Position numbers and translations under genes: made by a program | In this document: piece by piece, positions 1-64,000 of the stretch | How positions within the stretch are numbered: position 1 is the stretch's first letter | How the letters are laid out: each line of letters opens with the position of its first letter | Notes under the pieces: model-generated | Databases searched by the model: none | Told to the model about the DNA's origin: nothing | The model's input: only the letters and a program-made list of their open reading frames with translations | Virus record (IMG/VR): IMGVR_UViG_3300042398_001452 | Length of the DNA stretch: 64,000 nucleotides | Source of the DNA: a virus | Lineage: Duplodnaviria > Heunggongvirae > Uroviricota > Caudoviricetes | Direction: 5' to 3' (one strand)

Positions 1-2
1 GT

Positions 3-278
3 TGCGACGGTAATCCTTTAACTAGTCTTGTGGGAGCGCCACAGGTGGTTAGCGGGTATTTCTCCTGCACAAATACCAAGCTCACAAGTCTAGAGGGAGC
101 TCCGCTGGAATGGAAGGGAAATTATTCCAATTTTTATCGTAACCCAATTTCAGAGGATACAGTGAATCTAGTTTGGAAGACGATGAGAAAAAATAAGATC
201 GATTATCGTACTGCTTTAATTTCTCTTAAGGGTGAGATACCCGCTAAGGATTGGAAGAAGATGTCTAGTGCATTATAA
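3..278 (+). CDS. C-terminal fragment (5' truncated by window edge) of a LTSLxGAP-repeat protein, paralogous to 1508..2350
   Basis: Reading frame is open from position 3 and contains the same about 22-aa repeat (F-C-x-N-x-LTSL-GAP) as 1508..2350. The track ORF 30..278 is its in-frame tail. Confidence 0.5.
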   Translation, partial: CDGNPLTSLVGAPQVVSGYFSCTNTKLTSLEGAPLEWKGNYSNFYRNPISEDTVNLVWKTMRKNKIDYRTALISLKGEIPAKDWKKMSSAL

Positions 279-329
279 GGAGACATTTAAAAAAATTTCG
301 ATCTAGTTTTTTCTACAACAAGATTCATA

Positions 330-372
330 AATCATTTTTTTCTTTAAATAGAATTTTCTACATTAGCTAAAC
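330..372 (+). promoter_or_regulatory. EPM: conserved early-promoter-like motif (consensus AAATCATTTTTTTATTTGTAGAAAATTCTATATATTAGCTATG)
   Basis: Motif copy about 20 nt upstream of the 394 ORF. Confidence 0.55.
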
Positions 373-393
373 AAACCAATTAAATCAAATAAT

Positions 394-591
394 ATGTCTC
401 CTAAAACAAAAGAAGTGGAAGTAACACCACAAGAAGAATTGAACCAAAGGATCGCTACTGCAATAGCAAATTGCGAGGAGCTAATTCACAACCTAAGATT
501 AAGCTACGATCTTCGGGCTAACAAAAGGATATCTGATATCATCGTAGCTCAAGAGTTATCCTTGATGGAACTAAAAGCCCTCTTAAGATAA
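394..591 (+). CDS. hypothetical small protein (65 aa)
   Basis: Track ORF. The early-promoter-like motif (EPM) ends about 20 nt upstream of the ATG. Confidence 0.55.
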   Translation: MSPKTKEVEVTPQEELNQRIATAIANCEELIHNLRLSYDLRANKRISDIIVAQELSLMELKALLR

Positions 592-592
592 G

Positions 593-634
593 CGGGGTCC
601 CTCCCAGGAGGCCGCGCATGTACGTGCGTAGCAG
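593..634. repeat. GC-rich hairpin element (GCH), copy 1 of 6
   Basis: GCGGGGTCCCTCCCAGGAGGCCGCGCATGTACGTGCGTAGC contains two stacked short hairpins (CCTCC/GGAGG and CGCA/TGCG). Lies immediately 5' of an EPM. Confidence 0.55.
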
Positions 635-648
635 TAAATAATACCAGG

Positions 649-691
649 AATCATTTTTTTAATTAGCTAGATTTTTCTACATTAGAATTAA
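649..691 (+). promoter_or_regulatory. EPM copy
   Basis: GAATCATTTTTTTAATTAGCTAGATTTTTCTACATTAGAATTA upstream of the 707 ORF. Confidence 0.55.
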
Positions 692-706
692 CAAACACAT
701 AAACCT

Positions 707-1027
707 ATGAAATATTTTGGAATTGCAGATGCACACGGAATCGAAAGCTTCATTAAAGGTGATCCAAACGAGGAAGAGCACTCACGTCAAGCTATGATCC
801 TAAACCTTAGAGCAGGAGCTAACCGTCACAGACACGCAGTAGTATACGTTGTTGACATCCCTGAAGACACTGCAGAAGAGGTAGACGATCTTATCATTGC
901 TGGTAATTACATAGGTGCTTTAGAACACCTTAAAAGCTCGATAAAGGAGCTTCAACTAACTAGTCTACCCGGCGCAGAAAAGAGCTGGGGACTTATCCCG
1001 AATCCAGATTTGGATCCTTATAATTAG
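707..1027 (+). CDS. hypothetical protein (106 aa)
   Basis: Track ORF with an EPM copy upstream and a terminator hairpin downstream. Confidence 0.6.
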   Translation: MKYFGIADAHGIESFIKGDPNEEEHSRQAMILNLRAGANRHRHAVVYVVDIPEDTAEEVDDLIIAGNYIGALEHLKSSIKELQLTSLPGAEKSWGLIPNPDLDPYN

Positions 1028-1046
1028 GCGGAACCTGTCCGCTGCG

Positions 1047-1074
1047 GCCTGGGTGATTCACCCAGGCTTTTTTG
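1047..1074 (+). terminator. rho-independent terminator
   Basis: GCCTGGGTG-ATTC-ACCCAGGC hairpin plus TTTTTT. Confidence 0.7.
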
Positions 1075-1111
1075 TGAGCTAAGGTTTCCGAATGATTCTT
1101 TGAATCTCCCT

Positions 1112-1126
1112 CTGAGGAACCCCAGG
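1112..1126. repeat. CTGGGGAACCCCAGG-family palindrome (PAL)
   Basis: CTGAGGAACCCCAGG, between a terminator and an EPM. Confidence 0.6.
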
Positions 1127-1140
1127 TGATTTGATCAGGA

Positions 1141-1181
1141 AATCATTTTTTTCTTTGTAGAAAAATCCATATATTAGCTAT
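1141..1181 (+). promoter_or_regulatory. EPM copy
   Basis: AATCATTTTTTTCTTTGTAGAAAAATCCATATATTAGCTAT directly abutting ATG 1182. Confidence 0.6.
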
Positions 1182-1511
1182 ATGAAAGATAAGGATATAT
1201 TACAAAGAATCAAACAACTATCGGTTGAAGATTGGTTTAAGAATGGTGATGATGCACCTGAAGAGATCTACGATGAGCTTTATGAAATAGAAGCTGAGAA
1301 CGATGATCTTGTGTATCTTCTCGAGTTAACTATTACAGGTCCAGGTCTCACCGATGTTTGGCTTTCCCGTGGTGTACTTATTGGTGATGTTTTTGCGTGG
1401 GGAGATGGATTAGAGGAAGGTGAGGAAGTTACTGAGGATGAGATCTACGAAGATAATCAAATGTTCATAGCGGAGAGAAGAGCTAATTTAATAGAGGAGA
1501 TCGTTTTATGA
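1182..1511 (+). CDS. hypothetical acidic protein (109 aa)
   Basis: Track ORF. EPM copy immediately upstream. Stop overlaps the start of the next gene (ATGA). Confidence 0.6.
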   Translation: MKDKDILQRIKQLSVEDWFKNGDDAPEEIYDELYEIEAENDDLVYLLELTITGPGLTDVWLSRGVLIGDVFAWGDGLEEGEEVTEDEIYEDNQMFIAERRANLIEEIVL

Positions 1512-2350
1512 AGTTAACTAATGAACAAATAGAATGGTTAAATAGCTGCCAAGGATGGGCTTACTTAAAAGCTAAATGGACATTTAACGAAGAAACCGGA
1601 CTAGTAGACGTAGATGGAGATTTTAAAACCCCAAATTCCCATAATTCTTGTAAAGCTTTAGGGAGGAACGGAGGTAAAAGATATGGAGGTATTTCTGATT
1701 TTATGGGTATTAAATTCGGTACTGTTACTGGTGATTTTGATTGCTCATATAACAATCTAACAAATCTAGAGGGAGCGCCTATTTACGTGGGAAAGAATTT
1801 TGATTGCTCATATAATGATCTCACAAGCTTAGTGGGAGCACCACAAGAAGTTGGAGGTTCCTTCAGTTGTATAGATAATAATCTCACAAGTCTTATTGGA
1901 TCTCCTCGAAGGGTTAATCGTCACTTCCACTGTGCTTACAACAAACTACCAAATCTAGTAGGAGCTCCTATGTACGTGGGAGAGAATTTCTGGTGCAGTG
2001 ATTTACCCAATGATCGTCATATAGAAAGTCTGCAGGGAGCAGAAGAATGTATAATACGGGGAGATTTCGATTGTCATTACAACAAATTGAAAGATTTAAA
2101 AGGTGCTCCTAGATTAATTTACGGTCAATTTAGGGTCTATGGTAATTATGAAGGAAATTACAAACGGATTAAAAAAGATACATTCGGGATAATAACCAGG
2201 ATAATGGAAGAAAAAAATCTAGGCTATTTTGGCGCTTTGTGCTATCTAAAAGACACCTTGGATAAGAAGGAATGGAACAAGCTAGCAAAAGGATATGATA
2301 TAACAGCCGAAGCTTTAAGAGCATATTCTATTATTTCAAGATATTCATAG
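1508..2350 (+). CDS. LRR-like repeat protein (about 7 tandem 22-23-aa repeats, F-C-x-Y-N-x-LTSL-x-GAP-x-V-G)
   Basis: Internal periodicity is visible in the translation: FDCSYNNLTNLEGAP / FDCSYNDLTSLVGAP / FSCIDNNLTSLIGSP and so on. LxxNxLxxL cores resemble leucine-rich repeats. Confidence 0.7.
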   Translation: MKLTNEQIEWLNSCQGWAYLKAKWTFNEETGLVDVDGDFKTPNSHNSCKALGRNGGKRYGGISDFMGIKFGTVTGDFDCSYNNLTNLEGAPIYVGKNFDCSYNDLTSLVGAPQEVGGSFSCIDNNLTSLIGSPRRVNRHFHCAYNKLPNLVGAPMYVGENFWCSDLPNDRHIESLQGAEECIIRGDFDCHYNKLKDLKGAPRLIYGQFRVYGNYEGNYKRIKKDTFGIITRIMEEKNLGYFGALCYLKDTLDKKEWNKLAKGYDITAEALRAYSIISRYS

Positions 2351-2392
2351 AATCATTTTTTTCTTTAAGTAGAATTTTCTACATTAGCTAAG
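2351..2392 (+). promoter_or_regulatory. EPM copy
   Basis: Upstream of the 2411 ORF. Confidence 0.6.
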
Positions 2393-2410
2393 TAACCAAA
2401 ATAAAAAAAT

Positions 2411-2887
2411 ATGAGAGATCACAGAAACCCACACGGAGCAAACACTCAAGAACTAAAAGAGCAAAAATTAGCGGATAATTTATTGTTCGCTGAATTCCAA
2501 TGGAACGATGCTAAGACATTAGAAGATAAGAAACGAGCTTTAGATCAGGTCAACCTCGCTATGAAAGAGATTGAAAAATTCGAAGCTGGTAGAAAGGACA
2601 ACAAGAAACCGAACCTTTACTTCGATGTGGATCCTTCGCTTATTCCTATGATGATGCAGGAGATGGAAGCTCGTATTATACGTCACGAAAGATTACAAAA
2701 TTGGCAGAACCCCGAATGGATGGACAAGCAATTGGATGAGTTAAGCAACTTGAAAGAGATGGGCTACTCCGAAAGTGAAGCATTGAAATATGTAGGTATC
2801 CTTGGTAATTCCGTTAGAGAGGTAAGAGAGATCCTAGATCTTGGTGTCGAATGGGACAACCAATCATGGGAAGAACAAAGAGGTTAA
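2411..2887 (+). CDS. hypothetical protein (158 aa)
   Basis: Track ORF with EPM upstream. Confidence 0.6.
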   Translation: MRDHRNPHGANTQELKEQKLADNLLFAEFQWNDAKTLEDKKRALDQVNLAMKEIEKFEAGRKDNKKPNLYFDVDPSLIPMMMQEMEARIIRHERLQNWQNPEWMDKQLDELSNLKEMGYSESEALKYVGILGNSVREVREILDLGVEWDNQSWEEQRG

Positions 2888-2894
2888 TTTACAA

Positions 2895-2938
2895 AATCAT
2901 TTTTTTTATTAAATAGAATTTTCTATATTAGCTAAGTA
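2895..2938 (+). promoter_or_regulatory. EPM copy
   Basis: Upstream of the 2959 ORF. Confidence 0.6.
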
Positions 2939-2958
2939 ACTAATTAAAACTAAAACCA

Positions 2959-3330
2959 ATGGCAAAATGTAACAACTGCGGGGACGAAAGAAAAATAGTA
3001 AGAGTCCTTTCATCTTGTGGATTAACAGGAGCGCGTCAATATGTAGAAATGGGAGAATGTGATTGTGACGACATCTCAGGAAGAATGGTAGACTTTGGTG
3101 AGAATCCCCACTACGAAGAGATTGAGGCTAAAAAAAAGTCCTATCCGCCTCATATTCAAAGAAAGATCGATCAGCTTGAAGAGCTAGAAGAAATGAATAT
3201 GGCATTGGGCTTTCACGACAAGATAGCTTCTGTTAGACATTTGATTGCTAAAGAAATAGAAGAAGAGGCAAAGAAAGAAGCGAGGGTTGCTAATAAAAGA
3301 GTAGAATCCGGATGGTTCATGTATACATGA
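2959..3330 (+). CDS. hypothetical protein with N-terminal Cys cluster (123 aa)
   Basis: Track ORF with EPM upstream. Contains CNNCG...C.CDD cysteines. A terminator follows. Confidence 0.6.
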   Translation: MAKCNNCGDERKIVRVLSSCGLTGARQYVEMGECDCDDISGRMVDFGENPHYEEIEAKKKSYPPHIQRKIDQLEELEEMNMALGFHDKIASVRHLIAKEIEEEAKKEARVANKRVESGWFMYT

Positions 3331-3384
3331 ACGTAACTATATAGCCGCTGCAAAACCGAGGGGTTAAGAGATGGCAAAACCAAG

Positions 3385-3410
3385 AGAGGACTTTTAAGTC
3401 CTCTTTTTTT
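3385..3410 (+). terminator. rho-independent terminator
   Basis: AGAGGACTTTTAAGTCCTCT plus T7. Confidence 0.7.
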
Positions 3411-3442
3411 GTGAAGAAAAAAATGAAAGCAATGGAGATACT

Positions 3443-3457
3443 CTGGGGAACCCCAGG
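3443..3457. repeat. PAL copy
   Basis: CTGGGGAACCCCAGG (perfect 6+2+6 palindrome). Confidence 0.65.
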
Positions 3458-3494
3458 AATCCTGATCAGGCTAAACCTATAGGTTGATTTCTGA

Positions 3495-3537
3495 AATCAT
3501 TTTTTTATCTGTAGAAAATTCTCTATATTAGCATTGT
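3495..3537 (+). promoter_or_regulatory. EPM copy
   Basis: Upstream of the 33-aa ORF at 3555. Confidence 0.55.
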
Positions 3538-3554
3538 AACCAAAATAAAATAAT

Positions 3555-3656
3555 ATGATGTTTTTAGTAATGATCGGAGAAGCCATCGCCGCTTCAAAAA
3601 GAAATAAATCAATATCTTCCGAGAGAGTAAGATATTATTCTTGGGGATCGGAGTAA
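3555..3656 (+). CDS. possible 33-aa peptide
   Basis: Short ORF (MMFLVMIGEAIAASKRNKSISSERVRYYSWGSE) placed exactly where the EPM copy at 3495 predicts a start. Terminator at 3688. Confidence 0.3.
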   Translation: MMFLVMIGEAIAASKRNKSISSERVRYYSWGSE

Positions 3657-3687
3657 GGTAAATTCACATATCGTAATTTTATTATAA

Positions 3688-3710
3688 AGAGGCTATACGC
3701 CTCTTTTTTT
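3688..3710 (+). terminator. rho-independent terminator
   Basis: AGAGGC-TATAC-GCCTCT plus T7. Confidence 0.7.
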
Positions 3711-3714
3711 CAGA

Positions 3715-3760
3715 AATCATTTTTTTATTTATGTAGAATTTTCTATATTTGTATTGTAAC
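3715..3760 (+). promoter_or_regulatory. EPM copy
   Basis: Upstream of the 3778 ORF. Confidence 0.6.
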
Positions 3761-3777
3761 CAATTAAAATAATTAAA

Positions 3778-4278
3778 ATGAAAAAGGGGGAACTAGAAAG
3801 AGTCGAAGGCATTATAGGAAGATATGGGGGTGCAAAAGAATGCGAGATTTGGGTCACTGCGGTAGAGCCAGACGGTGACTGGGAAGCTCCAGGACATTGG
3901 CCAATGTACACTCCAACCATTAAACTATCCATAGTATTAATAAAAGAATCTGGAGAGATCGACCTAATTCTAGATAAGCTTAGAAGCGGTGATTTTACAG
4001 TTGACCTTGACGGAGCAGATTTCTGCGATGAATTGACTAACAATGTTTTGGATAAAGATAGTATAATTTACGAAGCTAGTAAAGCTAAGGATCTTGATGA
4101 ATTTATAGAAAATCTCCAGGACGAAGTATACTCTGCTACTTTAGATTGGTATCGTGAAAATTATGAGTTAGATGAGGATGATGAAGATGCGGAGGATGCT
4201 TGGAATGGCGACGGTATTAACGATGATGCTTTATCAGAGATAACATATTCGGGAGGTAAAGGATTTAAAGTCGGATAG
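3778..4278 (+). CDS. hypothetical protein (166 aa), tandem paralog of 4305..4793
   Basis: N-terminus MKKGELERVEGIIGRYG matches MKKKELERVTSIIERYA of the next gene. EPM upstream. Confidence 0.65.
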   Translation: MKKGELERVEGIIGRYGGAKECEIWVTAVEPDGDWEAPGHWPMYTPTIKLSIVLIKESGEIDLILDKLRSGDFTVDLDGADFCDELTNNVLDKDSIIYEASKAKDLDEFIENLQDEVYSATLDWYRENYELDEDDEDAEDAWNGDGINDDALSEITYSGGKGFKVG

Positions 4279-4304
4279 AAATAATTAAATTAAAAAAGAT
4301 TAAA

Positions 4305-4793
4305 ATGAAAAAGAAAGAACTGGAAAGGGTCACATCGATTATAGAAAGATACGCACCAATGATAAATTGTACTATAAATTTAATGGGCATCATAATAACG
4401 GATCCAGAAAGACTCGATTGTGCAGATAGCTTTGACGGATCAATAGATGTTCAAATAATGGACTCTCGAATAGAAGAAATAAACAAAGAAAGAGTTCTTG
4501 AAAAAATAGCTAAAGGCGATTTCAAAGTTACCTGTGAAAGAGGACCAGATGGATTTATACGCCGTTTGGATGCTCTTTTAAATAAAAAGAATATAGCTAG
4601 TAAAGCGAATATGTCTGATAATTTAGAAGAATTTGTTGAAGAATTACAAGATGAGATGAATGATATATCATGTGATTACGCAGATAAGTTATTTGGCGAC
4701 GAATGGCATCCTGATATGTTCTATGAGCAGATAAGTATTTCTTACAAGTACTTCAGTGAAGATGGTGTTATAGTATTTGATAAAGAAAAATAA
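4305..4793 (+). CDS. hypothetical protein (162 aa), tandem paralog of 3778..4278
   Basis: Shared N-terminal and mid-region similarity with the preceding gene. Terminator at 4815. Confidence 0.65.
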   Translation: MKKKELERVTSIIERYAPMINCTINLMGIIITDPERLDCADSFDGSIDVQIMDSRIEEINKERVLEKIAKGDFKVTCERGPDGFIRRLDALLNKKNIASKANMSDNLEEFVEELQDEMNDISCDYADKLFGDEWHPDMFYEQISISYKYFSEDGVIVFDKEK

Positions 4794-4814
4794 TAATATT
4801 AATACTTTAACAAG

Positions 4815-4837
4815 AAGACCCTTCGGGGTCTTTTTTT
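4815..4837 (+). terminator. rho-independent terminator
   Basis: AGACCC-TTCG-GGGTCT plus T7. Confidence 0.75.
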
Positions 4838-4868
4838 GTGGAGAAAAAACTTAGGATGTCTAGATTTA

Positions 4869-4883
4869 CTGGGGAACCCCAGG
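4869..4883. repeat. PAL copy
   Basis: CTGGGGAACCCCAGG. Confidence 0.65.
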
Positions 4884-4898
4884 TGAATTAATTTCAGA

Positions 4899-4940
4899 AA
4901 TCATTTTTTTATTTGTAGAAAATTCCATACATTAGCTAAG
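4899..4940 (+). promoter_or_regulatory. EPM copy
   Basis: Upstream of the 4954 ORF. Confidence 0.6.
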
Positions 4941-4953
4941 TAAATCAATCAGA

Positions 4954-5301
4954 ATGAAATGTCAAAGATGCGGTAACGAAGTTAAGGAACACACGATGTC
5001 TATGTTTAATATCCAAACTATTTGTTTACCTTGTAAGAAGATCGAAAAGAAGCATCCGAAATATGAAGAAGCTTGTAAAACCGATCTCGAATATATTAGG
5101 GCAGGCGACTATAACTTTCCTGGTATCGGTTGGGACGCTTTGACGTATGAGGAAAGAATAGCTTGGTTCGTTAGCAAGTATTACGAGAGTGGTATGGAAT
5201 ACCAGAGCTTACTAGTTACTATGAAGGACGAAGACCTTGACAATTTCAAATGGTACGATGAGGTGATTAAGTTTCCTAAATATAGATGCGAAATTAAATA
5301 A
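4954..5301 (+). CDS. hypothetical zinc-ribbon protein (115 aa)
   Basis: CQRCGNEV...CLPCKK gives two CxxC pairs. EPM upstream. Confidence 0.6.
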   Translation: MKCQRCGNEVKEHTMSMFNIQTICLPCKKIEKKHPKYEEACKTDLEYIRAGDYNFPGIGWDALTYEERIAWFVSKYYESGMEYQSLLVTMKDEDLDNFKWYDEVIKFPKYRCEIK

Positions 5302-5302
5302 C

Positions 5303-5638
5303 ATGGCAGAGAAAATAGACCCACTAAAAATTGCAAGGTCCTCCAGAGACATGGACGTGAAAGGACTCGTAGGATTCTTTTATGCGCACCAAAGTAAATT
5401 CTGGTCGTGGGGACCGCATAATTTTGTAGATGTCAAAGGTAGAGGCTTACGCTTTAATGTTCAAGGACACCACCACACTGGACATGTGTATCTGTTCGTT
5501 AATGGATTGGACTTGTTCGATATTTACCTTACCTCATCTCATGGTACGATAAAAGAAACTATAAACGATGTTTACTTAGACGATTTGTTTGATACTCTTG
5601 ATAAGAAGATCGAATGGATTGATATTTATGAAGATTAA
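5303..5638 (+). CDS. hypothetical protein (111 aa)
   Basis: Track ORF, translationally coupled to the upstream gene. Confidence 0.55.
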   Translation: MAEKIDPLKIARSSRDMDVKGLVGFFYAHQSKFWSWGPHNFVDVKGRGLRFNVQGHHHTGHVYLFVNGLDLFDIYLTSSHGTIKETINDVYLDDLFDTLDKKIEWIDIYED

Positions 5639-5660
5639 AATAATTTCAATTATTTTCAGA

Positions 5661-5705
5661 AATCATTTTTTTCTTTAAGTAGAAATTTCTATATTTGTAA
5701 TGTTA
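5661..5705 (+). promoter_or_regulatory. EPM copy
   Basis: Upstream of the sigma-factor gene at 5725. Confidence 0.6.
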
Positions 5706-5724
5706 ATCAATTAAACAAAAGCAA

Positions 5725-6597
5725 ATGACAAATTTAAAGCACCACGTTTTCCAACAGTCAGTTACAGGACGTAACGAAGTAGTAGACGCTTACCTAAGCG
5801 AAATCAACAAAATCTCTCCGATCACTGCGGAAGAGGAAAAAACATTATGCAGTCGAATTATCAATGGTGGAGACGAAAGAGCTCGTCAAAGATTTGTCGA
5901 GGGTAACTTAAAAATCGTTGTATCAATCGCAAAGCAGTATCAAGGTACGGGTCTAGAATTAATGGACTTGATAAACGAAGGTAATGTCGGTTTGGTTAAG
6001 GCGTCACAGTTCTACGACCCTAGTGTTAAAGAAAAATACACCGACAGTGGTAAAACTGTTCGTTTTGTATCCTTCGCAGTTTGGTGGGTTCGTCAGGCAA
6101 TCTTAGAGGCGGTAAAAGAAAAAGGTCGTATAGTTAAAGTACCACAAAATCAACTAAACGCTCAAAGAAAGATCGCTAAGGAAATGGACCAAATCATGAA
6201 GACCGAAGGATACACCTCAGTCGAAATGGCAGCGGAATCTTTAGGTTTCGAACCGGACAAATACCAAACACAATCATCGGTTTCGCTAAGCACACCAATC
6301 GGAGAAGAAGACTTCACCCTAGGCGATACAATGTCTGACGGAACAGTTTCAGATGCGGGATTAGAAAAACTAAGTTTCATTAAACAAATCTCCGCAGTAC
6401 TAAGCACCTTAGACGAAAGAGAAAACTTCGTTATCTCCAACTGGTTCGGTATCAACGGTCAATCTATAAAAAGAAAAGATGAGATCGCAAAAGAACTCGG
6501 AGTATCTCAAGAACGTATAGAACAAATCTACCACAAAGGAATTCGAAAACTTAAAGCTTCGAGCCGATCACGATTATTAAAGCCTTTCGTTTCATAG
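5725..6597 (+). CDS. sigma-70 family RNA polymerase sigma factor (phage-encoded), 290 aa
   Basis: Region 2 signature (LINEGNVGLVKA...FVSFAVWWVRQAI) and region 4.2 HTH (KDEIAKELGVSQERIEQIYHKGIRKLK). EPM upstream. Confidence 0.8.
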   Translation: MTNLKHHVFQQSVTGRNEVVDAYLSEINKISPITAEEEKTLCSRIINGGDERARQRFVEGNLKIVVSIAKQYQGTGLELMDLINEGNVGLVKASQFYDPSVKEKYTDSGKTVRFVSFAVWWVRQAILEAVKEKGRIVKVPQNQLNAQRKIAKEMDQIMKTEGYTSVEMAAESLGFEPDKYQTQSSVSLSTPIGEEDFTLGDTMSDGTVSDAGLEKLSFIKQISAVLSTLDERENFVISNWFGINGQSIKRKDEIAKELGVSQERIEQIYHKGIRKLKASSRSRLLKPFVS

Positions 6598-6620
6598 GTT
6601 TGATTGATTAACAAAAAAGA

Positions 6621-6646
6621 GAGGAGACTTCGGTCTCCTTTTTTTG
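6621..6646 (+). terminator. rho-independent terminator
   Basis: GAGGAGAC-TTCG-GTCTCC plus T7. Confidence 0.75.
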
Positions 6647-6674
6647 TGTGATATTATTCACTGAATGATAAATT

Positions 6675-6689
6675 CTGAGGTTCCCCAGG
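6675..6689. repeat. PAL copy
   Basis: CTGAGGTTCCCCAGG. Confidence 0.55.
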
Positions 6690-6764
6690 AGATTTAGTCA
6701 GGTTTAAAAAAGAAGAAAATGAAAGATTGTATTTATTATATCCCCACGAGATTAATAAGATCTA

Positions 6765-6800
6765 GGGGTCCCCACCCGGAGGCCGCGCACGCGTAGGAGG
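6765..6800. repeat. GCH copy 2
   Basis: GGGGTCCCCACCCGGAGGCCGCGCACGCGTAGGAGG, 5' of EPM 6819. Confidence 0.55.
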
Positions 6801-6818
6801 TTTTTAGAAAAAACCAGG

Positions 6819-6858
6819 AATCATTTTTTTAATTAAATAAGATTACTTATATTAGCTA
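6819..6858 (+). promoter_or_regulatory. EPM copy
   Basis: Upstream of the 6860 ORF. Confidence 0.55.
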
Positions 6859-6859
6859 T

Positions 6860-7183
6860 ATGGAAACAATCGATAGAAAGGTATTTGAATCCCATGATCT
6901 ATTTGCAGAGATCATGAAGAAGGAATCACACCACGATCATGAGATTGTTGACGAAGGACATGGTTCAAGATGGAAGGAAGATCCAGATGTAGTTAAGCTT
7001 GTTGATGACATGGGAGGTTTAAATAACATTGTAAGACTATTCTTCTCACTTGGTATCACAAAGAATTCTGAAGAATGGAGGAAACTCTACAGAGATATAG
7101 GTTATTCACTCTATGGATATTGGGAGATATTCTATTGGGATATGAATAACGAAGATGCTGCTGATTATCGTTCAGATTGTTAG
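6860..7183 (+). CDS. hypothetical protein (107 aa)
   Basis: Track ORF with EPM upstream and terminator downstream. Confidence 0.55.
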   Translation: METIDRKVFESHDLFAEIMKKESHHDHEIVDEGHGSRWKEDPDVVKLVDDMGGLNNIVRLFFSLGITKNSEEWRKLYRDIGYSLYGYWEIFYWDMNNEDAADYRSDC

Positions 7184-7204
7184 TGGTTTGATTGATTAAC
7201 AAGA

Positions 7205-7231
7205 AAAGGTCGGATTCGCATCCGGCCTTTT
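7205..7231 (+). terminator. rho-independent terminator
   Basis: GGTCGGAT-TCGC-ATCCGGCC plus TTTT. Confidence 0.6.
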
Positions 7232-7271
7232 CCGTGCTCGAAAGTTTCTGGATGTTAGCTGTGGAGATGCA

Positions 7272-7286
7272 CTGGGGAACCGCAGG
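7272..7286. repeat. PAL copy
   Basis: CTGGGGAACCGCAGG. Confidence 0.55.
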
Positions 7287-7309
7287 AACTTTAGGATGTA
7301 CCAATTAAA

Positions 7310-7350
7310 AATCATTTTTTTTATCAATGTTTTATTACTATCTTTGCATC
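7310..7350 (+). promoter_or_regulatory. EPM copy (degenerate 3' half)
   Basis: AATCATTTTTTTTATCAATGTTTTATTACTATCTTTGCATC before ATG 7351. Confidence 0.4.
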
Positions 7351-7902
7351 ATGGGATACACAACAGAATTTGAAGGTCGATTTGACCTGGATAGAGAATT
7401 AAGCGAGGAGATGTTTAATTTTCTAAAATCATTCAACGAGACAAGGAGAATGAAAAGAAAGATTAGTGACGAATTTGGTGTGGAGGGTGAATTTTTCGTA
7501 AAAGGAGGTAGCTATTTTGGTCAAGGTCGTGAGGATAATATAATTGAGTATAATGAACCTCCGAGTACACAACCCGGGCTATGGTGTCAATGGACACCTA
7601 CGGAAGACCGAAAAGGAATTGAATGGGATGGGGGAGAGAAATTTTATGACTATACCGAATGGCTAGTATATCTTGTTAATAAGATACTTGCCCCGAATGG
7701 ATATGTCTTAAACGGAGCCGTTCAATGGGAGGGTGAAGAAAGAGGTGACAGAGGAAAAATTATAGTCGAGAACAATAAAGTCTATACTAAGAAGGGAAGG
7801 TTAAAAGACGAGATAACCCCAGAAAATGCTAGGAAGTACATAGCAGGTGAAGGATGGAAATACGATTTTATGATGGCCGAGACTGTTTTAAAATTGTCTT
7901 AA
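7351..7902 (+). CDS. hypothetical protein (about 183 aa; the track ORF 7327..7902 probably starts at the internal ATG 7351)
   Basis: A degenerate EPM copy ends just before 7351. Terminator at 7921. Confidence 0.55.
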   Translation: MGYTTEFEGRFDLDRELSEEMFNFLKSFNETRRMKRKISDEFGVEGEFFVKGGSYFGQGREDNIIEYNEPPSTQPGLWCQWTPTEDRKGIEWDGGEKFYDYTEWLVYLVNKILAPNGYVLNGAVQWEGEERGDRGKIIVENNKVYTKKGRLKDEITPENARKYIAGEGWKYDFMMAETVLKLS

Positions 7903-7920
7903 TCTATAGTACGATTCTTA

Positions 7921-7946
7921 AAGGCCGATGTAGTTCGGCCTTTTTT
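7921..7946 (+). terminator. rho-independent terminator
   Basis: AGGCCGA-TGTAG-TTCGGCCT plus T6. Confidence 0.7.
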
Positions 7947-7990
7947 GTGTGCCGTAAATTATTTTTAGAAAATTCTACCTTTTTCTCAGA

Positions 7991-8032
7991 AATCATTTTT
8001 TTATTAGTAGAAAAATCCATATATTTGCTATG
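7991..8032 (+). promoter_or_regulatory. EPM copy
   Basis: Upstream of the 8054 ORF. Confidence 0.6.
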
Positions 8033-8053
8033 TAACCAATTAAAAACAACCCC

Positions 8054-8359
8054 ATGAAAAACCAAATGACAGCAGAACAGAAGGCGAAAAAAGCAGCAGC
8101 TAACAAAGCTTACCGTGAGCGTAAAAAAATGAAAGCTCAAAACTGGATGGAGCTCGACAAGTTCGAAATGAGCTTTGAACATAAAATTCGCCTTTTCAAA
8201 AACCTTAAACTGGAAATCACAAACTCCTACTGTGCGAGTCCAGGTACGGTCTTAAAGTTTGAAAGAATATCGAACGAAGACAACTTGATAGTTTTCCGAG
8301 TACGCCGCACCGGACGAAGAACTTTCTTCACCACCTCTGAAGAACTAACCGTTAGTTAG
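8054..8359 (+). CDS. member A of a 4-copy paralogous family of basic about 100-aa proteins (KAKKAAANKAYRERKK...RVRRTGRRTFFTT)
   Basis: Paralogs at 11083, 14929 and 16281 share NWMELDKFEMSFEHKIRLFKNLKLE and RVRRTGRRTFFTT. EPM upstream. Confidence 0.7.
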   Translation: MKNQMTAEQKAKKAAANKAYRERKKMKAQNWMELDKFEMSFEHKIRLFKNLKLEITNSYCASPGTVLKFERISNEDNLIVFRVRRTGRRTFFTTSEELTVS

Positions 8360-8378
8360 TTCTTTGGAAACCCCGCGA

Positions 8379-8400
8379 AGGAGCTTAGGCTCCTTTTTTT
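8379..8400 (+). terminator. rho-independent terminator
   Basis: GGAGC-TTAG-GCTCC plus T7. Confidence 0.7.
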
Positions 8401-8431
8401 GTGAACCAAGGTTTTATGGATGTTGTATTTT

Positions 8432-8446
8432 CTGGGGAACCCCAGG
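8432..8446. repeat. PAL copy
   Basis: CTGGGGAACCCCAGG. Confidence 0.65.
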
Positions 8447-8460
8447 AATCTGGATACCAA

Positions 8461-8502
8461 AATCATTTTTTTATCTCGCTGGAAAATACTATATTTACTA
8501 TA
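8461..8502 (+). promoter_or_regulatory. EPM copy
   Basis: Upstream of the small ORF at 8503. Confidence 0.55.
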
Positions 8503-8609
8503 TGAAAAACAGGGAGTTAAACAAACAAATACTAATTAAGCTAGCACCATATCTTTTCATTGCTACTATATTAGGTGTATCATTTTTATTACTACATTAT
8601 CTTGGCTAA
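8503..8609 (+). CDS. possible 35-aa membrane peptide
   Basis: EPM copy at 8461 ends right before this ATG. The sequence is hydrophobic. Confidence 0.35.
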
Positions 8610-8649
8610 AACAAAAGTAAGATTCAATCTAAGCAGGGGTAAGAACTAC

Positions 8650-8976
8650 ATGAAGTGGAAGATTGCATACCCCGACGGTTCTATCGAATACATAGATCCA
8701 AATAAAAGCGATTTAACGCTTAAAAAATGCAGACTCAAGAATAATCCTAAAGCCGCTAATAAAATCCTGCTAGGAGCAAATAAAACGGTGTGTGCATGGA
8801 TTCTTTGTGACGATGTTATAATCGTTGAAAGAAATCATAAAGATATAGAAGAAGTGCAAAGACTCCGGTACAACCCCCGGGTAGCTGCAAACTGGAACTT
8901 TAGAGATGTCAATGTTGACGGTAAAGATTTCCATCTCATAGAAAGCCGAGGTAGCAAGCTGTATATTATTTACTAG
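8650..8976 (+). CDS. hypothetical protein (about 108 aa, start chosen at MKWK)
   Basis: Track ORF 8575..8976. Internal ATG at 8650 was chosen to avoid overlap with the small upstream ORF. Confidence 0.5.
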   Translation: MKWKIAYPDGSIEYIDPNKSDLTLKKCRLKNNPKAANKILLGANKTVCAWILCDDVIIVERNHKDIEEVQRLRYNPRVAANWNFRDVNVDGKDFHLIESRGSKLYIIY

Positions 8977-9020
8977 AATCATTTTTTTCTTTTCATAGAT
9001 TTTTCTACATTTGTTGTGTA
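8977..9020 (+). promoter_or_regulatory. EPM copy
   Basis: Upstream of the 9030 ORF. Confidence 0.55.
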
Positions 9021-9029
9021 AACAAAAGA

Positions 9030-9500
9030 ATGCCATCGTTATATTATCTTTCAAATGCACCATCAAATCTAAGAGACCTTGTAGCGTATTTGCCTGAGGA
9101 CTCTCGCATTTATTTAGTTGGCCACGGGCAAATGAATGCTTCAAAACTTTTGACTGCCTTTAAGAAATCATTAAAATTAAAAGGCGTATATTTAGGCTGT
9201 GTAGGCACCGGAAATTACCCGGGTGTTCAAGCAGCCAAAACATCATTGCCCCCTGGAGTTTACTATGGACCAATTAAATTTGATACGTATAATACTAAAG
9301 AACACCGGCATCTTAAAATGGTCCCCGCTTTTCTTGATTCTTATCTAGAGAGTATTAAATTAAAAGATCCCACTAGATATTCTTCTGCAATCTACGCTTT
9401 AAAAGAATCGGGTATTTCCCCTGATATTATAAGAAAGCATGAAGAAGAAAATAGACATATAATACGTTCAGGATCAATCCTTAGCAGATTCAGATTCTAA
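9030..9500 (+). CDS. hypothetical protein (156 aa) carrying the shared C-terminal module ...SAIYALKESGISPDIIRKHEE..RSGSILSRFRF
   Basis: C-terminal about 40 aa align with C-termini of 25482..26555, 29417..29989 and 31305..32828. EPM upstream. Confidence 0.65.
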   Translation: MPSLYYLSNAPSNLRDLVAYLPEDSRIYLVGHGQMNASKLLTAFKKSLKLKGVYLGCVGTGNYPGVQAAKTSLPPGVYYGPIKFDTYNTKEHRHLKMVPAFLDSYLESIKLKDPTRYSSAIYALKESGISPDIIRKHEEENRHIIRSGSILSRFRF

Positions 9501-9533
9501 GCATACTGCTGATCCTCCGGGTAAATAATAAGG

Positions 9534-9577
9534 AATCATTTTTTTATCTATGTAGAATTTTCTATATTAGCTATGTA
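9534..9577 (+). promoter_or_regulatory. EPM copy
   Basis: Upstream of the 9594 ORF. Confidence 0.6.
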
Positions 9578-9593
9578 ACCAACCATAATAATC

Positions 9594-9959
9594 ATGGAAG
9601 ACAAAAAGAAAATTACACCAGAGGAGAGGGTAGAGGGAATACTTAAAAGATATTCTCCTATAGACCATGAATACGAGAAAAGATTAGATAGAGCTGTTAG
9701 TAAATACTTTGCGGGGAGAAGATCTAACGATTCAGCTTTTGATGATGTTTTTGAATTCTATTACAATAAAGGAGACCTTTCAGCCGCTGATATAACTATC
9801 GAGGAATACGATGAATTAGATTGGAATCCTAGTGTCAGAATTCAGGCAGAGGTTGTACAATCTGCAGATCTTGACGATGAATTATTTTATTATCTAAGAG
9901 GGATTGTAGATCCTGATTGGTACGATGATGACGATGATGACGATGATGACGAATGGTAG
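9594..9959 (+). CDS. hypothetical acidic protein with poly-Asp tail (121 aa)
   Basis: Track ORF with EPM upstream. Ends in DDDDDDDDDEW. Confidence 0.6.
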   Translation: MEDKKKITPEERVEGILKRYSPIDHEYEKRLDRAVSKYFAGRRSNDSAFDDVFEFYYNKGDLSAADITIEEYDELDWNPSVRIQAEVVQSADLDDELFYYLRGIVDPDWYDDDDDDDDDEW

Positions 9960-9982
9960 AAAAAGAATCAAAAAAGATTTAA

Positions 9983-10023
9983 AATCATTTTTTTATCTGT
10001 AGAAGAATCCATATATTAGCTTA
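9983..10023 (+). promoter_or_regulatory. EPM copy
   Basis: Upstream of the 10047 ORF. Confidence 0.6.
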
Positions 10024-10046
10024 GTTAATCAATTAAACAAAACCAA

Positions 10047-10226
10047 ATGGAAAAGCTAGCAGAAAGAATCAATCTTACAATCGTATCACTTCTTCTTTTA
10101 GTGACAGCGGGAATCTTCTTCATCTCCGTAATAGGAGGGCACGTACTAATGGGAATCATCTCAGGGTGCCTAACTTGGATAGCAACAAGAATCTTAAAAA
10201 TCACATTGGATGAAACCAGAGGATAA
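10047..10226 (+). CDS. possible 59-aa membrane peptide
   Basis: ATG lies just after EPM copy 9983. Two hydrophobic stretches. Below the ORF-track size cut-off. Confidence 0.4.
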   Translation: MEKLAERINLTIVSLLLLVTAGIFFISVIGGHVLMGIISGCLTWIATRILKITLDETRG

Positions 10227-10440
10227 AACACCCGCTACGAAAAAACAATGGTGGGCTTTAGTAAGAAAGGACCTAGATGAATGGAACTCTAAAGCTCACC
10301 CGGAGGATCGGATGGGAATACAAGACTGGATAGGTGAGGTTGGACCTAACATCCACGGATGGATTGCCTTCAGAGATAGGTACGGTGATTGGGATGCTTC
10401 ACTAAGTGGCTTCCCTGATGATGAAGATGACGATTATTAG
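10210..10440 (+). CDS. hypothetical protein (76 aa)
   Basis: Track ORF overlapping the end of the preceding peptide. Confidence 0.5.
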   Translation: MKPEDKTPATKKQWWALVRKDLDEWNSKAHPEDRMGIQDWIGEVGPNIHGWIAFRDRYGDWDASLSGFPDDEDDDY

Positions 10441-10480
10441 TGGGGTCCCCGGCAGGAGGCCGCGTGCCTACGTGCGTACG
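10441..10480. repeat. GCH copy 3
   Basis: TGGGGTCCCCGGCAGGAGGCCGCGTGCCTACGTGCGTACG, 5' of EPM 10507. Confidence 0.55.
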
Positions 10481-10506
10481 AGAGAGATAAATCAGAAAAA
10501 AACTGG

Positions 10507-10547
10507 AATCATTTTTTTAAACAAAGCATTTTAAATACATTTACCTC
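10507..10547 (+). promoter_or_regulatory. EPM copy (degenerate)
   Basis: Abuts ATG 10548. Confidence 0.4.
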
Positions 10548-10811
10548 ATGAACACTTACAAATTTAGAGCAGAATGCCTTATTGATGTGATACAATTCAT
10601 GGGTCATGCACCAGAACTAATACAAAACATAGAGGTAGACAAGGATGAAAGGTTTCCTGATTGCTATGTCACTCTTAAAACCCTCTCAGATATGTCAGAG
10701 GTACTAAATAAAATACTTGAAATGAAAGGAGACGTTCATGTTATGTTTGAAAGCCTTCAACCAGAAGGAGAATACACAGGGCAAAGAATAAGAAGCTTCT
10801 TTCATTCATAA
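10548..10811 (+). CDS. hypothetical protein (87 aa)
   Basis: Track ORF with a degenerate EPM copy upstream. Confidence 0.55.
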   Translation: MNTYKFRAECLIDVIQFMGHAPELIQNIEVDKDERFPDCYVTLKTLSDMSEVLNKILEMKGDVHVMFESLQPEGEYTGQRIRSFFHS

Positions 10812-10882
10812 AAAGACCACTTCATAAAGAAGTAAAAGAAACTATTCTGTGATATGTTTAGTTTGATTAACACCCCTAAAAG

Positions 10883-10912
10883 GGATTCGGCTTCGGCTCG
10901 GATCCTTTTTTT
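10883..10912 (+). terminator. rho-independent terminator
   Basis: GGATTCGGC-TTCG-GCTCGGATCC (imperfect) plus T7. Confidence 0.6.
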
Positions 10913-10948
10913 GCGAGCCGAGGTTTTGACCAGGCCAGCTTGATTCAC

Positions 10949-10963
10949 CTGGGGAACCCCAGG
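10949..10963. repeat. PAL copy within a longer conserved element (GGCCAGCTTGATTCACCTGGGGAACCCCAGG..GATCCAGCC)
   Basis: The extended element recurs at 12371-12425 and 12921-12953. Confidence 0.65.
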
Positions 10964-11016
10964 AATCTTGATCCAGCCCTAGAATTTTTTTTTAGAAATT
11001 TCCACTTTTTTCCAAG

Positions 11017-11060
11017 AATCATTTTTTTATGTAGAATATTCTACTTATATTTGTATTGTT
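11017..11060 (+). promoter_or_regulatory. EPM copy
   Basis: Upstream of the 11083 ORF. Confidence 0.55.
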
Positions 11061-11082
11061 AATCAATTAAACACTTATAATT

Positions 11083-11394
11083 ATGAAAAAGGAAATGACA
11101 GCAGAACAAAAAGCAAAAAAGGCGGAGGCGAACAAGGCGTACAGAGAGCGCAAAAAAATGAAATCCCAAAACTGGATGGAATTGGATAAGTTCGAAATGA
11201 GTTTTGAACATAAAATCCGACTTTTTAAAAATCTTAAACTTGAGGATAGCAATTCCTACTGCGCTTCCCCGAACACGGTTTTGAGATTTGAAAAACTAAC
11301 CAATAACGATAATATAATCGTTTATCGGGTTCGCCGCACAGGTCGTCGAACTTTCTTCACCACATCCAACCACCTAGTCGCACCGGTTCAATAA
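11083..11394 (+). CDS. member B of the 4-copy basic-protein paralog family
   Basis: MKKEMTAEQKAKKAEANKAYRERKK...RVRRTGRRTFFTT. EPM upstream. Confidence 0.7.
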   Translation: MKKEMTAEQKAKKAEANKAYRERKKMKSQNWMELDKFEMSFEHKIRLFKNLKLEDSNSYCASPNTVLRFEKLTNNDNIIVYRVRRTGRRTFFTTSNHLVAPVQ

Positions 11395-11410
11395 CCGGGC
11401 ACTAGCCGAA

Positions 11411-11436
11411 AGGAACCTTAGGGTTCCTTTTTTACA
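11411..11436 (+). terminator. rho-independent terminator
   Basis: AGGAACC-TTAG-GGTTCCT plus T6. Confidence 0.75.
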
Positions 11437-11446
11437 TCCCAACCCA

Positions 11447-11461
11447 CTGCGGTTCCCCAGG
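11447..11461. repeat. PAL copy
   Basis: CTGCGGTTCCCCAGG, preceded by ACATCCCAACCCA as in the copy at 15311. Confidence 0.6.
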
Positions 11462-11486
11462 AGTTTTGATCAGAAATGATTTAAGA

Positions 11487-11527
11487 AATCATTTTTTTAT
11501 TCTAGATAAATCTCTTATATTTACTAT
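11487..11527 (+). promoter_or_regulatory. EPM copy
   Basis: Abuts ATG 11528. Confidence 0.5.
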
Positions 11528-12307
11528 ATGATATACAACCAAATATATGACTTCTGTAAGGTAAGAAATCTAGGAAGTGTTTTTGAAAATACTGATGTGC
11601 CTACACCGAGGGTGGAATTCCTACTAGAGCTTCTTGAGAAAGAAGGAGTCTCTTATGAGATCGATCGGTACAAGAAAACATTTAACTTTCTAGAGGAGCA
11701 AACAGATGTTTGGTGTTACAACATTATACTAAGGGGTGACTCAGATAAGATGCTAGTTGCTCATCATGATGTTGCTAACCATGAAATCGATAATGCTAAT
11801 GACAACTCCGCTTCCGTTATCAACGCAATAGCTTTAAAGAAAATGTTACCTAACATTCACGTTGTGTTATTAGACGGTGAGGAATTCGGAGGCATCGGAG
11901 CACAAAGAGTATCCGAACAAATCAATAAGGGAGACTTCGGTGATATCTCTTTTGTACTTAACCTTGAACTATCAGGTAAGGGAGGTAAACAATTTTTCGT
12001 CGGAGACGTTGGGGAATTCCCGAGTATACTCCATGAAAAAATTAAATCACAATTTCCATGTCCCACTGTTAGCACTCCGTTTAATGACTCGGTGGTGTTC
12101 AGAAGAAATGGTATAGACTCTTGCGTGATAAATCCTTTACCTAGCACGGATAATATTAATCCTCTCTCCCGAGCTATCTTTGAAGGAAGACAACTAGATA
12201 TGTCAATGCTTTACCACTGCCACACCTCGAAGGACACAATCGATACTATCGACCCAAATGATATGAAAGAATTCACCGAAGAGGTTGTTTTTAAAATTCT
12301 TGAATAA
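11528..12307 (+). CDS. hypothetical protein, possibly an M28/M20-like zinc peptidase fold (259 aa)
   Basis: HHDVANHEIDNANDNSASV followed by LLDGEEFGGIGAQ resembles the H-x-D...D-N-x-S-G and E-E-x-G motifs of M28/M20 aminopeptidases. Weak, motif-level only. Confidence 0.45.
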   Translation: MIYNQIYDFCKVRNLGSVFENTDVPTPRVEFLLELLEKEGVSYEIDRYKKTFNFLEEQTDVWCYNIILRGDSDKMLVAHHDVANHEIDNANDNSASVINAIALKKMLPNIHVVLLDGEEFGGIGAQRVSEQINKGDFGDISFVLNLELSGKGGKQFFVGDVGEFPSILHEKIKSQFPCPTVSTPFNDSVVFRRNGIDSCVINPLPSTDNINPLSRAIFEGRQLDMSMLYHCHTSKDTIDTIDPNDMKEFTEEVVFKILE

Positions 12308-12331
12308 GTAATCCTTCCATCCATAGAAGAG

Positions 12332-12358
12332 TCAGCATTTTATATGCTGGCTTTTTTT
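12332..12358 (+). terminator. rho-independent terminator
   Basis: CAGCAT-TTTATAT-GCTGG plus T7. Confidence 0.65.
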
Positions 12359-12392
12359 GTGGTCCAAAAAACTTAGGCCAGCTTGATTCACC

Positions 12393-12407
12393 TGGGGAAC
12401 CACAGCA
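12393..12407. repeat. PAL copy (degenerate)
   Basis: CTGGGGAACCACAGC within the extended GGCCAGCTTGATTCACCTG element. Confidence 0.5.
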
Positions 12408-12440
12408 AACCTGATCCAGCCTGTGCAAACTTTTTTCAGA

Positions 12441-12482
12441 AATCATTTTTATTTCTGTAGAATAATCTATACTTTAGCCTAG
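12441..12482 (+). promoter_or_regulatory. EPM copy
   Basis: Upstream of the 12504 ORF. Confidence 0.55.
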
Positions 12483-12503
12483 TTAATCAATCAAATAAAA
12501 ACA

Positions 12504-12866
12504 ATGACAAAAGAAACTTTAAATGCAGATTTGATAAATCAAATCATCAAGATGGATGGGGAACTTGATAAGGACCCAACGTACAAGAAGTATGAAAAAA
12601 TATTTGCAACTCAAAAAATAAAAGAGAGTATAGCAAAGAACTTCGGTATCGAGGCTGACCTTGTACCACAAGAGATGGTAGATGATCTACTAGTTTTCGC
12701 TGAAGAAAATAGCAGTGGCAACGGGCTAACTCCAGAGCTCGTAGTAAGCAGGAAAGATGAAGTGATGGAACTAGTTGAAGCTATAATCGATGTAGCCAAC
12801 TGGGATGAGGAATATGAACTAAGTCATAAACTTAAAGTGTTCGTAGACCTTCTTAAACAACTATAA
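12504..12866 (+). CDS. hypothetical acidic protein (120 aa)
   Basis: Track ORF with EPM upstream and terminator downstream. Confidence 0.55.
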   Translation: MTKETLNADLINQIIKMDGELDKDPTYKKYEKIFATQKIKESIAKNFGIEADLVPQEMVDDLLVFAEENSSGNGLTPELVVSRKDEVMELVEAIIDVANWDEEYELSHKLKVFVDLLKQL

Positions 12867-12884
12867 GAACTCAACAAAAAACAG

Positions 12885-12908
12885 AAGCCAGCAATGCTGG
12901 CTTTTTTT
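12885..12908 (+). terminator. rho-independent terminator
   Basis: AGCCAGCA-ATGC-TGGCT plus T7. Confidence 0.7.
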
Positions 12909-12938
12909 GTGCAACAAACCTAGGCCAGCATGATTCAC

Positions 12939-12953
12939 CTGAGGCTCCCCAGG
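12939..12953. repeat. PAL copy
   Basis: CTGAGGCTCCCCAGG within the extended element. Confidence 0.55.
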
Positions 12954-12976
12954 CTAGGAATCAAGAAAGATTCAGA

Positions 12977-13018
12977 AATCATTTTTTTGTTTGTGGAAAA
13001 ATCTATATATTAGCTATG
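12977..13018 (+). promoter_or_regulatory. EPM copy
   Basis: Upstream of the 13042 ORF. Confidence 0.6.
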
Positions 13019-13041
13019 TTAATCAATTAAAACACTAGCTT

Positions 13042-13197
13042 ATGTACTCTTTAGATTGTGACTATTACACAAAACAATTTTCATCCATCGATGAACTTCT
13101 AACAGATATTGTATTATCTGGTATGGACCCGAACTATGTAATAACATATAATGGTGTTACTATAGGATATCAAGCTATTGAACTAATACAATTTTAA
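13042..13197 (+). CDS. possible 51-aa protein
   Basis: ATG placed after EPM copy 12977. Next EPM copy follows immediately at 13200. Confidence 0.35.
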   Translation: MYSLDCDYYTKQFSSIDELLTDIVLSGMDPNYVITYNGVTIGYQAIELIQF

Positions 13198-13199
13198 GA

Positions 13200-13240
13200 A
13201 ATCATTTTTTTAATCAAATAGAATTTTCTACATTTACATT
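13200..13240 (+). promoter_or_regulatory. EPM copy
   Basis: Upstream of the 13256 ORF. Confidence 0.55.
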
Positions 13241-13255
13241 ATAAAACAAAATCAC

Positions 13256-13483
13256 ATGATACTCTTTATAACAATTTTCATCTTAGCTCTCCTGGTCCCC
13301 GTAATCACACAGACAGTAGGAATTGACCAATCCACAAATCAATATAAGGAGAGCTACATCGCGGAGGTGGGTGCCACCAGTTACTTTACCCTACCTCGAG
13401 GACAGCCCAAGTCACGGGCTTCTATTATAACAAACAAATCACTCCCACGCAACAAGGGAGAGCCCAAAGAAAACTCAAGTTAA
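13256..13483 (+). CDS. hypothetical protein with N-terminal transmembrane segment (75 aa)
   Basis: Track ORF with EPM upstream. Confidence 0.45.
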   Translation: MILFITIFILALLVPVITQTVGIDQSTNQYKESYIAEVGATSYFTLPRGQPKSRASIITNKSLPRNKGEPKENSS

Positions 13484-13487
13484 AAAA

Positions 13488-13512
13488 AAGACTCCACAAG
13501 GGTCTTTTTTTG
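13488..13512 (+). terminator. rho-independent terminator
   Basis: AGACTC-CACAA-GGGTCT (imperfect) plus T7. Confidence 0.6.
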
Positions 13513-13548
13513 TGGACCAAGTTTTTCAAATAGCATATGCTAGATTCT

Positions 13549-13564
13549 CTGAGGAACCACAGAG
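13549..13564. repeat. PAL copy (degenerate)
   Basis: CTGAGGAACCACAGAG. Confidence 0.45.
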
Positions 13565-13606
13565 AATCATTTTTTTATTTGTGGAAAAATCTTTATATTT
13601 GGATAT
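13565..13606 (+). promoter_or_regulatory. EPM copy
   Basis: Upstream of the 13634 ORF. Confidence 0.55.
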
Positions 13607-13633
13607 ATAAGTATAAATAAATAAAAAATTAAA

Positions 13634-14137
13634 ATGAAACACATTAAATTATTTGAGGGATTCATGAAGAATCCAAATCCTTATAAGGACATAACAGAAA
13701 GAGGTGAGTCTGTTTTCTTATTCCACGAAGAAGATTCTATTTGGTTTGGAATATTTCCAGATAATGTTGCGGAGGATCTTAAATATGCTTCTGAAGATTA
13801 TATGAAACATGCAATATCTAAAGGTTTAGGAGAGGAATATTACGATGTTTTTGTTGACCGAAGAGAAGGACTAGCTTATGTTGAATGGGAAGGTAAAAAT
13901 GGATGGAATGCTTGTACCCCAGGAGAAATTGATGTAAACGATTATAATTATGTTATGATGCCAGATGGAACTGAAATAGAAATTAATCCATCTGCTAAAT
14001 ATTCATCTCTTCCTTTATTTGCTTTAGAAAGAGGAATGATAACACACTATCAAGGAAACCACGGTAATGAACCTATGACTGTTCGAGAATACATGGATCA
14101 TTTAGAAAGTGGAAAATCAGATTGGTATTCTATGTAA
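13634..14137 (+). CDS. leader-family protein (N-terminus MKHIKLFEGF), 167 aa
   Basis: Carries the conserved N-terminal decapeptide shared by 17 proteins in this window. EPM upstream. Confidence 0.65.
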   Translation: MKHIKLFEGFMKNPNPYKDITERGESVFLFHEEDSIWFGIFPDNVAEDLKYASEDYMKHAISKGLGEEYYDVFVDRREGLAYVEWEGKNGWNACTPGEIDVNDYNYVMMPDGTEIEINPSAKYSSLPLFALERGMITHYQGNHGNEPMTVREYMDHLESGKSDWYSM

Positions 14138-14157
14138 GAAATAAAATATATCTAAAA

Positions 14158-14182
14158 AAAGACCCTACAAGGGTCTTTTTTT
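14158..14182 (+). terminator. rho-independent terminator
   Basis: AGACCC-TACAA-GGGTCT plus T8. Confidence 0.75.
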
Positions 14183-14222
14183 ATGCTCCAAGGTTTACAG
14201 TAAACAGTCTACTGTAAACCAA

Positions 14223-14237
14223 CTGAGGAACCTCAGG
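14223..14237. repeat. PAL copy
   Basis: CTGAGGAACCTCAGG, where both arms changed (G to A with C to T) and the palindrome is preserved. Confidence 0.65.
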
Positions 14238-14287
14238 AAAATAGATGTAGAGAAGGATTACATCTATAACTACATCTATAACTATAG

Positions 14288-14333
14288 CGGGCTCCCCCGG
14301 GGGACGCGTGCGTACGTGTGCACGCGTAGGCAC
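14288..14333. repeat. GCH copy 4
   Basis: GGGCTCCCCCGGGGGACGCGTGCGTACGTGTGCACGCGTAGGCAC carries a perfect 8-bp hairpin ACGCGTGC-gtacgtgt-GCACGCGT. 5' of EPM 14345. Confidence 0.6.
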
Positions 14334-14344
14334 TTTTTTTCAGA

Positions 14345-14388
14345 AATCATTTTTTTATTTGTAGAAAATTCCATACATTAGCTATGTT
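14345..14388 (+). promoter_or_regulatory. EPM copy
   Basis: Upstream of the 14409 ORF. Confidence 0.6.
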
Positions 14389-14408
14389 AATCAATTAAAT
14401 ATATACAA

Positions 14409-14543
14409 ATGGAAAGAACAATCAATTTTATCGCTTGGAGCCTTATCACTGTTTTAGCTTCACTTACAATCTATGGTATACTTTACGCAGCTATACAGAT
14501 AGTTATAGGTAATGTACATTCAACAGCAAGCTTTGAATTTTAA
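14409..14543 (+). CDS. possible 44-aa membrane peptide
   Basis: ATG immediately after EPM copy 14345. Hydrophobic. Confidence 0.3.
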   Translation: MERTINFIAWSLITVLASLTIYGILYAAIQIVIGNVHSTASFEF

Positions 14544-14547
14544 AAAA

Positions 14548-14709
14548 AATGAAAACTGTAATAACAAAATCACAACTTCTTAAGATAGAATCCGGGAGAG
14601 TCAGAGAAGACCAGAAAGCCCAAGGTTTCTTCGATGGAAGATTTGTTACAAGAGCTCAAGATTCAAAAAAGAAATACTCCCGCAAGGAGAAGCACAAGGG
14701 CATCAACTA
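14548..14709 (+). CDS. possible 53-aa basic peptide
   Basis: Small ORF between the preceding peptide and the terminator at 14730. Confidence 0.3.
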
Positions 14710-14729
14710 AGAAACAAAACCCTATCTAC

Positions 14730-14757
14730 CCCTTGTCCGTTCGGACAGGGGTTTTTT
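14730..14757 (+). terminator. rho-independent terminator
   Basis: CCTTGTCCG-TTCG-GACAGGGG plus T6. Confidence 0.7.
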
Positions 14758-14786
14758 GTGCGAATCCAAAATCCCTCTTAATCATC

Positions 14787-14802
14787 CTGGGGTTCCGCCG
14801 AG
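14787..14802. repeat. PAL copy (degenerate)
   Basis: CTGGGGTTCCGCCGAG. Confidence 0.4.
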
Positions 14803-14872
14803 TGGATTCAAAGAATCAGACCTCCTGAGATACCCCGAAAACTTTTTTCAAAAAAAATCAGAAATCATTTTT

Positions 14873-14914
14873 TTATTTGTAGAAAATTCTATATTTTAGC
14901 TAAGTTAATCAATT
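14873..14914 (+). promoter_or_regulatory. EPM copy
   Basis: Upstream of the 14929 ORF. Confidence 0.6.
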
Positions 14915-14928
14915 AAACAATATCAATT

Positions 14929-15249
14929 ATGAAAAAGGAAATGACAATGGAACAAAAAGCAAAAAAAGCAGCAGCGAACAAAGCTTACCGTGAGCGTAAG
15001 AAAAACCAAGCGGCAACTCCGAATTGGATGGAATTGGATAAGTTCGAAATGAGTTTCACTCACAAAATTCGACTTTTCAAAAACCTCAAATTGGAAATCA
15101 CAAATTCCTACTGCGCTTCCCCTGGTACAGTTTTGAGATTTGAAAAAATTAAAAACGAAGATAATAAAATTATCTTTCGAGTACGCCGCACCGGTCGTCG
15201 CACCTTCTTCACCACCTCGACTAACCTACACGCACCAGTCGAGGCGTGA
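14929..15249 (+). CDS. member C of the 4-copy basic-protein paralog family
   Basis: MKKEMTMEQKAKKAAANKAYRERKK...RVRRTGRRTFFTT. EPM upstream. Confidence 0.7.
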   Translation: MKKEMTMEQKAKKAAANKAYRERKKNQAATPNWMELDKFEMSFTHKIRLFKNLKLEITNSYCASPGTVLRFEKIKNEDNKIIFRVRRTGRRTFFTTSTNLHAPVEA

Positions 15250-15273
15250 TCGGGGTGGATGTAAAAAACCCAC

Positions 15274-15297
15274 GGGAATCTTCGGATTCCCTTTTTT
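15274..15297 (+). terminator. rho-independent terminator (paralogous hairpin GGGAATC-TTCG-GATTCCC)
   Basis: Hairpin plus T6. Same hairpin family as those at 15576 and 16604. Confidence 0.7.
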
Positions 15298-15310
15298 ACA
15301 TCCAAGCCCA

Positions 15311-15325
15311 CTGCGGTTCCGCAGG
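15311..15325. repeat. PAL copy
   Basis: CTGCGGTTCCGCAGG, where both arms changed (G to C with C to G) and the palindrome is preserved. Confidence 0.65.
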
Positions 15326-15357
15326 GAGACAGAAATTATTTTAAATAAAAATTCGAA

Positions 15358-15401
15358 AATCATTTTTTTATTTGTAGAAAATTCTATATATTAGCTATGT
15401 T
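15358..15401 (+). promoter_or_regulatory. EPM copy (exact consensus)
   Basis: Upstream of the 15422 ORF. Confidence 0.6.
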
Positions 15402-15421
15402 AATCAATCAAATAAAAACAT

Positions 15422-15571
15422 ATGAAATCAGAAACAAAAAAGAAATTAGAATTTCTAAAATCATTAGGATTGTCAGAAAATGAAATTAGTGAATTATTAG
15501 ATTCCCAATTCATCCTCGACCAATCCCAAGAATTTAAAAGGGAGGAAATTGAAGAAGAAGAAGAGTTTTAA
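15422..15571 (+). CDS. possible 49-aa acidic peptide
   Basis: ATG right after EPM copy 15358. Terminator at 15576. Confidence 0.35.
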   Translation: MKSETKKKLEFLKSLGLSENEISELLDSQFILDQSQEFKREEIEEEEEF

Positions 15572-15575
15572 AATT

Positions 15576-15600
15576 GGGGAATCTCCGGATTCCCTTTTTA
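15576..15600 (+). terminator. rho-independent terminator (GGGGAATC-TCCG-GATTCCC)
   Basis: Hairpin plus T5. Confidence 0.65.
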
Positions 15601-15613
15601 ATTTATATACCCT

Positions 15614-15630
15614 CTGCGGAACCCCAGAGG
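15614..15630. repeat. PAL copy
   Basis: CTGCGGAACCCCAGAGG. Confidence 0.55.
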
Positions 15631-15673
15631 GGCTCCATGGGGGACGCGTGCGTACGTGCGCCCGCGTAGAGGG
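15631..15673. repeat. GCH copy 5
   Basis: GGCTCCATGGGGGACGCGTGCGTACGTGCGCCCGCGTAGAGGG, 5' of EPM 15684. Confidence 0.55.
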
Positions 15674-15683
15674 TTTTTTCAGA

Positions 15684-15724
15684 AATCATTTTTTTATCTT
15701 CCCTAGATTTATTATATTTACACT
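15684..15724 (+). promoter_or_regulatory. EPM copy (degenerate)
   Basis: Abuts ATG 15725. Confidence 0.45.
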
Positions 15725-15928
15725 ATGTCACTAACACCACAACAATTAAAAGCTAATGCAGACTTCTTTAATAATGTAGCTGCAATGACCAAGATGTATG
15801 TGTGGCCTGATACTGGCCACATTTATAAAATAGAAGAAGGGATCTTTATCTGTGACTCCCCGGAATCATTTAATGATTTAAAAGATAACACTCCAGAAAC
15901 TTTCCATTATAAAATCAAAATGAAATAA
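15725..15928 (+). CDS. hypothetical protein (67 aa)
   Basis: Track ORF with EPM upstream. Confidence 0.5.
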   Translation: MSLTPQQLKANADFFNNVAAMTKMYVWPDTGHIYKIEEGIFICDSPESFNDLKDNTPETFHYKIKMK

Positions 15929-15981
15929 AATAAATCCTTATATTTGTATTATACATTTAAATTTTATTCCCATAAAATTTG

Positions 15982-16010
15982 AACCCTAGAAGAAATTCTA
16001 GGGTTTTTTT
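15982..16010 (+). terminator. rho-independent terminator
   Basis: AACCCTAGA-AGAAAT-TCTAGGGTT plus T7. Confidence 0.75.
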
Positions 16011-16072
16011 GTGTAATCAAAATACAAGCATATAGTAAGACACCGGAGTTTCCTCGATAGATCTTATACCCC

Positions 16073-16090
16073 ATAGCGGAACCCCAGGGG
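16073..16090. repeat. PAL copy (first of a 3-copy cluster)
   Basis: ATAGCGGAACCCCAGGGG. Confidence 0.55.
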
Positions 16091-16119
16091 ATAAAAAAAA
16101 ATTAAATATATAAAACCCC

Positions 16120-16134
16120 CTGCGGAACCCCCAG
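16120..16134. repeat. PAL copy (cluster)
   Basis: CTGCGGAACCCCCAG. Confidence 0.55.
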
Positions 16135-16156
16135 TTAAAATTTTAAAAAATACCTT

Positions 16157-16176
16157 GGAAGGTTCCGCAGGGAACC
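16157..16176. repeat. PAL-related palindrome in shifted register (cluster)
   Basis: GGAAGGTTCCGCAGGGAACC contains GGTTCC-gcag-GGAACC. Confidence 0.5.
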
Positions 16177-16215
16177 ATTAAAATAAATTTTTAGAAATTT
16201 CCACTTTTTTCCAAG

Positions 16216-16258
16216 AATCATTTTTTTGTTTGTAGAAAAATCCATATATTAGCTATGT
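16216..16258 (+). promoter_or_regulatory. EPM copy
   Basis: Upstream of the 16281 ORF. Confidence 0.6.
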
Positions 16259-16280
16259 TAATCAATTAAACAAAAACAAA

Positions 16281-16583
16281 ATGAAAAAGGAAACAGTAAA
16301 AAAACCAGTTGCTAAAAAATCAGTTAAAAATTCTAACACTCCAGAATGGTTAAATCTGGAAAAGTTTGAAATGAGTTTTGAACATAAAATCAGACTTTTT
16401 AGAAATCTGAAACTTGAAACTACAAACTCCTACTGTGCAACTCCGGGTACTCCTCTTAAATTTGAAAAAATTAAAAATGAGGATAACAAGATTGTTTATC
16501 GAGTTCGCCGCAACGGTCGTAGAACTTTCTTTACAACTTGCGACCATTTGAAAAATCAAGTTGAAACAATACCCGCGGAATAA
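16281..16583 (+). CDS. member D of the 4-copy basic-protein paralog family
   Basis: ...WLNLEKFEMSFEHKIRLFRNLKLE...RVRRNGRRTFFTT. EPM upstream. Confidence 0.7.
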   Translation: MKKETVKKPVAKKSVKNSNTPEWLNLEKFEMSFEHKIRLFRNLKLETTNSYCATPGTPLKFEKIKNEDNKIVYRVRRNGRRTFFTTCDHLKNQVETIPAE

Positions 16584-16603
16584 TCGGGTTTACAAAAAAT
16601 AAA

Positions 16604-16628
16604 GGGGGAATCTCCGGATTCCCTTTTT
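16604..16628 (+). terminator. rho-independent terminator (GGGGGAATC-TCCG-GATTCCC)
   Basis: Hairpin plus T5. Confidence 0.65.
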
Positions 16629-16641
16629 AATAAAAATTTCT

Positions 16642-16656
16642 CTGCGGAACCCCAGG
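16642..16656. repeat. PAL copy
   Basis: CTGCGGAACCCCAGG. Confidence 0.6.
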
Positions 16657-16680
16657 AACACTGATCAGAAAAGATTCAGA

Positions 16681-16722
16681 AATCATTTTTTTTATTTGGA
16701 AAAATCTATTATATTAGCTATG
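16681..16722 (+). promoter_or_regulatory. EPM copy
   Basis: Upstream of the 16741 ORF. Confidence 0.55.
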
Positions 16723-16740
16723 TAATCAAACTAAGAACAA

Positions 16741-16947
16741 ATGGACATTTTAGAAGTTTTCAAATCTATAAAACAAAGTAGAAAAAATCTTAAAGATTTA
16801 GAAGCCCAAGTGATTCTTTTATGGGGAGATCTCTATTGGCTTAATAGTGATTTTCAAAGTAGTAATGAAGCTGCTATGATGGAAAAGATTAGTACAGATA
16901 TTCAATATGATTTACAAAAATATAATTCATTTATTTCATTAAACTAG
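16741..16947 (+). CDS. hypothetical protein (68 aa)
   Basis: Track ORF with EPM upstream. Confidence 0.5.
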   Translation: MDILEVFKSIKQSRKNLKDLEAQVILLWGDLYWLNSDFQSSNEAAMMEKISTDIQYDLQKYNSFISLN

Positions 16948-17003
16948 AAAATAAATTCTTATATTTGTAGTTCATAAAATATTTATTCTTGGAATAAACA
17001 CTA

Positions 17004-17032
17004 AACCCTAGATTGATCATCTAGGGTTTTTT
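17004..17032 (+). terminator. rho-independent terminator
   Basis: AACCCTAGAT-TGATC-ATCTAGGGTT plus T6. Confidence 0.75.
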
Positions 17033-17065
17033 GTGTGTAAAAAAAATCTATACTATATGATTCCC

Positions 17066-17080
17066 CTGCGGCACCCCAAC
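17066..17080. repeat. PAL copy (CTGCGGCACCCC subtype)
   Basis: CTGCGGCACCCCAAC. Confidence 0.5.
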
Positions 17081-17122
17081 GAGATTTTTTATGTATTTAA
17101 TTTTTATATACTATTTTTACAT

Positions 17123-17137
17123 TGGGGGAACCGCAGG
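17123..17137. repeat. PAL copy
   Basis: TGGGGGAACCGCAGG. Confidence 0.5.
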
Positions 17138-17161
17138 AAGACTAATAAGAAAAGATTTAGA

Positions 17162-17205
17162 AATCATTTTTTTATATGTAGAAAAATCCATATATTTATA
17201 TAATC
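17162..17205 (+). promoter_or_regulatory. EPM copy with no ORF downstream (ATG-TAA immediately, then a terminator)
   Basis: The motif is intact. The downstream 17222..17297 region ends in a hairpin plus T-run. Confidence 0.5.
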
Positions 17206-17266
17206 AATAAAACAAAAAGAAATGTAATATTATCATTTAAAAAATAAAATCCCCAATCCCCCAATG

Positions 17267-17296
17267 GAAGAGTTGTATAACTCTTCTTTTTTTTGT
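17267..17296 (+). terminator. rho-independent terminator closing the ORF-less transcript from EPM 17162
   Basis: GAAGAGTT-GTAT-AACTCTTC plus T8. Confidence 0.65.
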
Positions 17297-17323
17297 GGAA
17301 AATTTTAAAACTATTTAAGCTCC

Positions 17324-17337
17324 CTGAGGAACCCCAC
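17324..17337. repeat. PAL copy
   Basis: CTGAGGAACCCCAC. Confidence 0.5.
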
Positions 17338-17417
17338 ATAAAAATTGTAGAGTATAATAGTAAAGTAATAGTAAGAATAGTAAGTAATAGTAGTAAAAAT
17401 GTATTACCATAATTCCT

Positions 17418-17432
17418 CTGCGGCACCCCAGG
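17418..17432. repeat. PAL copy (CTGCGGCACCCCAGG subtype)
   Basis: CTGCGGCACCCCAGG. Confidence 0.6.
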
Positions 17433-17462
17433 GTGGTAAATATATAATTAACTATTTTCAGA

Positions 17463-17505
17463 AATCATTTTTTTATATGTAGTATAATCCATATATTTAC
17501 TTAAT
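17463..17505 (+). promoter_or_regulatory. EPM copy
   Basis: Upstream of the 17519 ORF. Confidence 0.55.
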
Positions 17506-17518
17506 CAATCATTCAAAC

Positions 17519-17755
17519 ATGGCATCATCTAAAACATCTTCAAGCATTAGTATCACAACAGTACTATTTCTGATATTCCTAACTCTTAAACTAACTAACC
17601 TCATAGCATGGTCTTGGTGGTGGGTCACAGCTCCTTTATGGATACCTGTATTACTAGCAATAGCTATTATAGTGATAGCTGCATCAGTAATCATTATTGC
17701 ATTTGCTCTAGGATTCTCCGGAGATGACATTAAAAGAAGAATAAGAAGAAATTAA
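17519..17755 (+). CDS. hypothetical membrane protein (78 aa)
   Basis: Track ORF with EPM upstream. Hydrophobic W-rich core. Confidence 0.5.
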   Translation: MASSKTSSSISITTVLFLIFLTLKLTNLIAWSWWWVTAPLWIPVLLAIAIIVIAASVIIIAFALGFSGDDIKRRIRRN

Positions 17756-17771
17756 CTTAACACACAATATA

Positions 17772-18008
17772 ATGGAAAATCAAACAAAAGTAGATTATCT
17801 AAAAACACTCTTTACTGTAACAGAAGTACAAGATGAAGGATGTAGCTTTGAAGCTCCCGACTGCTATGAAGCATATATCTTATTTGAAGACTTTCAAGTA
17901 GGGGACACCGCGAATGATATATGTAGTGCTTCAGAATACTACTCATGCTGTGGAGACGTATTAGACAAAGACTATATGATGTGTCCAACTTGCTACGAAC
18001 ATTGCTAA
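17772..18008 (+). CDS. hypothetical Cys-rich protein (78 aa)
   Basis: Track ORF. CxxC...CC...CPTC cysteines. Terminator at 18041. Confidence 0.5.
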   Translation: MENQTKVDYLKTLFTVTEVQDEGCSFEAPDCYEAYILFEDFQVGDTANDICSASEYYSCCGDVLDKDYMMCPTCYEHC

Positions 18009-18040
18009 TTTCATAGTTCATAGATTAACAAAAAAAGAGA

Positions 18041-18062
18041 GGAGCTTTATGCTCCTTTTTTT
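18041..18062 (+). terminator. rho-independent terminator
   Basis: GGAGC-TTTAT-GCTCC plus T7. Confidence 0.7.
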
Positions 18063-18081
18063 ATGCACATCTCTTTTCCCT

Positions 18082-18096
18082 CTGCGGCACCCCAGG
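18082..18096. repeat. PAL copy (CTGCGGCACCCCAGG subtype)
   Basis: CTGCGGCACCCCAGG. Confidence 0.6.
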
Positions 18097-18128
18097 GAAT
18101 ACAATTAATATAATTAATTATTTTCAGA

Positions 18129-18172
18129 AATCATTTTTTTATTCGTGGAAAAATCCATATATTTATATAGTT
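18129..18172 (+). promoter_or_regulatory. EPM copy
   Basis: Upstream of the 18193 ORF. Confidence 0.55.
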
Positions 18173-18192
18173 AATCAATTAAACATATAAAC

Positions 18193-18372
18193 ATGAAAAA
18201 ACTAAATCTCTTCATCACACTAACTATCCTAGTATTACCAATAGGAACTATCCTAATGCTAGGAGGTAATCACATAGGAGAATACCTAGTATCAATAGGC
18301 TCTATTATGGGTCTTTATACATGCTACCTTCTAGACCAAGAAGAACAGAAAAAACCCGAAAACCAACCCTAA
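18193..18372 (+). CDS. possible 59-aa membrane peptide
   Basis: ATG after EPM copy 18129. Hydrophobic N-terminal two-thirds. Confidence 0.4.
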   Translation: MKKLNLFITLTILVLPIGTILMLGGNHIGEYLVSIGSIMGLYTCYLLDQEEQKKPENQP

Positions 18373-18415
18373 AAAATAGCCCCCTAAAAAGGGCTATATT
18401 TATATGGTAAAACCC

Positions 18416-18430
18416 CTGCGGCACCCCCTA
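18416..18430. repeat. PAL copy (subtype)
   Basis: CTGCGGCACCCCCTA. Confidence 0.5.
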
Positions 18431-18461
18431 GTGAAAAATGATAAATCTTTCATTTATCACA

Positions 18462-18478
18462 CTGAGGCACCCCCACAT
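18462..18478. repeat. PAL copy (subtype)
   Basis: CTGAGGCACCCCCACAT. Confidence 0.5.
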
Positions 18479-18510
18479 AAATACCTTTAAACTTAAAAAC
18501 TATAGCACAT

Positions 18511-18545
18511 TAAAAAGGCCCTTATTTTAAGGGCCTCTTCTTTTA
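18511..18545 (+). terminator. terminator-like hairpin at the end of the early block
   Basis: AGGCCCTTA-TTTT-AAGGGCCT followed by a T-rich stretch. Confidence 0.5.
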
Positions 18546-18880
18546 GATATGTAACCAACTAAAAGATATATGGAGAATATACAGCTAATATAGATATAAT
18601 TCACTATATAAAAAAATGATTCCAGGCCCCAAATATCACTAAAATAAGGGGCCTAAAATGAGCTTTTTAAAGGGCCCAAAATCTCTTAAAAAAGGCCCTA
18701 AAAACCCCCCATTTTAAGCCTTTTTGGCCCCCTCTAAAAGTGTGCTAATGCCCCGGGGGGTAATTCTAATTTTGGCCCCCGGCTTCGGGCTAGCAAAATT
18801 TTATGAGCCTACCAAAAGGGTCCTTTCTAGGATTTATCCCGGACTATCCAGGAGGTCTAGGTGAGTTACCTTTAAACATT

Positions 18881-18925
18881 CCTATGCGTACGCGCACACG
18901 CGTATAGGGGTGGGCCCAGGCCCTG
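18881..18925. repeat. GCH-related copy 6 inside the gene-free GC-island region
   Basis: CCTATGCGTACGCGCACACGCGTATAGGGGTGGGCCCAGGCCC. Confidence 0.45.
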
Positions 18926-19050
18926 AATATGGTGTGTGTTCTCGAATCAAAATTTTTTTTTATAGGGAAACTATAGCCTCCTAGGGCTCGCCTCGATATA
19001 CTATCTAATAGGGTGGGGTTGGGACCTAAATATGATGTGTGTTCATTTTT
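18903..19050. repeat. about 45-nt imperfect direct repeat, 2 copies (TATAGGGGTGGGCCCAGGCCCTGAATATGGTGTGTGTTC / TAATAGGGTGGGGTTGGGACCTAAATATGATGTGTGTTC)
   Basis: Copies at about 18903-18945 and about 19006-19046, each followed by an A/T tract. Confidence 0.6.
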
Positions 19051-19100
19051 GAAAATTTTACGTGCGGGGTAGAACTTGTGTTTCTAGGGCTTCGTATTAA

Positions 19101-19571
19101 TCAATTACCTGTCCAGATAGGAATTATTTTAGCATCTGAAGGTATTATTCTCTTGTATTTATCTGAAATCTGTAGGATATCATATTTAGATATTAGTCTT
19201 TGAAGTGGTGTAGATTCGCCTGATTTATTTCTTCTAATCACATTAGAGAAAGCTTTCTCTGGATCATTTTCGAAGTACATTATTTCTAGTTCAGCCCCGG
19301 AATCTTTTATTTTTTTTATTGTTGAATATGGAATATCTGTATATAATCTATAATCAAACATTATAGGACCATCTGATATTATCTGATTTTCCATTCCTGA
19401 ATTTTCTAATGCTTTTCTAATCTGATTATCATCATAGATCTTATAATCCATATTAGGGTTTTCCATCTGTATTTTCTTAGCAAGATATGATTTACCAGAT
19501 CCAGGAAGACCTAGTATTAGTATAGTTTTCTTTTTGTTGGTGTATTCTTCAAAAAGTTTAATCCTTCTCAT
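19101..19571 (-). CDS. P-loop NTPase / nucleotide-kinase-like protein with N-terminal leader MRRIKLFEEY (156 aa)
   Basis: Walker A motif ILILGLPGSGKSYLAKK directly follows the leader. Confidence 0.7.
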   Translation of the reverse strand: MRRIKLFEEYTNKKKTILILGLPGSGKSYLAKKIQMENPNMDYKIYDDNQIRKALENSGMENQIISDGPIMFDYRLYTDIPYSTIKKIKDSGAELEIMYFENDPEKAFSNVIRRNKSGESTPLQRLISKYDILQISDKYKRIIPSDAKIIPIWTGN

Positions 19572-19603
19572 CTTATCTATATTTATCTTTGAATATATAT
19601 ATT

Positions 19604-19629
19604 AAGCCAGCTTCTAGCTGGCTTTTTTG
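19604..19629 (+). terminator. rho-independent terminator (plus-strand sense) upstream of the minus-strand kinase gene
   Basis: AAGCCAGC-TTCT-AGCTGGCTT plus T6. Confidence 0.65.
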
Positions 19630-19746
19630 TGACCAATGGTTTGCCCTCCGGGCCTTAGATTTTTCTACAGTTCTTGTATGAGGCCCTGGGGGCCTTTAAT
19701 CTTAGATGGCTTTGGATTCTCTTTGATTTATGTGAATATATAATGT

Positions 19747-20862
19747 ATGAAACACCTTAAGTTATTTGAAGATTTTAATCCTTATGAGTATGAGCTTCCT
19801 AATTTCAGGGTAAGCCTAGTAAGTTCGGGCATGACTAACGGTAAATACCTTTTTAGCCTAGTTGATGGAGACGCCAATTCTTATTGGGGGATTTTCGATT
19901 TGGAAGGTCTTAAAGTCCTAGAGGATGAGATGAACACCATATGTGTCTTAGAAGAATTATTCAATGCTATAGCATACAACAAAAAAAATGATCCTGTTGT
20001 GTGGGCTACGAAAAAATGGACTAAACTTGTTATCAATAAGGTTCCAGAAGATTCTAAGCTTATTGTTCTTCTGAATAAGCTTGTGGTTGATAAAGACATA
20101 ATGGCGGATTGGGGGATTAGAAAAAATCTTAATATCTTAGGTGCTTTTCACGAATACATTGCAGATGTTGTCTCTGACGAGAATGAAATTCCAGAAGTTG
20201 ATTTTGGATTTTCGAAGGACGAGGGCATAATAATCGTTCCCGCTGAGGTGAACACTTTATACCATGAAGGAAACCATCTAGGAAGCTTCGATGACACCAC
20301 AGGGAAAATCATTAAAGACAAGAGAGATGAAAATTACTTTGCCATTGATTATGAAAACCCTTTAATGGTTAAACACGATAATAATTACACAGATCCTAAA
20401 TTCTGGAATGCTCCTCCTGATAACAAAGAATGGATTACTACCCCTATAAATTTTGATGACATAGAGCCTTATATGCCATCCATCATAGAAGGAGGAGCTC
20501 CTAAAGCATTTTTAAAGGTCATAGAAAAGTATAAGGGCATAAGAGACAGAAAGCCAACCATAAGAAAAATACCAACATTCATCGAAGGGGTTGAGAAGGG
20601 ACTTCTTAGGGATTATGGAAATGATTTAGAATTTAAGAAATTCCTAGAAGAGACCGATTACATTCAATTGGTGGACCAGATAGAGAAAGAAGAGACTAAA
20701 TTACGAAGAGAAAGATCACCGGAGAAATTATTGATCCTCAAATCCATATTGGATAAAAAAGAGGTGCTTATTAATTCATGGGAAGATAGACTTCCTATTG
20801 ACTTTATTAAAATGGAGAGAAGCGGTCTGGGTATAACCAGATTTAATTACGGTCTTAAATAG
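19747..20862 (+). CDS. leader-family protein (MKHLKLFEDF), 371 aa
   Basis: Track ORF. Leader decapeptide at N-terminus. C-terminus ..GITRFNYGLK loosely resembles the shared ..RF tail. Confidence 0.7.
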   Translation: MKHLKLFEDFNPYEYELPNFRVSLVSSGMTNGKYLFSLVDGDANSYWGIFDLEGLKVLEDEMNTICVLEELFNAIAYNKKNDPVVWATKKWTKLVINKVPEDSKLIVLLNKLVVDKDIMADWGIRKNLNILGAFHEYIADVVSDENEIPEVDFGFSKDEGIIIVPAEVNTLYHEGNHLGSFDDTTGKIIKDKRDENYFAIDYENPLMVKHDNNYTDPKFWNAPPDNKEWITTPINFDDIEPYMPSIIEGGAPKAFLKVIEKYKGIRDRKPTIRKIPTFIEGVEKGLLRDYGNDLEFKKFLEETDYIQLVDQIEKEETKLRRERSPEKLLILKSILDKKEVLINSWEDRLPIDFIKMERSGLGITRFNYGLK

Positions 20863-20986
20863 ATTATTTTAATGACTATGCTGAAAAGAGTCCCTATGGA
20901 CCTTGAACACTGGATGCTTTGATTCTCTTTAGGATGTGCATATGGTTAGCCTAGATATAATGGATATATAATATAAAACAAAAGAG

Positions 20987-21487
20987 ATGGCATTATTTGA
21001 CACTTTTCAAGGAGGTACAATCGTATATTATCTTCAGCCGGGTGATCCTGGATTCACTGCACCAGATACTAATGGATTAATAGTTTATCCGCAATTATTA
21101 GGAACAGCAGAATGGGGTTGTTATGGTACACAGTTAGATGTTTTCGGTACTGCTTTAGGAACTGGGAGTGCTAACACTGCTAGTATAGTAGCTGGATGTA
21201 CTCAAGCTGGTACAGCTGCAAAGATATGTTCAGATTTAAATGTTGGTGGATATTCAGATTGGTATCTTCCTTCTAAGGATGAATTAAACAAAGTTTATCT
21301 TGTTCAGTCTAGTCTTTCTTTCTTAAACATCACTGCTGGTTATTGGAGTTCTTCTGAGACTGCAGTTGATGTAAACTTTACTGTTCTGAACACTGCTTAT
21401 GCTCAGTTATTTGCTCAGACTTCAAATTCACAGGTTTCCACTAGTAAGTCGAATCCTTATTATGTTATTGCAATGAGATCGTTCTAA
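20987..21487 (+). CDS. hypothetical protein, DUF1566-like (W-x-LP-x-x-x-EL) motif
   Basis: GYSDWYLPSKDELNKVY resembles the conserved core of DUF1566-type domains. Ends ..NPYYVIAMRSF, similar to the tails of 21490 and 47622. Confidence 0.5.
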   Translation: MALFDTFQGGTIVYYLQPGDPGFTAPDTNGLIVYPQLLGTAEWGCYGTQLDVFGTALGTGSANTASIVAGCTQAGTAAKICSDLNVGGYSDWYLPSKDELNKVYLVQSSLSFLNITAGYWSSSETAVDVNFTVLNTAYAQLFAQTSNSQVSTSKSNPYYVIAMRSF

Positions 21488-21489
21488 TA

Positions 21490-21864
21490 ATGAAGAGTTT
21501 CAAGTGTGGGTTTATTGAGGTGATGGATCACGATTACTATAAGAATCAGAGGCAACGTGGAAGTATTCATATGAATTGGAATGATTATATTCATAATGGA
21601 TGGGATCCTTTTTTAAAATCTTTGAAAGAGGACGGATGGAGAGCTCCTTACATACAGGAGATCAAATATCTTTATAGTCTACACCTTATGAACATTGGAG
21701 CTTTTAGTTACGAGCTTCCTCCTTATAGTTATTATATAACAGAGCCTTATAGGAGAACTACTTGGAATGACAAATGTAGTTTTTTCGATTTTCATAATGG
21801 TAGGCTTTCTAATGATGTTGGTGATAAGTCGCTAGGTCATCTCAGATTAGTTAGAAATATATAG
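21490..21864 (+). CDS. hypothetical protein (124 aa), paralog of 47622..47948
   Basis: GWRAPYIQEIKYLY and terminal HLRLVRNI match GWRLPYESEFLTIY and YYVRLVRNI of the 47622 ORF. Confidence 0.55.
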   Translation: MKSFKCGFIEVMDHDYYKNQRQRGSIHMNWNDYIHNGWDPFLKSLKEDGWRAPYIQEIKYLYSLHLMNIGAFSYELPPYSYYITEPYRRTTWNDKCSFFDFHNGRLSNDVGDKSLGHLRLVRNI

Positions 21865-21867
21865 ATA

Positions 21868-22380
21868 ATGACTTACTTTGTTAATCTATTACAAACATCT
21901 TACGGACAGGCTGGAAGATACTACTCATATCGTTTATATTCAGGAGAATCTGTTGAGGATATAAAAATGAATATACTTAATGGTATAAAAGATGAGTGGG
22001 GTGATTATATAGATGGATTTGAAAGAAATCTTGATATTATAAGTGATAAGCCTTTGAAAGATTTAGTTACCAGAATCAATGATTTAATACAGGATTATAT
22101 GGATGAGGACTATGGAGATATAACAGATTATGATTTGATTTTAGATGATCCTTATACAGATCTTGGTAAGTCTTTTGATTTTTATAGTGACTATCTTGAA
22201 TTATTGGAGGGGGATATTGAAGACTACGAAGATGCTAGCTTTTATTTCTATGGAGATTATGCTATAAAAATACAGGATGTATTTCCCATTCTTTCAGATA
22301 TTAGAGATGAGTATAACGTGAGTATTCCTACTGGATATGCTGAGAAGATGTCTAGATATTTATTTGGGGCATATAATTAA
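21868..22380 (+). CDS. hypothetical acidic protein (170 aa), paralog of 26573..27094
   Basis: YSGESVEDIKMNILNGIKDEWGDY and DDPYTDLGKSFDFYSDYLELL match YSGEDIERIKSEIVEDIKDEWENEF and SDEPYTDIRQAIDFYFEYLSI. Confidence 0.6.
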   Translation: MTYFVNLLQTSYGQAGRYYSYRLYSGESVEDIKMNILNGIKDEWGDYIDGFERNLDIISDKPLKDLVTRINDLIQDYMDEDYGDITDYDLILDDPYTDLGKSFDFYSDYLELLEGDIEDYEDASFYFYGDYAIKIQDVFPILSDIRDEYNVSIPTGYAEKMSRYLFGAYN

Positions 22381-22381
22381 G

Positions 22382-22420
22382 AATCATTTTTTTTATCTCT
22401 TTGAATTTTCTATCTTTGGT
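22382..22420 (+). promoter_or_regulatory. EPM copy outside the early block
   Basis: AATCATTTTTTTTATCTCTTTGAATTTTCTATCTTTGG before ATG 22433. Confidence 0.45.
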
Positions 22421-22432
22421 AAAAACAGAGAT

Positions 22433-22780
22433 ATGGCTTTAAATTATGATCTTAATGAGATAAAGGGGTTTAAAAGACTTTACGAGAAATCTATTGAAAC
22501 TAGCGGATTTAAAATCAAAGATATCCCTCAGACTATTATACTTAGCACTATGAGTGTGGGTATGAGGGAAATCACCAAAGACAATTACATTAAATTCTAC
22601 AATCGTCTCAGTCTACTTGAGAATGTTTATGGACCTATCTTCTATGTGAGAAAGAGAGGTAAGATGATTCCTCGCCCTATTAAATTAGAAGAAGTCGAGC
22701 GTATGATTGGGTTGAAGACTAATGCTTCAGAGATTTCAAGAACTAAATTTATGTCGAGAATCGATAAGGATAAATTTTAA
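22433..22780 (+). CDS. hypothetical protein (about 115 aa; track ORF 22337..22780 trimmed to the ATG after the EPM copy)
   Basis: EPM copy 22382 ends just before ATG 22433. Confidence 0.5.
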   Translation: MALNYDLNEIKGFKRLYEKSIETSGFKIKDIPQTIILSTMSVGMREITKDNYIKFYNRLSLLENVYGPIFYVRKRGKMIPRPIKLEEVERMIGLKTNASEISRTKFMSRIDKDKF

Positions 22781-22830
22781 AATCCTTTTTTTAATCAGAA
22801 ATAGGTTTCTAACTTAGCAAAAAAATCAAG

Positions 22831-23172
22831 ATGAAAAATAAACAAGCACGGGTGCTTAACGCAATCCCAGAGAACATGACACTAACTGAATATTTTGACT
22901 CATTAGATGTCTTCGAAAAAAGAGAGTTGATTGACGAGCTAAAATACATGGGGGATGTTTATTCTAAGAATTTCACTAGAAATATCATTCTTGCAGTGGT
23001 ATCTTGGTTGTGTTCATTCTTGTGTTACTTCGGAGTTCAAGAAACTTGGTTCATTTACTACTTAATTTTGATCAATGTGCCTTTAACTATTTTCTTATGG
23101 TTGAATATTCGAAACTACACCAATTATAGTGGGGTTGCTAAGCATTTAGAAAAACGAATGAGAGAACAATAA
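22831..23172 (+). CDS. hypothetical membrane protein (113 aa)
   Basis: Track ORF with two hydrophobic segments. Confidence 0.55.
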   Translation: MKNKQARVLNAIPENMTLTEYFDSLDVFEKRELIDELKYMGDVYSKNFTRNIILAVVSWLCSFLCYFGVQETWFIYYLILINVPLTIFLWLNIRNYTNYSGVAKHLEKRMREQ

Positions 23173-23182
23173 AAATAGCATA

Positions 23183-23401
23183 ATGGTAAAAAGAGGATTA
23201 TCTGGAATTTACTTCCGAGCAAAAAACGAAGAGACTGGAAAATTTGAGAATTTTGTATTTGAGGACTTGTCCGAAGAGAAACAAGATGAAATGATGAATG
23301 GAAGGTCTGAAGAGTGGCTAAAGAGCTTAGCTAAGCAATTAGCAAGCACACTACGGGCTATTGGTGATCAATTTGATATTGCAGTTGGATCAGATGAGTA
23401 A
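23183..23401 (+). CDS. hypothetical protein (72 aa)
   Basis: Track ORF. Confidence 0.5.
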   Translation: MVKRGLSGIYFRAKNEETGKFENFVFEDLSEEKQDEMMNGRSEEWLKSLAKQLASTLRAIGDQFDIAVGSDE

Positions 23402-23445
23402 TTTAACGGAACTTTTGGTTACTTTTGTATATATAATAAAATAAT

Positions 23446-23866
23446 GGGCCCGCTTTGGATTTGACAGGCGGAGGTAGTTCTTTGAAATGATGCAGGCAGG
23501 GTTAGATTGGAAATCCTTAATCACCTATCGAACAATAAACGCAAACGTTTACAACACCGAGGATATCATGAGTATCCCAACTTCTCTTACTCGCGTAGCG
23601 GTAGCAGAGGAGGCTGAGTTGCTAATGGCAGCTTAACCGGCGGGCCGCACCGGCCTAGGAACAGAAAGGTGATGGTGGAGTCTGGTCTTACCTTAAAGAC
23701 CGAAACGGAAATTCGGCTCATACCGAAGAGTACACAGACTGAGCATTAAGTTTGTAATAAAAGAAATGCAAAAAAGTTTGTCCGTGTCGAACAACGGACT
23801 AAGCCTGTGAATGAGTTTCCTGAGCATTCGATCTGGACGAGGGTTCGACTCCCTCCGGGTCCACCA
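23446..23866 (+). ncRNA. ssrA: tmRNA (transfer-messenger RNA), about 421 nt, with encoded CCA
   Basis: 5' end GGGCCCGCUUUGGAUUUGACAGG resembles the canonical tmRNA 5' end GGGGCUGAUUCUGGAUUCGACGGG. The 3' end has T-arm GAGGGUUCGACUCCCUC and acceptor CGGGUCC-ACCA pairing with the 5' GGGCCCG. An internal reading frame ends with TAA at 23634-23636 (..AEEAELLMAA) followed by a GC hairpin, as in tmRNA tag regions. A terminator follows the CCA. Confidence 0.75.
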
Positions 23867-23870
23867 AAAA

Positions 23871-23900
23871 TAAATCCCACTCTTATAGGGTGGGATTTTT
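23871..23900. terminator. bidirectional terminator between tmRNA and the convergent GGCT gene
   Basis: AAATCCCAC-TCTTATAG-GGTGGGATTT with an A-run on the left and a T-run on the right. Confidence 0.7.
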
Positions 23901-24335
23901 ATTGATTATTGATGTCAACATCTTTTGGTAATCTGGTGAAAGTAATGATGATCCTTCTATCAAGAATTTCATGTAATCGTCAGTGGGTTTAAGACCTTCT
24001 ACTATGTAATCGTTCTGAGCTATGTACGTTATACATTCTATTTTATTACCACATGAGCTCACATTAATTTTTTCTCTTCTATAATGTACAGGAGCTCCCT
24101 CGAATTTATCTAGTTTTTCAAGGTGTGACTCTCTTATTTCAAAGATTATTCCTTCTACTGCATCTCCTTCGCTTTCTTCTATGTTTGCAAAAGACCAATC
24201 ACCTTTAGAAGATTTTTTATTGAATTTTAATACATAATTATTAAGAATTCCTTGAGTTCTAGAAAGTGGTGTTACTCCCCTTTTTATCATTCTAGTAACA
24301 CTCATATTAGATCCATATGCAAAATATTTTATCAT
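23883..24335 (-). CDS. gamma-glutamyl cyclotransferase (GGCT/AIG2)-like protein, 150 aa
   Basis: N-terminal YFAYGSNM and downstream GxxxEGxxVxGxxFE..LDxxEG pattern typical of the GGCT/AIG2 fold. Confidence 0.65.
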   Translation of the reverse strand: MIKYFAYGSNMSVTRMIKRGVTPLSRTQGILNNYVLKFNKKSSKGDWSFANIEESEGDAVEGIIFEIRESHLEKLDKFEGAPVHYRREKINVSSCGNKIECITYIAQNDYIVEGLKPTDDYMKFLIEGSSLLSPDYQKMLTSIINKNPTL

Positions 24336-24388
24336 TCTAATTATTAATCTTATAAAATATATATAATAAAGAAAATTAATAGATTAAA

Positions 24389-24898
24389 TTGGAAGATAAG
24401 GTTTATGCTATATTAAAATTAGAGGTAGAGAGTTCGTATCAAATGGTATATCTTTATTTCTATTGTTATGTTGCTAATAGTGAGGAAGATATAGTTAAGA
24501 ATTTCAGAGACGATCTTTATTCCTATTTTGACAGGATACCTAGGGGATTAAGTAAAATATCAGATTTTAAGGAAAAGCTTGGCTCCTATAATTATGATCT
24601 TAATGAAGAGACAGGAGATGTAGAGTTAATTGATTTTAAAATATATTCAGATCCTTTGGAGTTTTACATAGATATGAAGGGGTGCTGGACGATTGAGAAA
24701 AATCCAGAAGAAACAAAAAATGAAAGGGACCTTGAGGATATAAATTTCATCTATAGAGATCTAACAGTTAATGATGATTATAATACAGCTAGAGTTATTA
24801 TGGTTAGGGATTTAGCCGATAATATATTCCAGTATAATATGGATTTTATGACCGAGTATCGTGTATCTTACGATCCTTATAAAATCCCCTCTAAATAG
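24389..24898 (+). CDS. hypothetical protein (169 aa)
   Basis: Track ORF. Confidence 0.55.
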   Translation: MEDKVYAILKLEVESSYQMVYLYFYCYVANSEEDIVKNFRDDLYSYFDRIPRGLSKISDFKEKLGSYNYDLNEETGDVELIDFKIYSDPLEFYIDMKGCWTIEKNPEETKNERDLEDINFIYRDLTVNDDYNTARVIMVRDLADNIFQYNMDFMTEYRVSYDPYKIPSK

Positions 24899-25490
24899 AT
24901 TTCAATCTATCTATTGGAAATTTATCAACAGAATATTTAGTTATAATAGCATTAGAGATATTTAGTCCTAATTCGTTATATATGTCTGTGATGTCTGTGG
25001 TTTTTGTGATAATCATTCCAGATTCTTGTGCTTTCTTCATTATGAAGTGATTGTATATTCTAGATCTTCTATCATCGCCTAGTGATTCTGATTTTGCAAC
25101 CACTATAATAGATATTAAGTTTCCGCCTTTACTTCTCTCTTTAGCCCATTCCTTTACCGCCCACCACACACTGCCCATAACATCTTGCATATTGTTTCTT
25201 CCTGTGAGCGAGTCTGAGTATTCTGTATCGGACGGATCAGCTTTAGACGAGAAATGTATTTCTAGAGTTACTGTGTTGTCTTCCCATCTTCTTACCAGAA
25301 TAAAAACTTTATATGGAGCTCCGTCTATTTCAAATTCATAGGTCATATCTTCATCCCTTGCTGGAATTTTGTTTATAACCTTGATGTCTGGGATTGTGTC
25401 CCACATCTCATTAAGAAACTGGTAGTATTTAAGAATTGATCTCATTCTTTTTATATATCGTTGTTTTTGATATATAGATATATGAAACAT
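24891..25490 (-). CDS. hypothetical protein (199 aa; alternative start at 25445 gives 184 aa)
   Basis: Track ORF on the minus strand, convergent with 24389..24898. Confidence 0.55.
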   Translation of the reverse strand: MFHISIYQKQRYIKRMRSILKYYQFLNEMWDTIPDIKVINKIPARDEDMTYEFEIDGAPYKVFILVRRWEDNTVTLEIHFSSKADPSDTEYSDSLTGRNNMQDVMGSVWWAVKEWAKERSKGGNLISIIVVAKSESLGDDRRSRIYNHFIMKKAQESGMIITKTTDITDIYNELGLNISNAIITKYSVDKFPIDRLKSI

Positions 25491-26555
25491 ATTAAATATT
25501 TCTCTGAGATCAATGAATCTAAAGAAGAATCAACAGAGATATTAGATTTTATAAAATCTTCACCAGAGGGTATTGATCTTTCTAGAATAAACGACAGGGG
25601 TACAGATATAAACAATATGTTTGAATTAGTAAGAACAGGGAGGGTATATTGTATTGGATTTGGCTCTAAAACTTATATAGATAAAAATCACAATGGAAAT
25701 TATTGCTGGCAAAGCCTATCTAACGGTAAGATATTTGCTCAAGAGTGCTATTCCACACTAAAAGAATGTATTAGAGAATTTTTTGTTACTGTGGTAAGTA
25801 GACAAATATCAGGAATGTATGGGGTTAAAAAGGAGGAAATGAGAAACTGGGTTTCTTCTAATATTCCTGTCGGTATGGGATTAACTATGTCTGATATAAT
25901 AGAAAAATATAAGGAATTAGAGGGAAAGAAAAAAGTGGATTTCTTAGAACTTTCTAAGGATAGTAGGGCTTTAAATATTATTGTTAATGCTTTTGGTGGA
26001 ATATTTGAAAAGCAACCTTATGATTATGACAGATATGACGAATACACATTAACTTTTAATATTTTTAAACCATTTGGGTTAGATATATGCGAATATGGTG
26101 ATAGAGCAAGACCTATTAGTGTCGTTATTAGAGCTGGTATGAAGGGAAAAAATAGCATTAAATCAGATTGGCACGGTGAGATTGTAAGTTTAGGAGATCA
26201 TGATACCGCTTTAAAATATTTCGATACTTCCTTACCTAAACTTCTAATTAATAAGTTATCAGGTAATAATAATAATGGGTATGGTTATTATATTCAGGGA
26301 GTAGATAATCTTTGTCCAGAATTATTGGAGTTGGTAAAATATATTTTTAGGGGAGATTATGATGTTAATAATAATCTTTCAGATATACTGGATTCATATC
26401 TTTCTAAAATTAAAACAAAAAATCCTATAATTTTTTCATCAGCAATACAATCATTAGAATCTAGTGGTAAATTCCCGGAATTGGTTGATAAGTATATTAA
26501 AAGCGATAAAGCTACTATCAAAGCAGGATCTATTTTAAAAAGATTTGAGCTTTAA
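25482..26555 (+). CDS. leader-family protein (MKHIKYFSEI) with shared C-terminal module (..SAIQSLESSGKFPELVDKYIK..KAGSILKRFEL), 358 aa
   Basis: Track ORF 25461..26555 trimmed to the ATG that begins the leader. The C-terminal about 40 aa align with 9030, 29417 and 31305 ORFs. Confidence 0.7.
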   Translation: MKHIKYFSEINESKEESTEILDFIKSSPEGIDLSRINDRGTDINNMFELVRTGRVYCIGFGSKTYIDKNHNGNYCWQSLSNGKIFAQECYSTLKECIREFFVTVVSRQISGMYGVKKEEMRNWVSSNIPVGMGLTMSDIIEKYKELEGKKKVDFLELSKDSRALNIIVNAFGGIFEKQPYDYDRYDEYTLTFNIFKPFGLDICEYGDRARPISVVIRAGMKGKNSIKSDWHGEIVSLGDHDTALKYFDTSLPKLLINKLSGNNNNGYGYYIQGVDNLCPELLELVKYIFRGDYDVNNNLSDILDSYLSKIKTKNPIIFSSAIQSLESSGKFPELVDKYIKSDKATIKAGSILKRFEL

Positions 26556-26572
26556 TATAGGATATATAATGA

Positions 26573-27094
26573 ATGATGAATTTTATTAATTTTAATCAGG
26601 AATATACTGTAGGTAACCTAACATATAAAAAATATATTCTATATTCTGGAGAAGATATAGAAAGAATAAAATCTGAAATAGTAGAAGACATAAAAGACGA
26701 GTGGGAGAATGAATTTGATGACATATCTGACATTTACTCAAGTTTTGATTTAGATAGTATTTCTTACGATACCAATGATATTATTAATGAGTATATAAAA
26801 AGCCGTAATACTGAACTTACTAGTTATAGATTACTTTTGAGTGACGAACCTTATACAGATATAAGACAAGCAATAGATTTTTATTTTGAATACCTTTCTA
26901 TAAGGCAGGAGGATTTAAATGATATCATTTATAATACTAAATTCTTTTTTGCTGGTTATTATGAGGATGTTAATCAGCTAATAGGTATAGTAAATAAGAA
27001 TGCTTTAAGCTATCTAATGGGATTTAAGGAAGACTATAAGATTTCATTGTCTAATCATTATATCGATAAGATAACTAAAATCCTAGCATATTAA
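26573..27094 (+). CDS. hypothetical acidic protein (173 aa), paralog of 21868..22380
   Basis: See the paralog alignment described for 21868..22380. Confidence 0.6.
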   Translation: MMNFINFNQEYTVGNLTYKKYILYSGEDIERIKSEIVEDIKDEWENEFDDISDIYSSFDLDSISYDTNDIINEYIKSRNTELTSYRLLLSDEPYTDIRQAIDFYFEYLSIRQEDLNDIIYNTKFFFAGYYEDVNQLIGIVNKNALSYLMGFKEDYKISLSNHYIDKITKILAY

Positions 27095-27100
27095 AAAAAT

Positions 27101-27913
27101 ATGAAATACATTAAACTATTTGAAGCTTTTTTAGCTAGTGATAATAAATCAACTATAATTTTATTTGGACCTCAAGGAGTGGGAAAAAGCACACTGGCTA
27201 AACAGTTAGGGAACGAGTTAAACATGGGAGTTATTGGCTCAGATGATTTTATAGATCAAGGGAATTGGTCAGCAGAGGAAATATGGAGTAAAGGATGGCA
27301 AGTTAGAAAACAAAATGAATATAAAGGAATGGTTAATTATCTTAATGATAATTTAGGTAAGCCTGTTATATTGGATGTTGGCGGTAGTCATGGAGTATGG
27401 GATGGAAAAATGCTAGAAGATATTATTGGTATGCTAGAGTCATATCCTAATAGATTCTTAATAATACCTTCTGAGAACGAAATAGAAAATCAGGAGTTTT
27501 TAAGAGGAAGATTATTAAAAAGGGAATTAGATATGCACCCTTCCAATATTAAATACTGGGAGGCTATTTTGAAGGGGGATACAAGCTTTGCAAAAGATTT
27601 TGATCACGAAAAAAGAAGTGAATTTTTAGAGAGAATAGAATTAGTAAAAAAAGAAGAAAAATATAGAACTATGGCTATGAATATGCTTAAATCTAGCCAG
27701 AATAGATATAACTCTCTAAAGAGAGGGGTTGAATGGATGGTGTATGATGATTCACCTGAACAAAAATTCGATTTTGAAATGAATAAGATGGAAGATTATT
27801 CAAAGTTCTTTATAGACACAATGAAAAATTCAGGGATAGCTAATCATATAATTTACAATAAAGAAAAGTCCTCTGATTTATTAGTTGGTGAAATAACAAA
27901 ATTATTAAAATGA
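27101..27913 (+). CDS. P-loop kinase-like protein with leader MKYIKLFEAF (270 aa)
   Basis: Walker A IILFGPQGVGKSTLAKQ after the leader. First 39 nt of this gene are identical to those of 27915..28637. Confidence 0.7.
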   Translation: MKYIKLFEAFLASDNKSTIILFGPQGVGKSTLAKQLGNELNMGVIGSDDFIDQGNWSAEEIWSKGWQVRKQNEYKGMVNYLNDNLGKPVILDVGGSHGVWDGKMLEDIIGMLESYPNRFLIIPSENEIENQEFLRGRLLKRELDMHPSNIKYWEAILKGDTSFAKDFDHEKRSEFLERIELVKKEEKYRTMAMNMLKSSQNRYNSLKRGVEWMVYDDSPEQKFDFEMNKMEDYSKFFIDTMKNSGIANHIIYNKEKSSDLLVGEITKLLK

Positions 27914-27914
27914 T

Positions 27915-28637
27915 ATGAAATACATTAAACTATTTGAAGCTTTTTTAGCTAAAAAAAATCCAAGGTATAAAAAACCGGAATATGAATTTAAGGAGTTCTA
28001 TAGGGTTTTTAAGGGTTATCCCGAGTTAAGAGCTCTTCTCCCTTCTGATATTGATCAGGATGTATTTTCTATTAAATCAGACGGATTTGGTGGGGAACCT
28101 AAATGGTTAGATAAACACTTAGATCCACCTAGTAAGTCTGACGAGATCACTACTGATGCTCTTTTAAGAATAGCAGAAGAGATGGATCCAAGATTTGTTC
28201 CTCTTATTCTTTGGTGTTGTGATTTATTTGAAAAGGGTGAGATGGAGAAGATGACTTTAGATTATATACGTCCAAGATTAAGATCTGATTTTAAGAATCA
28301 CGATTGGGCGGAGTTAGAAAAAAATCCGGATCTTTTAGACCAATGCGAGAAAGAATACAATAAAGCAATTGATGTAGGATTAGATGATGATATTCTTAAT
28401 AATACAGAAGGACTTGTACAAGAGTATCCTGATATCACTATATGGAAGGCTCAATTCTGGACTTATGTTAAGGGATCAATAGCACATTTTAATCGTGTCG
28501 AAGCCAGCGGAGGTGAATTACCTTGTACTCAGTTTATATTGTATAGAGGTAAATATTACACTGTGGGTGGTAGAAGAAGAATGTTCTGGCACTTCTATAA
28601 TCATGTGGATCCTACTGTATGGATAATGGAATTATAA
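27915..28637 (+). CDS. leader-family protein (MKYIKLFEAF), 240 aa
   Basis: Leader is identical at DNA level to the preceding gene. Rest of the protein is unrelated. Confidence 0.65.
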   Translation: MKYIKLFEAFLAKKNPRYKKPEYEFKEFYRVFKGYPELRALLPSDIDQDVFSIKSDGFGGEPKWLDKHLDPPSKSDEITTDALLRIAEEMDPRFVPLILWCCDLFEKGEMEKMTLDYIRPRLRSDFKNHDWAELEKNPDLLDQCEKEYNKAIDVGLDDDILNNTEGLVQEYPDITIWKAQFWTYVKGSIAHFNRVEASGGELPCTQFILYRGKYYTVGGRRRMFWHFYNHVDPTVWIMEL

Positions 28638-28685
28638 GGAAATACCAATACACTAGAATATATACAACAAATAGAAATTAAATAG

Positions 28686-29414
28686 ATGAAACATCTTAGA
28701 CCATTTAACGAAATAAACGAGCATTTAGGCGGAAAAGATATTAGTAGTATCGATAGAATGAAAAATAAATACCCTAAAGGTATAGAGATTCCTAAAGAAA
28801 TAAAAGCTACAGGATCTGGTAATTTCTCTATTGGCGTTGATTCGTTAGATCCTGAGTCTAAAAAATTCATGGAAATTGTCGAGATTATTAATGATCTATT
28901 ACAAAACTCAAAAGGAGATGTTAAAGTAAAAGTTAGCGCTGGTGCTTCTGCTGTAGGGCAGGGAAGATATGATAATCAGGGTCTTGCTGAAAGAAGAAGA
29001 GATAACACAATAGAGGCTCTTAAAAAATATCCTTTTATAGATCCTAAGAGAATTGTTTTTATACCAGGAAAAGCAACAGTCGGAAAATCAACAGTTAAAG
29101 GATCTAAAGAAGCTGAGGGTGAACAATATGTTATCGTTGAAGTTTCAGGAACTGGTAGTTTAAATGTTCCTATTACCGGTGTTCAGGGTGATAATACTAA
29201 TGTATATAGACCTGAGTTATTTAAATTTGACGGGAAGAAAAATAACAGCGATGACGACGACTTTGATTTTACTAAAACAAAGATAAAAAGAATATGTTTA
29301 CAGCTTCCTGAGCCTTATGTAGATAAATTTATCGAGATGCTAGGAAAATTCAGAAGGGATAATGGATTTGAAAAGATCCCTTATGGAATCTATGATATAG
29401 AGCCTAAGAAATAA
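28686..29414 (+). CDS. leader-family protein (MKHLRPFNEI) with OmpA-like peptidoglycan-binding-type motif, 242 aa
   Basis: VKVSAGASAVGQGRYDNQGLAERRRDNTIEAL resembles the OmpA_C core (G-x-T/A-D..G...YN..LS..RA..V). Confidence 0.55.
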   Translation: MKHLRPFNEINEHLGGKDISSIDRMKNKYPKGIEIPKEIKATGSGNFSIGVDSLDPESKKFMEIVEIINDLLQNSKGDVKVKVSAGASAVGQGRYDNQGLAERRRDNTIEALKKYPFIDPKRIVFIPGKATVGKSTVKGSKEAEGEQYVIVEVSGTGSLNVPITGVQGDNTNVYRPELFKFDGKKNNSDDDDFDFTKTKIKRICLQLPEPYVDKFIEMLGKFRRDNGFEKIPYGIYDIEPKK

Positions 29415-29416
29415 TA

Positions 29417-29989
29417 ATGAAATATATTAAGATTTTTGAATATTTCCCGCCTGATACAAAATTTGAGGTGGTTGAAAAATATCCAATGAATATTGAGAAG
29501 TTTTTTATCGATGCACCTTTTCAGGATTTTATTTCATTTATAAGTAAAAATTACCCAAAGAGTAGTTTTCTACATGCTTTTGTTAATTCTACCTGGGATT
29601 CCTACAATAAGGAAAAAATATTTATTTTATTGAGTCAATCTACACTTTGGTCTAAAAACGGTGTAATAGAATCTGAGCCAGTTGAAAGACTATTAGGTAT
29701 TACTATGTCTTACGATGGTAATATAAAAGCATCCGGATGGGACAATAATAAATTAGCAACAGACGAAGAACTAAATCAGGCTTCATCCGTTATATCTAAT
29801 AGTGGTTTAATGGATGAAAAACTTAAAGAGTATTTAGAAGAAGTAAGATCTAAAGATGCAGTATTATTTTCCCGTACTATTAACAAATTAGATACCAATG
29901 GAATTTTTCAAAATATTTCTAAATATTTTAAAGAGAAATATCCAGCTTTTTTTAAAGCAGGAAGTATACTGTCAAGATTTTCGAACTAA
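29417..29989 (+). CDS. leader-family protein (MKYIKIFEYF) with shared C-terminal module (..RTINKLDTNGIFQNISKYFKEKYPAFFKAGSILSRFSN), 190 aa
   Basis: Conserved at both termini. Overlapping start/stop with the upstream gene. Confidence 0.65.
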   Translation: MKYIKIFEYFPPDTKFEVVEKYPMNIEKFFIDAPFQDFISFISKNYPKSSFLHAFVNSTWDSYNKEKIFILLSQSTLWSKNGVIESEPVERLLGITMSYDGNIKASGWDNNKLATDEELNQASSVISNSGLMDEKLKEYLEEVRSKDAVLFSRTINKLDTNGIFQNISKYFKEKYPAFFKAGSILSRFSN

Positions 29990-30534
29990 TTTTTAAAAAA
30001 TTCTATGGTTGCCCATCTAGAGGGGGATTCTGCTAAAATCATTCTTCTTGATTTCCAATGATTTATATTCCCTAATTTTTTATCAGCAACTCCCCATATG
30101 TAATCATAGTTTAAATTGCTAACCCAATCTTTTAGCATGTTGCCAAATCCCATGTTTCTGTATTCAGGGTATACTGAAAGTGCTATCCCTTGTAATCCTT
30201 TCCCGTATAGATTCTCCATATATATTTTGGTTTCATCTGGCGGAAAATCTTTTATTTCGTCCATTTTTATTTGTTCTATAAAAGTGGTTGCAGATTTTTC
30301 GTTTAATAAATAACAACCCACTATTTTTTCATTTATAGAAAGGTATATCGATAACCCGTTTGAAAGTCTTGGCTGTATTCTTTTTCTTAATGATTCTTTG
30401 CTATCTTCTAAAAATCCAAAGGATGAATATAAAACATCTATAACATCTTCTTCCTTATCTGGTGTAATCACATCTATTAGGACATCATTTTTTGATTCAG
30501 AAATAAATGAATAGAAAGAATTTAGGTATTTCAT
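29986..30534 (-). CDS. GNAT-family acetyltransferase-like protein (about 183 aa from ATG at 30534; track ORF extends to 30645)
   Basis: IVGCYLL...GIALSVYPEYRNMGFGNMLKD resembles GNAT motif A (Q/R-x-x-G-x-G/A). Only minus-strand gene in this plus-strand run. Confidence 0.5.
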   Translation of the reverse strand: MKYLNSFYSFISESKNDVLIDVITPDKEEDVIDVLYSSFGFLEDSKESLRKRIQPRLSNGLSIYLSINEKIVGCYLLNEKSATTFIEQIKMDEIKDFPPDETKIYMENLYGKGLQGIALSVYPEYRNMGFGNMLKDWVSNLNYDYIWGVADKKLGNINHWKSRRMILAESPSRWATIEFFKN

Positions 30535-30573
30535 ATATCTTATATATTCCCAATTATTTAAGATATATAAAGG

Positions 30574-31308
30574 ATGAATCATATTAAGTCTATAGAGGAA
30601 TTCATATTTGAAAAAAAGAATCCTTGTTGGCCGGGATACAAGCAAATAGGAATGAAAAATAAGAACGGTAAAAAAGTTCCTAATTGTGTAAAGGTTAACG
30701 AGCAGCTTTTTTCCGATGCTAGAAAGTTTTCACAAATGTTAGGTGTGGGAAATCAAGATTCTCAGCAAGCCCCGTATGTTAACACTCCTACTGGACCTAT
30801 ACAAACATCAAGAAACGATGAAGCATCCTGTCCTAATAATGATTGTTGGTCACACTTTGGTAAGGAAGCTTTTTGGAATGGCGACAGTAAAATAAATAAT
30901 ATAACAGTACCTAAAATTACAATACAAAAATCACCCACTCTTTTTAAAATAACATACAGTGGACAGGTATCGGGATTTTTATTAAAACATGCTAAAGGAG
31001 GAAAGGGTGATACTATACATCAATTATTAAATGTATTAACTCTAGAATTAAATGAATACCTGAAAGGAGTTTCTGCAAAACCAGATGTAAATAGAATAAA
31101 AATGACAAAATCTGGTAATGTATTGGAGATTGAAGTACCATTGGTTAGTGGGAATGGTAAAAAATATATGATAGCTAGAAGAGGAGGATTAGGTCACGGT
31201 GGTGATTTTACTGGACTTAGAAAATATAAAAAAATGGAGGGTTACGAAGAAGCTGTACATAAAAGCGAGAATCTAACTGAAAAGTTTGTAACTGTGGTTG
31301 TATCATGA
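30574..31308 (+). CDS. leader-family protein (MNHIKSIEEF), 244 aa
   Basis: Track ORF with leader at N-terminus. Confidence 0.65.
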   Translation: MNHIKSIEEFIFEKKNPCWPGYKQIGMKNKNGKKVPNCVKVNEQLFSDARKFSQMLGVGNQDSQQAPYVNTPTGPIQTSRNDEASCPNNDCWSHFGKEAFWNGDSKINNITVPKITIQKSPTLFKITYSGQVSGFLLKHAKGGKGDTIHQLLNVLTLELNEYLKGVSAKPDVNRIKMTKSGNVLEIEVPLVSGNGKKYMIARRGGLGHGGDFTGLRKYKKMEGYEEAVHKSENLTEKFVTVVVS

Positions 31309-32828
31309 GTAGGATAAAAGGATTTAGCAATTTTATGGATGAAGGGATATATTGGGAAACATTAAAAGAATCCTATAGACGTGTTAAAGGTGTAGCTGTT
31401 AAGGTTTTCAATGCTTTTAAGAATGAGGGGAAAGAAACTTCGGAGATGATGAGAGTTTTTAATTACCAGCTGAGAAAGAAATTAAAACTTGATACAAGAG
31501 GAGACAATCCAACACAAGAGGAAATTAATATGGCCTTAGAGCAATTAAAAGATATTCCAAGATTAGCTCCTTATGCAATTATTCTACTTTCATCACCTAT
31601 ACCTTTTTCGAGTGTTATGTATACTGCTTTAGGAGTATATCTAAAGAGGATAAGCGGGGGATATATAAATCTTCTACCAGGATCTTTCAATAATATATTT
31701 AATGATCCTATTAAGGACGAAAAAATAGATGAAAAAAATATGAAATTTTTAAAATACTTCCATTTATTTGAATCGAGTAATTGGAAATTTACTTTTCCTA
31801 AAACAGATTCTGAATTGAACTCTATGCTAGAAGGACCCGCTGGAAAAAGCCTAAGGGAAATAAAGCAATTTCCTGATGAAATGAGATATGGTACTCCTTC
31901 AATTAGTCAAGGAAAAAGTATACAAATTTGGTCAGGAGCGGGTTACAATCTTATAGCTTCACTTCAAGGAAATATAGTATATGGAACAATGAGAGTATAT
32001 CCTTCAGTGATGCCAGTTCACCAAAGCTTAGAGATACTTATTGACTTTCTAACAATTTATCTTTTCTGTATATCTAAAAGAATTACTTATCATTCAGTGG
32101 AGGAATTTGTTTATTTAGGTAAGCCTCTTAGTTTATCAATATACAATAAGTGTATTCCTAGACCTAAACAATTCGAGGTAATAATTGGAATTGCTAAAAA
32201 ATATAACGGGAATTCTAATATTGAATCCATTATATCTAAAATAAAATCTGATTCTGATAGCAATGTACCATTTAGCCAGGAAACCTTAAATAAGAGTAGG
32301 GCCTATAGATTTTTCGATGAGGTATTTAAATTTAGTATAGGAGATGATAATTCAGATTTTTATCAGATAAATGGCGAGTATTTTGTTCCCTTCGGTATAA
32401 AGGGGACAGGTCGCGATTATAACAGGGGTATGGTTATATACATTCCTAAGAATAAATTTAATTATAAAAAGGAAGATAATGCTATAAAATTTATAGATAA
32501 ACAAATAATAGATAAGGTAAGAGAAAATTTAAGATATAACTATCGGACTCTTAATTCAGATGAAAATGGAGAACTTATTAAAAATCTGACCGAAGCTTTA
32601 TTAGAAGTTTATAATAGTGGAACGGAATTATTATATAGTGGTGGTGATTTATATAGTAGAATAAGAGATATATTAGATTCTGTAAGATTAAAAAATCCGG
32701 TATTATTCTCTGAATTTTTACAAGGACTATCCAATATAGCTGAATTTAAAGAACTAGCAGATGAATATATCGAAAAATATCAATCTTCTTTCAGAAGTGG
32801 TAATATATTAAGTAGATTTAGAAAGTAA
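31305..32828 (+). CDS. large leader-family protein (MSRIKGFSNF) with shared C-terminal module (..FRSGNILSRFRK), 507 aa
   Basis: Conserved at both termini. C-terminal ..SEFLQGLSNIAEFKELADEYIEKYQSSFRSGNILSRFRK aligns with the other tails. Confidence 0.7.
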   Translation: MSRIKGFSNFMDEGIYWETLKESYRRVKGVAVKVFNAFKNEGKETSEMMRVFNYQLRKKLKLDTRGDNPTQEEINMALEQLKDIPRLAPYAIILLSSPIPFSSVMYTALGVYLKRISGGYINLLPGSFNNIFNDPIKDEKIDEKNMKFLKYFHLFESSNWKFTFPKTDSELNSMLEGPAGKSLREIKQFPDEMRYGTPSISQGKSIQIWSGAGYNLIASLQGNIVYGTMRVYPSVMPVHQSLEILIDFLTIYLFCISKRITYHSVEEFVYLGKPLSLSIYNKCIPRPKQFEVIIGIAKKYNGNSNIESIISKIKSDSDSNVPFSQETLNKSRAYRFFDEVFKFSIGDDNSDFYQINGEYFVPFGIKGTGRDYNRGMVIYIPKNKFNYKKEDNAIKFIDKQIIDKVRENLRYNYRTLNSDENGELIKNLTEALLEVYNSGTELLYSGGDLYSRIRDILDSVRLKNPVLFSEFLQGLSNIAEFKELADEYIEKYQSSFRSGNILSRFRK

Positions 32829-32837
32829 TTTTAAAAA

Positions 32838-33410
32838 ATGGTAAGATTATTAAAATTTGAATCTTTTCTAAATGAATCATCAAATTCTGTGATAGATCTA
32901 GTTAAGGATTTAGCTATAAGATTACATGGAGATCAGAAGAGAAAATATAGCGGTGATCCTTATTACACACATCTCTTTAGAGTTTCCGATACTGTTAGAG
33001 AATACGGAGGCGATGATTCTATGATTATGGCAGCCTTGTTACACGATGTTATAGAAGATACACCAACAACAGACGAGGAGCTTATCTTAGAATTAGAAAC
33101 AATAGTAGATCCACAAATGGCTAGGGACATTGTTAATTTAGTTGTTGAATTAACTGATGTGTATACGAAGGAAAATTTTCCAGATTTAAACAGAAGAGCT
33201 AGAAAAGAAATGGAAGCCAAAAGACTTGGAGAGATTTCTTCTAGAGCACAAACTATAAAATATGCAGATCTTTTAGATAACGGTGAGGATATAATGAAGA
33301 ATGATCCCTCGTTTGGTAGGGTTTATATCAAGGAGAAAGAAAGAATACTTAATTATATGAACTTTGGCGATAGGACATTATATAATAAGTGCTTGGATTC
33401 AATATATTAG
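32838..33410 (+). CDS. HD-domain (p)ppGpp-hydrolase-like protein (small alarmone hydrolase-like) with leader MVRLLKFESF, 190 aa
   Basis: LHGDQKRKYSGDPYYTHLFRVSDTV...MIMAALLHDVIEDT matches the Rel/SpoT HD hydrolase core (H..Q.R.SG.PY..H...VA......D....AALLHDv.EDT). Confidence 0.75.
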   Translation: MVRLLKFESFLNESSNSVIDLVKDLAIRLHGDQKRKYSGDPYYTHLFRVSDTVREYGGDDSMIMAALLHDVIEDTPTTDEELILELETIVDPQMARDIVNLVVELTDVYTKENFPDLNRRARKEMEAKRLGEISSRAQTIKYADLLDNGEDIMKNDPSFGRVYIKEKERILNYMNFGDRTLYNKCLDSIY

Positions 33411-33416
33411 AAATAT

Positions 33417-33839
33417 ATGAAGAAATTAAATATAGGTTCATTTGAAGTCTTACCTAAAGATAAAGAATATTCAAGTCCCTCGGAATTTCTTAATAATTAC
33501 TCTAGAAAAACACCCAATAGTGAGGGTATAATAATAGCGGATAGTAGATTGGCAAATTATCTAATATCGCAATTTAAACAATTAAAAGTTGGAGATTATC
33601 TTAAAAACTATTACTATACATTCACTACTGAAATAACTATAGTCTATGATCCTTTTGGAACAGGTAATTATAAGGAAGCTATTATAGATGATCCTGAGGA
33701 GGTTATAAATTTTCAAAATGGAGAGCCAGCAATGGGATACGACGAGGATGGGGATAATGAAGAATTTTTCAAAGGTGCTGGTAAGATAGAGGATTGGAGA
33801 GAGGAGAAATCAATATTTTTCTTAGTTAGAGTGATATGA
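33417..33839 (+). CDS. hypothetical protein (140 aa)
   Basis: Track ORF in the same-strand run. Confidence 0.55.
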   Translation: MKKLNIGSFEVLPKDKEYSSPSEFLNNYSRKTPNSEGIIIADSRLANYLISQFKQLKVGDYLKNYYYTFTTEITIVYDPFGTGNYKEAIIDDPEEVINFQNGEPAMGYDEDGDNEEFFKGAGKIEDWREEKSIFFLVRVI

Positions 33840-34267
33840 ATTTAGAGGAGTCGCTATATAAGTGGATAGTAAAAATAGCTTCTAAAGATTTTGGTCCTGC
33901 TTGTCCCTATGCTTTAAAAGCGCTAACCAATAATCAGGTTATTCTTACCGATGATGGGGTTCCTATTCCAGATGTATTACCCCTTAAAGATGGAGTATCT
34001 GTTTGCGTTGTTCCTAGATTAGGTATCGATTATGATGATCTGGTAATGGTTTGCTATTACTACAATAAAATATTTTCTGATTATATATTTTTAGATACAC
34101 ACCCAGATGAGACTCTAAGACTTAATGGAAAAAAGACCGTATGGGAATATCCCGCTATAATTATACAAAATAAAGTGGAGCTATTAGAAGCAAGATCCCA
34201 GCTGAATAAGATCGGATTCTATAAAAACTGGGATAAGGATCTTTTAGACGATTTAGGCATACCATGA
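33836..34267 (+). CDS. hypothetical protein (143 aa)
   Basis: Track ORF with ATGA overlap with the upstream gene. Confidence 0.55.
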   Translation: MNLEESLYKWIVKIASKDFGPACPYALKALTNNQVILTDDGVPIPDVLPLKDGVSVCVVPRLGIDYDDLVMVCYYYNKIFSDYIFLDTHPDETLRLNGKKTVWEYPAIIIQNKVELLEARSQLNKIGFYKNWDKDLLDDLGIP

Positions 34268-34602
34268 AGGATATTGTTATGTTCAAAACAGAATCGGACG
34301 ACTATTCAAAATTCATAGTAAACTTTGGCATCGTCCCAACATTGGTTTTGTTAGAAAAATTTGAAAAATTAGAGCTATATGAGGAATGTCAAAAGATTCT
34401 TAAGGGAATATCAAAATTAAACGCAAAAGCTAACATCTATAAGGAAACAAAGCTCACTGAGGAGCTAATAAATGACGTTATAGACGATTATAAGAAAATG
34501 GGAATGGTAGATATGGACAGGGAGAAATTAATGCAGCGTGCGGAAAGATACGCATCTTCTTTTATAACTAATAATTCCTTCCTAATTTATAGAACCAAAT
34601 AG
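34264..34602 (+). CDS. hypothetical protein (112 aa)
   Basis: Track ORF with ATGA overlap. Confidence 0.55.
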   Translation: MKDIVMFKTESDDYSKFIVNFGIVPTLVLLEKFEKLELYEECQKILKGISKLNAKANIYKETKLTEELINDVIDDYKKMGMVDMDREKLMQRAERYASSFITNNSFLIYRTK

Positions 34603-34621
34603 GATATATATTTAATCCTAC

Positions 34622-34828
34622 GTGAATAAAATTATGGGTTTTAACGAAGATTTTTTTTATCATGTGTATAATGAAGTTCATGAGAAAGATATTTCTAATG
34701 AGTTTTATAAACAGCTGGACAAAATGAAGTATCAGGATAAGCATAAACATAAAACTGTAAAAGAACAATGGGAATATGCTTATTTAAAAATTATCAATAA
34801 TAAAAATGAAGCACATAAAACTATTTGA
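34622..34828 (+). CDS. hypothetical protein (68 aa)
   Basis: Track ORF. End overlaps the start of the next gene. Confidence 0.4.
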   Translation: MNKIMGFNEDFFYHVYNEVHEKDISNEFYKQLDKMKYQDKHKHKTVKEQWEYAYLKIINNKNEAHKTI

Positions 34829-35309
34829 AAACTTTGATTCGATTAACGAGTCAGAATTTATTGCGGGAGACTATAAGATGTCAGCAACAAAGGACGGAGA
34901 AATACAAGTTGTTGACTCTGCTAATAATAAAACTTATATCTACCTTGTTAGCGCAGGTATGGTTGGTATAAAGGTTAAGGATTTCCCCGAAGGAAATTCT
35001 ATATTAGTTACCGCTTTAGGTAAAAGTATAAAAAGCCCTTTGTCTAAGGACGGATCAACTATAAAAGCAATTAAGGATAATATAGGAAAATCAAAAATAA
35101 AATTTGAACTTCCTGCTGCTTCACTTACTTTAAGCTGTAAATCAGGTTGTGATAAAGGAGCAGAGAACGTTGCAAATATTAAAATATCTAAAGAGGAATT
35201 TGATATCGATTTAGATGATATTATAGATACAGCAAAAGATGCAGGTCACAATATTATTAAAGCAGTTGAAGGCGGTGCAGAGAAACTTAAATCGCTCCTT
35301 AAGTGGTAA
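34806..35309 (+). CDS. leader-family protein (MKHIKLFENF), 167 aa
   Basis: Track ORF with leader at N-terminus. Confidence 0.65.
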   Translation: MKHIKLFENFDSINESEFIAGDYKMSATKDGEIQVVDSANNKTYIYLVSAGMVGIKVKDFPEGNSILVTALGKSIKSPLSKDGSTIKAIKDNIGKSKIKFELPAASLTLSCKSGCDKGAENVANIKISKEEFDIDLDDIIDTAKDAGHNIIKAVEGGAEKLKSLLKW

Positions 35310-35361
35310 ATCTTTTTTTTTAATAATTCTTTATTTCTACATTTGTTTTAAATAAAAACAG

Positions 35362-35523
35362 ATGTATATTAAGCAAATCCTAATTTTAATTTTTACCGCT
35401 GGAATAATCCTAGGTATATTATCGATTGTTAATAATCTATCCTATGGGTATGGAATTACTATAACATCGTTTATTTTCTTTATATTAGTAATAATTATAT
35501 TAAACGAAAAAAACAACAAATGA
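35362..35523 (+). CDS. possible 53-aa membrane peptide
   Basis: Hydrophobic small ORF after a T-run motif variant. Overlaps the next small membrane ORF (ATGA). Confidence 0.35.
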   Translation: MYIKQILILIFTAGIILGILSIVNNLSYGYGITITSFIFFILVIIILNEKNNK

Positions 35524-35708
35524 GACTACACTTAATTGCTTTTCTAATTTTTTTGTTAATAACCAGTACTATTTGGTATTTTTTAACAAGCCCAGAAATA
35601 ATTACATGGATTTTGGGTATGGCGATATTATTTTTCACAATTCTTGGAATGATAGAGCTATACAAATTTATTTATAGATCTGTTAAAAATATATTTGGAA
35701 ATGAGTAA
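35520..35708 (+). CDS. small membrane protein (62 aa)
   Basis: Track ORF with two hydrophobic segments. Confidence 0.45.
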   Translation: MRLHLIAFLIFLLITSTIWYFLTSPEIITWILGMAILFFTILGMIELYKFIYRSVKNIFGNE

Positions 35709-35979
35709 AGCTAAAGGAACATGGATTAAATCCAGCGGGAAGGTTATAGAAATGGAGTTTTCTAAAAAAATGATAACTCTAAAAGAACTTCAGGATTGCG
35801 TAGATGGATATATTGAATTTATCTGGCTTAGAGAGGGTAAGATCCTAGTAGTTAATGAGGATGGCAAAATTAACGGGATGGAGACGAATTCTTTTGCAAG
35901 TGCTCTTATACAAAATGAAGGTATAAATGACTATATAGTCGGAAATGCACTTTTAATAGATTCAAAATACGTAGACTAA
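35695..35979 (+). CDS. hypothetical protein (94 aa)
   Basis: Track ORF. Confidence 0.5.
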   Translation: MEMSKAKGTWIKSSGKVIEMEFSKKMITLKELQDCVDGYIEFIWLREGKILVVNEDGKINGMETNSFASALIQNEGINDYIVGNALLIDSKYVD

Positions 35980-35985
35980 ATTAAA

Positions 35986-36153
35986 TGGATAAGAAAGAAA
36001 AACCTAAACAACCTAATTCTTTTTACGCTTACAATTCTTTAAGAAAGAAAGTTATGAAAAATCCTAACCCAGAAGAAAAAGACTGGATAAGATTAAAGTA
36101 TGAAGATAAAATGGATTGGATAAACAAATACGGAAAAATTTTAGAATTTTAAT
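35986..36153 (+). CDS. possible 55-aa basic protein
   Basis: MDKKEKPKQPNSFYAYNSLRKKVMKNPNPEEKDWIRLKYEDKMDWINKYGKILEF. Loose HMG-box-like composition. Low confidence. Confidence 0.3.
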
Positions 36154-36232
36154 AAATCTTTTTTTTATAAAAATTTTAATATCTACCTTTGTTTCTGTAT
36201 AATTAATTTATTAATAATTTAAATTTTAGCTT

Positions 36233-36574
36233 ATGGCTGTTAAAATGACATCATCAGATTTGATGAAAGAGTACTTCAATGGGGTTCTAAGTAGAGCCGA
36301 TCATCACGCACAAGGGGTTCAAGAAATATCTTTAGCTCTAATGGGTGCAGTAATTTGGAAGAGTGAAGGGGATATAGAGGTTAAGTCCGTAAAAGACGGA
36401 GGAATGGGAAACATCTTATGGTTTAATACAGGGAGTGAAAGATACGCAATGTATTACAATCACGAGACCATTAGTATTGAAATGAGAGCTAGAACAATGA
36501 ATGGTGATACACTACACGTGTTTAATAACGAAACACCAATCTCTGAGGTTTTTGAAATCTTTAAAAATCTTTAG
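36233..36574 (+). CDS. hypothetical protein (113 aa)
   Basis: Track ORF. Confidence 0.55.
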   Translation: MAVKMTSSDLMKEYFNGVLSRADHHAQGVQEISLALMGAVIWKSEGDIEVKSVKDGGMGNILWFNTGSERYAMYYNHETISIEMRARTMNGDTLHVFNNETPISEVFEIFKNL

Positions 36575-36596
36575 TCTAGAAAAAAATAAAAAATGT

Positions 36597-36827
36597 ATGA
36601 AGATTCAACTTAGAAATCTTGGACTGTGGACTATTATCGGGATGATAATGGTATACATCCTATCAATGAATTTATTCTTTGAATATGTTATCAATAGAGA
36701 GGTGCCTCAAATTATTCAAGCAGCCGGACTATTGATATCAATGGCTTACACCGTGTTCATGATAAGGATAATCGTTTGGAACGTATCCAGATTAATAAAC
36801 ATAAAAAAAGAAAAACAAAATGATTAG
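36597..36827 (+). CDS. small membrane protein (76 aa; track ORF 36501..36827 trimmed to ATG 36597)
   Basis: MKIQLRNLGLWTIIGMIMVYIL... is hydrophobic. Confidence 0.5.
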   Translation: MKIQLRNLGLWTIIGMIMVYILSMNLFFEYVINREVPQIIQAAGLLISMAYTVFMIRIIVWNVSRLINIKKEKQND

Positions 36828-37722
36828 TTTAGTTATAATAGTAATATCCCTAATAGTAGCAGGGATTAAATTTTTAAATGCTTTTAGAAATGATGATTCA
36901 AAAGGCAAAACTTTTGCAATCGTTATAGCGGTTGTTGGTATTTTAGTAGGATTAGTACAGCCTTTCTCATTCGAAAGAATTGATGCGGGGAACAAGGGAC
37001 TAAAAGTTAATTTAACGGGATCTGAAAGAGGAGTATCTTCATACCAATATAAAACAGGTTGGGTATTTTATAATGTTTGGACAGAGCAGGTAAAAGAATT
37101 CCCTTTATTCCAACAACACATCGAATACGATGCTCAAACTGTAATTACAAAAGGAGGATTTGCAGCTACCATTAAACCCTCGTTTAATTATTCATTACGT
37201 GAAGATGCTATTGGTGAGATGTTTGTCAACTTGAGATTAGACATTAAGGAAGTTGAACAAGGATGGTTAAAGAATGCTATCGTTTCATCTGTTAATGATG
37301 TTGCTAACCGATGGGAAGTTGATGCTATCTTTAATAAAAGGGAAGAGTTTGAATCTGCAATTATTTTAGAATGTAACAAAAGAGTTTCTAAATGGTTTAC
37401 AGTATCTCAGTTAAGAACTAACATTATTCCACCGAAGTCATTACAACAAGCAATTGAAGGTAAAACAAAGGCTGTACAAGAAGCACAAGCTGCACAACAA
37501 AGAACGTTGGTTGCTCAGGCTGAGGCTTTAGAAAAAATGGCAATTGCAAGAGGTGACTCAGCAAAGACTATTATCAACGCAAATGCAGCTGCACTTGCAA
37601 TGAAGATCAAGCAAAAGGAATTAACTCCTTTATATGTAGAGTTTATTAAAGCTTCGGCTTGGGACGGAAAACTTCCTACAACTGTAGCAGGAGGATCCGG
37701 AACATTTTTGAATATTAAATAA
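36820..37722 (+). CDS. SPFH/band-7 (stomatin/HflK-C/prohibitin-like) membrane protein, 300 aa
   Basis: N-terminal TM helix, then a long region with a coiled-coil (QEAQAAQQRTLVAQAEALEKMAIARGDSAKTIINANAAALAM) typical of SPFH proteins. Confidence 0.6.
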   Translation: MISLVIIVISLIVAGIKFLNAFRNDDSKGKTFAIVIAVVGILVGLVQPFSFERIDAGNKGLKVNLTGSERGVSSYQYKTGWVFYNVWTEQVKEFPLFQQHIEYDAQTVITKGGFAATIKPSFNYSLREDAIGEMFVNLRLDIKEVEQGWLKNAIVSSVNDVANRWEVDAIFNKREEFESAIILECNKRVSKWFTVSQLRTNIIPPKSLQQAIEGKTKAVQEAQAAQQRTLVAQAEALEKMAIARGDSAKTIINANAAALAMKIKQKELTPLYVEFIKASAWDGKLPTTVAGGSGTFLNIK

Positions 37723-37805
37723 TATTAAGGTGCCGGTATAATAGGCAAGGCTTAATTGAGATAAGCCCTTCCCATCTCGAAGGATAAAATCTCAGCCTTA
37801 ATTTT

Positions 37806-37946
37806 AGTCAGGTGGCGGAATGATGGTACAAAGAGTAATTGTATGTACTTGATACGGAAGACGCTCATTAGAAGGTTCCTATAAAGCAATGGTTAATATC
37901 GTGGAGCTTTGGTATTAACATACAGGTTCGAATCCTGTCCTGACTA
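37806..37946 (+). tRNA. tRNA-like element: 7-bp acceptor stem (AGTCAGG/CCTGACT) plus canonical T-arm (ACAGG-TTCGAAT-CCTGT), but 141 nt long (about 65 nt more than a tRNA)
   Basis: Perfect acceptor pairing and GGTTCGAATCC T-loop seen directly. No clean D/anticodon arms could be drawn by eye, so it may be an interrupted or insertion-bearing tRNA or another tRNA-like RNA. Confidence 0.3.
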
Positions 37947-37960
37947 CTTAAAAAAATAAG

Positions 37961-38275
37961 ATGCCATACAAGACAGAAAAATTGAAGCTTGATTCGCCAT
38001 TCTTAGATAAGAGAGTAAAGCTATTACCTTGTCAGAAAGAAATGATTTTGTACTGGACTAAAGAAGGATTAAGCCAAAGAAAGATTGCAGCTATGTTTAA
38101 AGTTTCAAGAAGACTTATAACCTTTATACAAGATCCAAAGAAGAAAGAAAGGGATTTGGAAAATAGAGCAGCTCGTGGAGGTAGTATGGCTTATTATAAA
38201 GGCGGCGAAGAATGGAATGAAACTATGAAGAAACATAGAAGAAGAAAGAATGAACTATTAAAACATTTAGTATGA
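37961..38275 (+). CDS. small basic protein with helix-turn-helix (GLSQRKIAAMFKVSRRLI), 104 aa
   Basis: HTH-like segment. Lies directly downstream of the tRNA-like element. Confidence 0.5.
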   Translation: MPYKTEKLKLDSPFLDKRVKLLPCQKEMILYWTKEGLSQRKIAAMFKVSRRLITFIQDPKKKERDLENRAARGGSMAYYKGGEEWNETMKKHRRRKNELLKHLV

Positions 38276-38829
38276 AAGGTAAGCTGTATAAAACTAATAA
38301 TGATACTTATATTCTCGTAGACCCAACCAAAGAAACTTACGATAAAGGACATCTTCTCGGAACATCAAGAGAAAGTGATGTAAATAAACTATTCATTAAA
38401 AACTGTCAAGCAATTGAAAATGGCTATGACTTGGATAATTTGGCTGACAGTTGGGTCTTTGAAAAAAACGGACACAAGTGGTCAAATAACGATGGAACTG
38501 CGGGGGATAACTATGGATCTTTCAAAGCTGGTTTTGAAAGAGCACTTGAGTTGATGGAAGAAAGGTATTACACTAAGGATCAAATGATGATGTTAGCTGG
38601 ATATGTAGCAGGAATGTTATCAAGAAATAAAGAAATCCCTGCCCTTGATATAAAAAAAGAGTCTTTAGATTTTATCGACTCTATGGAACAAAAAGAATGG
38701 GACGTTGAGATTGAGATGGAGCCTTATCACGATGGTGAATTTGTAGATGATGGTAAAACACATATTTTTGAACCAAAATGGAAACCATTATTAGATGAAA
38801 ATGGATGTTTAATTCTTAAAAGATTATGA
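38272..38829 (+). CDS. hypothetical protein (185 aa)
   Basis: Track ORF with ATGA overlap. Confidence 0.55.
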   Translation: MKGKLYKTNNDTYILVDPTKETYDKGHLLGTSRESDVNKLFIKNCQAIENGYDLDNLADSWVFEKNGHKWSNNDGTAGDNYGSFKAGFERALELMEERYYTKDQMMMLAGYVAGMLSRNKEIPALDIKKESLDFIDSMEQKEWDVEIEMEPYHDGEFVDDGKTHIFEPKWKPLLDENGCLILKRL

Positions 38830-39152
38830 AACAAGAGAAATGGGATAAACTCCACAAAGAACTTGATGATGCTTTAGATTCAGAATTTGGAAAAGCTAAA
38901 TTAGCACTTAGAAAATATATTTCCGATAATAAAGAAAAAGTTACTAGCGATTTAGAACAAATGAGGGAACTGTCAAATAGAGATAAACAAGGATCATTAG
39001 AAGAAATTGCAGCTAATCTTGCTGATCCTAATATATGTAAAACTGATAATTGGATAGCAGGCGCTAAATGGATGCAGGAACAGATGGAAAAGTTAAAATA
39101 CTTTGATACTTGGAAAGAATGGAAAAGCAGCGGTATAATTAAATCTGAATAG
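38826..39152 (+). CDS. hypothetical protein (108 aa)
   Basis: Track ORF. Confidence 0.55.
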   Translation: MKQEKWDKLHKELDDALDSEFGKAKLALRKYISDNKEKVTSDLEQMRELSNRDKQGSLEEIAANLADPNICKTDNWIAGAKWMQEQMEKLKYFDTWKEWKSSGIIKSE

Positions 39153-39153
39153 A

Positions 39154-39492
39154 ATGAGAGCAAGAGTCGAATACATTTTTCATAGAGAATTTAAAAATGA
39201 TACATCTTTTACAGAAAAGCCTACATTATTGCAGGCAATGTTCCCTAGGAAATATTCTGATACTGAGATGAGAGAAACATTTCATAGGGGTGCTAGAATT
39301 GGTATTGAAATAGGATTAAACGAATCATCTCCACAGGGACAGAGAATACAATTGGATAGAAATACCGATTCTAAACATAAAGAGTTTCTTGAAAAAATGT
39401 ATGCACTTTGTGACGAATATAAATGCTCAATCGAATATCACCCGGAAGTGGGAATGATTGTTTTAGATAAAATGAATAGTTATGAAAGATAA
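39154..39492 (+). CDS. hypothetical protein (112 aa)
   Basis: Track ORF. Confidence 0.55.
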   Translation: MRARVEYIFHREFKNDTSFTEKPTLLQAMFPRKYSDTEMRETFHRGARIGIEIGLNESSPQGQRIQLDRNTDSKHKEFLEKMYALCDEYKCSIEYHPEVGMIVLDKMNSYER

Positions 39493-39685
39493 TAAACAAA
39501 CACCAGTGGAAAGAATATTTGAACAATTTAATCTGCTATCGGATGCTGAGTTTAAATCGTGGATGCTAAATCAGCATGATAATTTACACGAAGCAGAAAG
39601 AAGAATTCTTATAGAAGAATATACGAAAGGAAAAAGGGAGGGTAAAAGATTAACAACAACAAGCACTTTAGTAAGAGGAAAATGA
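39482..39685 (+). CDS. hypothetical protein (67 aa)
   Basis: Track ORF. Confidence 0.45.
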   Translation: MKDNKQTPVERIFEQFNLLSDAEFKSWMLNQHDNLHEAERRILIEEYTKGKREGKRLTTTSTLVRGK

Positions 39686-39927
39686 ATAGATTAATTTTAA
39701 TTGTAATTTCATCGGTATCGATTTTAACATCTTGCTCTGAGAGAAGAGGAAATAAAGCTCCTGAGTCAAAAAGAATGGAACTAGATTCTACATCACAATA
39801 CTACGATCAAAACTATGAAGTTTATAATCTTGAAGGCTGTGAGTATGTTGTATTTGGGTATGGTAATACTAGATGGGGATCTCACAAAGGAAACTGTAAA
39901 AATCCGATTCATAATGGAAACAAATAG
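39682..39927 (+). CDS. putative lipoprotein (81 aa)
   Basis: MNRLILIVISSVSILTSCSE is a signal peptide plus lipobox-like LTSC. Confidence 0.5.
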   Translation: MNRLILIVISSVSILTSCSERRGNKAPESKRMELDSTSQYYDQNYEVYNLEGCEYVVFGYGNTRWGSHKGNCKNPIHNGNK

Positions 39928-40120
39928 AATAGTAACTTTTAGCTGTAGTAATAAGATACACATCTATGAAAAAGGATGTGGAAAAATACCAAATCCACCT
40001 TATAAAAGACACGAGAATATAGATTCCGCTGTTTTTTATATGTCTCAAATATTAGGTGTTAATGATATAGAAATAGTTCTAGAGGAAAAAATTAAGAAAG
40101 AAGATTATGGAATTAACTAA
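39914..40120 (+). CDS. hypothetical protein (about 68 aa; track ORF 39815..40120 trimmed to avoid a 110-nt overlap)
   Basis: Internal ATG (METNRIV..) gives a coupled start. Confidence 0.4.
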   Translation: METNRIVTFSCSNKIHIYEKGCGKIPNPPYKRHENIDSAVFYMSQILGVNDIEIVLEEKIKKEDYGIN

Positions 40121-40328
40121 AGATCAGAAGGATTTTATTGTAAAAAAATACAAATCCGTAGACATGGAGAATTTTCCATTTGAAGAGAAAGTAGAGATCA
40201 TTGTTGATTATATGCTAGATGATAATATAGAAGACCTCTCTGATGACGAAAATGGTGACGCGCACGAAGATCTATATAATGCAGTTTGGGAATATTTAGA
40301 AGAAAATATGGTAGGGCCTATTAATTAG
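40107..40328 (+). CDS. hypothetical acidic protein (73 aa)
   Basis: Track ORF. Confidence 0.5.
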   Translation: MELTKDQKDFIVKKYKSVDMENFPFEEKVEIIVDYMLDDNIEDLSDDENGDAHEDLYNAVWEYLEENMVGPIN

Positions 40329-40381
40329 AAATAGGTGTTCTCGAAATAAAGAACCTCAAATTTATTGTTGATATCAATCAG

Positions 40382-40420
40382 AATCGTTTTTTATAAAGAT
40401 CTGATATCCCTACATTAGCT
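40382..40420 (+). promoter_or_regulatory. EPM variant
   Basis: AATCGTTTTTTATAAAGATCTGATATCCCTACATTAGCT upstream of the 40435 ORF. Confidence 0.4.
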
Positions 40421-40434
40421 TAAAATAAGAAAAT

Positions 40435-40734
40435 ATGGATCTAAAAAAATATTTAAAAACTCAAGGATATTACGAGATAAAAGAAATATCAGGGAGGGGA
40501 ATATGTGGTCTTAATGATTTCGTTTTTACTACTGGTCTTATAATAGGAATGAATGAGATAGGATACTTTGGAAGATACTGTTATAAAACTAGACAAGAGG
40601 CATTGGATGCTATTAACTCTTGGAACGGGAAAAAAGATCCTCCTGGAAATTGGATAAAGTATAAAGGAGAAGGAGGAGAGAGAGAAAATCCCAATAATAT
40701 TAACGGATGTTTAAATTGTTCTAAAAATGGATAA
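40435..40734 (+). CDS. hypothetical protein (99 aa)
   Basis: Track ORF with an EPM-variant upstream. Confidence 0.55.
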   Translation: MDLKKYLKTQGYYEIKEISGRGICGLNDFVFTTGLIIGMNEIGYFGRYCYKTRQEALDAINSWNGKKDPPGNWIKYKGEGGERENPNNINGCLNCSKNG

Positions 40735-41332
40735 GATTTTTTTACCTGAGAATTTAGTAGGAATGGTTTCAAAAGGAAGAGATTCTTTGTCTCATCTTAT
40801 GATGCTTAGAGAATCAGCTCCTGATATTGTTGAAAGATATGATTCTAGAGAGAAATTCAGAACCGGAGTGTCGTGGCATGTTCCTACACAATCTCTTATA
40901 GACTTATTGAAGACACATTCACCGCTAGTCTCTGTCGGAAGTGGATTTGCTTATACAGAAAGTATTGCTAAAGAACAAGGGGCTGATATAATACCAACTG
41001 ATTTAAAACCTAATTCTAGCAATGGGTGGTGTAGAGATGGCCAATTTTTTTGTGATGTAGAAGAGATAGAATCTGTTGATGCTGTTAAAAAATATAAAGA
41101 CAGGAACGTTTTTATGGCTTGGCCTCCTTATGATACATCTATGGCTTATGATGTAGCTTTAGCTATGACTCCAGGAACACATTTAATATATGTTGGAGAA
41201 GGATGGGGAGGATGTAACGGGGATGATGAATTTTTTCAATGTTTACGAGACCAATTTGAAGAGATTGATGATTTAGAAATACCAAAATGGTTTGGACTGA
41301 ATGATGCTTGTTCGGTTTATCGAAAAAAATAA
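40727..41332 (+). CDS. hypothetical protein (201 aa)
   Basis: Track ORF. Confidence 0.6.
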   Translation: MDKIFLPENLVGMVSKGRDSLSHLMMLRESAPDIVERYDSREKFRTGVSWHVPTQSLIDLLKTHSPLVSVGSGFAYTESIAKEQGADIIPTDLKPNSSNGWCRDGQFFCDVEEIESVDAVKKYKDRNVFMAWPPYDTSMAYDVALAMTPGTHLIYVGEGWGGCNGDDEFFQCLRDQFEEIDDLEIPKWFGLNDACSVYRKK

Positions 41333-41415
41333 AAAAATAAAATAATCCTTTTTTTATAAGGATTTAATAAACTACCTTAGAGGACAATTTTAAAACTAAT
41401 AAGAATTAAGAAAAA

Positions 41416-42279
41416 ATGAGGCAACTTAAAATTACAACATCGATTACAAATAGATCTGATAGATCCCTAGAGAAATATCTTCAAGATATTTCAAAGGAGG
41501 AAATGATTACCGCAGACGAAGAGACAAGATTGACTAGATTAATTAGAGAGGGTGATACACGGGCTCTAGATAAGATGGTTAAAGCAAATCTAAGATTCGT
41601 TGTTTCTGTAGCTAAACAATATCAACACCAAGGACTTACTCTTACAGATCTTATTAACGAGGGTAATCTTGGTCTGATAAAAGCTGCAAAGAAGTTCGAC
41701 GAAACAAGGGGGTTCAAATTTATATCATATGCTGTTTGGTGGATCAGACAAGCTATATTAGAAGCTCTTTCCGATAAAGCAAGAGTTATTCGTATACCAC
41801 TCAATCAAGTAGGTGTTCTTGGAAAAATAAACAAGGCTTATTCTAAATTAGAACAAGATCTTGGGAGAGCTCCTACAACAGAAGAGATATCAGAAGAAAT
41901 TGACATTGCAGATCATAAGATAAAAGAAACCTTAATGACCTCAAGAAATCATGTTTCTTATGATGCTCCTATGGGTGGTGACGATGAAAATTCATCGATG
42001 ATAGATCTATTGACCAATAAGGATTTCCCGTCAACAGATTCAGTTGTAATTGAAGAGTCACTAAGAATTGATATAGAAAGAACATTAGACACTTTAGATC
42101 CTAAATGCCGTGAGATTATAAAATTAAATTATGGTATAGGATATACACACCCAAGGTCTCTTGATGAAATAGGTGAAAAATATTCATTGACTAGAGAAAG
42201 GGTTAGACAAATAAAAGAAAAAGGATTAAAAAAATTAAGAGCACAAGCTCGTACTAAGATATTAAAACAATATCTATAG
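41416..42279 (+). CDS. sigma-70 family sigma factor (RpoD/RpoS-like, with regions 1.2, 2, 3 and 4), 287 aa
   Basis: YLQDISKEEMITADEE (region 1.2), LINEGNLGLIKAAKKFD..FISYAVWWIRQAI (region 2), EIGEKYSLTRERVRQIKEKGLKKLR (region 4.2). Confidence 0.85.
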   Translation: MRQLKITTSITNRSDRSLEKYLQDISKEEMITADEETRLTRLIREGDTRALDKMVKANLRFVVSVAKQYQHQGLTLTDLINEGNLGLIKAAKKFDETRGFKFISYAVWWIRQAILEALSDKARVIRIPLNQVGVLGKINKAYSKLEQDLGRAPTTEEISEEIDIADHKIKETLMTSRNHVSYDAPMGGDDENSSMIDLLTNKDFPSTDSVVIEESLRIDIERTLDTLDPKCREIIKLNYGIGYTHPRSLDEIGEKYSLTRERVRQIKEKGLKKLRAQARTKILKQYL

Positions 42280-42291
42280 GATAAATAATAT

Positions 42292-42492
42292 GTGAAAGAT
42301 TTTTTAAAATACCTTGTTGTTTGGATAAGTGAAAACTTATCCATTCCTTTTTGGATAGTTGGACATATACACCTTACTATGAATATCTACGAGGATCTCT
42401 ATGAGATCCTCGCTTCTTTTTCTATGAACATTATTGTATTTGTTGGTTTTTTTATTTCCTATAAGGAATGGAAAAAGAATAAGGATATATAA
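42292..42492 (+). CDS. small membrane protein (66 aa)
   Basis: Track ORF. Hydrophobic. Confidence 0.4.
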   Translation: MKDFLKYLVVWISENLSIPFWIVGHIHLTMNIYEDLYEILASFSMNIIVFVGFFISYKEWKKNKDI

Positions 42493-42507
42493 GAAGAACA
42501 ATAAAAT

Positions 42508-44184
42508 ATGAATATGAATTACGTTGACTCTTTTTATAACTTTACTCCTAATGACGGATCAATAAATTTTGAGGAGCTATTTACTTTTAACGAGAATAGA
42601 ACATCTGCTAAATATTCTAAAGATGAATTTAAGGATCTTTTTAGAGATTCTTTAATGGAATCTGATGGATATGCAGACGAGGAAATTCTAGAAAATGCAC
42701 ACGCTCATTATGAGCTTGGTATGTTATATGAAGCAAAATCACATTGGTTTGAATCTAACGTAAATTTTAAATATTTAGATTGTGAATCCCATATCATACT
42801 TATTAAAGAGGGTGAGGGCTATATAATAGATAAAAGCACATTTACGAGATCTAAATCTATTAATGAGGGAGAGGGATTTTGGAGTGACCCTATGGGTTCT
42901 ATATCTGCAGGATGGCAAAAAGTAAAAAGTGTTGCTAAGGCGGTGGTTAAAAAAACAGTAAGTACTGTTAAAGACGGATGGGATAAACTAAGTTACGGAG
43001 CTAAAAAAGCTTGGGAATTTGTTAAAACATGTGGTAAAGTAATTGTTGAATTTGTTAAAGGAATGACTATGATAGAATGGGCAGCTTTAACGATGAGTGT
43101 TTTATCAGCAATATTAGGTATATTAGGTGGAATTGCAGCAGGAAGCGTAGCTTTTTCTGTAGCAGCTCCTTTTCTTACTGGTGCTGCTGGAGTATTTCAG
43201 GGAGTTGGTGGAATCTTACATATATACGAGGGATTTATGAAATATAAGCACTCGGTAGAACTTATAAACAAAGCAAATGTAACATTAACACCAATGTCTA
43301 AAGTAGCTACTGTAGCTATTAAAGTCCTACCGGAATTTACTGTTGGAGGATGTATGCTTCTTCTTGGAATAAATGACATAGTTAAAGGTGCTACAACTAC
43401 GATAAATCCTGCGGGTGGAGCAGAGAGTGTTGCTACAAACACAGCAGCAAAATCCGGTGCAAAAAATGCAGTAAAAGAATTTAAACCTGGTGCTGCTATA
43501 GAGCATAAGATAGAAGAAGTTGGAGTGAAGGTTATAAAATCTATGGGAATAGATATAGCCAAAAAAGAGTCTAAAGAAGCTGTTGGTAAGGTTCTTACAA
43601 GTATAGTCACTACCGTATCTTCCGCAATTCTTTCAGGAGTACTTGGATGGGTATGGGAAGGGATTCTTAAAATAGGACAGGGAATAACTAAAGGTATTGA
43701 TTTTATGATAAATATACCTAAAAAAATATCCTCCATGATAGATTCATTTAATAAGAAAGCGGAGGGTACTTTTTTGAAAATGATAGCAAAGGGGTTAAAT
43801 ACATTGGTTAAACCAATGACTGATGCAGCTGCTAAAGTTATATCTAAATATATACAGCCTATTGTAGACTCTGTTAAGAGATTTTTTACAAGGGAGCTTG
43901 AATCTTATAAACAAGCAGATAAATTACTAGGAGCATTAAAAAAAGAATTACATGGACATGGATCTAAACATGCTCCGCCTAAACCGAGTGGAAAAACTGA
44001 AATGCCTAATGCACCTAAACATAAAATAGACCCGGATAAAGTAAAAAAGAGCGACGTAAAGGTTATTAAAAAAGCGGTTGCTAAATCTAAGGGTAAAGAG
44101 GTTGACAAAAAGAAAAAAGTTAAGGAATCTTTAGTATGGGAGAGAAAGCACGTTCAATCTTTTAACGATCTAAATTTTATTTAA
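42508..44184 (+). CDS. large hypothetical protein with Gly/Ala-rich hydrophobic segments and Lys-rich C-terminal tail (558 aa)
   Basis: Track ORF. Segments AAGSVAFSVAAPFLTGAAGVFQGVGGIL and a C-terminal KHAPPKPSGK...KKKKVKE tail. Function not recognisable from sequence. Confidence 0.65.
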   Translation: MNMNYVDSFYNFTPNDGSINFEELFTFNENRTSAKYSKDEFKDLFRDSLMESDGYADEEILENAHAHYELGMLYEAKSHWFESNVNFKYLDCESHIILIKEGEGYIIDKSTFTRSKSINEGEGFWSDPMGSISAGWQKVKSVAKAVVKKTVSTVKDGWDKLSYGAKKAWEFVKTCGKVIVEFVKGMTMIEWAALTMSVLSAILGILGGIAAGSVAFSVAAPFLTGAAGVFQGVGGILHIYEGFMKYKHSVELINKANVTLTPMSKVATVAIKVLPEFTVGGCMLLLGINDIVKGATTTINPAGGAESVATNTAAKSGAKNAVKEFKPGAAIEHKIEEVGVKVIKSMGIDIAKKESKEAVGKVLTSIVTTVSSAILSGVLGWVWEGILKIGQGITKGIDFMINIPKKISSMIDSFNKKAEGTFLKMIAKGLNTLVKPMTDAAAKVISKYIQPIVDSVKRFFTRELESYKQADKLLGALKKELHGHGSKHAPPKPSGKTEMPNAPKHKIDPDKVKKSDVKVIKKAVAKSKGKEVDKKKKVKESLVWERKHVQSFNDLNFI

Positions 44185-44267
44185 TCAAATCTATCTATTA
44201 ACCATATTCCAATCCACATTAGGATAGACAGGAATAATAAAATAGCTAAAGACTCCATATATTATAT

Positions 44268-44474
44268 ATGATATCGTATACAATTATTATTATCTTAACT
44301 ACTTTGATGTTTTCATCAGGTACTTTATTTTGGATAATATCTATGTTTACTGGTAAAATGGAAAGACCCATATTATCACTATTCGGATATTTATTTTGGC
44401 CTGTTAGTATTTTACTAATTATTTTTTATGTTTATTTATTAAATAGATATAATTCTAGAAAATCTATTTTTTAA
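44268..44474 (+). CDS. small membrane protein (68 aa)
   Basis: Track ORF with two hydrophobic helices. Confidence 0.4.
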   Translation: MISYTIIIILTTLMFSSGTLFWIISMFTGKMERPILSLFGYLFWPVSILLIIFYVYLLNRYNSRKSIF

Positions 44475-44516
44475 TTGAATAATATTTTCTACCTTTATAA
44501 AAGAATATATAATAGT

Positions 44517-45179
44517 ATGAGAGCTATTAAGACATTTGAGAATTTTTCTCCTGATAATTATTTATGGAACGATGCTTCTTTTTGGATAGAGGAACTATAT
44601 CCAGAGGAGATATGCTTCCTTTCGATCTATTCAAAATATATAGATGATTTAAAAACAAAAAAAAATAACGAGTCACCTTTATTTAAGGTAAAACTTGAAT
44701 CGCCTTCTGAGGTAGATTTAGAACTGAATCATGATGATGGAGACGAAGCTTCAACTGGTTTTGAAATGTTTTATAGTATTCCTGCTAAAAAAGGCGAGGC
44801 CACTCTATCATTTGAAGTGACAGCTTCTGGTCATTTTACTCCAGTAAGAAGTTATGGATATTATGATCCAGAGGAGGGTGGAGAACCTATATTAGATGAT
44901 ATAAATATAGAATCCATATATTATCTAGATTCGGAAGAGAATTTAGAGATTGATTTTTCTTATACTTATAATTTTAGCTCAGAATTTATAACAGAAAAGA
45001 TGCTAATGGATATCATGGTTTTTGTTGCAGAAGATCGAATGGTATACGAGGAATCAAGGGTACAAGCTGATCTCCCTTCAATTCCACAAGGTCTTTTAGA
45101 TAAATGCGAAAAAATTAGAAAAAAAAATCCTTCTATATCAAAGGGATATGATATAATTAATAGATTTAATCTTAAATAG
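44517..45179 (+). CDS. leader-family protein (MRAIKTFENF), C-terminus ..GYDIINRFNLK, about 220 aa
   Basis: Track ORF 44475..45179 trimmed to the ATG that begins the leader. Confidence 0.6.
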   Translation: MRAIKTFENFSPDNYLWNDASFWIEELYPEEICFLSIYSKYIDDLKTKKNNESPLFKVKLESPSEVDLELNHDDGDEASTGFEMFYSIPAKKGEATLSFEVTASGHFTPVRSYGYYDPEEGGEPILDDINIESIYYLDSEENLEIDFSYTYNFSSEFITEKMLMDIMVFVAEDRMVYEESRVQADLPSIPQGLLDKCEKIRKKNPSISKGYDIINRFNLK

Positions 45180-45225
45180 ATAAGGAACAAAATATATTTT
45201 TTAATCTATAAAAGTTAAAAAAAAT

Positions 45226-45471
45226 ATGAGAATTTTATTTGCTTTTTTTCTATCTTTTCAAATTAGTATAGGATATTCACAGATGGAAAAAGTTTCGGTA
45301 GTATCAACAAATAGAGATACTTTATGGTTAAGAAATAATGATATAGGACTATTAATAGCTAGATCTTGGGAGATGGGAAATTTACCACCGGAGGAAAAAG
45401 TACCAGTAATATTAATAGTAGATGCACTTCCGGATAATACTAGAAATGGAAAAAGAAAATCTGGAGAATAA
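45226..45471 (+). CDS. secreted small protein with signal peptide (81 aa)
   Basis: MRILFAFFLSFQISIGYSQ is signal-peptide-like. Confidence 0.5.
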   Translation: MRILFAFFLSFQISIGYSQMEKVSVVSTNRDTLWLRNNDIGLLIARSWEMGNLPPEEKVPVILIVDALPDNTRNGKRKSGE

Positions 45472-45615
45472 TAATTTTTGTCACTATTGTGGAGAATCCC
45501 ATTGCAGATCAGGATGTAAACCGGTAGGTAGACTATTAGAAACTATAATTTTTATTCTGTCATTGGCTTTATTTTTTTCCGTAGGATTTTTGATATATAT
45601 AGTAAATAGATAATA

Positions 45616-46017
45616 ATGATGAGATATATAAAACTTTTTGAATCGTTTGATCAAGTAAATGAAGCCGAAGGAATTTCGGAAGATTTAATATTCGATTGGC
45701 TACCTTTTGATGATCAGATAAATAATCCAGTAAATTCTAGAGTACCTATTGAAGTTAAATATTCTGAACTTGCTCAAGTTTGTAATGAGATGGGAAAAGA
45801 CTTTAATGGTGTTGGTCTTTATATAGCTCACCAGAAACTAAGTGATGGCGGATTTGTTAGATTCGTAGTAGGAAACCCTTCACCAGTACTTTTTGACGTA
45901 GCAGTATTTGACAGAGAATTTAAGAAGTCTTCAGAACAAAAAGGCATATCAGCTGATAAATTTAATTTCAAATCATATTTAAGAGGAACAGAAATTCTTA
46001 ATAGATTCAAATTTTAA
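45616..46017 (+). CDS. leader-family protein (MMRYIKLFESF), C-terminus ..GTEILNRFKF, 133 aa
   Basis: Leader and an ..NRF tail. Terminator at 46039. Confidence 0.65.
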   Translation: MMRYIKLFESFDQVNEAEGISEDLIFDWLPFDDQINNPVNSRVPIEVKYSELAQVCNEMGKDFNGVGLYIAHQKLSDGGFVRFVVGNPSPVLFDVAVFDREFKKSSEQKGISADKFNFKSYLRGTEILNRFKF

Positions 46018-46038
46018 TAAAACCCGCATTTTTAAAAA

Positions 46039-46070
46039 GTCCGAAAAATATTTCGGACTTTTTTTTTGAT
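46039..46070 (+). terminator. rho-independent terminator
   Basis: AGTCCGAAA-AATA-TTTCGGACT plus T9. Confidence 0.75.
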
Positions 46071-46152
46071 TTTTTTTCCAAAATCGTAAACTTTTTTAAA
46101 ACCCTCGCATATAAACTATGTATAATATAAAAAACAATTAAATTTAAAAATT

Positions 46153-46644
46153 ATGGAAAAACAAGAAACAATGGAGAGAAGAGAAGCTACTATCGAGGCA
46201 GTTTTAGCTTTAAAAAACGACAAATCAGTAAAAGCTTGGATTGGACCAAATCACTTATTATTTGGTAAAAGCTTAGAGAACAGGGATATGTTTTTGACAA
46301 CATATCGTATAAGAAATTCATACGAGGAGCTGTTATTAAAACTTGATGTTAACGAGGAGGTTACTGATGAGAGAGATCTTATTCTAATTAAAAGATTTTT
46401 TGATATGATGTTTTATCCCCCAAGAAAAATGAGTATTAGCGATTGGAAAAATCAGAGAGACCCTATTGTGAAAATAGTTAAAGCTTATAAGGATGTAAGA
46501 TGGAAAGGTAACAGAAGAAGAAAGCACGAAATAACTTTATTGTTAGATGACGGGAAAAAGATCCAGATTAATCCTGGAGATGTATTAAACCGATTTTTTC
46601 ATATATGGGGTAATTTTGATTCCCTTATAAATTCCAAGTTATAA
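46153..46644 (+). CDS. hypothetical protein (163 aa)
   Basis: Track ORF with terminator at 46669. Confidence 0.6.
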   Translation: MEKQETMERREATIEAVLALKNDKSVKAWIGPNHLLFGKSLENRDMFLTTYRIRNSYEELLLKLDVNEEVTDERDLILIKRFFDMMFYPPRKMSISDWKNQRDPIVKIVKAYKDVRWKGNRRRKHEITLLLDDGKKIQINPGDVLNRFFHIWGNFDSLINSKL

Positions 46645-46668
46645 GGCTCCCTTTGTTAATAAATTATT

Positions 46669-46697
46669 AGCCGGCTTTTCCCAAAGCCGGCTTTTTT
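46669..46697 (+). terminator. rho-independent terminator
   Basis: AGCCGGCTTT-TCCC-AAAGCCGGCT plus T6. Confidence 0.75.
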
Positions 46698-46754
46698 GTG
46701 GTTTTTTTTAAGGGAAGGGGGATATATAATCCATAAATAAATAATTAGAAAGAA

Positions 46755-47126
46755 ATGGAAGAATTCGGCCCTCACATCACAATAGATCTAAAAGGATGCC
46801 CTAAAGAAACACTATCGAATTACGATTTACATTTTAATTACTTAAAGTCTCTTCCTGAACTAATTAATATGACCCCGATAACACAACCCTATGTTTTTCC
46901 TTATTCTGGATTAGTACCAGAGGATAAAGGAATAACAGGAATAGTTATAATAGCAGAAAGTCATATATCAATACATTCTTTTGAAGAAAAGGGATATTCT
47001 TTTATTGATATATTTTCTTGTAAGGATATGGACGTTGAAAGAGCTATACAGATAACTCTAGATATGTTTAAGCCTGCTGACTACGAAATAAATATAGTTA
47101 AAAGAGGTAAAGATTTTCCTAGATAA
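46755..47126 (+). CDS. speH: S-adenosylmethionine decarboxylase proenzyme, small class-1 (SpeH-like, pyruvoyl-dependent), 123 aa
   Basis: Full-length resemblance to Bacillus-type SpeH, including HITIDLKGC near the N-terminus and the self-processing site ESHISIHSF followed by GYSFIDIFSC. Confidence 0.75.
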   Translation: MEEFGPHITIDLKGCPKETLSNYDLHFNYLKSLPELINMTPITQPYVFPYSGLVPEDKGITGIVIIAESHISIHSFEEKGYSFIDIFSCKDMDVERAIQITLDMFKPADYEINIVKRGKDFPR

Positions 47127-47600
47127 TTAGTGTTTTATCTTCTTCTTTAAGTTATCTATTTCGTTTATAATATTACCCATATCATTTTTAACTATAATAG
47201 TTGATTGAGTCGGAGGTTCTGGTGAATATAATAAAGAATCACTAACTGATATTACTGGGAAAAATTCCATATTTGTTTGACTTATTATCTTATTGTTATC
47301 TTTTTTAGCTTTATTCTGCAAATAATCTAGCATTGCTACAAACTCTTTTTCCCTTTCTAATATTTGATTTGTACAGCTTTTTTGCTCCGATCTTATCTTA
47401 GTATCTTTTTCGTTTAATTCGCTCTCTAAAGCCTTTATTTTAATAGTTTTAGCATCTATTTCTTCCTTTAATTCGTCGTTGCTTTCTATCATAGAAGGAC
47501 CTATAGTTATTATCACTATGGACAATAAAATTAAAGAAAGAGCTATTACTTTCTGTGGTGTAGAAAATTGTGCTATGATTTCTGAAATATATCTAAACAT
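47127..47600 (-). CDS. membrane-anchored coiled-coil protein (157 aa)
   Basis: Track ORF on the minus strand. N-terminal TM (IALSLILLSIVIITIG), then Glu/Lys-rich helical region. Confidence 0.55.
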   Translation of the reverse strand: MFRYISEIIAQFSTPQKVIALSLILLSIVIITIGPSMIESNDELKEEIDAKTIKIKALESELNEKDTKIRSEQKSCTNQILEREKEFVAMLDYLQNKAKKDNNKIISQTNMEFFPVISVSDSLLYSPEPPTQSTIIVKNDMGNIINEIDNLKKKIKH

Positions 47601-47621
47601 ATTTTATACCTTATTTGGACT

Positions 47622-47948
47622 TTGTTAATATATACTCATATGATCAATATAATCAAAGGAAATTTAGAAATAATGTCCCAGGATTTACCAGGAAAAATGA
47701 CTTGGACTTCTGTTCCTTCGCAGATAGAATCATTTGGTGGATTCGGATGGAGATTACCTTATGAATCCGAATTTCTTACTATTTATGAGCTTTATAATTT
47801 GGGGATAGGGGGATTTAAGCCATCAAGATATTGGTCTTATTCATCCTATATTAATAAAGCTTGGTACTACGATCTTAGTGTTGGGTATTCACCACACATA
47901 GCAGATCAATCTAATCTTTACTATGTCAGACTTGTTAGAAATATCTAA
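47622..47948 (+). CDS. hypothetical protein (108 aa), paralog of 21490..21864 (DUF1566-like WRLPY core; tail YYVRLVRNI)
   Basis: See the paralog alignment described for 21490..21864. Confidence 0.5.
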   Translation: MLIYTHMINIIKGNLEIMSQDLPGKMTWTSVPSQIESFGGFGWRLPYESEFLTIYELYNLGIGGFKPSRYWSYSSYINKAWYYDLSVGYSPHIADQSNLYYVRLVRNI

Positions 47949-48144
47949 TTATCCAGATAAGGATGAGGAGAAAGCAGATATAATTTTTTGTGATCTTGTT
48001 AAAATAAAGAGAGCATTAGATTATTCGATCGAAAGAGAAATGGAACATGAATTTATTTATAGCATGATAAAATTTGCTAGAAATAATCCAGATTCTAAGG
48101 TAGAAGAAATTATAGACCTTGCTTTATCTGATTGGAAATATTAA
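47923..48144 (+). CDS. hypothetical protein (73 aa)
   Basis: Track ORF. Confidence 0.45.
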   Translation: MSDLLEISNYPDKDEEKADIIFCDLVKIKRALDYSIEREMEHEFIYSMIKFARNNPDSKVEEIIDLALSDWKY

Positions 48145-48147
48145 ATT

Positions 48148-49410
48148 CTATTTCTTTTTAAAAAAATCCTTCCAATCAACTTCCACTGGGGAATATCCAG
48201 AAGCTACTAATTTTCTAACTTCCTGTAGAGCTTTATCTGTAGAGCTTCCTTTTTTGTAAAGTCTATCCCAAGATCCGTCTTTTTTCCTACTCTGATTGTT
48301 CATTAGATCTATAGCAGTTACAGCTCCCTGTGCATTTGGATTTTTACCAACTAATTTTTTAATAGATTCCTTTTGCTTCCATAATGTTTCCTGTATAATA
48401 ACCGTCCACTTATTAGCAACAATAGTTTCTGCATTTTTTATAACATATTTAGGATCTTTATATTCTTCAGGTACTGCTATATCAAGTCTGTCGCCTATGT
48501 TCATTATTTTTACTCCGGTTTTTCTTTCTTCGTATCTTCCAGAATAATATGACTTTATTTTTTTAAATCCTAATGTTGGTAATACTCCAGTAATAGCACG
48601 CATATCGAAAAGGGTAGATCTAACCGTATGTTGTGTACAGTTAGAAAAAAGAAGATTGTAACTTTTATTGCTAGCTCCTATTACTGCAGTTGGTACATCC
48701 TTAACCTTTTTTTTCGCCCAATCACCAACTATTTTTTTAAAGTTGTCGTATTCTTTTTTGTTCATTTTTATTACGACTGATTGTTTTTTGAGATGATTTA
48801 ATTCGGAGCATACTTGATTATACATTGTTTGAGAATACTCTGGGTATATCTTTTCCCCTGTTTTAGTATCACCAACACCACCTAAAAGAACTTTATCTAT
48901 ATCAGCTTTCTCGGGCATTGCATTTATTTGATATTTAGGCTCTTTTAAAGACCAAGCTTGTAGGTGACCGAATCCTCCTCCTGCATCTTTTTGGCCCATC
49001 TCGAAGTAATCAACTACTACCGGATACTGGAACTCTTTTTTAGCATACGCCTTAATTTCTTGTTCCATTGGCATATCAGTTTCTGTGTTGTACCAATTAC
49101 CTCCCCAAACAAAATAATTACATCCTTGTTTTTTAGCTGCTAAGAAAGCTTCCTTTCTAGTTTTTTTGGATGACATATTACAAGATTTCCCTTGCTTTAT
49201 TGAATTGTAATAGAAATCTTTTAATATTCCTTTTCCCCAATTAAAAGAATCGTCGCCTTTCTTTTTTAAATTGGAGACGGTTTTTTTCCCTGTATCCAAA
49301 AGCTTATTTGCAAAATCTTTATAATCATCAAAATTCCAATATTCATTTATATCTTCACTAGATGATTCACTGATATTATTCCAATCTTTAAAAGATTTAA
49401 GATGCTTCAT
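48148..49410 (-). CDS. leader-family protein (MKHLKSFKDW), 420 aa
   Basis: Track ORF on the minus strand with leader at N-terminus. Confidence 0.7.
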   Translation of the reverse strand: MKHLKSFKDWNNISESSSEDINEYWNFDDYKDFANKLLDTGKKTVSNLKKKGDDSFNWGKGILKDFYYNSIKQGKSCNMSSKKTRKEAFLAAKKQGCNYFVWGGNWYNTETDMPMEQEIKAYAKKEFQYPVVVDYFEMGQKDAGGGFGHLQAWSLKEPKYQINAMPEKADIDKVLLGGVGDTKTGEKIYPEYSQTMYNQVCSELNHLKKQSVVIKMNKKEYDNFKKIVGDWAKKKVKDVPTAVIGASNKSYNLLFSNCTQHTVRSTLFDMRAITGVLPTLGFKKIKSYYSGRYEERKTGVKIMNIGDRLDIAVPEEYKDPKYVIKNAETIVANKWTVIIQETLWKQKESIKKLVGKNPNAQGAVTAIDLMNNQSRKKDGSWDRLYKKGSSTDKALQEVRKLVASGYSPVEVDWKDFFKKK

Positions 49411-49415
49411 TTATT

Positions 49416-49631
49416 TTAATCATTTCTTCTCATTTTAGCTAGGTTTTTTCTAACAGAAGAATCTAGATCGTCGAATGTTCTTTTTAGGCCCTTATCATAA
49501 ATATTAGATAATGATCTAGCAACACTGTTTTGCTCCAGTATTATTTCCCATTTAGGATCTTTCTCTTTGTTAATAATCTCCTCTGCTATCTCTCTCCCCA
49601 TTTCCTCAATTTTCTTTTCGTATGTTTTCAT
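49416..49631 (-). CDS. hypothetical protein (71 aa)
   Basis: Track ORF. Confidence 0.5.
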   Translation of the reverse strand: MKTYEKKIEEMGREIAEEIINKEKDPKWEIILEQNSVARSLSNIYDKGLKRTFDDLDSSVRKNLAKMRRND

Positions 49632-49656
49632 AATATTTCTATCAATAAAATGCTTT

Positions 49657-49971
49657 TTATTTCATTTGATTATATATTTTTTCCAGTTCATCAAATATTA
49701 ATTCCTCTGGATATCCATCATCTATTGATGTTTCTATAGCATCACTTATAAGGGATATGTATTTATATTCATCGCTTTGTCTATGAAATTTAGATTGATC
49801 AGCCCATCCTTTGTAGTGATTTAATATTTCTTTTATCATATTTTTTATAGCATATGGATCTGCTCCCATAGCTAAAGCATTGTTTATCTTATTAGAAATA
49901 GTAGTATAAGGGTCTTCTGATCCTGGATGAAATTCGTATAATCTCAAGAAATCTGTATATTTTTTTATCAC
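49657..49971 (-). CDS. hypothetical protein (104 aa)
   Basis: Track ORF. Confidence 0.55.
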   Translation of the reverse strand: MIKKYTDFLRLYEFHPGSEDPYTTISNKINNALAMGADPYAIKNMIKEILNHYKGWADQSKFHRQSDEYKYISLISDAIETSIDDGYPEELIFDELEKIYNQMK

Positions 49972-50026
49972 TTCTTATATATCTGGAAATAAATACTGTT
50001 TTATTACTATAATTAATAAAAATAAA

Positions 50027-51007
50027 ATGGTAAAGAAAAAAGGACCCATATGTATGTTTATAGAGAGAAACTATAAACACTTTAATGCAGCTGCCTTAAA
50101 AGATGCAGCTATAGGATACGAAAAACATATAGATAGCGGAGGAAAGATGCTCGTGTCTCTAGCAGGTGCAATGAGTACAGCAGAGCTTGGTATTTCACTT
50201 GCTGAAATGATAAGAGAAGGAAAAATTGATATAATATCTTGTACAGGAGCAAACTTAGAGGAGGATTTAATGAACCTAGTAGCTCACTCTCACTACAAGA
50301 GAATACCTAACTACCGCGATTTAACTCCTCAGCAAGAAAGGGATCTTTTAGATAAGGGACTGAATAGAGTTACAGATACATGTATACCCGAGGAAGAAGC
50401 TTTTAGAAGACTACAGACCCACATATATGATATTTGGAAAGAAGCTGAAGATAAAGGAGAAAGATATTTTCCGCATGAATACATGTACAAATTAATCAAT
50501 AGTGGAATACTAGCTCAATATTATGAGATAGATCCTAAGGATTCTTGGATGATTGAAGCAGCTAAAAGAAATCTACCGATGGTTGTTCCTGGATGGGAGG
50601 ATTCAACAATGGGAAATATATTTGCTTCTTATGTTATTAAAGGTGAACTAAAAGCTGAAACAGTTAAAAGTGGTATAGAGTATATGGTAGATCTTAGCCA
50701 TTGGTACAGAAATAATTGTTCACCGATGGGTGTCGGTTTCTTTCAAATAGGAGGGGGAATTGCTGGGGATTTTCCTATATGTGTTGTTCCTATGATGTAT
50801 CAGGATCTTGAATGGGAGGATGTTCCTTTCTGGTCTTATTTCTGTCAGATCTCTGATTCGACTACATCATACGGTTCTTATTCAGGAGCAGTACCAAACG
50901 AGAAGATTACATGGGGAAAATTGGATGCAGATACACCAAAATTTGTTATTGAGTCCGATGCAACAATAGTTGCTCCTCTAATGTTCGCTTGGATATTAAA
51001 TAAGTGA
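50027..51007 (+). CDS. deoxyhypusine synthase-like / homospermidine synthase-like NAD-dependent aminobutyl transferase, 326 aa
   Basis: KIDIISCTGANLEEDL (cf. DHS V-D-V-L-V-T-T-A-G-G-V-E-E-D-L), FFQIGGGIAGD, and C-terminal GAVPNEKITWGKLDADTPKFVIESDATIVAPLMFAWIL (cf. DHS [35 protein letters not shown]). Confidence 0.75.
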   Translation: MVKKKGPICMFIERNYKHFNAAALKDAAIGYEKHIDSGGKMLVSLAGAMSTAELGISLAEMIREGKIDIISCTGANLEEDLMNLVAHSHYKRIPNYRDLTPQQERDLLDKGLNRVTDTCIPEEEAFRRLQTHIYDIWKEAEDKGERYFPHEYMYKLINSGILAQYYEIDPKDSWMIEAAKRNLPMVVPGWEDSTMGNIFASYVIKGELKAETVKSGIEYMVDLSHWYRNNCSPMGVGFFQIGGGIAGDFPICVVPMMYQDLEWEDVPFWSYFCQISDSTTSYGSYSGAVPNEKITWGKLDADTPKFVIESDATIVAPLMFAWILNK

Positions 51008-51102
51008 TTTAGGATATATAAACAGTGAAATGTATCTTAGTATTATGTGTTGTAACCATATTAACAATACCTATGGGATACATACATCTAAATAAACAAA
51101 AA

Positions 51103-51840
51103 ATGAGGCATCTAAAAAGTATAGAAGAATTTAAAAAAGTAAATGAGCAGTTATTTAAAAGCGAAGGATCTTTTTTTAATAAGATGTTAAATCTAGGAGA
51201 CACAAAGAATGATAATACAGCATCCGCGGGTGGTACAGGTTCTTCTTCAGGTTCTTCTTCAGGTTCTACTGGAACTATAGACAATAAAGTCGATATATCA
51301 GATTATGGAAAATTCAGTGAGGCTAAGGACAAAAAAGCTCCTTTAGTAGTTGTATATGGTGGAATAGATGTTGGTGGTAAGAAAAGTGGCGTATATATGT
51401 ATGACTATTTAAATACCCTAGGAAATTCAGTAAATTTGTTTGTAGCTAAAGATGCTAGTATTAACGGAAAATCTGCATATACATCTTTAAAAAATAAATT
51501 ATCAGATCTATCAATAACACCATCTAAAAAGATATTATATCTTTTCTCCGGAGGATGGAGTCCAGGTAAAGATCTATTGAGCTCTGTTTCTGCATCTGAA
51601 TTTGATACAATATACCTAGTAGATATATGGATGGGTAAAGATGCTTCTTCTAGTTTTTATAAAAAATTAGCAGCAGACAACAGAAGCAAAGTTAAGTATT
51701 TCTACACTAGCTTTGGTGCTAATGATAAATCTGCTAGCGATGCAATTATTAAGACAGTAAACACTTCTAAATTAAATGGAAATAACGATCATATGTCTAC
51801 TAACACAGATGCAGTTTCAGATTTAAAAGGAATAATATAA
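51103..51840 (+). CDS. leader-family protein (MRHLKSIEEFKKVNEQLF) with Gly/Ser linker, about 245 aa
   Basis: Track ORF 51025..51840 trimmed to the leader ATG. Shares EQLF after the leader with the next gene. Confidence 0.6.
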   Translation: MRHLKSIEEFKKVNEQLFKSEGSFFNKMLNLGDTKNDNTASAGGTGSSSGSSSGSTGTIDNKVDISDYGKFSEAKDKKAPLVVVYGGIDVGGKKSGVYMYDYLNTLGNSVNLFVAKDASINGKSAYTSLKNKLSDLSITPSKKILYLFSGGWSPGKDLLSSVSASEFDTIYLVDIWMGKDASSSFYKKLAADNRSKVKYFYTSFGANDKSASDAIIKTVNTSKLNGNNDHMSTNTDAVSDLKGII

Positions 51841-51849
51841 TATAAAAAA

Positions 51850-52626
51850 ATGAAGCATTTAAAAAATATAAAGGAGTTCGGATTGGTTTACGAGCAGCTA
51901 TTTAGTCAAGAGCTTGCAGCATTTAATAAACTTATGGGTATATCTGTTGAAGAAACAGGAATGGCTGAGCCAAATATGATTTCAGCTGAGAACCCTTCCG
52001 GATTAGGAACTGCTCCAGTATCTGTTGTTAAACTGAACACTAATCAATTAGATAATTACGGATCTACTGTTGGGATAACAGAGAAGGGAGACTCTTCCAG
52101 CTTAAACCAGCCATCAAGGGGTCCTTTAGGAAATATAGTAAACTCAGCTTATGCAAATTTAAATGTTTCAACAAGAAGAATCCCTGGAACAATGGGGGGA
52201 AATCTTGGATGTGCAGCTGCTGTTTCTATTATATTTTACAGAGCTACTGGATATGCAATAGCAGGATCAGGAGCTATAACTTTGGGAACTTCAAGTATGT
52301 GGAGCCACATGGATGCAGAAAGCAAAAAATCCGATGGAGTTTGGCAAAAAATAACTAATTGGAAAACAGATTCTCAGCCTGGTGATATAATATTAACATC
52401 TAGAGCAACTAAAGCAGGACACGTGGGAGTTGTAGTAGAGGGAGGAAATATTATATCTAATTCTTCTGGAGGGTTTCAAGGAGACAGAAAAGGTCAAATA
52501 GAATTAAATTATAATCTAAATACTTGGCAAAGCGTAGCAAACAGAAATCCTACACAAACAGCATCTTTTAGATATAGAGGTCCTTACAAATCAACATGGG
52601 GTAAAGAACAAGCTCCGATAGCATAA
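51850..52626 (+). CDS. CHAP-domain (cysteine/histidine amidohydrolase-peptidase) protein with leader MKHLKNIKEF, 258 aa
   Basis: GNLGCAAAVSIIFYRATG (catalytic Cys context) followed by GDIILTSRATKAGHVGVVVEG (catalytic His context), matching the CHAP/NlpC-P60 topology. Confidence 0.7.
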   Translation: MKHLKNIKEFGLVYEQLFSQELAAFNKLMGISVEETGMAEPNMISAENPSGLGTAPVSVVKLNTNQLDNYGSTVGITEKGDSSSLNQPSRGPLGNIVNSAYANLNVSTRRIPGTMGGNLGCAAAVSIIFYRATGYAIAGSGAITLGTSSMWSHMDAESKKSDGVWQKITNWKTDSQPGDIILTSRATKAGHVGVVVEGGNIISNSSGGFQGDRKGQIELNYNLNTWQSVANRNPTQTASFRYRGPYKSTWGKEQAPIA

Positions 52627-52668
52627 ATCGTTTTTTTATCCAAATAATAATATCTAATTTTACACTGT
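52626..52668 (+). promoter_or_regulatory. EPM variant
   Basis: AAATCGTTTTTTTATCCAAATAATAATATCTAATTTTACAC upstream of 52729. Confidence 0.35.
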
Positions 52669-52728
52669 TATGAAAACGTATCTACTAAATAAATCTCTAA
52701 AGCTCTGCTAACTATAAGTTAGTAGTAT

Positions 52729-53433
52729 ATGAAAAAGAGAAACAAAAAGTGGGCTAAGAAAAAAGATTACCTTAGACTCAGAAGAGAACTTGATAAAAAT
52801 CACGATTCTCAAAAAAACCTAGGATGGATCGAACTAGAAGAACCAATATTCATTGGTTGGAAAGCAAAAATAGAACCTCGTAAGGATATACAAAACAGGG
52901 ACGATTCTTGGGTCTTTTGGAAAATTTGTGAAAGTTTTTCAACTGATGTTTTTGCAAAAAGGATCAAAGATTTCGATTGGAATAGAAAAAAACCAATAAA
53001 TAATTGGTGTGTACATCGACCCCCACATGTAAAGTGTATAAATGATTTAGTCTATAATAGTCTTCATCCACAGGTACAAAAATATTTTACAGAAGATCCT
53101 TTTTTATCTAAAGATTACAAATATAGATTTGGTACTTGGTATTCTTGTAACATCCCAGATTTTTTCTGGGATATTGTTTATGTAAAAGAATACAAGAATA
53201 AAGTCAGAGTTCTAGACGAGATTATTTTACAAGAGGAAGATGATATTGAGAAGGAAATATATCAGAATCACTACTGGTCATATAAATGGTTTAAAGGAGC
53301 GCCTAAGCACTTTCGAAACACATTGAATAGAATACAAAGGGCTAGGTCAAAAGAGGACCTTAGAAATCAAATAAATGGGGAAGATCCTTATTGGACGCCT
53401 AATTATAAAAATGCAAAATGGCTTTGGTGGTAG
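52729..53433 (+). CDS. hypothetical basic Trp-rich protein (234 aa)
   Basis: Track ORF with an EPM-variant upstream. Confidence 0.6.
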   Translation: MKKRNKKWAKKKDYLRLRRELDKNHDSQKNLGWIELEEPIFIGWKAKIEPRKDIQNRDDSWVFWKICESFSTDVFAKRIKDFDWNRKKPINNWCVHRPPHVKCINDLVYNSLHPQVQKYFTEDPFLSKDYKYRFGTWYSCNIPDFFWDIVYVKEYKNKVRVLDEIILQEEDDIEKEIYQNHYWSYKWFKGAPKHFRNTLNRIQRARSKEDLRNQINGEDPYWTPNYKNAKWLWW

Positions 53434-53475
53434 AATCATTTTTTTATTGTGAATGTAATCTCTACATTTGAAAAA
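53434..53475 (+). promoter_or_regulatory. EPM copy
   Basis: AATCATTTTTTTATTGTGAATGTAATCTCTACATTTG upstream of 53487. Confidence 0.5.
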
Positions 53476-53486
53476 AATTTTAATTT

Positions 53487-53711
53487 ATGACAGAAAAAGT
53501 AATTAAGGTAAAGGACAATTATCGAACAAATCCTGAAAGCCACATTCCTGGTGGCTCCGTAGTAGAGACCTTTAATGATAAAGGTATAAGACTCGTTTAT
53601 GATAAGATTAAAAATCCGGGGGCTTATATCCGGAGAATAACCAAGGATGAGTCCATAATTAGGGTTTATGTAGATGGTGAGCTTAAATTCGATAGGAATG
53701 GAGAGCAGTAA
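53487..53711 (+). CDS. hypothetical protein (74 aa)
   Basis: Track ORF with a good EPM copy upstream. Confidence 0.5.
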   Translation: MTEKVIKVKDNYRTNPESHIPGGSVVETFNDKGIRLVYDKIKNPGAYIRRITKDESIIRVYVDGELKFDRNGEQ

Positions 53712-54057
53712 ATTTACGGATCTAGTTTATTTTGGCTACGATCATTATGGAGAGGAAGCAGACAATGCCCAAAAAGACGAAAAGGAATTTATAGAAACCC
53801 TCAGTAAAAGGTTTCCTTCCGTAGAGTTTAAGGATGCTTACGATCAAATTAAAGGATTTAGACGAGAGGTTATCCTAGATGGGTCATTACAGGACCAATA
53901 TTATTCTTGGATATTTGCTTTTGGTTGGCACAATTACTCCTTGAGCGTATCTCTAATGATGGCTAGCATAGACGGAAAAGATGATGCTATAAAATATATC
54001 GATTTAGCAAAAACAGAATATCCACAAAATTTTAAAAACGAAGAAAATGGAAAATAA
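53698..54057 (+). CDS. hypothetical protein (about 119 aa; track ORF 53674..54057 trimmed to ATG 53698)
   Basis: Coupled with the upstream stop. Confidence 0.5.
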   Translation: MESSKFTDLVYFGYDHYGEEADNAQKDEKEFIETLSKRFPSVEFKDAYDQIKGFRREVILDGSLQDQYYSWIFAFGWHNYSLSVSLMMASIDGKDDAIKYIDLAKTEYPQNFKNEENGK

Positions 54058-54463
54058 AGAAATTAAAAACGAAAGAAATCCGGAATCAAACTCTTTTTTA
54101 TTGGATATACAAATGCACAATAGCATAGAACCAGAAATTGCAAGCTCTCTTGCAAAAGATATAGCCAAATATGTATCAGATAGAGAAAAAGTAGAATCGT
54201 GCCTTATTAGTTACATGAATCATAAAAAAGGGGAGGTTTCGTTTGTTATATGTAATAACGAAATTAGAAGAATGATAGATTTTAGCTGGGATGATGATAG
54301 GATAACGGAAGGATCCATTCTTTATACCGATGGAGAACATTTTCCATTAAATAAAAAAGATATCTCTAGAATTAATAAGGAAATATATTCAATACCTGGA
54401 TCTTTTATAGAGTCAGCAATGGATACAGTAACATTAAATTTTATTGACCATCTAATAAAATAA
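54047..54463 (+). CDS. hypothetical protein (138 aa)
   Basis: Track ORF. Confidence 0.55.
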   Translation: MENKEIKNERNPESNSFLLDIQMHNSIEPEIASSLAKDIAKYVSDREKVESCLISYMNHKKGEVSFVICNNEIRRMIDFSWDDDRITEGSILYTDGEHFPLNKKDISRINKEIYSIPGSFIESAMDTVTLNFIDHLIK

Positions 54464-54481
54464 TATCTCTAAGAATTTAAA

Positions 54482-55078
54482 ATGAAAGATCCAATAGAGA
54501 TATGGAAAGATGTTAATCATCCAATATTTTGGAAGTATTATCAAGTAAGTAATTTAGGTAGAATAAAGACCAAAGGAAGATATGTAACCAGGGGAGGCCC
54601 AGAGAATGAATACACTTTCTGGTTAGATGAAAGAATAGTTTCTTGTAGAAGATCTAAAGAAAACCCACACCTTTTTTGTTCACTTTACGCTACTAAAGTT
54701 CTTCTTAAGAATAAAACATCATATTTACATAAGTTGGTTGCTGAGGCCTTTATAAAAAAACCAAGCAAAGATCATGTTTATGTTACTCACATAGACGGAG
54801 ATTATGATAATAATATGGCTATAAATCTTAAGTGGATAACTGCATCAGAGAATTCAAAAAGAAATCTAGAAAAATATCCAGAGAACAGAAATAAATTAAA
54901 AGACCACAACGATAAAGTGGGATATTACGAAAAACTAAGACATCCAATATGGGAGGATAAGAATATTAAAAAGGTTGATAAGATGATTTCTTGGGGGGTT
55001 TCGTATAAGGAGATACAAAGGATATATGGATGCTCAGAAGCAACACTTTATAAAGTAATTAAAAAATTAAAAAAATGA
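54482..55078 (+). CDS. HNH homing endonuclease (NUMOD4 + HNH_3 type, with C-terminal HTH), 198 aa
   Basis: IWKDVNHPIFWKYYQVSNLGRIKT (NUMOD4-like) followed by LHKLVAEAFI..P....VTHIDGDYDNNMAINLKWITASEN (HNH_3), then GVSYKEIQRIYGCSEATLYKVIKK (HTH). Confidence 0.8.
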   Translation: MKDPIEIWKDVNHPIFWKYYQVSNLGRIKTKGRYVTRGGPENEYTFWLDERIVSCRRSKENPHLFCSLYATKVLLKNKTSYLHKLVAEAFIKKPSKDHVYVTHIDGDYDNNMAINLKWITASENSKRNLEKYPENRNKLKDHNDKVGYYEKLRHPIWEDKNIKKVDKMISWGVSYKEIQRIYGCSEATLYKVIKKLKK

Positions 55079-55581
55079 AGTATTTAGATTATGAAGTTAC
55101 TAAACTTCCAGACAGTGTAGAAAATTTGTTCTGCAAACCTTTAGACGAAAATGGGGAGATACAAAGGGCTAGCGATGACCAGATGAGAATTATATTATTT
55201 TCTATGACCTCCGGTAGCCAAGAGATAGATGAAATGTATGATAAGCTAAAGAAAGAATATATGATTCTTCCTATATTGGATGATAGGCTTAGATCTTTTG
55301 GGTGTAAATTAGATAAAGCTTCAAGGATACTAATTTCCCTTTCATGTAAAACCCCAGGGGAGGCTGTTATGTATTCTTGTTATCTAGCTTATAAAATGAA
55401 AAAATTAGGGATTGACTTTTTAGATATTGAAAAAATTTGCACAGATATATTTCCCACTGGTTTTTTTACAGAAAAATCCCTTCATGACCACTGGGATATA
55501 CAAAAAGTAAAAACTGAAGGTAATTATGGATCTGATAATTTATTGGATTATAGATCAGCATCAGAAAGTTTAATGAAATAA
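55075..55581 (+). CDS. hypothetical protein (168 aa)
   Basis: Track ORF. Confidence 0.55.
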   Translation: MKYLDYEVTKLPDSVENLFCKPLDENGEIQRASDDQMRIILFSMTSGSQEIDEMYDKLKKEYMILPILDDRLRSFGCKLDKASRILISLSCKTPGEAVMYSCYLAYKMKKLGIDFLDIEKICTDIFPTGFFTEKSLHDHWDIQKVKTEGNYGSDNLLDYRSASESLMK

Positions 55582-55737
55582 ATTTATAATACCTTTCTAT
55601 AATAATTAAAAGAAACATGGAAAGTAATGAATATATCATTAAGGAAATTGTAAATCTTATAAAGGATTATCCTAATGATTACGAACTAGGTAAAAAAGTT
55701 AGAGAAATATTTAGAGACAAAGTAAAGGAGGAGAAAG

Positions 55738-56142
55738 ATGATAATGGGGATTGATTTTGACGGAACTTGTGTATCTCACGAATTTCCACTGGTAGGAAAC
55801 GATATAGGAGCGGTTTCTGTTCTTAAAGATATTGTAGAAAGTGGAAATAGTCTTATTTTATGGACAATGAGATCTGATAATAATAAAGGTCTTTTCTTAG
55901 CTGCCGCTGTAAAATGGTTTTCTGATAATGATATACCACTATGGGGAATACAAAGAAATCCCTTACAAGATAGTTGGACTAGTTCTCCTAAAGCTTATTG
56001 TGAGATGTATATAGATGACGCAGCTTTAGGATGTCCACTAAAAACAGATTTAGTAATATCTTCTAGACCTTTTGTAGATTGGGAAGAAGTTAGAAAAATC
56101 CTAACAAATCAGGGGGTTATTAAAATAAAGGGAGCTCAATGA
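55738..56142 (+). CDS. HAD-superfamily hydrolase-like (nucleotidase-like) protein, 134 aa
   Basis: N-terminal GIDFDGTCV is a DxDGT motif I. Confidence 0.45.
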   Translation: MIMGIDFDGTCVSHEFPLVGNDIGAVSVLKDIVESGNSLILWTMRSDNNKGLFLAAAVKWFSDNDIPLWGIQRNPLQDSWTSSPKAYCEMYIDDAALGCPLKTDLVISSRPFVDWEEVRKILTNQGVIKIKGAQ

Positions 56143-56654
56143 TCAAGTATTATGCTGGTATAGGTTCTAGAGAAACTCCTCCCGGTATAGAACCAATGAT
56201 AGAGGAGATATCCAAGATTCTTAATAAGTTCGGATATGTTCTTAGATCAGGAGGGGCAGATGGATCTGACTATATGTTTGAAAAATATTTTGATGGCGAA
56301 AAAGAAATATATCTTCCTTGGAAAGGATTTAACAAAAATGATTCAGATTTATATCTAGATAATATAGATCTGGATTTAATAGAAAAATCTAAAGAAATAG
56401 CTAAAAAATTCCATCCATCATGGAATTTTTTATCTGATGGGGGTAGAAAGCTTATGATTCGAAACACTTTTCAAATTCTAGGTAAAGATTTAGAGACTCC
56501 TTCTTCTTTCGTTGTCTGTTGGACCCCAGGAGGTAAAATAACAGGAGGGACTGGGCAGGCTTTAAGAATAGCTAAGAGTTTATCTATACCAATATTTAAT
56601 CTCTACGATAAAGATTGCTTACATAAAATAAAATTACACATAACAAATAATTAA
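56139..56654 (+). CDS. DprA/SLOG-superfamily Rossmann-like protein, 171 aa
   Basis: YAGIGSRETPP...GYVLRSGGADGSDYMFEK resembles the GSR...SGGA.G.D core of DprA/Smf-like proteins. Confidence 0.5.
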   Translation: MIKYYAGIGSRETPPGIEPMIEEISKILNKFGYVLRSGGADGSDYMFEKYFDGEKEIYLPWKGFNKNDSDLYLDNIDLDLIEKSKEIAKKFHPSWNFLSDGGRKLMIRNTFQILGKDLETPSSFVVCWTPGGKITGGTGQALRIAKSLSIPIFNLYDKDCLHKIKLHITNN

Positions 56655-56658
56655 AAAA

Positions 56659-57231
56659 ATGGCAGAAACAGTTAATTTACCCAATCCAAAAGACCGGAAT
56701 CTTTTCTTCAATAGACAAGTAAACCAAAGCTCGGTAAATGATCTTTGTAAGAATCTAGTAGATATTTCAGAGCATGACCAGTATATCAAAAAGATATATG
56801 AAGCACATGATCTTATATACGTACCAAAGCCTATTAAAATATATGTAGATTCTTATGGTGGATACGTATATCAATGTCTAGGTCTTATAGGGATAATGGA
56901 AACATGTAAAACCGAGATTCATACAATTGTAACTGGATGTGCTATATCTTGCGGATTTTTAATAGCCATATCAGGACACAAAAGATTCGGATATGATAGA
57001 TCAACTTATTTATATCATCAGGTAGCAGGAGGAGCTTTTGGAAAGGTTAAGGATATAGAAGAGGAACTTTTAGAGATCTTAAGATTACAAGAAACTACAG
57101 AGGATATAACCCTAAGAAAAACTTCAATAAGTAAAAAAATGCTAGAGAAAGTTTATAAAGGCAAAAAAGACTGGTATATGGATAGTAGAGAGGCATTAAA
57201 ATTAGGTGTAATAGACGAAATAATAAAATAA
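56659..57231 (+). CDS. ClpP-family serine protease, 190 aa
   Basis: IYVDSYGGYVYQCLGLIGIME...IVTGCAISCGFLIAISG...YLYHQVAGGAFG follows the ClpP pattern (nSpGG....aIyD.m......T...G.AaSmg..ll..G.....p.s.imiHQp.gg). Confidence 0.75.
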   Translation: MAETVNLPNPKDRNLFFNRQVNQSSVNDLCKNLVDISEHDQYIKKIYEAHDLIYVPKPIKIYVDSYGGYVYQCLGLIGIMETCKTEIHTIVTGCAISCGFLIAISGHKRFGYDRSTYLYHQVAGGAFGKVKDIEEELLEILRLQETTEDITLRKTSISKKMLEKVYKGKKDWYMDSREALKLGVIDEIIK

Positions 57232-58658
57232 TGTCCGAGGATAAAATTATATCTAAGTCTATAGTAGATCTTTCAACTCTAAACGAGGATCAGAGAAAAT
57301 CATTTGATTTAATGAAAGATTTCATTTATGACAGGAATGATGACGATATTTATGTTTTAAAGGGATGGGCAGGTACTGGTAAAACATATTGTGTAAGCAT
57401 ACTTGTTAGATATGTTCTTGATGTAATATATCCAGACAAAAATTGGTACAAAATAGCTGTTACTGGTCCAACGAATAAATCGGTTAGGGTTATTAAAAAA
57501 AGTACAGGTATAAAAAATCCTAGGGTTGTTTTTCAGACTATACATAAAATGTTAGGTCTAACAGAGAGAATAACACAGGACGGGCAACAGGAATTTGTTA
57601 ATCAGGGTGATTTTGTTCCACCTATTGAGAAAACAAAATTGCTTATAATAGATGAGGTTTCTATGCTCAATGATGATCTATTCCACGAGATATTGAGATA
57701 TAGGGATAAGGTTAAAATTATATGTATGGGAGATCCTGCTCAGATCCCACCAGTCGGTAAGCCTGATTGCATACCATTCAGAGATGAATTTTCTGAAATG
57801 TATGGTATAAAAACAATAGAGCTTAAAACTATAATGAGACAGAAGGGAGATAATCCAATTATAAGCACTTCTGTTACTATAAGAAATGATCTAGAAAATC
57901 CTTACGTTGATACAGGAAATGATTCTAGATTAAATGATAGAGGCGAAGGGATAGAAATAATAAATCTAAATTCCAGCGACAAAAGAGTTACCTTCTCTGA
58001 TATATTATCCAGCTATTTTAAAACTGAAGAATTTAAAGAAGATTCAGAATATTCTAAGATTATAGCTTGGAGAAATAAAACGGTTGAAACTATGAATAAT
58101 CTTGTTAGAAAGGTTATTTATGGAGAGGAGAATATAGGATCTAAAATATTGATAGGAGAGAAGCTTATAGCTAATAATCCAATAATGGATATGAATCAAA
58201 TACTTTTTAATACTAACGACGAATTCAGTGTTGAGGAGTTTGAGATAAAAAAAGAAAAGGTTAGAGTTGGAGATGATGAGGGTATACTAAAATATTATGA
58301 AGCAAGGGTCAGTTACTTAAATGATGACGACAAAAAGATTTATTATTATATAGATATACTACACGAGGATAGCGAATCCTATTTTAATGTTCTAGCAGGG
58401 AAACTTAAAAAAATAGCTATAGAGAAAAGAGGAAAAGAAAAATCCTGGATAAAGTACTACGAATTTATTAGAAGATTTGCAGATGTTAGTTATGCTTATG
58501 CAATAACAGCTCATAAATCTCAAGGGAGTACATATAATACAGCTTTTGTTCTCGAAGACGATATAGATGTTAATACTAATATAGTTGAGAGAAATAGAAT
58601 AAAATACACAGCATACACAAGATCAAGTAAAAAATTATATGTACTTAAACGATTTTAA
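57231..58658 (+). CDS. Dda/RecD-like superfamily-1 DNA helicase, 475 aa
   Basis: Walker A GWAGTGKT, Walker B LLIIDEVSM, GDPAQIPPV, and C-terminal AITAHKSQGST motif. Confidence 0.85.
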   Translation: MSEDKIISKSIVDLSTLNEDQRKSFDLMKDFIYDRNDDDIYVLKGWAGTGKTYCVSILVRYVLDVIYPDKNWYKIAVTGPTNKSVRVIKKSTGIKNPRVVFQTIHKMLGLTERITQDGQQEFVNQGDFVPPIEKTKLLIIDEVSMLNDDLFHEILRYRDKVKIICMGDPAQIPPVGKPDCIPFRDEFSEMYGIKTIELKTIMRQKGDNPIISTSVTIRNDLENPYVDTGNDSRLNDRGEGIEIINLNSSDKRVTFSDILSSYFKTEEFKEDSEYSKIIAWRNKTVETMNNLVRKVIYGEENIGSKILIGEKLIANNPIMDMNQILFNTNDEFSVEEFEIKKEKVRVGDDEGILKYYEARVSYLNDDDKKIYYYIDILHEDSESYFNVLAGKLKKIAIEKRGKEKSWIKYYEFIRRFADVSYAYAITAHKSQGSTYNTAFVLEDDIDVNTNIVERNRIKYTAYTRSSKKLYVLKRF

Positions 58659-59013
58659 TCTAAGACACCTATTAGCAATATTTTTTGCTATTGGTATAGC
58701 ACACGAGGCTAATATTTTATTAGGATTATCATTTCCTATTTTGTCCCTAATTTATACAGTTGGGCTACTATTAATAATATTTAATTTTACACAGCTAAAA
58801 AACTATGTTTGGCCTCCTGGATTAGGTATAATTGGTATTTTTTCACTGATCTATTTTATATTTCTTTTAATTGGATATGGTGAGAAATTTTTTAGAGATC
58901 TTTCTTCCGTCATATCCATATTGGTTTGGTTTAAATGTATATCATATCTAACAGATAATAATAGCGAGGAGGATCAAGATGACGGGTGGGAAATAAACGA
59001 AGAAAATGAATAA
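58639..59013 (+). CDS. hypothetical membrane protein (124 aa)
   Basis: Track ORF with three hydrophobic segments and an acidic tail. Confidence 0.5.
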   Translation: MYLNDFNLRHLLAIFFAIGIAHEANILLGLSFPILSLIYTVGLLLIIFNFTQLKNYVWPPGLGIIGIFSLIYFIFLLIGYGEKFFRDLSSVISILVWFKCISYLTDNNSEEDQDDGWEINEENE

Positions 59014-59446
59014 AAAAATGAAGACATCAGAAAAGTATAGACATATAGGATATTCATACCCAGGGGTACCAAATCCATGGAAACCTATAGTTGAAAAAGC
59101 AATAGTAGAGATAGAAAAAGAAATGTGGCCTAGATGGATACCTCTTTTTATAAAAAGATTGATACATTACTTAGCAACTGGAAATAGTGTGGTTAGAGTT
59201 AGAAGTTGGTTCTGGTATAGAATAAGAACAAAATTAACCAAAGGACAAATTATAACCGATATTAAAGATAAGTTTGCTACTCTAAGAATTTATGGGCATT
59301 TTGGAGAGGAGATAGAAAAAATAATAGAGCAAGCTGAAGACGAATGTTACAAAACATGTGAAAGGTGTGGTGGTAAAGAAAAAGTTAGAAGCGTCGGTAA
59401 AGGATGGATATACAATCTATGCAAAACGTGTAGAAAACCAAAATAA
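59006..59446 (+). CDS. hypothetical protein with C-terminal zinc ribbon (146 aa)
   Basis: CERCGG...CKTCRK. Confidence 0.55.
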   Translation: MNKKMKTSEKYRHIGYSYPGVPNPWKPIVEKAIVEIEKEMWPRWIPLFIKRLIHYLATGNSVVRVRSWFWYRIRTKLTKGQIITDIKDKFATLRIYGHFGEEIEKIIEQAEDECYKTCERCGGKEKVRSVGKGWIYNLCKTCRKPK

Positions 59447-59485
59447 TCATTTTTTATATCAATAAAAAATTCCTATCTTTATAAT
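59445..59485 (+). promoter_or_regulatory. EPM variant
   Basis: AATCATTTTTTATATCAATAAAAAATTCCTATCTTTATAAT abutting ATG 59486. Confidence 0.45.
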
Positions 59486-60304
59486 ATGAAAGTACTAACA
59501 TTAGGAGATGTACATGGTCGTGATAGGTGGATGTTTCATACACACGGAAGCCCTTACGAGTTCAATCACTGGATGACATTGGTTGAGAATGGAGTACCTG
59601 CGGACGAAGCCGAATTTTGGAAAGAAATGCCTTATATGCAATACGATAAGATTGTATTCGTTGGCGATTATGTTGATAGCTTCGATATTAGCAATGCCGT
59701 TATATTAGACAATCTTAAAAAAATACTTTTCTTTAAAAAAGCATTACCTGATAAGGTTGTACTTTTACTTGGAAATCATGATATTCAATATTTCGTTCCT
59801 AACGAAGTATGTAGCGGATATAGAGCAGAAATGAAACCAGATCTTTATCAGTTATTTACGGAGAATAAAGAATGTTTTAAAGTGGCTCACTTAGAGAAGG
59901 ATAATACGGGGGTTAAGTATTTATGGACACATGCAGGTGTTACCAATGGATGGCTAAAAGATGTTTGTAAAGATATTAATAATCCAAGATATAGACATTA
60001 CGAAATAGCTAAGGATTTTGATCCAAATGACCTAGATAAATTTATAAACGATCTATTTGAGCTTCGGGTTGACAATATATTTAACGTTGATGCTCACAGT
60101 GGTGGATATAACTTATGGGCAGGACCATTTTGGATTAGACCCACAATATTAAATGATTATCCTCTAGAAGGTGTTAATCAAATAGTAGGACACACACCAC
60201 AAAAAACGGTTAAAGATATCATCTGTGGAAAAGTTACTCATTATTTAGTAGATTGCCTTTTCGATGACTGTGACGAAGTTCTAGTTTTAGATATAGAAAA
60301 ATGA
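59486..60304 (+). CDS. calcineurin-like metallophosphoesterase (Ser/Thr phosphatase-like), 272 aa
   Basis: GDVHG, GDYVD and GNHD motifs in canonical order. EPM-like motif upstream. Confidence 0.8.
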   Translation: MKVLTLGDVHGRDRWMFHTHGSPYEFNHWMTLVENGVPADEAEFWKEMPYMQYDKIVFVGDYVDSFDISNAVILDNLKKILFFKKALPDKVVLLLGNHDIQYFVPNEVCSGYRAEMKPDLYQLFTENKECFKVAHLEKDNTGVKYLWTHAGVTNGWLKDVCKDINNPRYRHYEIAKDFDPNDLDKFINDLFELRVDNIFNVDAHSGGYNLWAGPFWIRPTILNDYPLEGVNQIVGHTPQKTVKDIICGKVTHYLVDCLFDDCDEVLVLDIEK

Positions 60305-60624
60305 CAAGAAAATTTAAATTTTATAAGGAAGATGATAATAGATGGTTTGTAGATCTACCTGAATGGGAAGGTGAAAAAGACGATCTTGAAATGGTTCTAG
60401 GAGCAGATACTCTTTTAGAGATATTATCCGGAGAATCTGACTATTGCTTTGTCACTTTTTCTGATGAACCATTTGAAGATTCTAAGATACTTTCTTATGA
60501 TCATAATGAATCTACACAAGGATATTATAACAATGACGCATGGCACGGACCATCTACAATCTGGCTCTGTTACGTTACAGAATTTGTATTTGGTAAATAT
60601 CCAGAAAAGATCTACTATAAATAG
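60301..60624 (+). CDS. hypothetical protein (107 aa)
   Basis: Track ORF with ATGA overlap. Confidence 0.55.
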   Translation: MTRKFKFYKEDDNRWFVDLPEWEGEKDDLEMVLGADTLLEILSGESDYCFVTFSDEPFEDSKILSYDHNESTQGYYNNDAWHGPSTIWLCYVTEFVFGKYPEKIYYK

Positions 60625-60679
60625 ATAATTCCATATCAATTTTTCATCACAGGGGGATATATAAAAGAAAATATTCTCA

Positions 60680-62305
60680 GTGAAATATAGTTTAAGAATA
60701 AAAATCACACTAGCCATTGCTTCTATCCTAATGATTTGTTATATGTGTGTTAAAATTGCGGTTCTTGCTGAATTACGAGAATCTACAGAAACTACTAGAT
60801 GGATAGAATTTTTTGGCGTTATTTCGTTAATTCCTATATCAATCCTGTTAATCAAAGACTTTATTAATTCTACTAAAGATTCAGTATCTAAAGATTCTGT
60901 GAATAAGATGATTGAACTTGAGAATTTTTTAGATTCATCTGCTATTATTTCTAAAGCTGATAAAAACGGAAAGATAACTTATGTGAATAATAAATTTACG
61001 GAAGTCTCTGGTTATTCATTAGAAGATGTAATTGGTAAAGATCATAATATCGTAAACAGTGGAACACATCCGAAAGAATTCTGGACAGACATGTATCGTA
61101 CTGTTGTTAAAGAAAGAAAGATCTGGAACTCTGTATGTACTAATCGCACAAAAGATGGTTCTTTATACTATGTAGATACATTCATTAAATGTGAGTTTGA
61201 CGAAAAAGGCAATCTTCAGGGGTTTATGTCAATACGTCAAGACGTAACAGAGATAAAAAGAAAAGAGATAGAGATATCTAATAGAATGAATGCTATTAAC
61301 AGATCAAATGCTGTTATTGAATTTGATTTAGAGGGCAATATAAGATTTGCAAACGATTCATTTCTAAATGTATTAGGATATTCGCAGGAAGAAATCGTAG
61401 GGAAGCATCATAGTATATTTATTGAAGATGATGTAAAAGCGACTGATGAATATCATAATTTTTGGAAAACTTTAGGTAAAGGCGAATTCTTCAGTGGTGA
61501 AATCACAAGAAAGAAAAAAGACGGTACGTTAATTTATCTACAAGCAACATATAACCCTATCATAGGACCCGATGGAAAACCATATCGAGTAATGAAAATT
61601 GCTACTGATATTACTGAAAGTTATAATCAACAGAAAGAGATAGAAAAGAAAAATACATATCTTGAGCATGCTGCTAAAATACTTAGACACGATATGCACA
61701 GTGGAATTAACACATATATGCCTAGAGGTCTAAGCTCTTTAGATAGAAGATTATCAGAAGAACAAATAAAGGAACTTAAAATTGAAGCTCCTATTAAAAT
61801 GATTAAGGAAGGCCTTCGACACACACAAAAAGTTTATAAAGGGGTTTATGAGTTTACAAATCTTGTAAAGAAAGACGTAGTTCTCAATAGAGAAAAATGT
61901 AATCTAAAAAATATTCTTGAAGACTACTTATCAGCAACTGCATATAGACCGCAGGTTGATTTAGGAGATTTGGGAGAATTAAGCGTTAATGAGGCTCTTT
62001 TTTGTACTGCATTAGATAATTTAATAAGAAACGGATTAAAATACAATGACAGTAATAATAAGATAGTAAAAATATACAGAATAGATGATATATTATATGT
62101 AGAAGATAACGGTAGAGGATTAAGCTCTGAGGAGTTTAAATTACTTTCCCAACCATATACTCGTAAGGAAGGGCAGAAAGAATCTGGTACTGGATTAGGA
62201 TTAAATATATGTATAGCAATATTAGAGGAACACGGATTTAGTGTCTCATGTGATAGACTTCCTGAAATTGGAAGCCAAATAAAAATAAATTTAAAAAATG
62301 ATTGA
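60680..62305 (+). CDS. sensor histidine kinase with N-terminal TM anchor, two PAS domains, HisKA and HATPase_c, 541 aa
   Basis: Two PAS-like segments (GKITYVNNKFTEVSGYSLEDVIGKDHNIV...; GNIRFANDSFLNVLGYSQEEIVGKHHSIF...), H-box LRHDMHSGIN, and ATPase motifs LIRNGLKYN / VEDNGRGL / GTGLGLNI. Confidence 0.8.
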   Translation: MKYSLRIKITLAIASILMICYMCVKIAVLAELRESTETTRWIEFFGVISLIPISILLIKDFINSTKDSVSKDSVNKMIELENFLDSSAIISKADKNGKITYVNNKFTEVSGYSLEDVIGKDHNIVNSGTHPKEFWTDMYRTVVKERKIWNSVCTNRTKDGSLYYVDTFIKCEFDEKGNLQGFMSIRQDVTEIKRKEIEISNRMNAINRSNAVIEFDLEGNIRFANDSFLNVLGYSQEEIVGKHHSIFIEDDVKATDEYHNFWKTLGKGEFFSGEITRKKKDGTLIYLQATYNPIIGPDGKPYRVMKIATDITESYNQQKEIEKKNTYLEHAAKILRHDMHSGINTYMPRGLSSLDRRLSEEQIKELKIEAPIKMIKEGLRHTQKVYKGVYEFTNLVKKDVVLNREKCNLKNILEDYLSATAYRPQVDLGDLGELSVNEALFCTALDNLIRNGLKYNDSNNKIVKIYRIDDILYVEDNGRGLSSEEFKLLSQPYTRKEGQKESGTGLGLNICIAILEEHGFSVSCDRLPEIGSQIKINLKND

Positions 62306-62729
62306 TTCGATTTTATTAGTGGATGATGAGAGTTTATTTCATCTTGTATTTGAAGACGCTTGTAGTCTTTTAGATATCTCGCTTTCTTTAGAAAGTCTTG
62401 ATAGCTCAGACCAAGCTGCTAAACTTTTTGAGGGGTTTCAAAAAGATCCTGACGGTAAGCCAGAGTGTGTATTCGTAGATCTAAATATAATTGGTTCTTC
62501 TTATGATGGTATTGAATTAATACGTAAGATCAATTTTGAATATGGTAATAATGTTGTAATCGGTATAATATCCTCATCTAATGAACCAGAAGAACAAGCT
62601 AAAGCGGTTAAAGCTGGTGCTCAATTTTGGATTATAAAATCTGATGATATCGAGCCAAGATTGGAGGATTTTAAAAATGATTTTCCAGGATACAAAAATA
62701 GAACAAATCCTTTTAAGATCTATAAATAA
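62298..62729 (+). CDS. stand-alone response-regulator receiver (REC) domain protein, 143 aa
   Basis: LLVDDE, phospho-acceptor context VFVDLNI, and conserved K in AVKAGA. Overlaps the kinase stop and is co-oriented. Confidence 0.65.
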   Translation: MIDSILLVDDESLFHLVFEDACSLLDISLSLESLDSSDQAAKLFEGFQKDPDGKPECVFVDLNIIGSSYDGIELIRKINFEYGNNVVIGIISSSNEPEEQAKAVKAGAQFWIIKSDDIEPRLEDFKNDFPGYKNRTNPFKIYK

Positions 62730-63301
62730 TGAAGATAGAAAAATCAGTTAGGGATTGCTTATTAGAAATTCAAAAAACGAAGAGAATAAGCTTAGAGGGT
62801 AATATACTGAAGATAATTGAGGCTGATGAGGAGGATACTGAATTTAAAAATTATCTCACTAGCTCCATAGAAAAAGATAAAGAAGGTAGAAGGAAAAGAC
62901 TTGAGATAACTAAGCAAGTACAGGAAAGAAATAAAGAATTGCAAGCTTCAGAAGAGGAAAATATAAGAATAAACGAAGAACTAAAGATTGCATTAGAGGA
63001 AGCTGAAATCGCTAAAAATGAAGCACTAGAAGCAAAAGATATTGCATTGAATGATTTAGATGTAATACAAAAAAAATCTCAAACTGAACTTATAGGAACT
63101 ATAGTAAAGGTTGCTCTTCTTGTTATTATCAGTGTTGGTGTTATCACTACTATTATGTATGCAATTGCAATGATGACAGGGAAAGATACTCAGATAATAG
63201 GATCTACGTGGAGTAATATGTTCGGGATACTCCTAACCAACGCATTCTCTATAGTTGGTACTATCATGGGGGTTAAATACGCTAGCGAAAAAAAGGAATG
63301 A
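62729..63301 (+). CDS. coiled-coil protein with C-terminal transmembrane anchor (190 aa)
   Basis: Track ORF with Glu/Lys-rich heptads, then IGTIVKVALLVIISVGVITTIMYAIAMM. Confidence 0.55.
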   Translation: MKIEKSVRDCLLEIQKTKRISLEGNILKIIEADEEDTEFKNYLTSSIEKDKEGRRKRLEITKQVQERNKELQASEEENIRINEELKIALEEAEIAKNEALEAKDIALNDLDVIQKKSQTELIGTIVKVALLVIISVGVITTIMYAIAMMTGKDTQIIGSTWSNMFGILLTNAFSIVGTIMGVKYASEKKE

Positions 63302-63369
63302 CAAAAAAAGAGAGCCAGGATGGTTGCGATTCTCCTGACTCTCGATGATACTTGCGTAACATCACGGTC

Positions 63370-63855
63370 CTAAGCCGTGTAAGATCTTAATTTTCTTTGT
63401 TTCTGTATTCTATTATATCTTAATAATTCATGTAAATGAAACAAACAAAGAATAGTTATTGCAAATATTTCAGCATATAATATACTATGGAATAAAAATA
63501 ATATAGAAGCGGAATAAGGTACTATCGCCCAGTTTATTTTTTTGTTTAATAAAATTGGATAAAAATTAAACAAAAAGAAACCTATAGCAAATATATTATG
63601 TAGGTTTTCGTTGGTATTAAAAGAGAATGCAGTCAAAAGCAATAGCATTACTGCAGGAATTCTCCATCTATTTAGAGAGAATAGAAAATATGATGTTGAA
63701 GCATTTACTATTATAAACATTGGTTGCATAGATGTAATCCAATAAGAAGATATAGATGGAAGTTCTCCTATTGATCCTATGTATATAAAAGGAGCTATAG
63801 CTGCCATTAAAATTACAAGAAACCTTAGAATGAAATCTTTCCGATTATTGAACAT
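63370..63855 (-). CDS. polytopic membrane protein (161 aa)
   Basis: Track ORF on the minus strand with 4-5 hydrophobic helices. Confidence 0.55.
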   Translation of the reverse strand: MFNNRKDFILRFLVILMAAIAPFIYIGSIGELPSISSYWITSMQPMFIIVNASTSYFLFSLNRWRIPAVMLLLLTAFSFNTNENLHNIFAIGFFLFNFYPILLNKKINWAIVPYSASILFLFHSILYAEIFAITILCLFHLHELLRYNRIQKQRKLRSYTA

Positions 63856-63882
63856 ATAATATGTATTCGATATGGCTAGAAA

Positions 63883-64000
63883 AAAAATAGAAATCGTCGG
63901 GGAATATGAGGAAGATATTTCTACTTTAACGGGTAAAAGAAAAATTCTATTTAATAATATGAGAAAACTACACCCTAAAGGAAATGAAAAAGCACAAATG
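63883..64000 (+). CDS. 5' part of an ORF running off the window end (MARKKIEIVGEYEEDIS...)
   Basis: Open frame from ATG 63883 to the window edge. Confidence 0.3.

Follow-up and report, generated by a model that had tools for sequence, protein, structure and literature searches.

What drives the small genes that fill the first 18 kb of this phage DNA, and what keeps the sequences in front of them so similar? Within the window (the whole 64,000-nt stretch analyzed here), this small-gene block of 18 kb would owe its expression to a single, highly conserved promoter of host type, present in 32 copies, in an uncultured large Bacteroidota phage, the host of which probably belongs to the Flavobacteriia within the Bacteroidota. 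The 32 copies with the full architecture, the number reported in the initial annotation, all lie on the plus strand between positions 330 and 18170, where none is expected by chance. All of them are intergenic, and 31 of 32 are aimed at an open reading frame (ORF), the exception being the copy at 17162; together they serve 39 plus-strand ORFs, whose median length is 103 aa. Nearly all of the early-block proteins are ORFans, and the paralogues among the block genes form one four-member and one two-member set.

The promoter copies share a fixed skeleton (32/32), in which AATCATTTTTTT is followed by exactly 17 nt and then by the box TAyATTw(G/A). Positions T-12, A-11, T-8, and T-7 of this box are invariant and G-5 is present in 24 copies, while none of the 32 has a G at -10 or -9. 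The element ATCATTTTT occurs 38 times on the plus and 8 times on the minus strand of the window, the pattern AATCnTTTTTT-N18-TAnnTTwG has 31 matches (0.00 expected from 100 shuffles), and the 29-nt promoter consensus has 7 matches with up to 3 mismatches (0 expected). Numbered from the predicted start site, the box TAyATTw(G/A) occupies -12 to -5, an A-tract lies near -18, a T-rich sequence near -28, and a T7 run where the -33 element would be; AATCA at -41 to -37 together with T7 constitutes an invariant 12-nt upstream element. By its sequence, the second of these boxes corresponds to the -7 element of Bacteroidota (TAnnTTTG). Promoters of F. johnsoniae have a -7 element without G at -10/-9, a start site 4-5 nt beyond it, a weak -33 element, and AT-rich motifs at -18 and -28 (PMC6847099); the block promoters resemble them in the -7 element, the absence of G at -10/-9, and the predicted 4-5 nt to the start (PMC6847099). 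The general idea of host-type Bacteroidota early promoters, as well as the terminators proposed along with them, fits the sequence grammar, but the boxes originally assigned do not: TTTG is found in 8/32 copies, TAGCTATG in 6/32, and both together in 4/32. TAGCTATG was rejected as the -7 box, the universal TAyATTw(G/A) being situated 7 nt upstream of its position. The 43-nt string quoted as the repeated motif has a single exact match, at 15357.

Most copies fall into two classes. Class I includes the copies at 1141-1182 (TATATTAG; predicted leaderless, with ATG 1182 at the predicted +1), 3495-3536 (ATG 3555), 4899-4940 (ATG 4954), 7991-8032 (TATATTTG; ATG 8054, paralogue family), 9983-10024 (ATG 10047), 12441-12482 (shortened T-run, AATCATTTTTAT; ATG 12504), 12977-13018 (ATG 13042), 13565-13606 (palindrome just 2 nt upstream; ATG 13634), 14345-14386 (ATG 14409), 14863-14904 (TATTTTAG; ATG 14929, paralogue family), 15358-15399 (the sole exact copy of the full consensus of the initial annotation; ATG 15422), 16216-16257 (ATG 16281, paralogue family), 17162-17203 (no downstream ORF, the unit closing at the terminator 17267-17294), 17463-17504 (ATG 17519), and 18129-18170 (ATG 18193; the last copy of the block). 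Class II comprises those at 330-371 (TACATTAG; predicted +1 at 371, ATG 394), 649-690 (TACATTAG; ATG 707), 2351-2392 (ATG 2411), 2895-2936 (ATG 2959), 3715-3756 (perfect TATATTTG; ATG 3778), 5661-5702 (TATATTTG; upstream of the RpoD-like sigma gene 5725-6597, which it drives), 8977-9018 (ATG 9030), 9534-9575 (ATG 9594), and 13200-13241 (ATG 13256), the copies at 2351, 8977, and 13200 adjoining the stop codon of the preceding gene. An atypical spacer and a predicted leaderless start are found at 6819-6860 (ATG 6860), 7310-7351 (TATCTTTG; ATG 7351, part of the cassette 7297-7956), 8461-8502 (ATG 8502), 10507-10548 (ATG 10548), and 15684-15725 (ATG 15725). The remaining copies are at 11017-11058 (TATATTTG; ATG 11083, paralogue family), 11487-11528 (predicted leaderless, ATG 11528 of an M28 peptidase-like gene), and 16681-16722 (ATG 16741). 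A GC-rich element precedes the promoters at 649 and 10507.

We place the transcription start 4-5 nt beyond the -7 box, both by analogy with the F. johnsoniae -7 element and because in 8 genes the ATG lies exactly 4 nt past the box, so that these genes are probably leaderless. Among 180 sites from the window and its relatives, the box-to-ATG distance is bimodal, with a spike at exactly 4 nt (21/180) and a second, broad peak covering 11-30 nt, while 6-10 nt is empty. The predicted start coincides with the last base of the box originally proposed, rather than lying 5-10 nt past it, and that box would overlap the start codon in 8 copies. The mRNAs of the 8 leaderless units would have AUG as their 5' end, and those of the other units would carry a conserved leader of 12-28 nt that is rich in A and lacks a Shine-Dalgarno sequence.

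Outside the block, the later copies reported previously were all recovered, at 22382-22423 (TATCTTTG; ATG 22433), 40382-40423 (degenerate, AATCGTTTTTT..TACATTAG; ATG 40435), 53434-53475 (TACATTTG), and 59445-59486 (AATCATTTTTTA..TATCTTTA; predicted leaderless ATG 59486). Further degenerate copies were found at 22781-22822 (AATCCTTTTTTT..TAACTTAG; ATG 22831), 35309-35350 (AATCTTTTTTTT..TACATTTG), 36155-36196 (AATCTTTTTTTT..TACCTTTG; ATG 36233), and 41344-41385 (AATCCTTTTTTT..TACCTTAG), and a minus-strand copy at 18581-18621 (AATCATTTTTTT at 18621, TATATTAG at 18593-18586) heads a short unit that is non-coding. The copy at 41344 is located 5' of a second RpoD-like sigma gene (41416-42279), so that both phage sigma genes (5725-6597 and 41416-42279) are preceded by the promoter motif. 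A different motif, GATATATAA, has 12 copies (3 expected) before many genes outside the block and may constitute a second class of promoters, served by a phage sigma.

The block motif most likely represents strong early promoters read by the host sigma-A holoenzyme, a reading with which the F. johnsoniae-like -7 element is consistent. One of the phage RpoD-like sigmas could read the motif instead, as both proteins, which are devoid of region 1.1, could recognize the same -7 box. The upstream half of the promoter departs from the host consensus: the canonical -33 TTTG is missing, with TTTT in its place, and the invariant AATCA-T7 exceeds anything in that consensus and could point to a recognition factor specific to the phage. 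A virion-delivered polymerase may also be considered, since the window covers 64 kb of a genome likely larger than 200 kb.

Most units would close at an intrinsic terminator (a hairpin followed by a T-run). Terminator-like sites number 42 (13.1 expected), and 22 terminators were curated in the block, all on the plus strand. Thirteen of them end in T-run+GTG (1047-1073, 3386-3410, 4817-4837, 6623-6645, 7923-7946, 8380-8400, 12331-12358, 12887-12908, 13490-13511 with a weak stem, 14730-14757, 15984-16010, 17006-17032, and 17267-17294), two are of the T-run+ACA type (11412-11433 and 15274-15297), one has a short T-run (7208-7231), and the others are at 3689-3710, 10883-10912, 14161-14182, 15577-15599, 16606-16628, and 18041-18062.

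Between the terminator and the following promoter lies a palindrome, CTGGGGAACCCCAGG, with the dyad consensus CTGnGG-nn-CCnCAG. With up to 2 mismatches, it has 17 matches (0.01 expected), all within the block. Given with the distance to AATCA of the promoter, these are CTGGGG-AA-CCCCAG at 3443-3456 (38 nt), 4869-4882 (16 nt), 8432-8445 (15 nt), and 10949-10962 (54 nt); CTGGGG-AA-CCGCAG at 7272-7285 (24 nt); CTGGGG-AA-CCACAG at 12392-12405 (35 nt); CTGAGG-AA-CCCCAG at 1112-1125 (15 nt, centered at ~-63.5); CTGAGG-TT-CCCCAG at 6675-6688 (130 nt); CTGAGG-CT-CCCCAG at 12939-12952 (24 nt); CTGAGG-AA-CCACAG at 13549-13562 (2 nt); CTGAGG-AA-CCTCAG at 14223-14236 (108 nt); CTGCGG-TT-CCCCAG at 11447-11460 (26 nt); CTGCGG-TT-CCGCAG at 15311-15324 (33 nt); CTGCGG-AA-CCCCAG at 15614-15627 (56 nt) and 16642-16655 (25 nt); and CTGCGG-CA-CCCCAG at 17418-17431 (31 nt) and 18082-18095 (33 nt). 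Since terminators accompany 22/32 and palindromes 17/32 promoters, the order promoter-gene-terminator-palindrome, described initially as near-universal, holds for approximately half of the units. The 15 promoters without a dyad indicate that it is not essential to promoter function.

The dyad shows no base-pair covariation, as the one stem position that varies has complementary bases in 21/46 copies (20.1 expected). Its spacing to the promoter falls into classes of 14-16, 24-27, 33-36, 44-46, and 52-56 nt, so that the dyad centers are helically phased (approximately -63, -73, -83, -93, and -103). The filler sequences in between are mutually unrelated. In the Rayleigh test at a period of 10.5, the window by itself gave p = 0.002 and contig A by itself p = 0.014, the phase being identical in both; the pooled set gave p ~1e-5, a value reached by 0 of 5000 random sets, although these p-values are optimistic because the copies are partly kin by descent (orthologues and paralogues). 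Such phasing suggests that a dimeric protein binds the dyad and acts on RNA polymerase; no candidate for this protein was identified.

The promoter motif (in many copies), the terminators, and the palindrome are also present in four related IMG/VR viral contigs of 86-248 kb, whose early proteins are 34-97% identical, and a more distant relative, L163, likewise carries the multi-copy motif and the palindrome. The motif is kept even in relatives with early proteins merely 34-71% identical, and among 74 sites picked by the spacer and -7 box alone, the upstream 12-mer is within one mismatch of AATCATTTTTTT in 68. Relative to the closest relative, identity is 96.9% for the upstream element, 94.5% for the -7 box, and 86.9% for the palindrome, against 78.1% for other intergenic sequence and 69.6% for third codon positions. 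The near-identity of the promoters had been ascribed to strong selection or recent duplication; duplication applies only to the four- and two-member paralogue sets, and elsewhere the excess of promoter over third-position identity reflects purifying selection. Whole cassettes also come and go: the window cassette 7297-7956 (promoter, gene, and terminator) is missing in L029, and 8977-9593 is swapped there for other cassettes.

Taken together, the block is best explained, with somewhat better than even confidence, as an early host-takeover-type region of sigma-A-type promoter units with a dyad-bound protein and cassette exchange. Short transcription units would make up this hyperplastic region, each opening with a strong Bacteroidota sigma-A type promoter that host core polymerase and host sigma-A would most likely read directly upon infection. 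The protein at the dyad, of phage or host origin, would act on the downstream promoter from one helix face, and its effect could be class-I-like activation, repression, or insulation. Selection maintains the repeated control elements, which would also serve as seams for the gain, loss, and swapping of whole promoter-gene-terminator units among related phages. In this exchange at repeated seams, the block resembles the PeSL elements of T4-type phages, where whole cassettes are gained and lost alike. An early block built on a repeated promoter is a phage strategy already familiar, found here in a new lineage and with some unusual details.

The early block of the window, which extends from about 330 to 18372, contains 39 plus-strand ORFs with a median length of 103 aa and a coverage of 71%; the G+C content of the window is 33%. 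Thirty-two plus-strand copies of the promoter motif lie between 330 and 18170, and all 32 are intergenic. In the whole window, the string ATCATTTTT occurs in 38 copies on the plus strand and 8 copies on the minus strand. All 32 promoter copies (32/32) share a fixed skeleton, in which the -7 box TAyATTw(G/A) begins exactly 28 nt past the A of ATCA and is separated by 17 nt from the end of the upstream 12-mer AATCATTTTTTT. The relaxed grammar AATCnTTTTTT-N18-TAnnTTwG yielded 31 matches versus 0.00 expected, and the counts and coordinates of the 32 copies given in the initial annotation proved correct; the 43-nt string quoted there as the repeat occurs once in the window, at 15357.

The copies were aligned on this skeleton, with position +1 set 40 nt after the A of ATCA. 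The upstream element AATCATTTTTTT occupies positions -41 to -30 and is invariant in the aligned copies, although part of this invariance is built in, since positions -40 to -32 served to collect the copies. Within the -7 box, T-12, A-11, T-8, and T-7 are present in 32/32 copies, and G is absent at positions -10 (T or C) and -9 (A). Position -6 is occupied by T in 15 and by A in 17 copies, and position -5 by G in 24 and by A in 8 copies. The spacer region is A-rich at -21 to -18 and T-rich at -28 to -26. In Bacteroidota sigma-A promoters, the -33 TTTG is located approximately 19-21 nt upstream of the -7 element. The phage -7 box agrees with the TAnnTTTG (TAHHTTTG) element of sigma-ABfr promoters, whereas positions -36 to -30 carry T in 31-32 of the 32 copies and no G, which leaves no TTTG at -33. 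The TTTG proposed earlier is found at its stated place in 8 of the 32 copies, 12 nt from the real -7 box, the accompanying TAGCTATG box in 6 copies, and both jointly in 4. The finding is real and its general interpretation is reasonable, but the boxes and the start site predicted in the initial annotation are displaced.

Depending on the spacer, most promoter copies were assigned to two classes. Class I (15 copies) has the spacer register TTTGTAGAAAAnTCyATA and is preceded by a terminator in 14 cases and by a palindrome in 10. Class II (9 copies) is characterized by TAGAATTTTCTA overlapping the -7 box; these copies abut the preceding gene, one of them following a terminator and none a palindrome (Fisher p=0.002). 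A third group with atypical spacers holds most of the apparently leaderless units and has both a terminator and a palindrome upstream in 7 of 8 cases. The order promoter-gene-terminator-palindrome, initially ascribed to nearly every small gene, describes about half of the units. The spacer inverted repeat TAGAAnnTTCTA was discarded as a universal operator, since it is perfect mainly in class II and the spacer shows no more conservation than other intergenic DNA.

The distance between the -7 box and the start codon provides information about the transcription start. The ATG is located exactly 4 nt past the -7 box in eight units of the window, seven within the early block (1182, 6860, 7351, 8502, 10548, 11528, and 15725) and one outside it (59486). 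When 180 distinct copies of the window and of its relatives are taken together, 21 distances are exactly 4 nt and form a spike, none falls between 6 and 10 nt (0/180), and a broad spread extends from 11 to 30 nt with the mode at 27 nt. This spike and the subsequent gap would be expected of transcription starting 4-5 nt past the -7 box with a subset of leaderless mRNAs, and thus point indirectly to such starts. In the leadered units, the leader is A-rich and conserved (GTTAATCAATTAAA or GTAACCAATTAAA) and lacks a Shine-Dalgarno sequence. A mini-ORF in the leader (ATG-TTA-ATC-AAT-TAA) was rejected, as its ATG varies (TATG/TAAG) and lies upstream of the inferred start.

The 3' ends of most units carry G+C-rich hairpins followed by T-runs, as is typical of intrinsic terminators. 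We curated 22 plus-strand terminators past stop codons, 13 of which end with T-run+GTG; their hairpin energies range from -3.7 to -16.4 kcal/mol, with 20/22 at or below -7. A generic scan detected 42 terminator-like sites versus 13.1 expected. The 22 terminators precede promoters as separate elements, 20-200 nt upstream. The promoter copy of the unit 17162-17294 is followed by approximately 90 nt without an ORF (just ATG-TAA at 17224) and then by a terminator; this unit is possibly a small RNA or a decayed cassette. Rfam covariance models, run over the window, gave a single match at the gathering score, the tmRNA at 23446-23866 (+) (92.7 bits versus a gathering score of 47), for which ARAGORN predicts the tag peptide ANVYNTEDIMSIPTSLTRVAVAEEAELLMAA.

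No match to positions 1-20000 was found by megablast among 50,697 deposited phage genomes, and tblastn searches of deposited phages with the helicase and sigma proteins gave identities below 40%; hence, no cultured relative is available. Relatives were found by a pattern scan of IMG/VR for the promoter skeleton, which is multi-copy in four viral contigs: A (3300036770_006296, 206 kb), D (3300035670_000118, 86 kb, near-identical to A in the overlap), B (3300032307_000764, 248 kb), and C (3300027734_000044, 130 kb). The two largest of them (206 and 248 kb) contain approximately 40-55 distinct promoter copies each in the parts examined. The identity of the window's early proteins to their counterparts is 55-97% in contigs A and D and 34-71% in B and C, and several of these proteins have no counterpart in the relatives' loci compared. 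To avoid circularity, sites were ascertained from the spacer and -7 signature alone; the upstream 12-mer then differs from AATCATTTTTTT by at most one mismatch in 11/12 sites of the window, 18/19 of contig A, 22/25 of B, and 17/18 of C. Identity to contigs A and D reaches 96.9% in the upstream element, 94.5% in the -7 box, and 86.9% in the palindrome, as against 78.7% in the spacer, 78.1% in other intergenic DNA, and 69.6% at third codon positions. Therefore, the two boxes are under purifying selection, whereas the spacer is not. In a still more distant relative (contig L163), whose sigma protein is 68% identical, the motif is also present before the sigma gene.

Across 185,579 bacterial and archaeal genomes, single matches to the pattern are scattered, and among the 80 of them listed, 49 belong to Bacteroidota, judged by record titles. 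Multiple copies were found just on two short 'Chlamydiales' MAG contigs (JBEIFG010000127.1 and JBEIFG010000110.1), with 5+1 exact promoter copies, 17 copies by the relaxed grammar, and 8 palindromes; these contigs are almost certainly phage DNA mis-binned into a 'Chlamydiales bacterium' MAG. The grammar is thus compatible with Bacteroidota promoters, while the repeated element is specific to the phage lineage.

Two sigma-70-family proteins are encoded in the window, at 5725-6597 (290 aa) and 41416-42279 (287 aa). Their mutual identity is 35%, and both contain regions 1.2, 2, 3, and 4 without region 1.1. The first gene is located behind a perfect motif copy (5661) and the second behind a degenerate one (41344). 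The second protein has many metagenome homologues of 287-288 aa (66-93% identity) on contigs of up to 344 kb, which points to a large, widespread phage lineage that may be related to the 'moraphages' (PMC12619734). A tie of this sigma factor to cellular Bacteroidota RpoD was not retained, as the one homologue contig examined (68% identity) looks like phage. No Bacteroidota sigma structure was found in the PDB.

A second motif, (G)GATATATAA, is present in 12 exact copies versus 3.0 expected, almost all of them outside the early block (19735, 20963, 25459(-), 26561, 30562, 42484, 46721, 49983(-), 51013, 60656, and others). It is located 3-5 or approximately 15 nt before many ATG/GTG starts and also upstream of several genes of L163. 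This motif probably represents a middle or late promoter class, of which a phage sigma factor would be a plausible reader; if so, many of its transcripts would be leaderless.

The host-like -7 box and the availability of the second motif favor the host sigma-A holoenzyme as the reader of the AATCA-T7 class, in favor of the initial idea of early promoters read by the host polymerase. The main competing explanation treats the motif as a private promoter class of the phage, with AATCATTTTTTT serving as a -35-like element for a phage RpoD-like sigma factor or a phage-modified holoenzyme, so that the promoters would be auto-amplified early-middle rather than plain host promoters. It draws on the 17 nt between AATCATTTTTTT and the -7 box, the classical -35 to -10 spacing, on the strong purifying selection of an invariant 12-nt element outside the host consensus (in which -33 is weak), on the position of both sigma genes behind the motif, and on the restriction of multi-copy occurrences in bacterial genomes to contigs resembling mis-binned phage. 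However, nothing sets the -7 box apart from the host element, the sigma genes themselves require a promoter active before any phage sigma is made, the unrelated GATATATAA motif is available to the phage sigmas, and the share of Bacteroidota among the listed single matches makes the grammar compatible with host promoters. We consider this explanation unlikely; a phage-specific factor could still be involved, given the invariant upstream element. A virion polymerase is another possible reader, the 64 kb seen here being part of a larger genome; one of the phi14:2-like (crAss-like) type was rejected, since phi14:2 early transcripts share no common motif according to its paper and the window contains no giant polymerase ORF.

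The palindrome (e.g., CTGGGGAACCCCAGG) is present in 17 copies, all within the early block, versus 0.01 expected. The exact 15-mer is multi-copy just in contigs A and D, whereas variants occur in B, C, and the MAG contigs. Its dyad form is CTGnGG-nn-CCnCAG, with variable bases at position four of either arm and in the 2-nt center. Among 46 distinct palindromes from the window and relatives, AA occupies the center in 28, which constitutes an orientation bias, and the right flank GAAnnyTGATC is partly conserved. Clusters of degenerate or half palindromes (GCGGAACCCCAGG, CTGCGGAACCCCC, GGTTCCGCAGG, and CTGCGGCACCCC, for example) were observed at 16060-16180, 17060-17135, and 17320-17335, in unusually long intergenic stretches toward the block's right end.

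The distance from the palindrome end to AATCA falls into the classes 14-16, 24-27, 33-36, 44-46, and 52-56 nt, while some copies are located 100-180 nt off the promoter. Relative to the inferred +1, the dyad centers lie at -62.5/-63.5, -73 to -75, -82 to -84, -93 to -94, and -101 to -104. At a period of 10.5, the Rayleigh test returned p=0.002 with the 17 distances of the window and p=0.014 with the 14 of contig A, each set taken by itself and the mean phase being the same in both, and the pooled distances of 60 nt or less had their best period at 10.25-10.5 (p ~1e-5, reached by 0/5000 random distance sets run through the same period scan), although all of these values are optimistic because the palindrome copies are partly related by descent. 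Tandem duplication of a 10-11-nt unit was excluded as the source of the classes, as the fillers between palindrome and promoter are unrelated to each other in sequence. The dyad looks like a dyad-symmetric recognition sequence rather than a hairpin; a putative dimeric protein bound to it would act on the promoter from one helical face.

Several promoter copies are accompanied by a G+C-rich element of the form GGGGTCCC..GGAGGCCGCG(T/C)GCGTACGTGCG..ACGCGTAGG (592-634, 6766-6800, 10441-10482, 14288-14330, and 15630-15672, with a related sequence at approximately 18880-18915). The element is always located 13-26 nt upstream of a promoter copy, sometimes in place of the terminator, and shows strict purine/pyrimidine alternation of up to 25 nt, which makes it Z-DNA-prone. 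A structured RNA was not supported for it (fold z-scores of -1.75 to +0.82 versus shuffles). Between the early block and the rest of the window, a 727-nt non-coding region (18373-19100) is packed with short GGCCC/GGGCC-containing repeats and includes a 49-nt direct repeat (18908 and 19011) and the half-palindromes CTGCGGCACCCCC (18416) and CTGAGGCACCCCC (18462). The region is approximately 70% conserved in contig A and could be an origin, a terminus, or a regulatory hub.

A minus-strand promoter copy directs a unit of approximately 69 nt without an ORF that ends with a hairpin and T-run (18513-18621 (-)). The unit has counterparts in the relatives' loci L040 (9514-9640 (+)) and L009 (reverse complement), and contigs A and D retain its core CTCCATATATCTTTTAGTTGGTTACA; a search for the locus in more relatives returned it from contigs A and D only. 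Within the unit, UUUUAGUUGGUUACAUA runs antisense to the leader UAUGUAACCAAUUAAAA that the early units share. For the 32 leaders, the predicted duplex with the core has a mean energy of -12.3 kcal/mol, as compared with -7.2 +/- 0.7 when the core is shuffled, and energies of -12 kcal/mol or lower are predicted for 14 leaders versus 1.9 expected. This unit is a candidate trans-acting antisense RNA on early mRNAs, or else an inverted-leader relic. If three private layers are assumed jointly, the block would be a phage regulon in which the AATCA-T7 promoters could be read by a phage RpoD-like sigma factor or a phage-modified holoenzyme, a global phage activator or repressor could use the dyad as its operator and so switch all cassettes together, and the ~69-nt antisense RNA could shut off early mRNAs post-transcriptionally. 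As a combined scheme we find this quite improbable.

The window is syntenic with contig A (70-90% nucleotide identity), apart from indels of whole units that break the alignment. The segment 7297-7956, consisting of the promoter 7310, the gene 7351-7902, and the terminator 7923-7946, is replaced by approximately 9 nt in the relatives' locus L029, with homology resuming on both sides. In place of 8977-9593, the same locus has 1.3 kb with different cassettes, and the two cassettes at 11433-12972 correspond to 230 nt in locus L009. Thus, as in promoter-early stem-loop (PeSL) cassettes, a hyperplastic region before ORFans is rearranged by indels at cassette boundaries.

These indels bear on the nature of the palindrome, since some of them lie near it, as would be expected if it were a cruciform or attC-like recombination site mobilizing the cassettes; alternatively, a nucleic-acid hairpin could act as a back-up terminator or processing site, given that the palindrome comes after terminators at a gap of 14-15 or 30-41 nt and that the copy at 13549, together with the promoter T-run, resembles a terminator. 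Nonetheless, the fourth-position pair, the sole variable position of the stem, is complementary in 21/46 palindromes versus 20.1 expected from the marginal frequencies, which means that base pairing is not what is conserved, and a hairpin role was set aside for this lack of covariation. Ten of the 14 positions are kept as sequence in divergent relatives, the same ten (CTG-GG and CC-CAG) being fixed by the search pattern. Furthermore, a 6-bp stem with a 2-nt center is a poor hairpin, phasing to the promoter would be meaningless for an RNA element, the clean indel 7297-7956 breaks elsewhere than at the palindrome, and a scan of 50 window ORFs revealed neither an integrase nor another recombinase. 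A hairpin function of either kind is accordingly very unlikely, and a protein-binding dyad is preferred.

The products of the early genes are mostly without recognizable domains. In Pfam searches with 30 early proteins, 27 had no match at E<=0.01 and 2 had sub-threshold matches; the sigma factor and an M28 peptidase-like protein passed the threshold, and PHROGs gave no match for the 10 early proteins tested. Unusual cargo genes are located in the window at 50027-51007, 60680-62305, 36820-37722, and 11528-12307. They include a deoxyhypusine synthase homologue (1.5e-41), which also adjoins an AdoMet decarboxylase in L163, a protein that combines PAS domains with a histidine-kinase-type ATPase domain, an SPFH/band-7 protein, and the M28 peptidase-like early gene.

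Four paralogues of approximately 100 aa (8054-8359, 11083-11394, 14929-15249, and 16281-16583) are 65-81% identical, each with its own promoter and terminator, and have homologues in contigs A-D. The family is basic, with a Lys/Arg-rich N-terminal helix and a conserved RVRRTGRRTFFTT; neither Pfam nor PHROGs gave a match to it. Its AlphaFold2 model (pLDDT 68, pTM 0.45) had no Foldseek hit in the PDB at E<=0.001, and no candidate dyad-binding protein emerged from this analysis. A further, tandem pair of paralogues is encoded at 3778-4278 and 4305-4793 (166 and 162 aa). Duplication therefore also occurs in the block, and these paralogues with their own regulatory copies, together with flanks common to some copies (e.g., GATTCACCTGGGG at 10949, 12392, and 12939), would suit an origin of the near-identical repeats mainly from recent duplication or gene conversion of one cassette, with the palindrome and flanks as functionless passengers, but this is highly improbable, as most cassettes carry unrelated ORFans, the same elements persist in relatives at 34-71% protein identity, conservation is focused on the two promoter boxes with the spacer conserved no more than other intergenic DNA, and the palindrome is helically phased across unrelated fillers.

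The analysis provides a precise promoter model (start site, -7 box, and upstream element) for a widespread, uncultured lineage of large phages that infect aquatic Bacteroidota. Transcription signals in this phylum depart from the E. coli paradigm, and few phage promoters have been defined for it. The natural variants, 32 in the window and approximately 40-55 in the examined parts of each of two relatives, constitute a potential library of strong promoters and of terminators for Flavobacteriia genetics. Gain and loss of cassettes extends beyond T4-like phages the PeSL idea of regulatory repeats as gene-shuffling seams, and the phased dyad points to a putative regulator.

Among known systems, class I activators such as CRP bind at sites centered at -61.5, -71.5, -82.5, and -92.5. 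The phage dyad is likewise located upstream at distances that differ by whole helical turns, but it is 14 bp long, has the half-sites CTGnGG, and is unrelated in sequence to CRP/FNR boxes. Arrays of strong host-sigma promoters and terminators are known from large lytic phages (e.g., the host-takeover module of SPO1), and lambdoid 'morons' are promoter-gene-terminator units. The early block resembles both in its many short autonomous units, small proteins of unknown function, and consensus-like host promoters; it differs in the host phylum and promoter type, in the much larger number of units per genome, and in the presence of the dyad. Integron gene cassettes are promoterless, are bounded by an imperfect-palindrome recombination site (attC), and depend on an integrase. 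In the early block, by contrast, every cassette has its own promoter, and the clean indel avoids the palindrome.

The promoters themselves are closest to those of Bacteroidota. The -33 TTTG / -7 TAnnTTTG consensus of sigma-ABfr promoters was summarized and refined by Baez et al. (2019; PMC6847099). In F. johnsoniae, the -7 element comprises T-12, A-11, T-8, T-7, T-6, and G-5 with virtually no G at -10/-9, and a gap of 4-5 nt separates it from the start; the -33 element is weak, AT-rich motifs are centered at -18 and -28, and leaders exceed 10 nt in 87% of the transcripts examined (PMC6847099). The phage motif shares the invariant -7 positions, the lack of G at -10/-9, the AT-rich tracts around -18 and -28, and the lack of a Shine-Dalgarno sequence in the leaders; the predicted 4-nt gap to the start would agree as well. 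In contrast to sigma-ABfr promoters, A is found at -6 in 17/32 and at -5 in 8/32 copies, AATCATTTTTTT at -41 to -30 replaces the -33 TTTG, and about a quarter of the phage units appear leaderless, unlike in F. johnsoniae.

The closest match in organization is provided by the PeSL cassettes of T4-type phages (Arbiol et al., 2010, PMC2839356; Comeau et al., 2014, PMC4122927). Both systems combine dozens of near-identical strong host-type promoters, presumed early in our case, with stem-loop terminators, both place these elements in hyperplastic regions before small ORFans, and both show indels or replacements of whole cassettes between relatives. The sequences are unrelated, as the PeSL promoters follow the sigma-70 -35/-10 pattern and ours the Bacteroidota -7 grammar; the stem-loop is embedded in the promoter in PeSLs, whereas here the terminator is a separate hairpin with a T-run at the gene end. 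Mini-circles and promoter/terminator activity have been demonstrated experimentally for PeSLs (PMC2839356; PMC4122927). The 12-nt upstream element is a further feature of the phage cassettes. The system described here consists of PeSL-like early regulatory cassettes that follow the promoter grammar of Bacteroidota and are carried by large phages of an uncultured lineage, and its additions over PeSLs are the predicted leaderless subclass and the helically phased upstream dyad element.

Follow-up and report, generated by a model that had tools for sequence, protein, structure and literature searches.

The closest described system is that of the PeSL cassettes of T4-type phages (Arbiol et al. 2010, PMC2839356; Comeau et al. 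2014, PMC4122927), in which a conserved strong early promoter is combined with a GGGG...CCCC stem-loop motif at a variable distance from it; the cassettes cluster in a plastic, ORFan-rich region, and homology blocks of related phages break at them. All of these traits recur in the 64,000-nt stretch of phage DNA analysed here (the window), in cassettes edged by a GC-rich module termed class B. The likeness is one of sequence, terminator activity and mini-circles belonging to the PeSL side of the comparison. The two systems differ in that the phage lineages are unrelated, the promoter here is of a Bacteroidota type (a TAnnTTTG-like box) rather than a sigma-70 −35/−10 promoter, canonical terminators are separate cassette parts, and class B includes an alternating purine-pyrimidine tract, which is not mentioned for PeSL (PMC2839356, PMC4122927). 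No nucleotide match to the window phage was found in 50,697 phage records, and its best helicase match was 30% identical.

The original prediction listed six GC-rich hairpin elements, and all six islands were found in place. They make up six of the 11 islands in the 64 kb that reach at least 70% GC in a 30-nt window; the remaining islands are one terminator, two coding stretches and one tmRNA. For a predicted GC content of 70–80%, cores measured 72–82% in the first five and 67% in the sixth, against a background of 36%. Only the first five, all on the + strand, can be aligned as one family; they start with GGGGTCC, GGGCTCC or GGGGCTCC, and the promoter motif said to lie directly 3′ of each element follows them after 14–26 nt as AATCATTTTTTT, whereas none adjoins the sixth. 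These five copies probably represent one lineage-specific, orientation-fixed intergenic module that borders early-promoter cassettes on their upstream side and is carried by a clade of uncultivated freshwater jumbo phages. The module consists of a GGGG-(T/A)-CCC...CAGGRGG core, a CG-rich, (CGTR)n-like tract of 10–33 bp in strict purine/pyrimidine alternation and, after the tract, RGGG. The window copies are:

594–632, + strand: class-B copy 1, with GGGGTCC at 594–600, CAGGAGG at 605–611 and tract CGCGCATGTACGTGCGTA at 613–630
6765–6797, + strand: class-B copy 2, with GGGGTCC at 6765–6771 and a short tract, CGCGCACGCGTA, at 6784–6795
10442–10480, + strand: class-B copy 3, with the core at 10442–10459 and a tract with one break at 10461–10480
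14289–14328, + strand: class-B copy 4, GGGCTCCCCCGGGGGAC, then 25 nt of alternating tract at 14304–14328
15629–15669, + strand: class-B copy 5, GGGGCTCCATGGGGGAC followed by a tract at 15644–15661

Copy 1, which has orthologs at more than 20 loci, abuts the stop codon (589–591) of the ORF at 394–591, and the uninterrupted alternating run of copy 3 spans 10469–10480. The tract of copy 4 holds a perfect 8-bp inverted repeat (14304–14311 / 14320–14327), confirming the predicted ACGCGTGC-GTACGTGT-GCACGCGT at 14304–14327. Nested inverted repeats are present in single copies, but the family has no conserved hairpin register. The strict purine/pyrimidine alternation of the cores had been overlooked in the original prediction.

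The stretch 18883–18925 was rejected as a family member, the alternating tract being the sole shared feature, and its G/C-rich part was rejected as class B since it belongs to a separate 49-nt two-copy repeat:

18883–18906, strand not assigned: alternating tract only, TATGCGTACGCGCACACGCGTATA, with neither a class-B core nor a promoter motif beside it
18908–18956, + strand: G/C-rich repeat unit of 49 nt, with a second copy at 19011–19059

At the orthologous site of one relative (L006) this tract is absent, with unrelated AT-rich sequence in its place.

In the window copies, a promoter cassette of fixed geometry stands 14–26 nt past the module. The first 24 kb contain 33 occurrences of the AATCATTTTTTT motif, each with a TAnnTT[TA][GA] box exactly 29 nt downstream. 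The expression signals of the clade look Bacteroidota-like, in that the −7 box resembles TAnnTTTG and Shine-Dalgarno sequences are absent. Of 30 early ORFs scanned, 26 gave no significant Pfam match. The original prediction had also missed another GC dyad, CTGNGGNNCCNCAG (class A), which is commoner than class B. It occurs 17 times against 0.01 expected, always on the + strand and between 1.1 and 18.1 kb, in the same cassette position as the class-B module. The class-B core looks like a variant of this commoner dyad (CTGGGGAACCCCAG), which stands before 17 other early promoters. The parts surrounding the five copies are:

649–685, + strand: cassette after copy 1, AATCATTTTTTT with box TACATTAG at +29; ORF start 707
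6623–6645, + strand: canonical intrinsic terminator GGAGACTTCGGTCTCC + T7, upstream of class A and copy 2
6675–6688, + strand: class-A dyad CTGAGGTTCCCCAG, upstream of copy 2
6819–6855, + strand: cassette after copy 2, box TATATTAG; ORF start 6860
10507–10543, + strand: cassette after copy 3, box TACATTTA; ORF start 10548
14153–14183, + strand: canonical terminator AAAAAAAGACCCTACAAGGGTCTTTTTTT, upstream of class A and copy 4
14223–14236, + strand: class-A dyad CTGAGGAACCTCAG, upstream of copy 4
14345–14381, + strand: cassette after copy 4, box TACATTAG; ORF start 14409
15576–15599, + strand: canonical terminator GGGGAATCTCCGGATTCCC + T5, upstream of class A and copy 5
15614–15627, + strand: class-A dyad CTGCGGAACCCCAG, immediately before copy 5
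15684–15720, + strand: cassette after copy 5, box TATATTTA; ORF start 15725

Alignment of the copies, proposed originally, and a search for relatives found the elements conserved in related phages, so they are not a feature that relatives lack. Class-B copies numbered 48 distinct ones in the window and 45 related metagenomic jumbo-phage loci, with a promoter motif within 80 nt downstream in 40 of the 48 and with core and tract coupled in 38 of 43 core matches. The distance from module to promoter ranges from 6 to 50 nt, a variability that argues against a helically phased activator site. A search of 185,579 bacterial and archaeal genomes gave three chance matches and no member of the family. 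Most lineages retain the module before their ORF707 orthologs, down to ∼62% amino acid identity, with at least six different upstream contexts abutting it; the module is co-inherited with the promoter and gene on its downstream side, whereas the genes upstream vary. Homology with relatives begins at the 5′ edge of the module for copies 2, 3 and 4 (precisely at 10442 for copy 3 in L003), and 25 of 42 homology blocks start between −110 and +20 nt from the promoter motif, where random placement gave 9.2 on average and at most 21 in 2000 trials. Taken together, these comparisons show that the module travels and reshuffles with its downstream promoter and ORFan gene, so that the cassettes behave like PeSL cassettes of T4-type phages. 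The recombination hotspot suggested earlier is therefore supported for the whole cassette, where the homology blocks of relatives begin; this support does not extend to the GC element itself.

Judged from the aligned copies, the feature preserved by evolution is the purine-pyrimidine alternating, putatively Z-DNA-prone tract rather than a hairpin. The window has seven GC-rich runs of at least 11 nt in alternation, compared with 0.85 expected (maximum 3 in 200 Markov simulations), and six of the seven are the six elements. Variable columns in the tract were transition-only in 11 cases and included a transversion in 2, versus 29 and 46 in the flanks (Fisher p=0.0024, the unit being the alignment column and not a phylogenetically independent event), with 30–39% of tract columns variable compared to 38–46% in the flanks. 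This bias could come partly from hairpins tolerating G-U pairs, or from slippage-driven homogenisation of (CGTR)n. When Z-forming propensity was computed with published B-Z energies (PMC3024258), the six tracts ranked as the top six predicted Z-formers in the 64 kb, with critical sigma values of −0.046 to −0.061 and all other window sequence at −0.063 or below. Several copies have a tract of only 10–13 bp (e.g. 6784–6795, critical sigma ∼−0.061), which would not be expected to flip at ordinary unconstrained superhelicity. We know of no Z-DNA role for any phage promoter.

The reading that we favour, with a probability of roughly 0.35, is that class B is a boundary or insulator at the level of DNA, belonging to early-gene cassettes that recombine and equipped with a torsion-sensitive tract. 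As a boundary between tandem, co-directional early transcription units, it would act chiefly on DNA. The alternating tract would be the segment readiest for a B-to-Z flip, triggered by the negative supercoils that accumulate in the wake of RNA polymerase leaving the strong promoter next to it, and the flip would buffer torsion between neighbouring units; this torsional (B-Z) mechanism is tentative. The G/C dyad may hold a protein, and any RNA hairpin or terminator effect would be auxiliary. Among the functions originally listed, an insulator is the best fit, since the module occupies gaps between transcription units, is passed on together with the promoter that follows it and, for three of the five window copies, comes after a canonical terminator.

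It is possible, though we think it doubtful, that the module is instead an auxiliary intrinsic terminator or attenuator, in which hairpins of read-through RNA (C-run/G-run and the self-complementary tract) and a U-run would halt or delay polymerases ahead of the following promoter, as in PeSL, whose stem-loops terminate in reporter assays (PMC2839356). The module does lie in fixed orientation between a stop codon and the next promoter, with a stop triplet no more than 3 nt from its start in 32 of 48 copies, and no other terminator was found upstream of copies 1 and 3. However, canonical terminators with TTTTTTTGTG tails already stand upstream of the other three window copies and of 8 of the 48 overall. 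A T-run lies within 14 nt of only ∼18 of 48 copies, copies 1 and 3 having no U-run, and the T-run TTTTTTCAGAAATCA is also found in module-free cassettes. A terminator scan flagged copies 4 and 5, weakly, and the copy-5 region folds at −37.4 kcal/mol (z=−2.9) ahead of T6, yet single-copy folding z-scores were mostly insignificant. Folding of the tract is weak, at −1.4 to −10 kcal/mol in most copies, and equals that of alternation-preserving shuffles (mean z −0.10, p=0.45). RNAalifold returned no consensus structure for 39 copies, and the proposed first hairpin had 0 compensatory changes and paired no better than shuffles. The sense strand was the better folder in 41 copies versus 9 for the antisense strand, and two weak hairpins are predicted within subgroups of copies; given these and the T-runs, an RNA role may exist. 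An ordinary terminator, serving upstream genes only, was rejected on the grounds that three of five copies lie downstream of a canonical one and that neither consensus structure nor compensatory change was found.

Another of the earlier suggestions, that a DNA-binding protein or nuclease recognises the element, agrees with the conserved primary sequence, including the GGGG-N-CCCC dyad: G19, G30, G32 and G33 are invariant in 39 copies, without covariation. No binding protein could be identified, however, and the scan of 30 early ORFs detected no DNA-binding domain. We regard it as unlikely that a protein of phage or host (an early-gene repressor or activator, for instance, or else a nucleoid-type protein, a topoisomerase/gyrase or a recombinase) recognises the module by its dyad and/or tract. 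The centre of the dyad varies between T and A, as expected for a palindromic site, the related class-A dyad takes the same cassette position in its 17 copies, and type II topoisomerases cleave preferentially in alternating purine-pyrimidine runs. Promoter spacing is nevertheless unphased, and the tract drifts freely via transitions, which is unusual for base-specific readout. Protein binding was proposed for the GGGG...CCCC motif by the PeSL authors too (PMC2839356).

We give little credence to a largely neutral passenger, in which a microsatellite-like (CGTR)n tract of single origin beside a class-A-type dyad was spread by cassette duplication and gene conversion, alternation being a by-product of the repeat unit. 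Tract lengths do come in steps of 4 (12, 16 and 20 nt), the copy at 12596 of L037 is a 33-nt tandem array of GTGCGTAC units, and paralogous copies inside one genome (L005) have identical tract sequence. Against this, the module is kept before ORF707 orthologs despite flank turnover, tract substitutions occur at about flank frequency but are nearly all transitions where neutral decay should add transversions, and the tract stays CG-rich in a genome of ∼33% GC (36% in the early region) with a CpG observed/expected ratio of 0.69.

A miniature mobile element or dedicated recombination hotspot spreading into cassettes, like yeast mitochondrial GC clusters or REP elements, also seems highly improbable. 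The module resembles an optional insertion, placed after class A and ahead of the promoter: copy 5 stands in for a ∼20 nt spacer of the paralogous cassette at 16642, L033 has an extra ∼105 nt block with the module relative to L031, and the 18883 tract replaces unrelated sequence of L006. Copies also have (T)AGGG on both flanks, and mosaic breakpoints lie at the module edge. Since the flanking AGGG is constant, it is likelier to be part of the element than a target-site duplication; no terminal inverted repeats or variable target-site duplications were found, a flank-pair search of ∼500 kb gave no clean empty site in which the target occurred once, cassette position and orientation are always the same, and bacterial and archaeal genomes lack the family. 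The anti-terminator also suggested originally found no support.

Further systems share some features with class B. Intrinsic (Rho-independent) terminators are likewise GC-rich, with potential hairpins on the 3′ side of genes and, as after some copies here, a T-run; class B differs in its weak hairpins, which lack covariation and do not exceed alternation-preserving shuffles, and in its many copies without a U-tract or behind a genuine terminator. Yeast mitochondrial GC clusters likewise form GC-rich islands against a strongly AT-rich background, contain runs of G and of C and often lie beside TAG; mobility and recombinogenic effects are suspected. They show insertion polymorphism and target duplication, unlike class B, for which no clean empty site or variable duplication was found and whose position and orientation are fixed to promoters. 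REP/BIME elements of enterobacteria are, like class B, short, GC-rich, repeated and extragenic, just past stop codons, and they have been proposed to protect mRNA 3′ ends, to terminate transcripts and to bind gyrase, the last as a way of managing supercoils between adjoining transcription units. In bacterial chromosomes, REPs are moved by RAYT transposases; they are palindromic, though imperfectly so, and have GTAG as a conserved end, whereas class B has no conserved palindrome register and no bacterial copies and is tied to a downstream promoter. Transcription from active promoters generates negative supercoils upstream. CG/TG/TA alternating tracts just upstream of active promoters are common to class B and to the Z-DNA inserts of Rahmouni & Wells 1989, as cited in PMC3024258. 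The cases published are engineered inserts of ∼26–32 bp or more in E. coli plasmids (PMC3024258). Class-B tracts, in contrast, are natural, conserved, 10–33 bp long and part of a phage genome; their B-Z transition is predicted, with computed thresholds near physiological superhelicity.

The six GC-rich islands of the original prediction are all present at the places first assigned to them, in a window of 28-39% GC. A scan of 30-nt stretches at a threshold of at least 70% GC returned 11 islands, six of which are the reported elements.

GC-rich islands of the window
594, + strand: copy 1, class B
6765, + strand: copy 2, class B
10442, + strand: copy 3, class B
14289, + strand: copy 4, class B
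15629, + strand: copy 5, class B
18883-18906: sixth element, a tract and, beside it, one of the two units of a separate 49-nt repeat (18908-18956, 19011-19059)
1024-1068: terminator
near 15.2 kb: two coding stretches
within the tmRNA: two parts

The elements had been listed as six copies, with a promoter motif just 3′ of each. Copies 1-5 bear this out: with a core GC of 72-82%, they align together on the + strand under the consensus GGGG(T/C)CC, 3-6 nt, (C)AGG(A/G)GG(C/A)C and a CG-rich run ending GCGTAG, and AATCATTTTTTT follows each of them after 14-26 nt. The sixth element (core GC 67%) departs on both counts, since it shares the alternating purine/pyrimidine tract of the others without the class-B core and lies in a strand-switch region with no adjoining promoter motif; the tract is thus not confined to sites with the core. 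The perfect inverted repeat quoted in the original prediction was located at 14304-14327. ACGCGT and CGTACG occur five and four times, respectively, within elements and never outside them, but since the expected outside counts are merely 0.2 and 0.9 this confinement is not evidence of restriction-site avoidance, which is not supported. A G-quadruplex was discarded on inspection because four adequate G-runs are not present, and a mini-ORF was rejected because only copy 1 has an ATG (M-Y-V-R-S-S-K) downstream of an SD-like AGGAGG, and the genes here do without an SD (1/33). The strand-switch region (18370-19100) is dense in G-runs and C-runs (GGCCCCC, CCCCGGGGGG), contains several small hairpins and the two-copy 49-nt repeat, and retains ~70% identity in the related locus L006; candidate functions are a site for replication or packaging and a region of non-coding RNA.

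The first 18 kb consist of dense, co-directional short genes, each preceded by a repeat unit of ~70-95 nt. Within the first 24 kb, AATCATTTTT occurs 33 times, with a TAnnTT[TA][GA] box exactly 29 nt downstream in 33/33, and a looser search for the promoter motif gave 49 matches vs 7 expected. The resulting early-promoter cassette, 70-95 nt long and present in ~35 copies (330-18141 on the + strand, plus 22382 and about 53434), is made up of AATCATTTTTTT, often TTTGTAGAAAA or a TAGAATTTTCTA palindrome, and the TAnnTT[TA][GA] box at fixed +29. Matches to the sigma-70 consensus are not enriched (58 vs 66 expected). Sigma-A of Flavobacterium has TAnnTTTG as its −7 consensus (PMC9723704); since the box found here is Flavobacterium-like and only 1 of the 33 early genes has an SD-like 4-mer, the host is probably a member of the Bacteroidota.

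A second, more common GC-rich dyad (class A, CTGNGGNNCCNCAG) occurs 17 times between 1112 and 18095, vs 0.01 expected, always on the + strand, and is placed between terminators and promoter motifs; some copies carry symmetric changes (CTGAGGAACCTCAG, CTGCGGTTCCGCAG). Between genes, a stop codon is typically followed by a canonical terminator with a TTTTTTTGTG tail, then by a conserved spacer, the class-A dyad and, 13-53 nt further on, the promoter motif. Terminator-like sites number 42 in 1-19.5 kb, vs 13 expected, and the canonical terminators at 1046-1078, 7920-7953, 8377-8406, 14730-14761 and others have the common tail TTTTTT(T)GTG followed by the conserved spacer. This shared tail and spacer imply that the whole ~150-nt intergenic unit, not the promoter alone, has been repeated. 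The 5′ part of class B (GGGG-T-CCC..CAGGAGG) resembles class A (GGGG-AA-CCCC-AGGAA), an intermediate form is present in the relative L005 (9300-9330), and we infer from this resemblance that the two classes may be homologous.

In the early region, 26 of the 30 ORFs scanned lack a significant Pfam match. Four paralogous copies of an ORFan gene of ~100 aa, 64-76% identical in nucleotide sequence, lie at 8054-8337, 11083-11366, 14935-15218 and 16257-16540; their spread through the array is consistent with cassette duplication. Tandem 63-nt (21-aa) repeats at 1724-1968 lie inside ORF 1508-2350, which may encode a repeat protein, and a related unit is found near the window start (48-103). Elsewhere the window has genes of phage type: one for a Dda-like helicase, two for sigma-70-family proteins and one for a tmRNA.

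Genes identified in the window
5725-6597, + strand: sigma-70-family protein, regions 1.2, 2, 3 and 4
11528-12307, + strand: M28-family peptidase, in the early array
19101-19571, − strand: P-loop kinase, opposite in strand to the array and located at its end, with a weak, below-threshold Zeta-toxin/AAA-like match
23446-23866, + strand: tmRNA; tag peptide ANVYNTEDIMSIPTSLTRVAVAEEAELLMAA (ARAGORN); Rfam RF00023, 92.7 bits, E=8e-35
41416-42279, + strand: sigma-70-family protein, regions 1.2, 2, 3 and 4
50027-51007, + strand: homolog of deoxyhypusine synthase (Pfam PF01916, E=1.5e-41), unusual in a phage
60680-62305, + strand: PAS-domain sensor histidine-kinase-like protein, two PAS domains and HATPase_c

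The presence of two sigma-70-family proteins suggests a phage-driven sigma cascade; one of the two genes is inside the early array, directly upstream of copy 2. No megablast match to 1-20 kb was found among 50,697 phage records. Protein matches reach at most 30% identity, and the best for the Dda helicase (28-30%) are in unrelated phages.

Relatives were found by pattern scans of IMG/VR, which gave four related contigs of 86-248 kb, and by a protein-guided metagenome scan with ORF707, the gene downstream of copy 1, which gave 42 loci at 48-100% amino acid identity. One of three matches to the copy-1 pattern, at locus L001 (57% GC), was rejected as a chance match in coding sequence, and the exact 20-mer common to copies 4 and 5 had no match in IMG/VR. 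In all, 48 distinct class-B copies were catalogued in ~500 kb, five of them in the window. The alternating tract directly follows 38 of 43 core-pattern matches, so that core and tract are coupled; 32/48 copies start within 3 nt of a stop-type triplet, and 40/48 have a promoter motif within 80 nt downstream, at an unphased distance of 6-50 nt. Before ORF707 orthologs the module is kept in most lineages down to ~62% amino acid identity, adjoined by at least six unrelated upstream contexts. At the same promoter, one lineage (L007, L008 and L027) has a terminator and class A instead of the module, and more distant relatives have plain terminators in its place. Judged from these loci, the module goes with the promoter downstream of it. 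For copies 2, 3 and 4, homology with the nearest divergent relative begins at the 5′ edge of the module, and 25 of 42 homology-block starts fall within −110 to +20 nt of a promoter motif (random mean 9.2, maximum 21 in 2000 trials).

The six longest GC-rich purine/pyrimidine alternations of the window (12-25 nt, 54-75% GC) are the six elements; runs of at least 11 nt number seven, vs 0.85 expected and a maximum of three in 200 simulations. Across the family the tract is 10-33 nt long and resembles an imperfect (CGTR)n repeat, one copy being a tandem GTGCGTAC array. In alignments of orthologous copies, tract and flanks vary to a similar extent (30-39% vs 38-46% of columns), but 11 of the 13 variable tract columns contain transitions only, as against 29 of the 75 variable flank columns (Fisher one-sided p=0.0024; the independence of such column counts, as of the Wilcoxon and t-tests, is overstated because the copies are related). 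CpG deamination as the sole source of this bias was rejected, since many of the tract transitions lie outside CpG (TA/TG, CA/TA). The conserved property thus appears, from these alignments, to be purine-pyrimidine alternation and not sequence. Taken together, the comparisons establish a conserved module, fixed in orientation and linked to the promoter, that lies at the edge of early-gene cassettes undergoing recombination; selection apparently acts on its alternation.

Z-DNA-forming sequences are expected to alternate purine and pyrimidine over 8 bp or more and to have many CG and TG/CA steps, as the element tracts do. With the B-Z energies in Table 1 of PMC3024258, the six tracts rank first to sixth in the window as predicted Z-formers. 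A simple and rough two-state calculation on a 5-kb domain, which ignores competing transitions and protein constraint, puts their critical sigma at −0.046 to −0.061 and that of all other segments at −0.063 or below. These values are near total, and beyond typical unconstrained, in-vivo supercoiling, and the shortest tracts would probably need supercoiling driven by transcription in order to flip. We propose that the module would act chiefly on the DNA, separating tandem early units as a boundary or insulator, and that the alternating tract may be a torsion-sensitive B-Z element. That the element is a cassette module is probable; the full proposal, in which that module is also a boundary or insulator working through a torsion-sensitive tract, is given a probability of about 0.35. 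The idea that the tracts are naturally selected, torsion-sensing B-Z switches, which would go over to Z-DNA on firing of the adjacent early promoter and thereby insulate or tune neighbouring units in the dense, tandem series of ~35 early promoters, is an unlikely one; if true, they would be the first such family in a bacterial virus, as we know of no conserved, functional Z-DNA element family previously described in one. A literature search returned nothing specific on phage Z-DNA elements or on this phage group.

A different role, as an auxiliary terminator or structured RNA, was examined by folding. Intrinsic terminators combine a stable GC hairpin, under selection, with an immediate U-tract; the class-B modules lack this combination and show no selection on the hairpin, either as compensatory change or as folding relative to controls. 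A terminator scan did not call copies 1, 2 and 3 and called copies 4 and 5 merely as 6-bp stems; copies 1 and 3 have no T-run, and the T-run after copies 4 and 5 (TTTTTTCAGAAATCA) is present also in module-less cassettes. The minimum free energy of the tract is mostly −1.4 to −10 kcal/mol, and z-scores of single-copy folds are mostly insignificant relative to shuffles. RNAalifold predicted no pairs and no consensus structure for 39 copies, and an explicit model of the first hairpin was 79.5% paired with no compensatory changes, equal to shuffle controls; a conserved structured RNA was rejected on these three results. Folding of tracts with flanks is better than in free shuffles (z −0.65, p=3e-4) but no better than in alternation-preserving shuffles (mean z −0.10, p=0.45), both tests overstating the independence of related copies, so that hairpin potential is fully explained by alternation and composition. 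At the gathering threshold the sole Rfam match in the whole window is the tmRNA, and ARAGORN gave no tRNA-like origin for the elements. An RNA role is favoured by two weak hairpins in subgroup alignments, by TTTT within 14 nt of the tract in 18/48 copies, and by better folding of the sense than the antisense strand in 41/50 copies, although this asymmetry could simply reflect sense-strand richness in G and T. Separate canonical terminators already precede copies 2, 4 and 5 (6623-6645, 14153-14183 and 15576-15599), and 8/48 members of the family as a whole. The evidence is mostly against a terminator or structured-RNA role, and an auxiliary terminator is somewhat unlikely.

It is improbable that the module is a binding site for a protein, topoisomerase included; no Z-alpha or other DNA-binding domain was found in the 30 early ORFs scanned. 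A mobile element or recombination hotspot is very unlikely. A ~105-nt block with the module is present at locus L033 and absent from L031, and in L006 unrelated sequence stands in place of the tract at 18883, both suggestive of mobility; however, neither is a clean empty site, and a search of flank pairs gave whole-cassette differences only. Class B lacks terminal inverted repeats, and its copies show no target-site duplications that vary from one insertion site to another: nearly all copies have an identical flanking (T)AGGG, which, being constant, is probably part of the element. REP elements have copies in the host chromosome, whereas among 185,579 bacterial and archaeal genomes the class-B family was not found, the three hits (52-73% GC, no cassette context) all being judged chance, and a host-derived repeat is ruled out. 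A neutral repeat has little likelihood.

Should the constraint on alternation hold, the proposed cassette module would offer a direct test of Z-DNA or torsional buffering at natural bacterial or phage promoters, a subject studied so far mainly with engineered inserts. Module and AATCATTTTTTT cassette together are a specific marker by which the early regions of the phage clade can be found and delimited in metagenomic data.

Among the closest known systems are the promoter-early stem-loop (PeSL) cassettes of T4-type phages, composite units of promoter and GGGG...CCCC stem-loop that occupy plastic, ORFan-rich stretches of the genome and act as sites of exchange (PMC2839356; PMC4122927). As in PeSL, a composite intergenic motif with a conserved early promoter is repeated many times (33 motifs), a G-run/C-run motif lies at variable distance from the promoter (17 class-A copies; class B 6-50 nt away), and the region is ORFan-rich and hyperplastic, the cassettes delimiting the indels and replacements that distinguish relatives. 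PeSL promoters, however, are of the sigma-70 −35/−10 type with AT-rich upstream sequence, whereas the conserved box here is TAnnTTTG-like, and PeSL belong to T4-like myoviruses, whereas the present clade is unrelated and its promoter and stem-loop sequences differ. The PeSL stem-loop is an effective transcription terminator; the hairpins computed here are weak, and separate canonical terminators are present. In PeSL, mini-circles also arise from recombination between cassettes. The alternating-tract sub-module and the constraint on alternation were not found described in the literature searched. The architecture works like PeSL but is not PeSL: it is an analogue, found in phages of an unrelated clade and built around another type of promoter. 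PeSL-style cassettes of promoter and GC stem-loop, which shuffle ORFan genes, are thus not peculiar to T4-like coliphages, and the architecture recurs in unrelated, uncultivated freshwater jumbo phages with Bacteroidota-type promoters.
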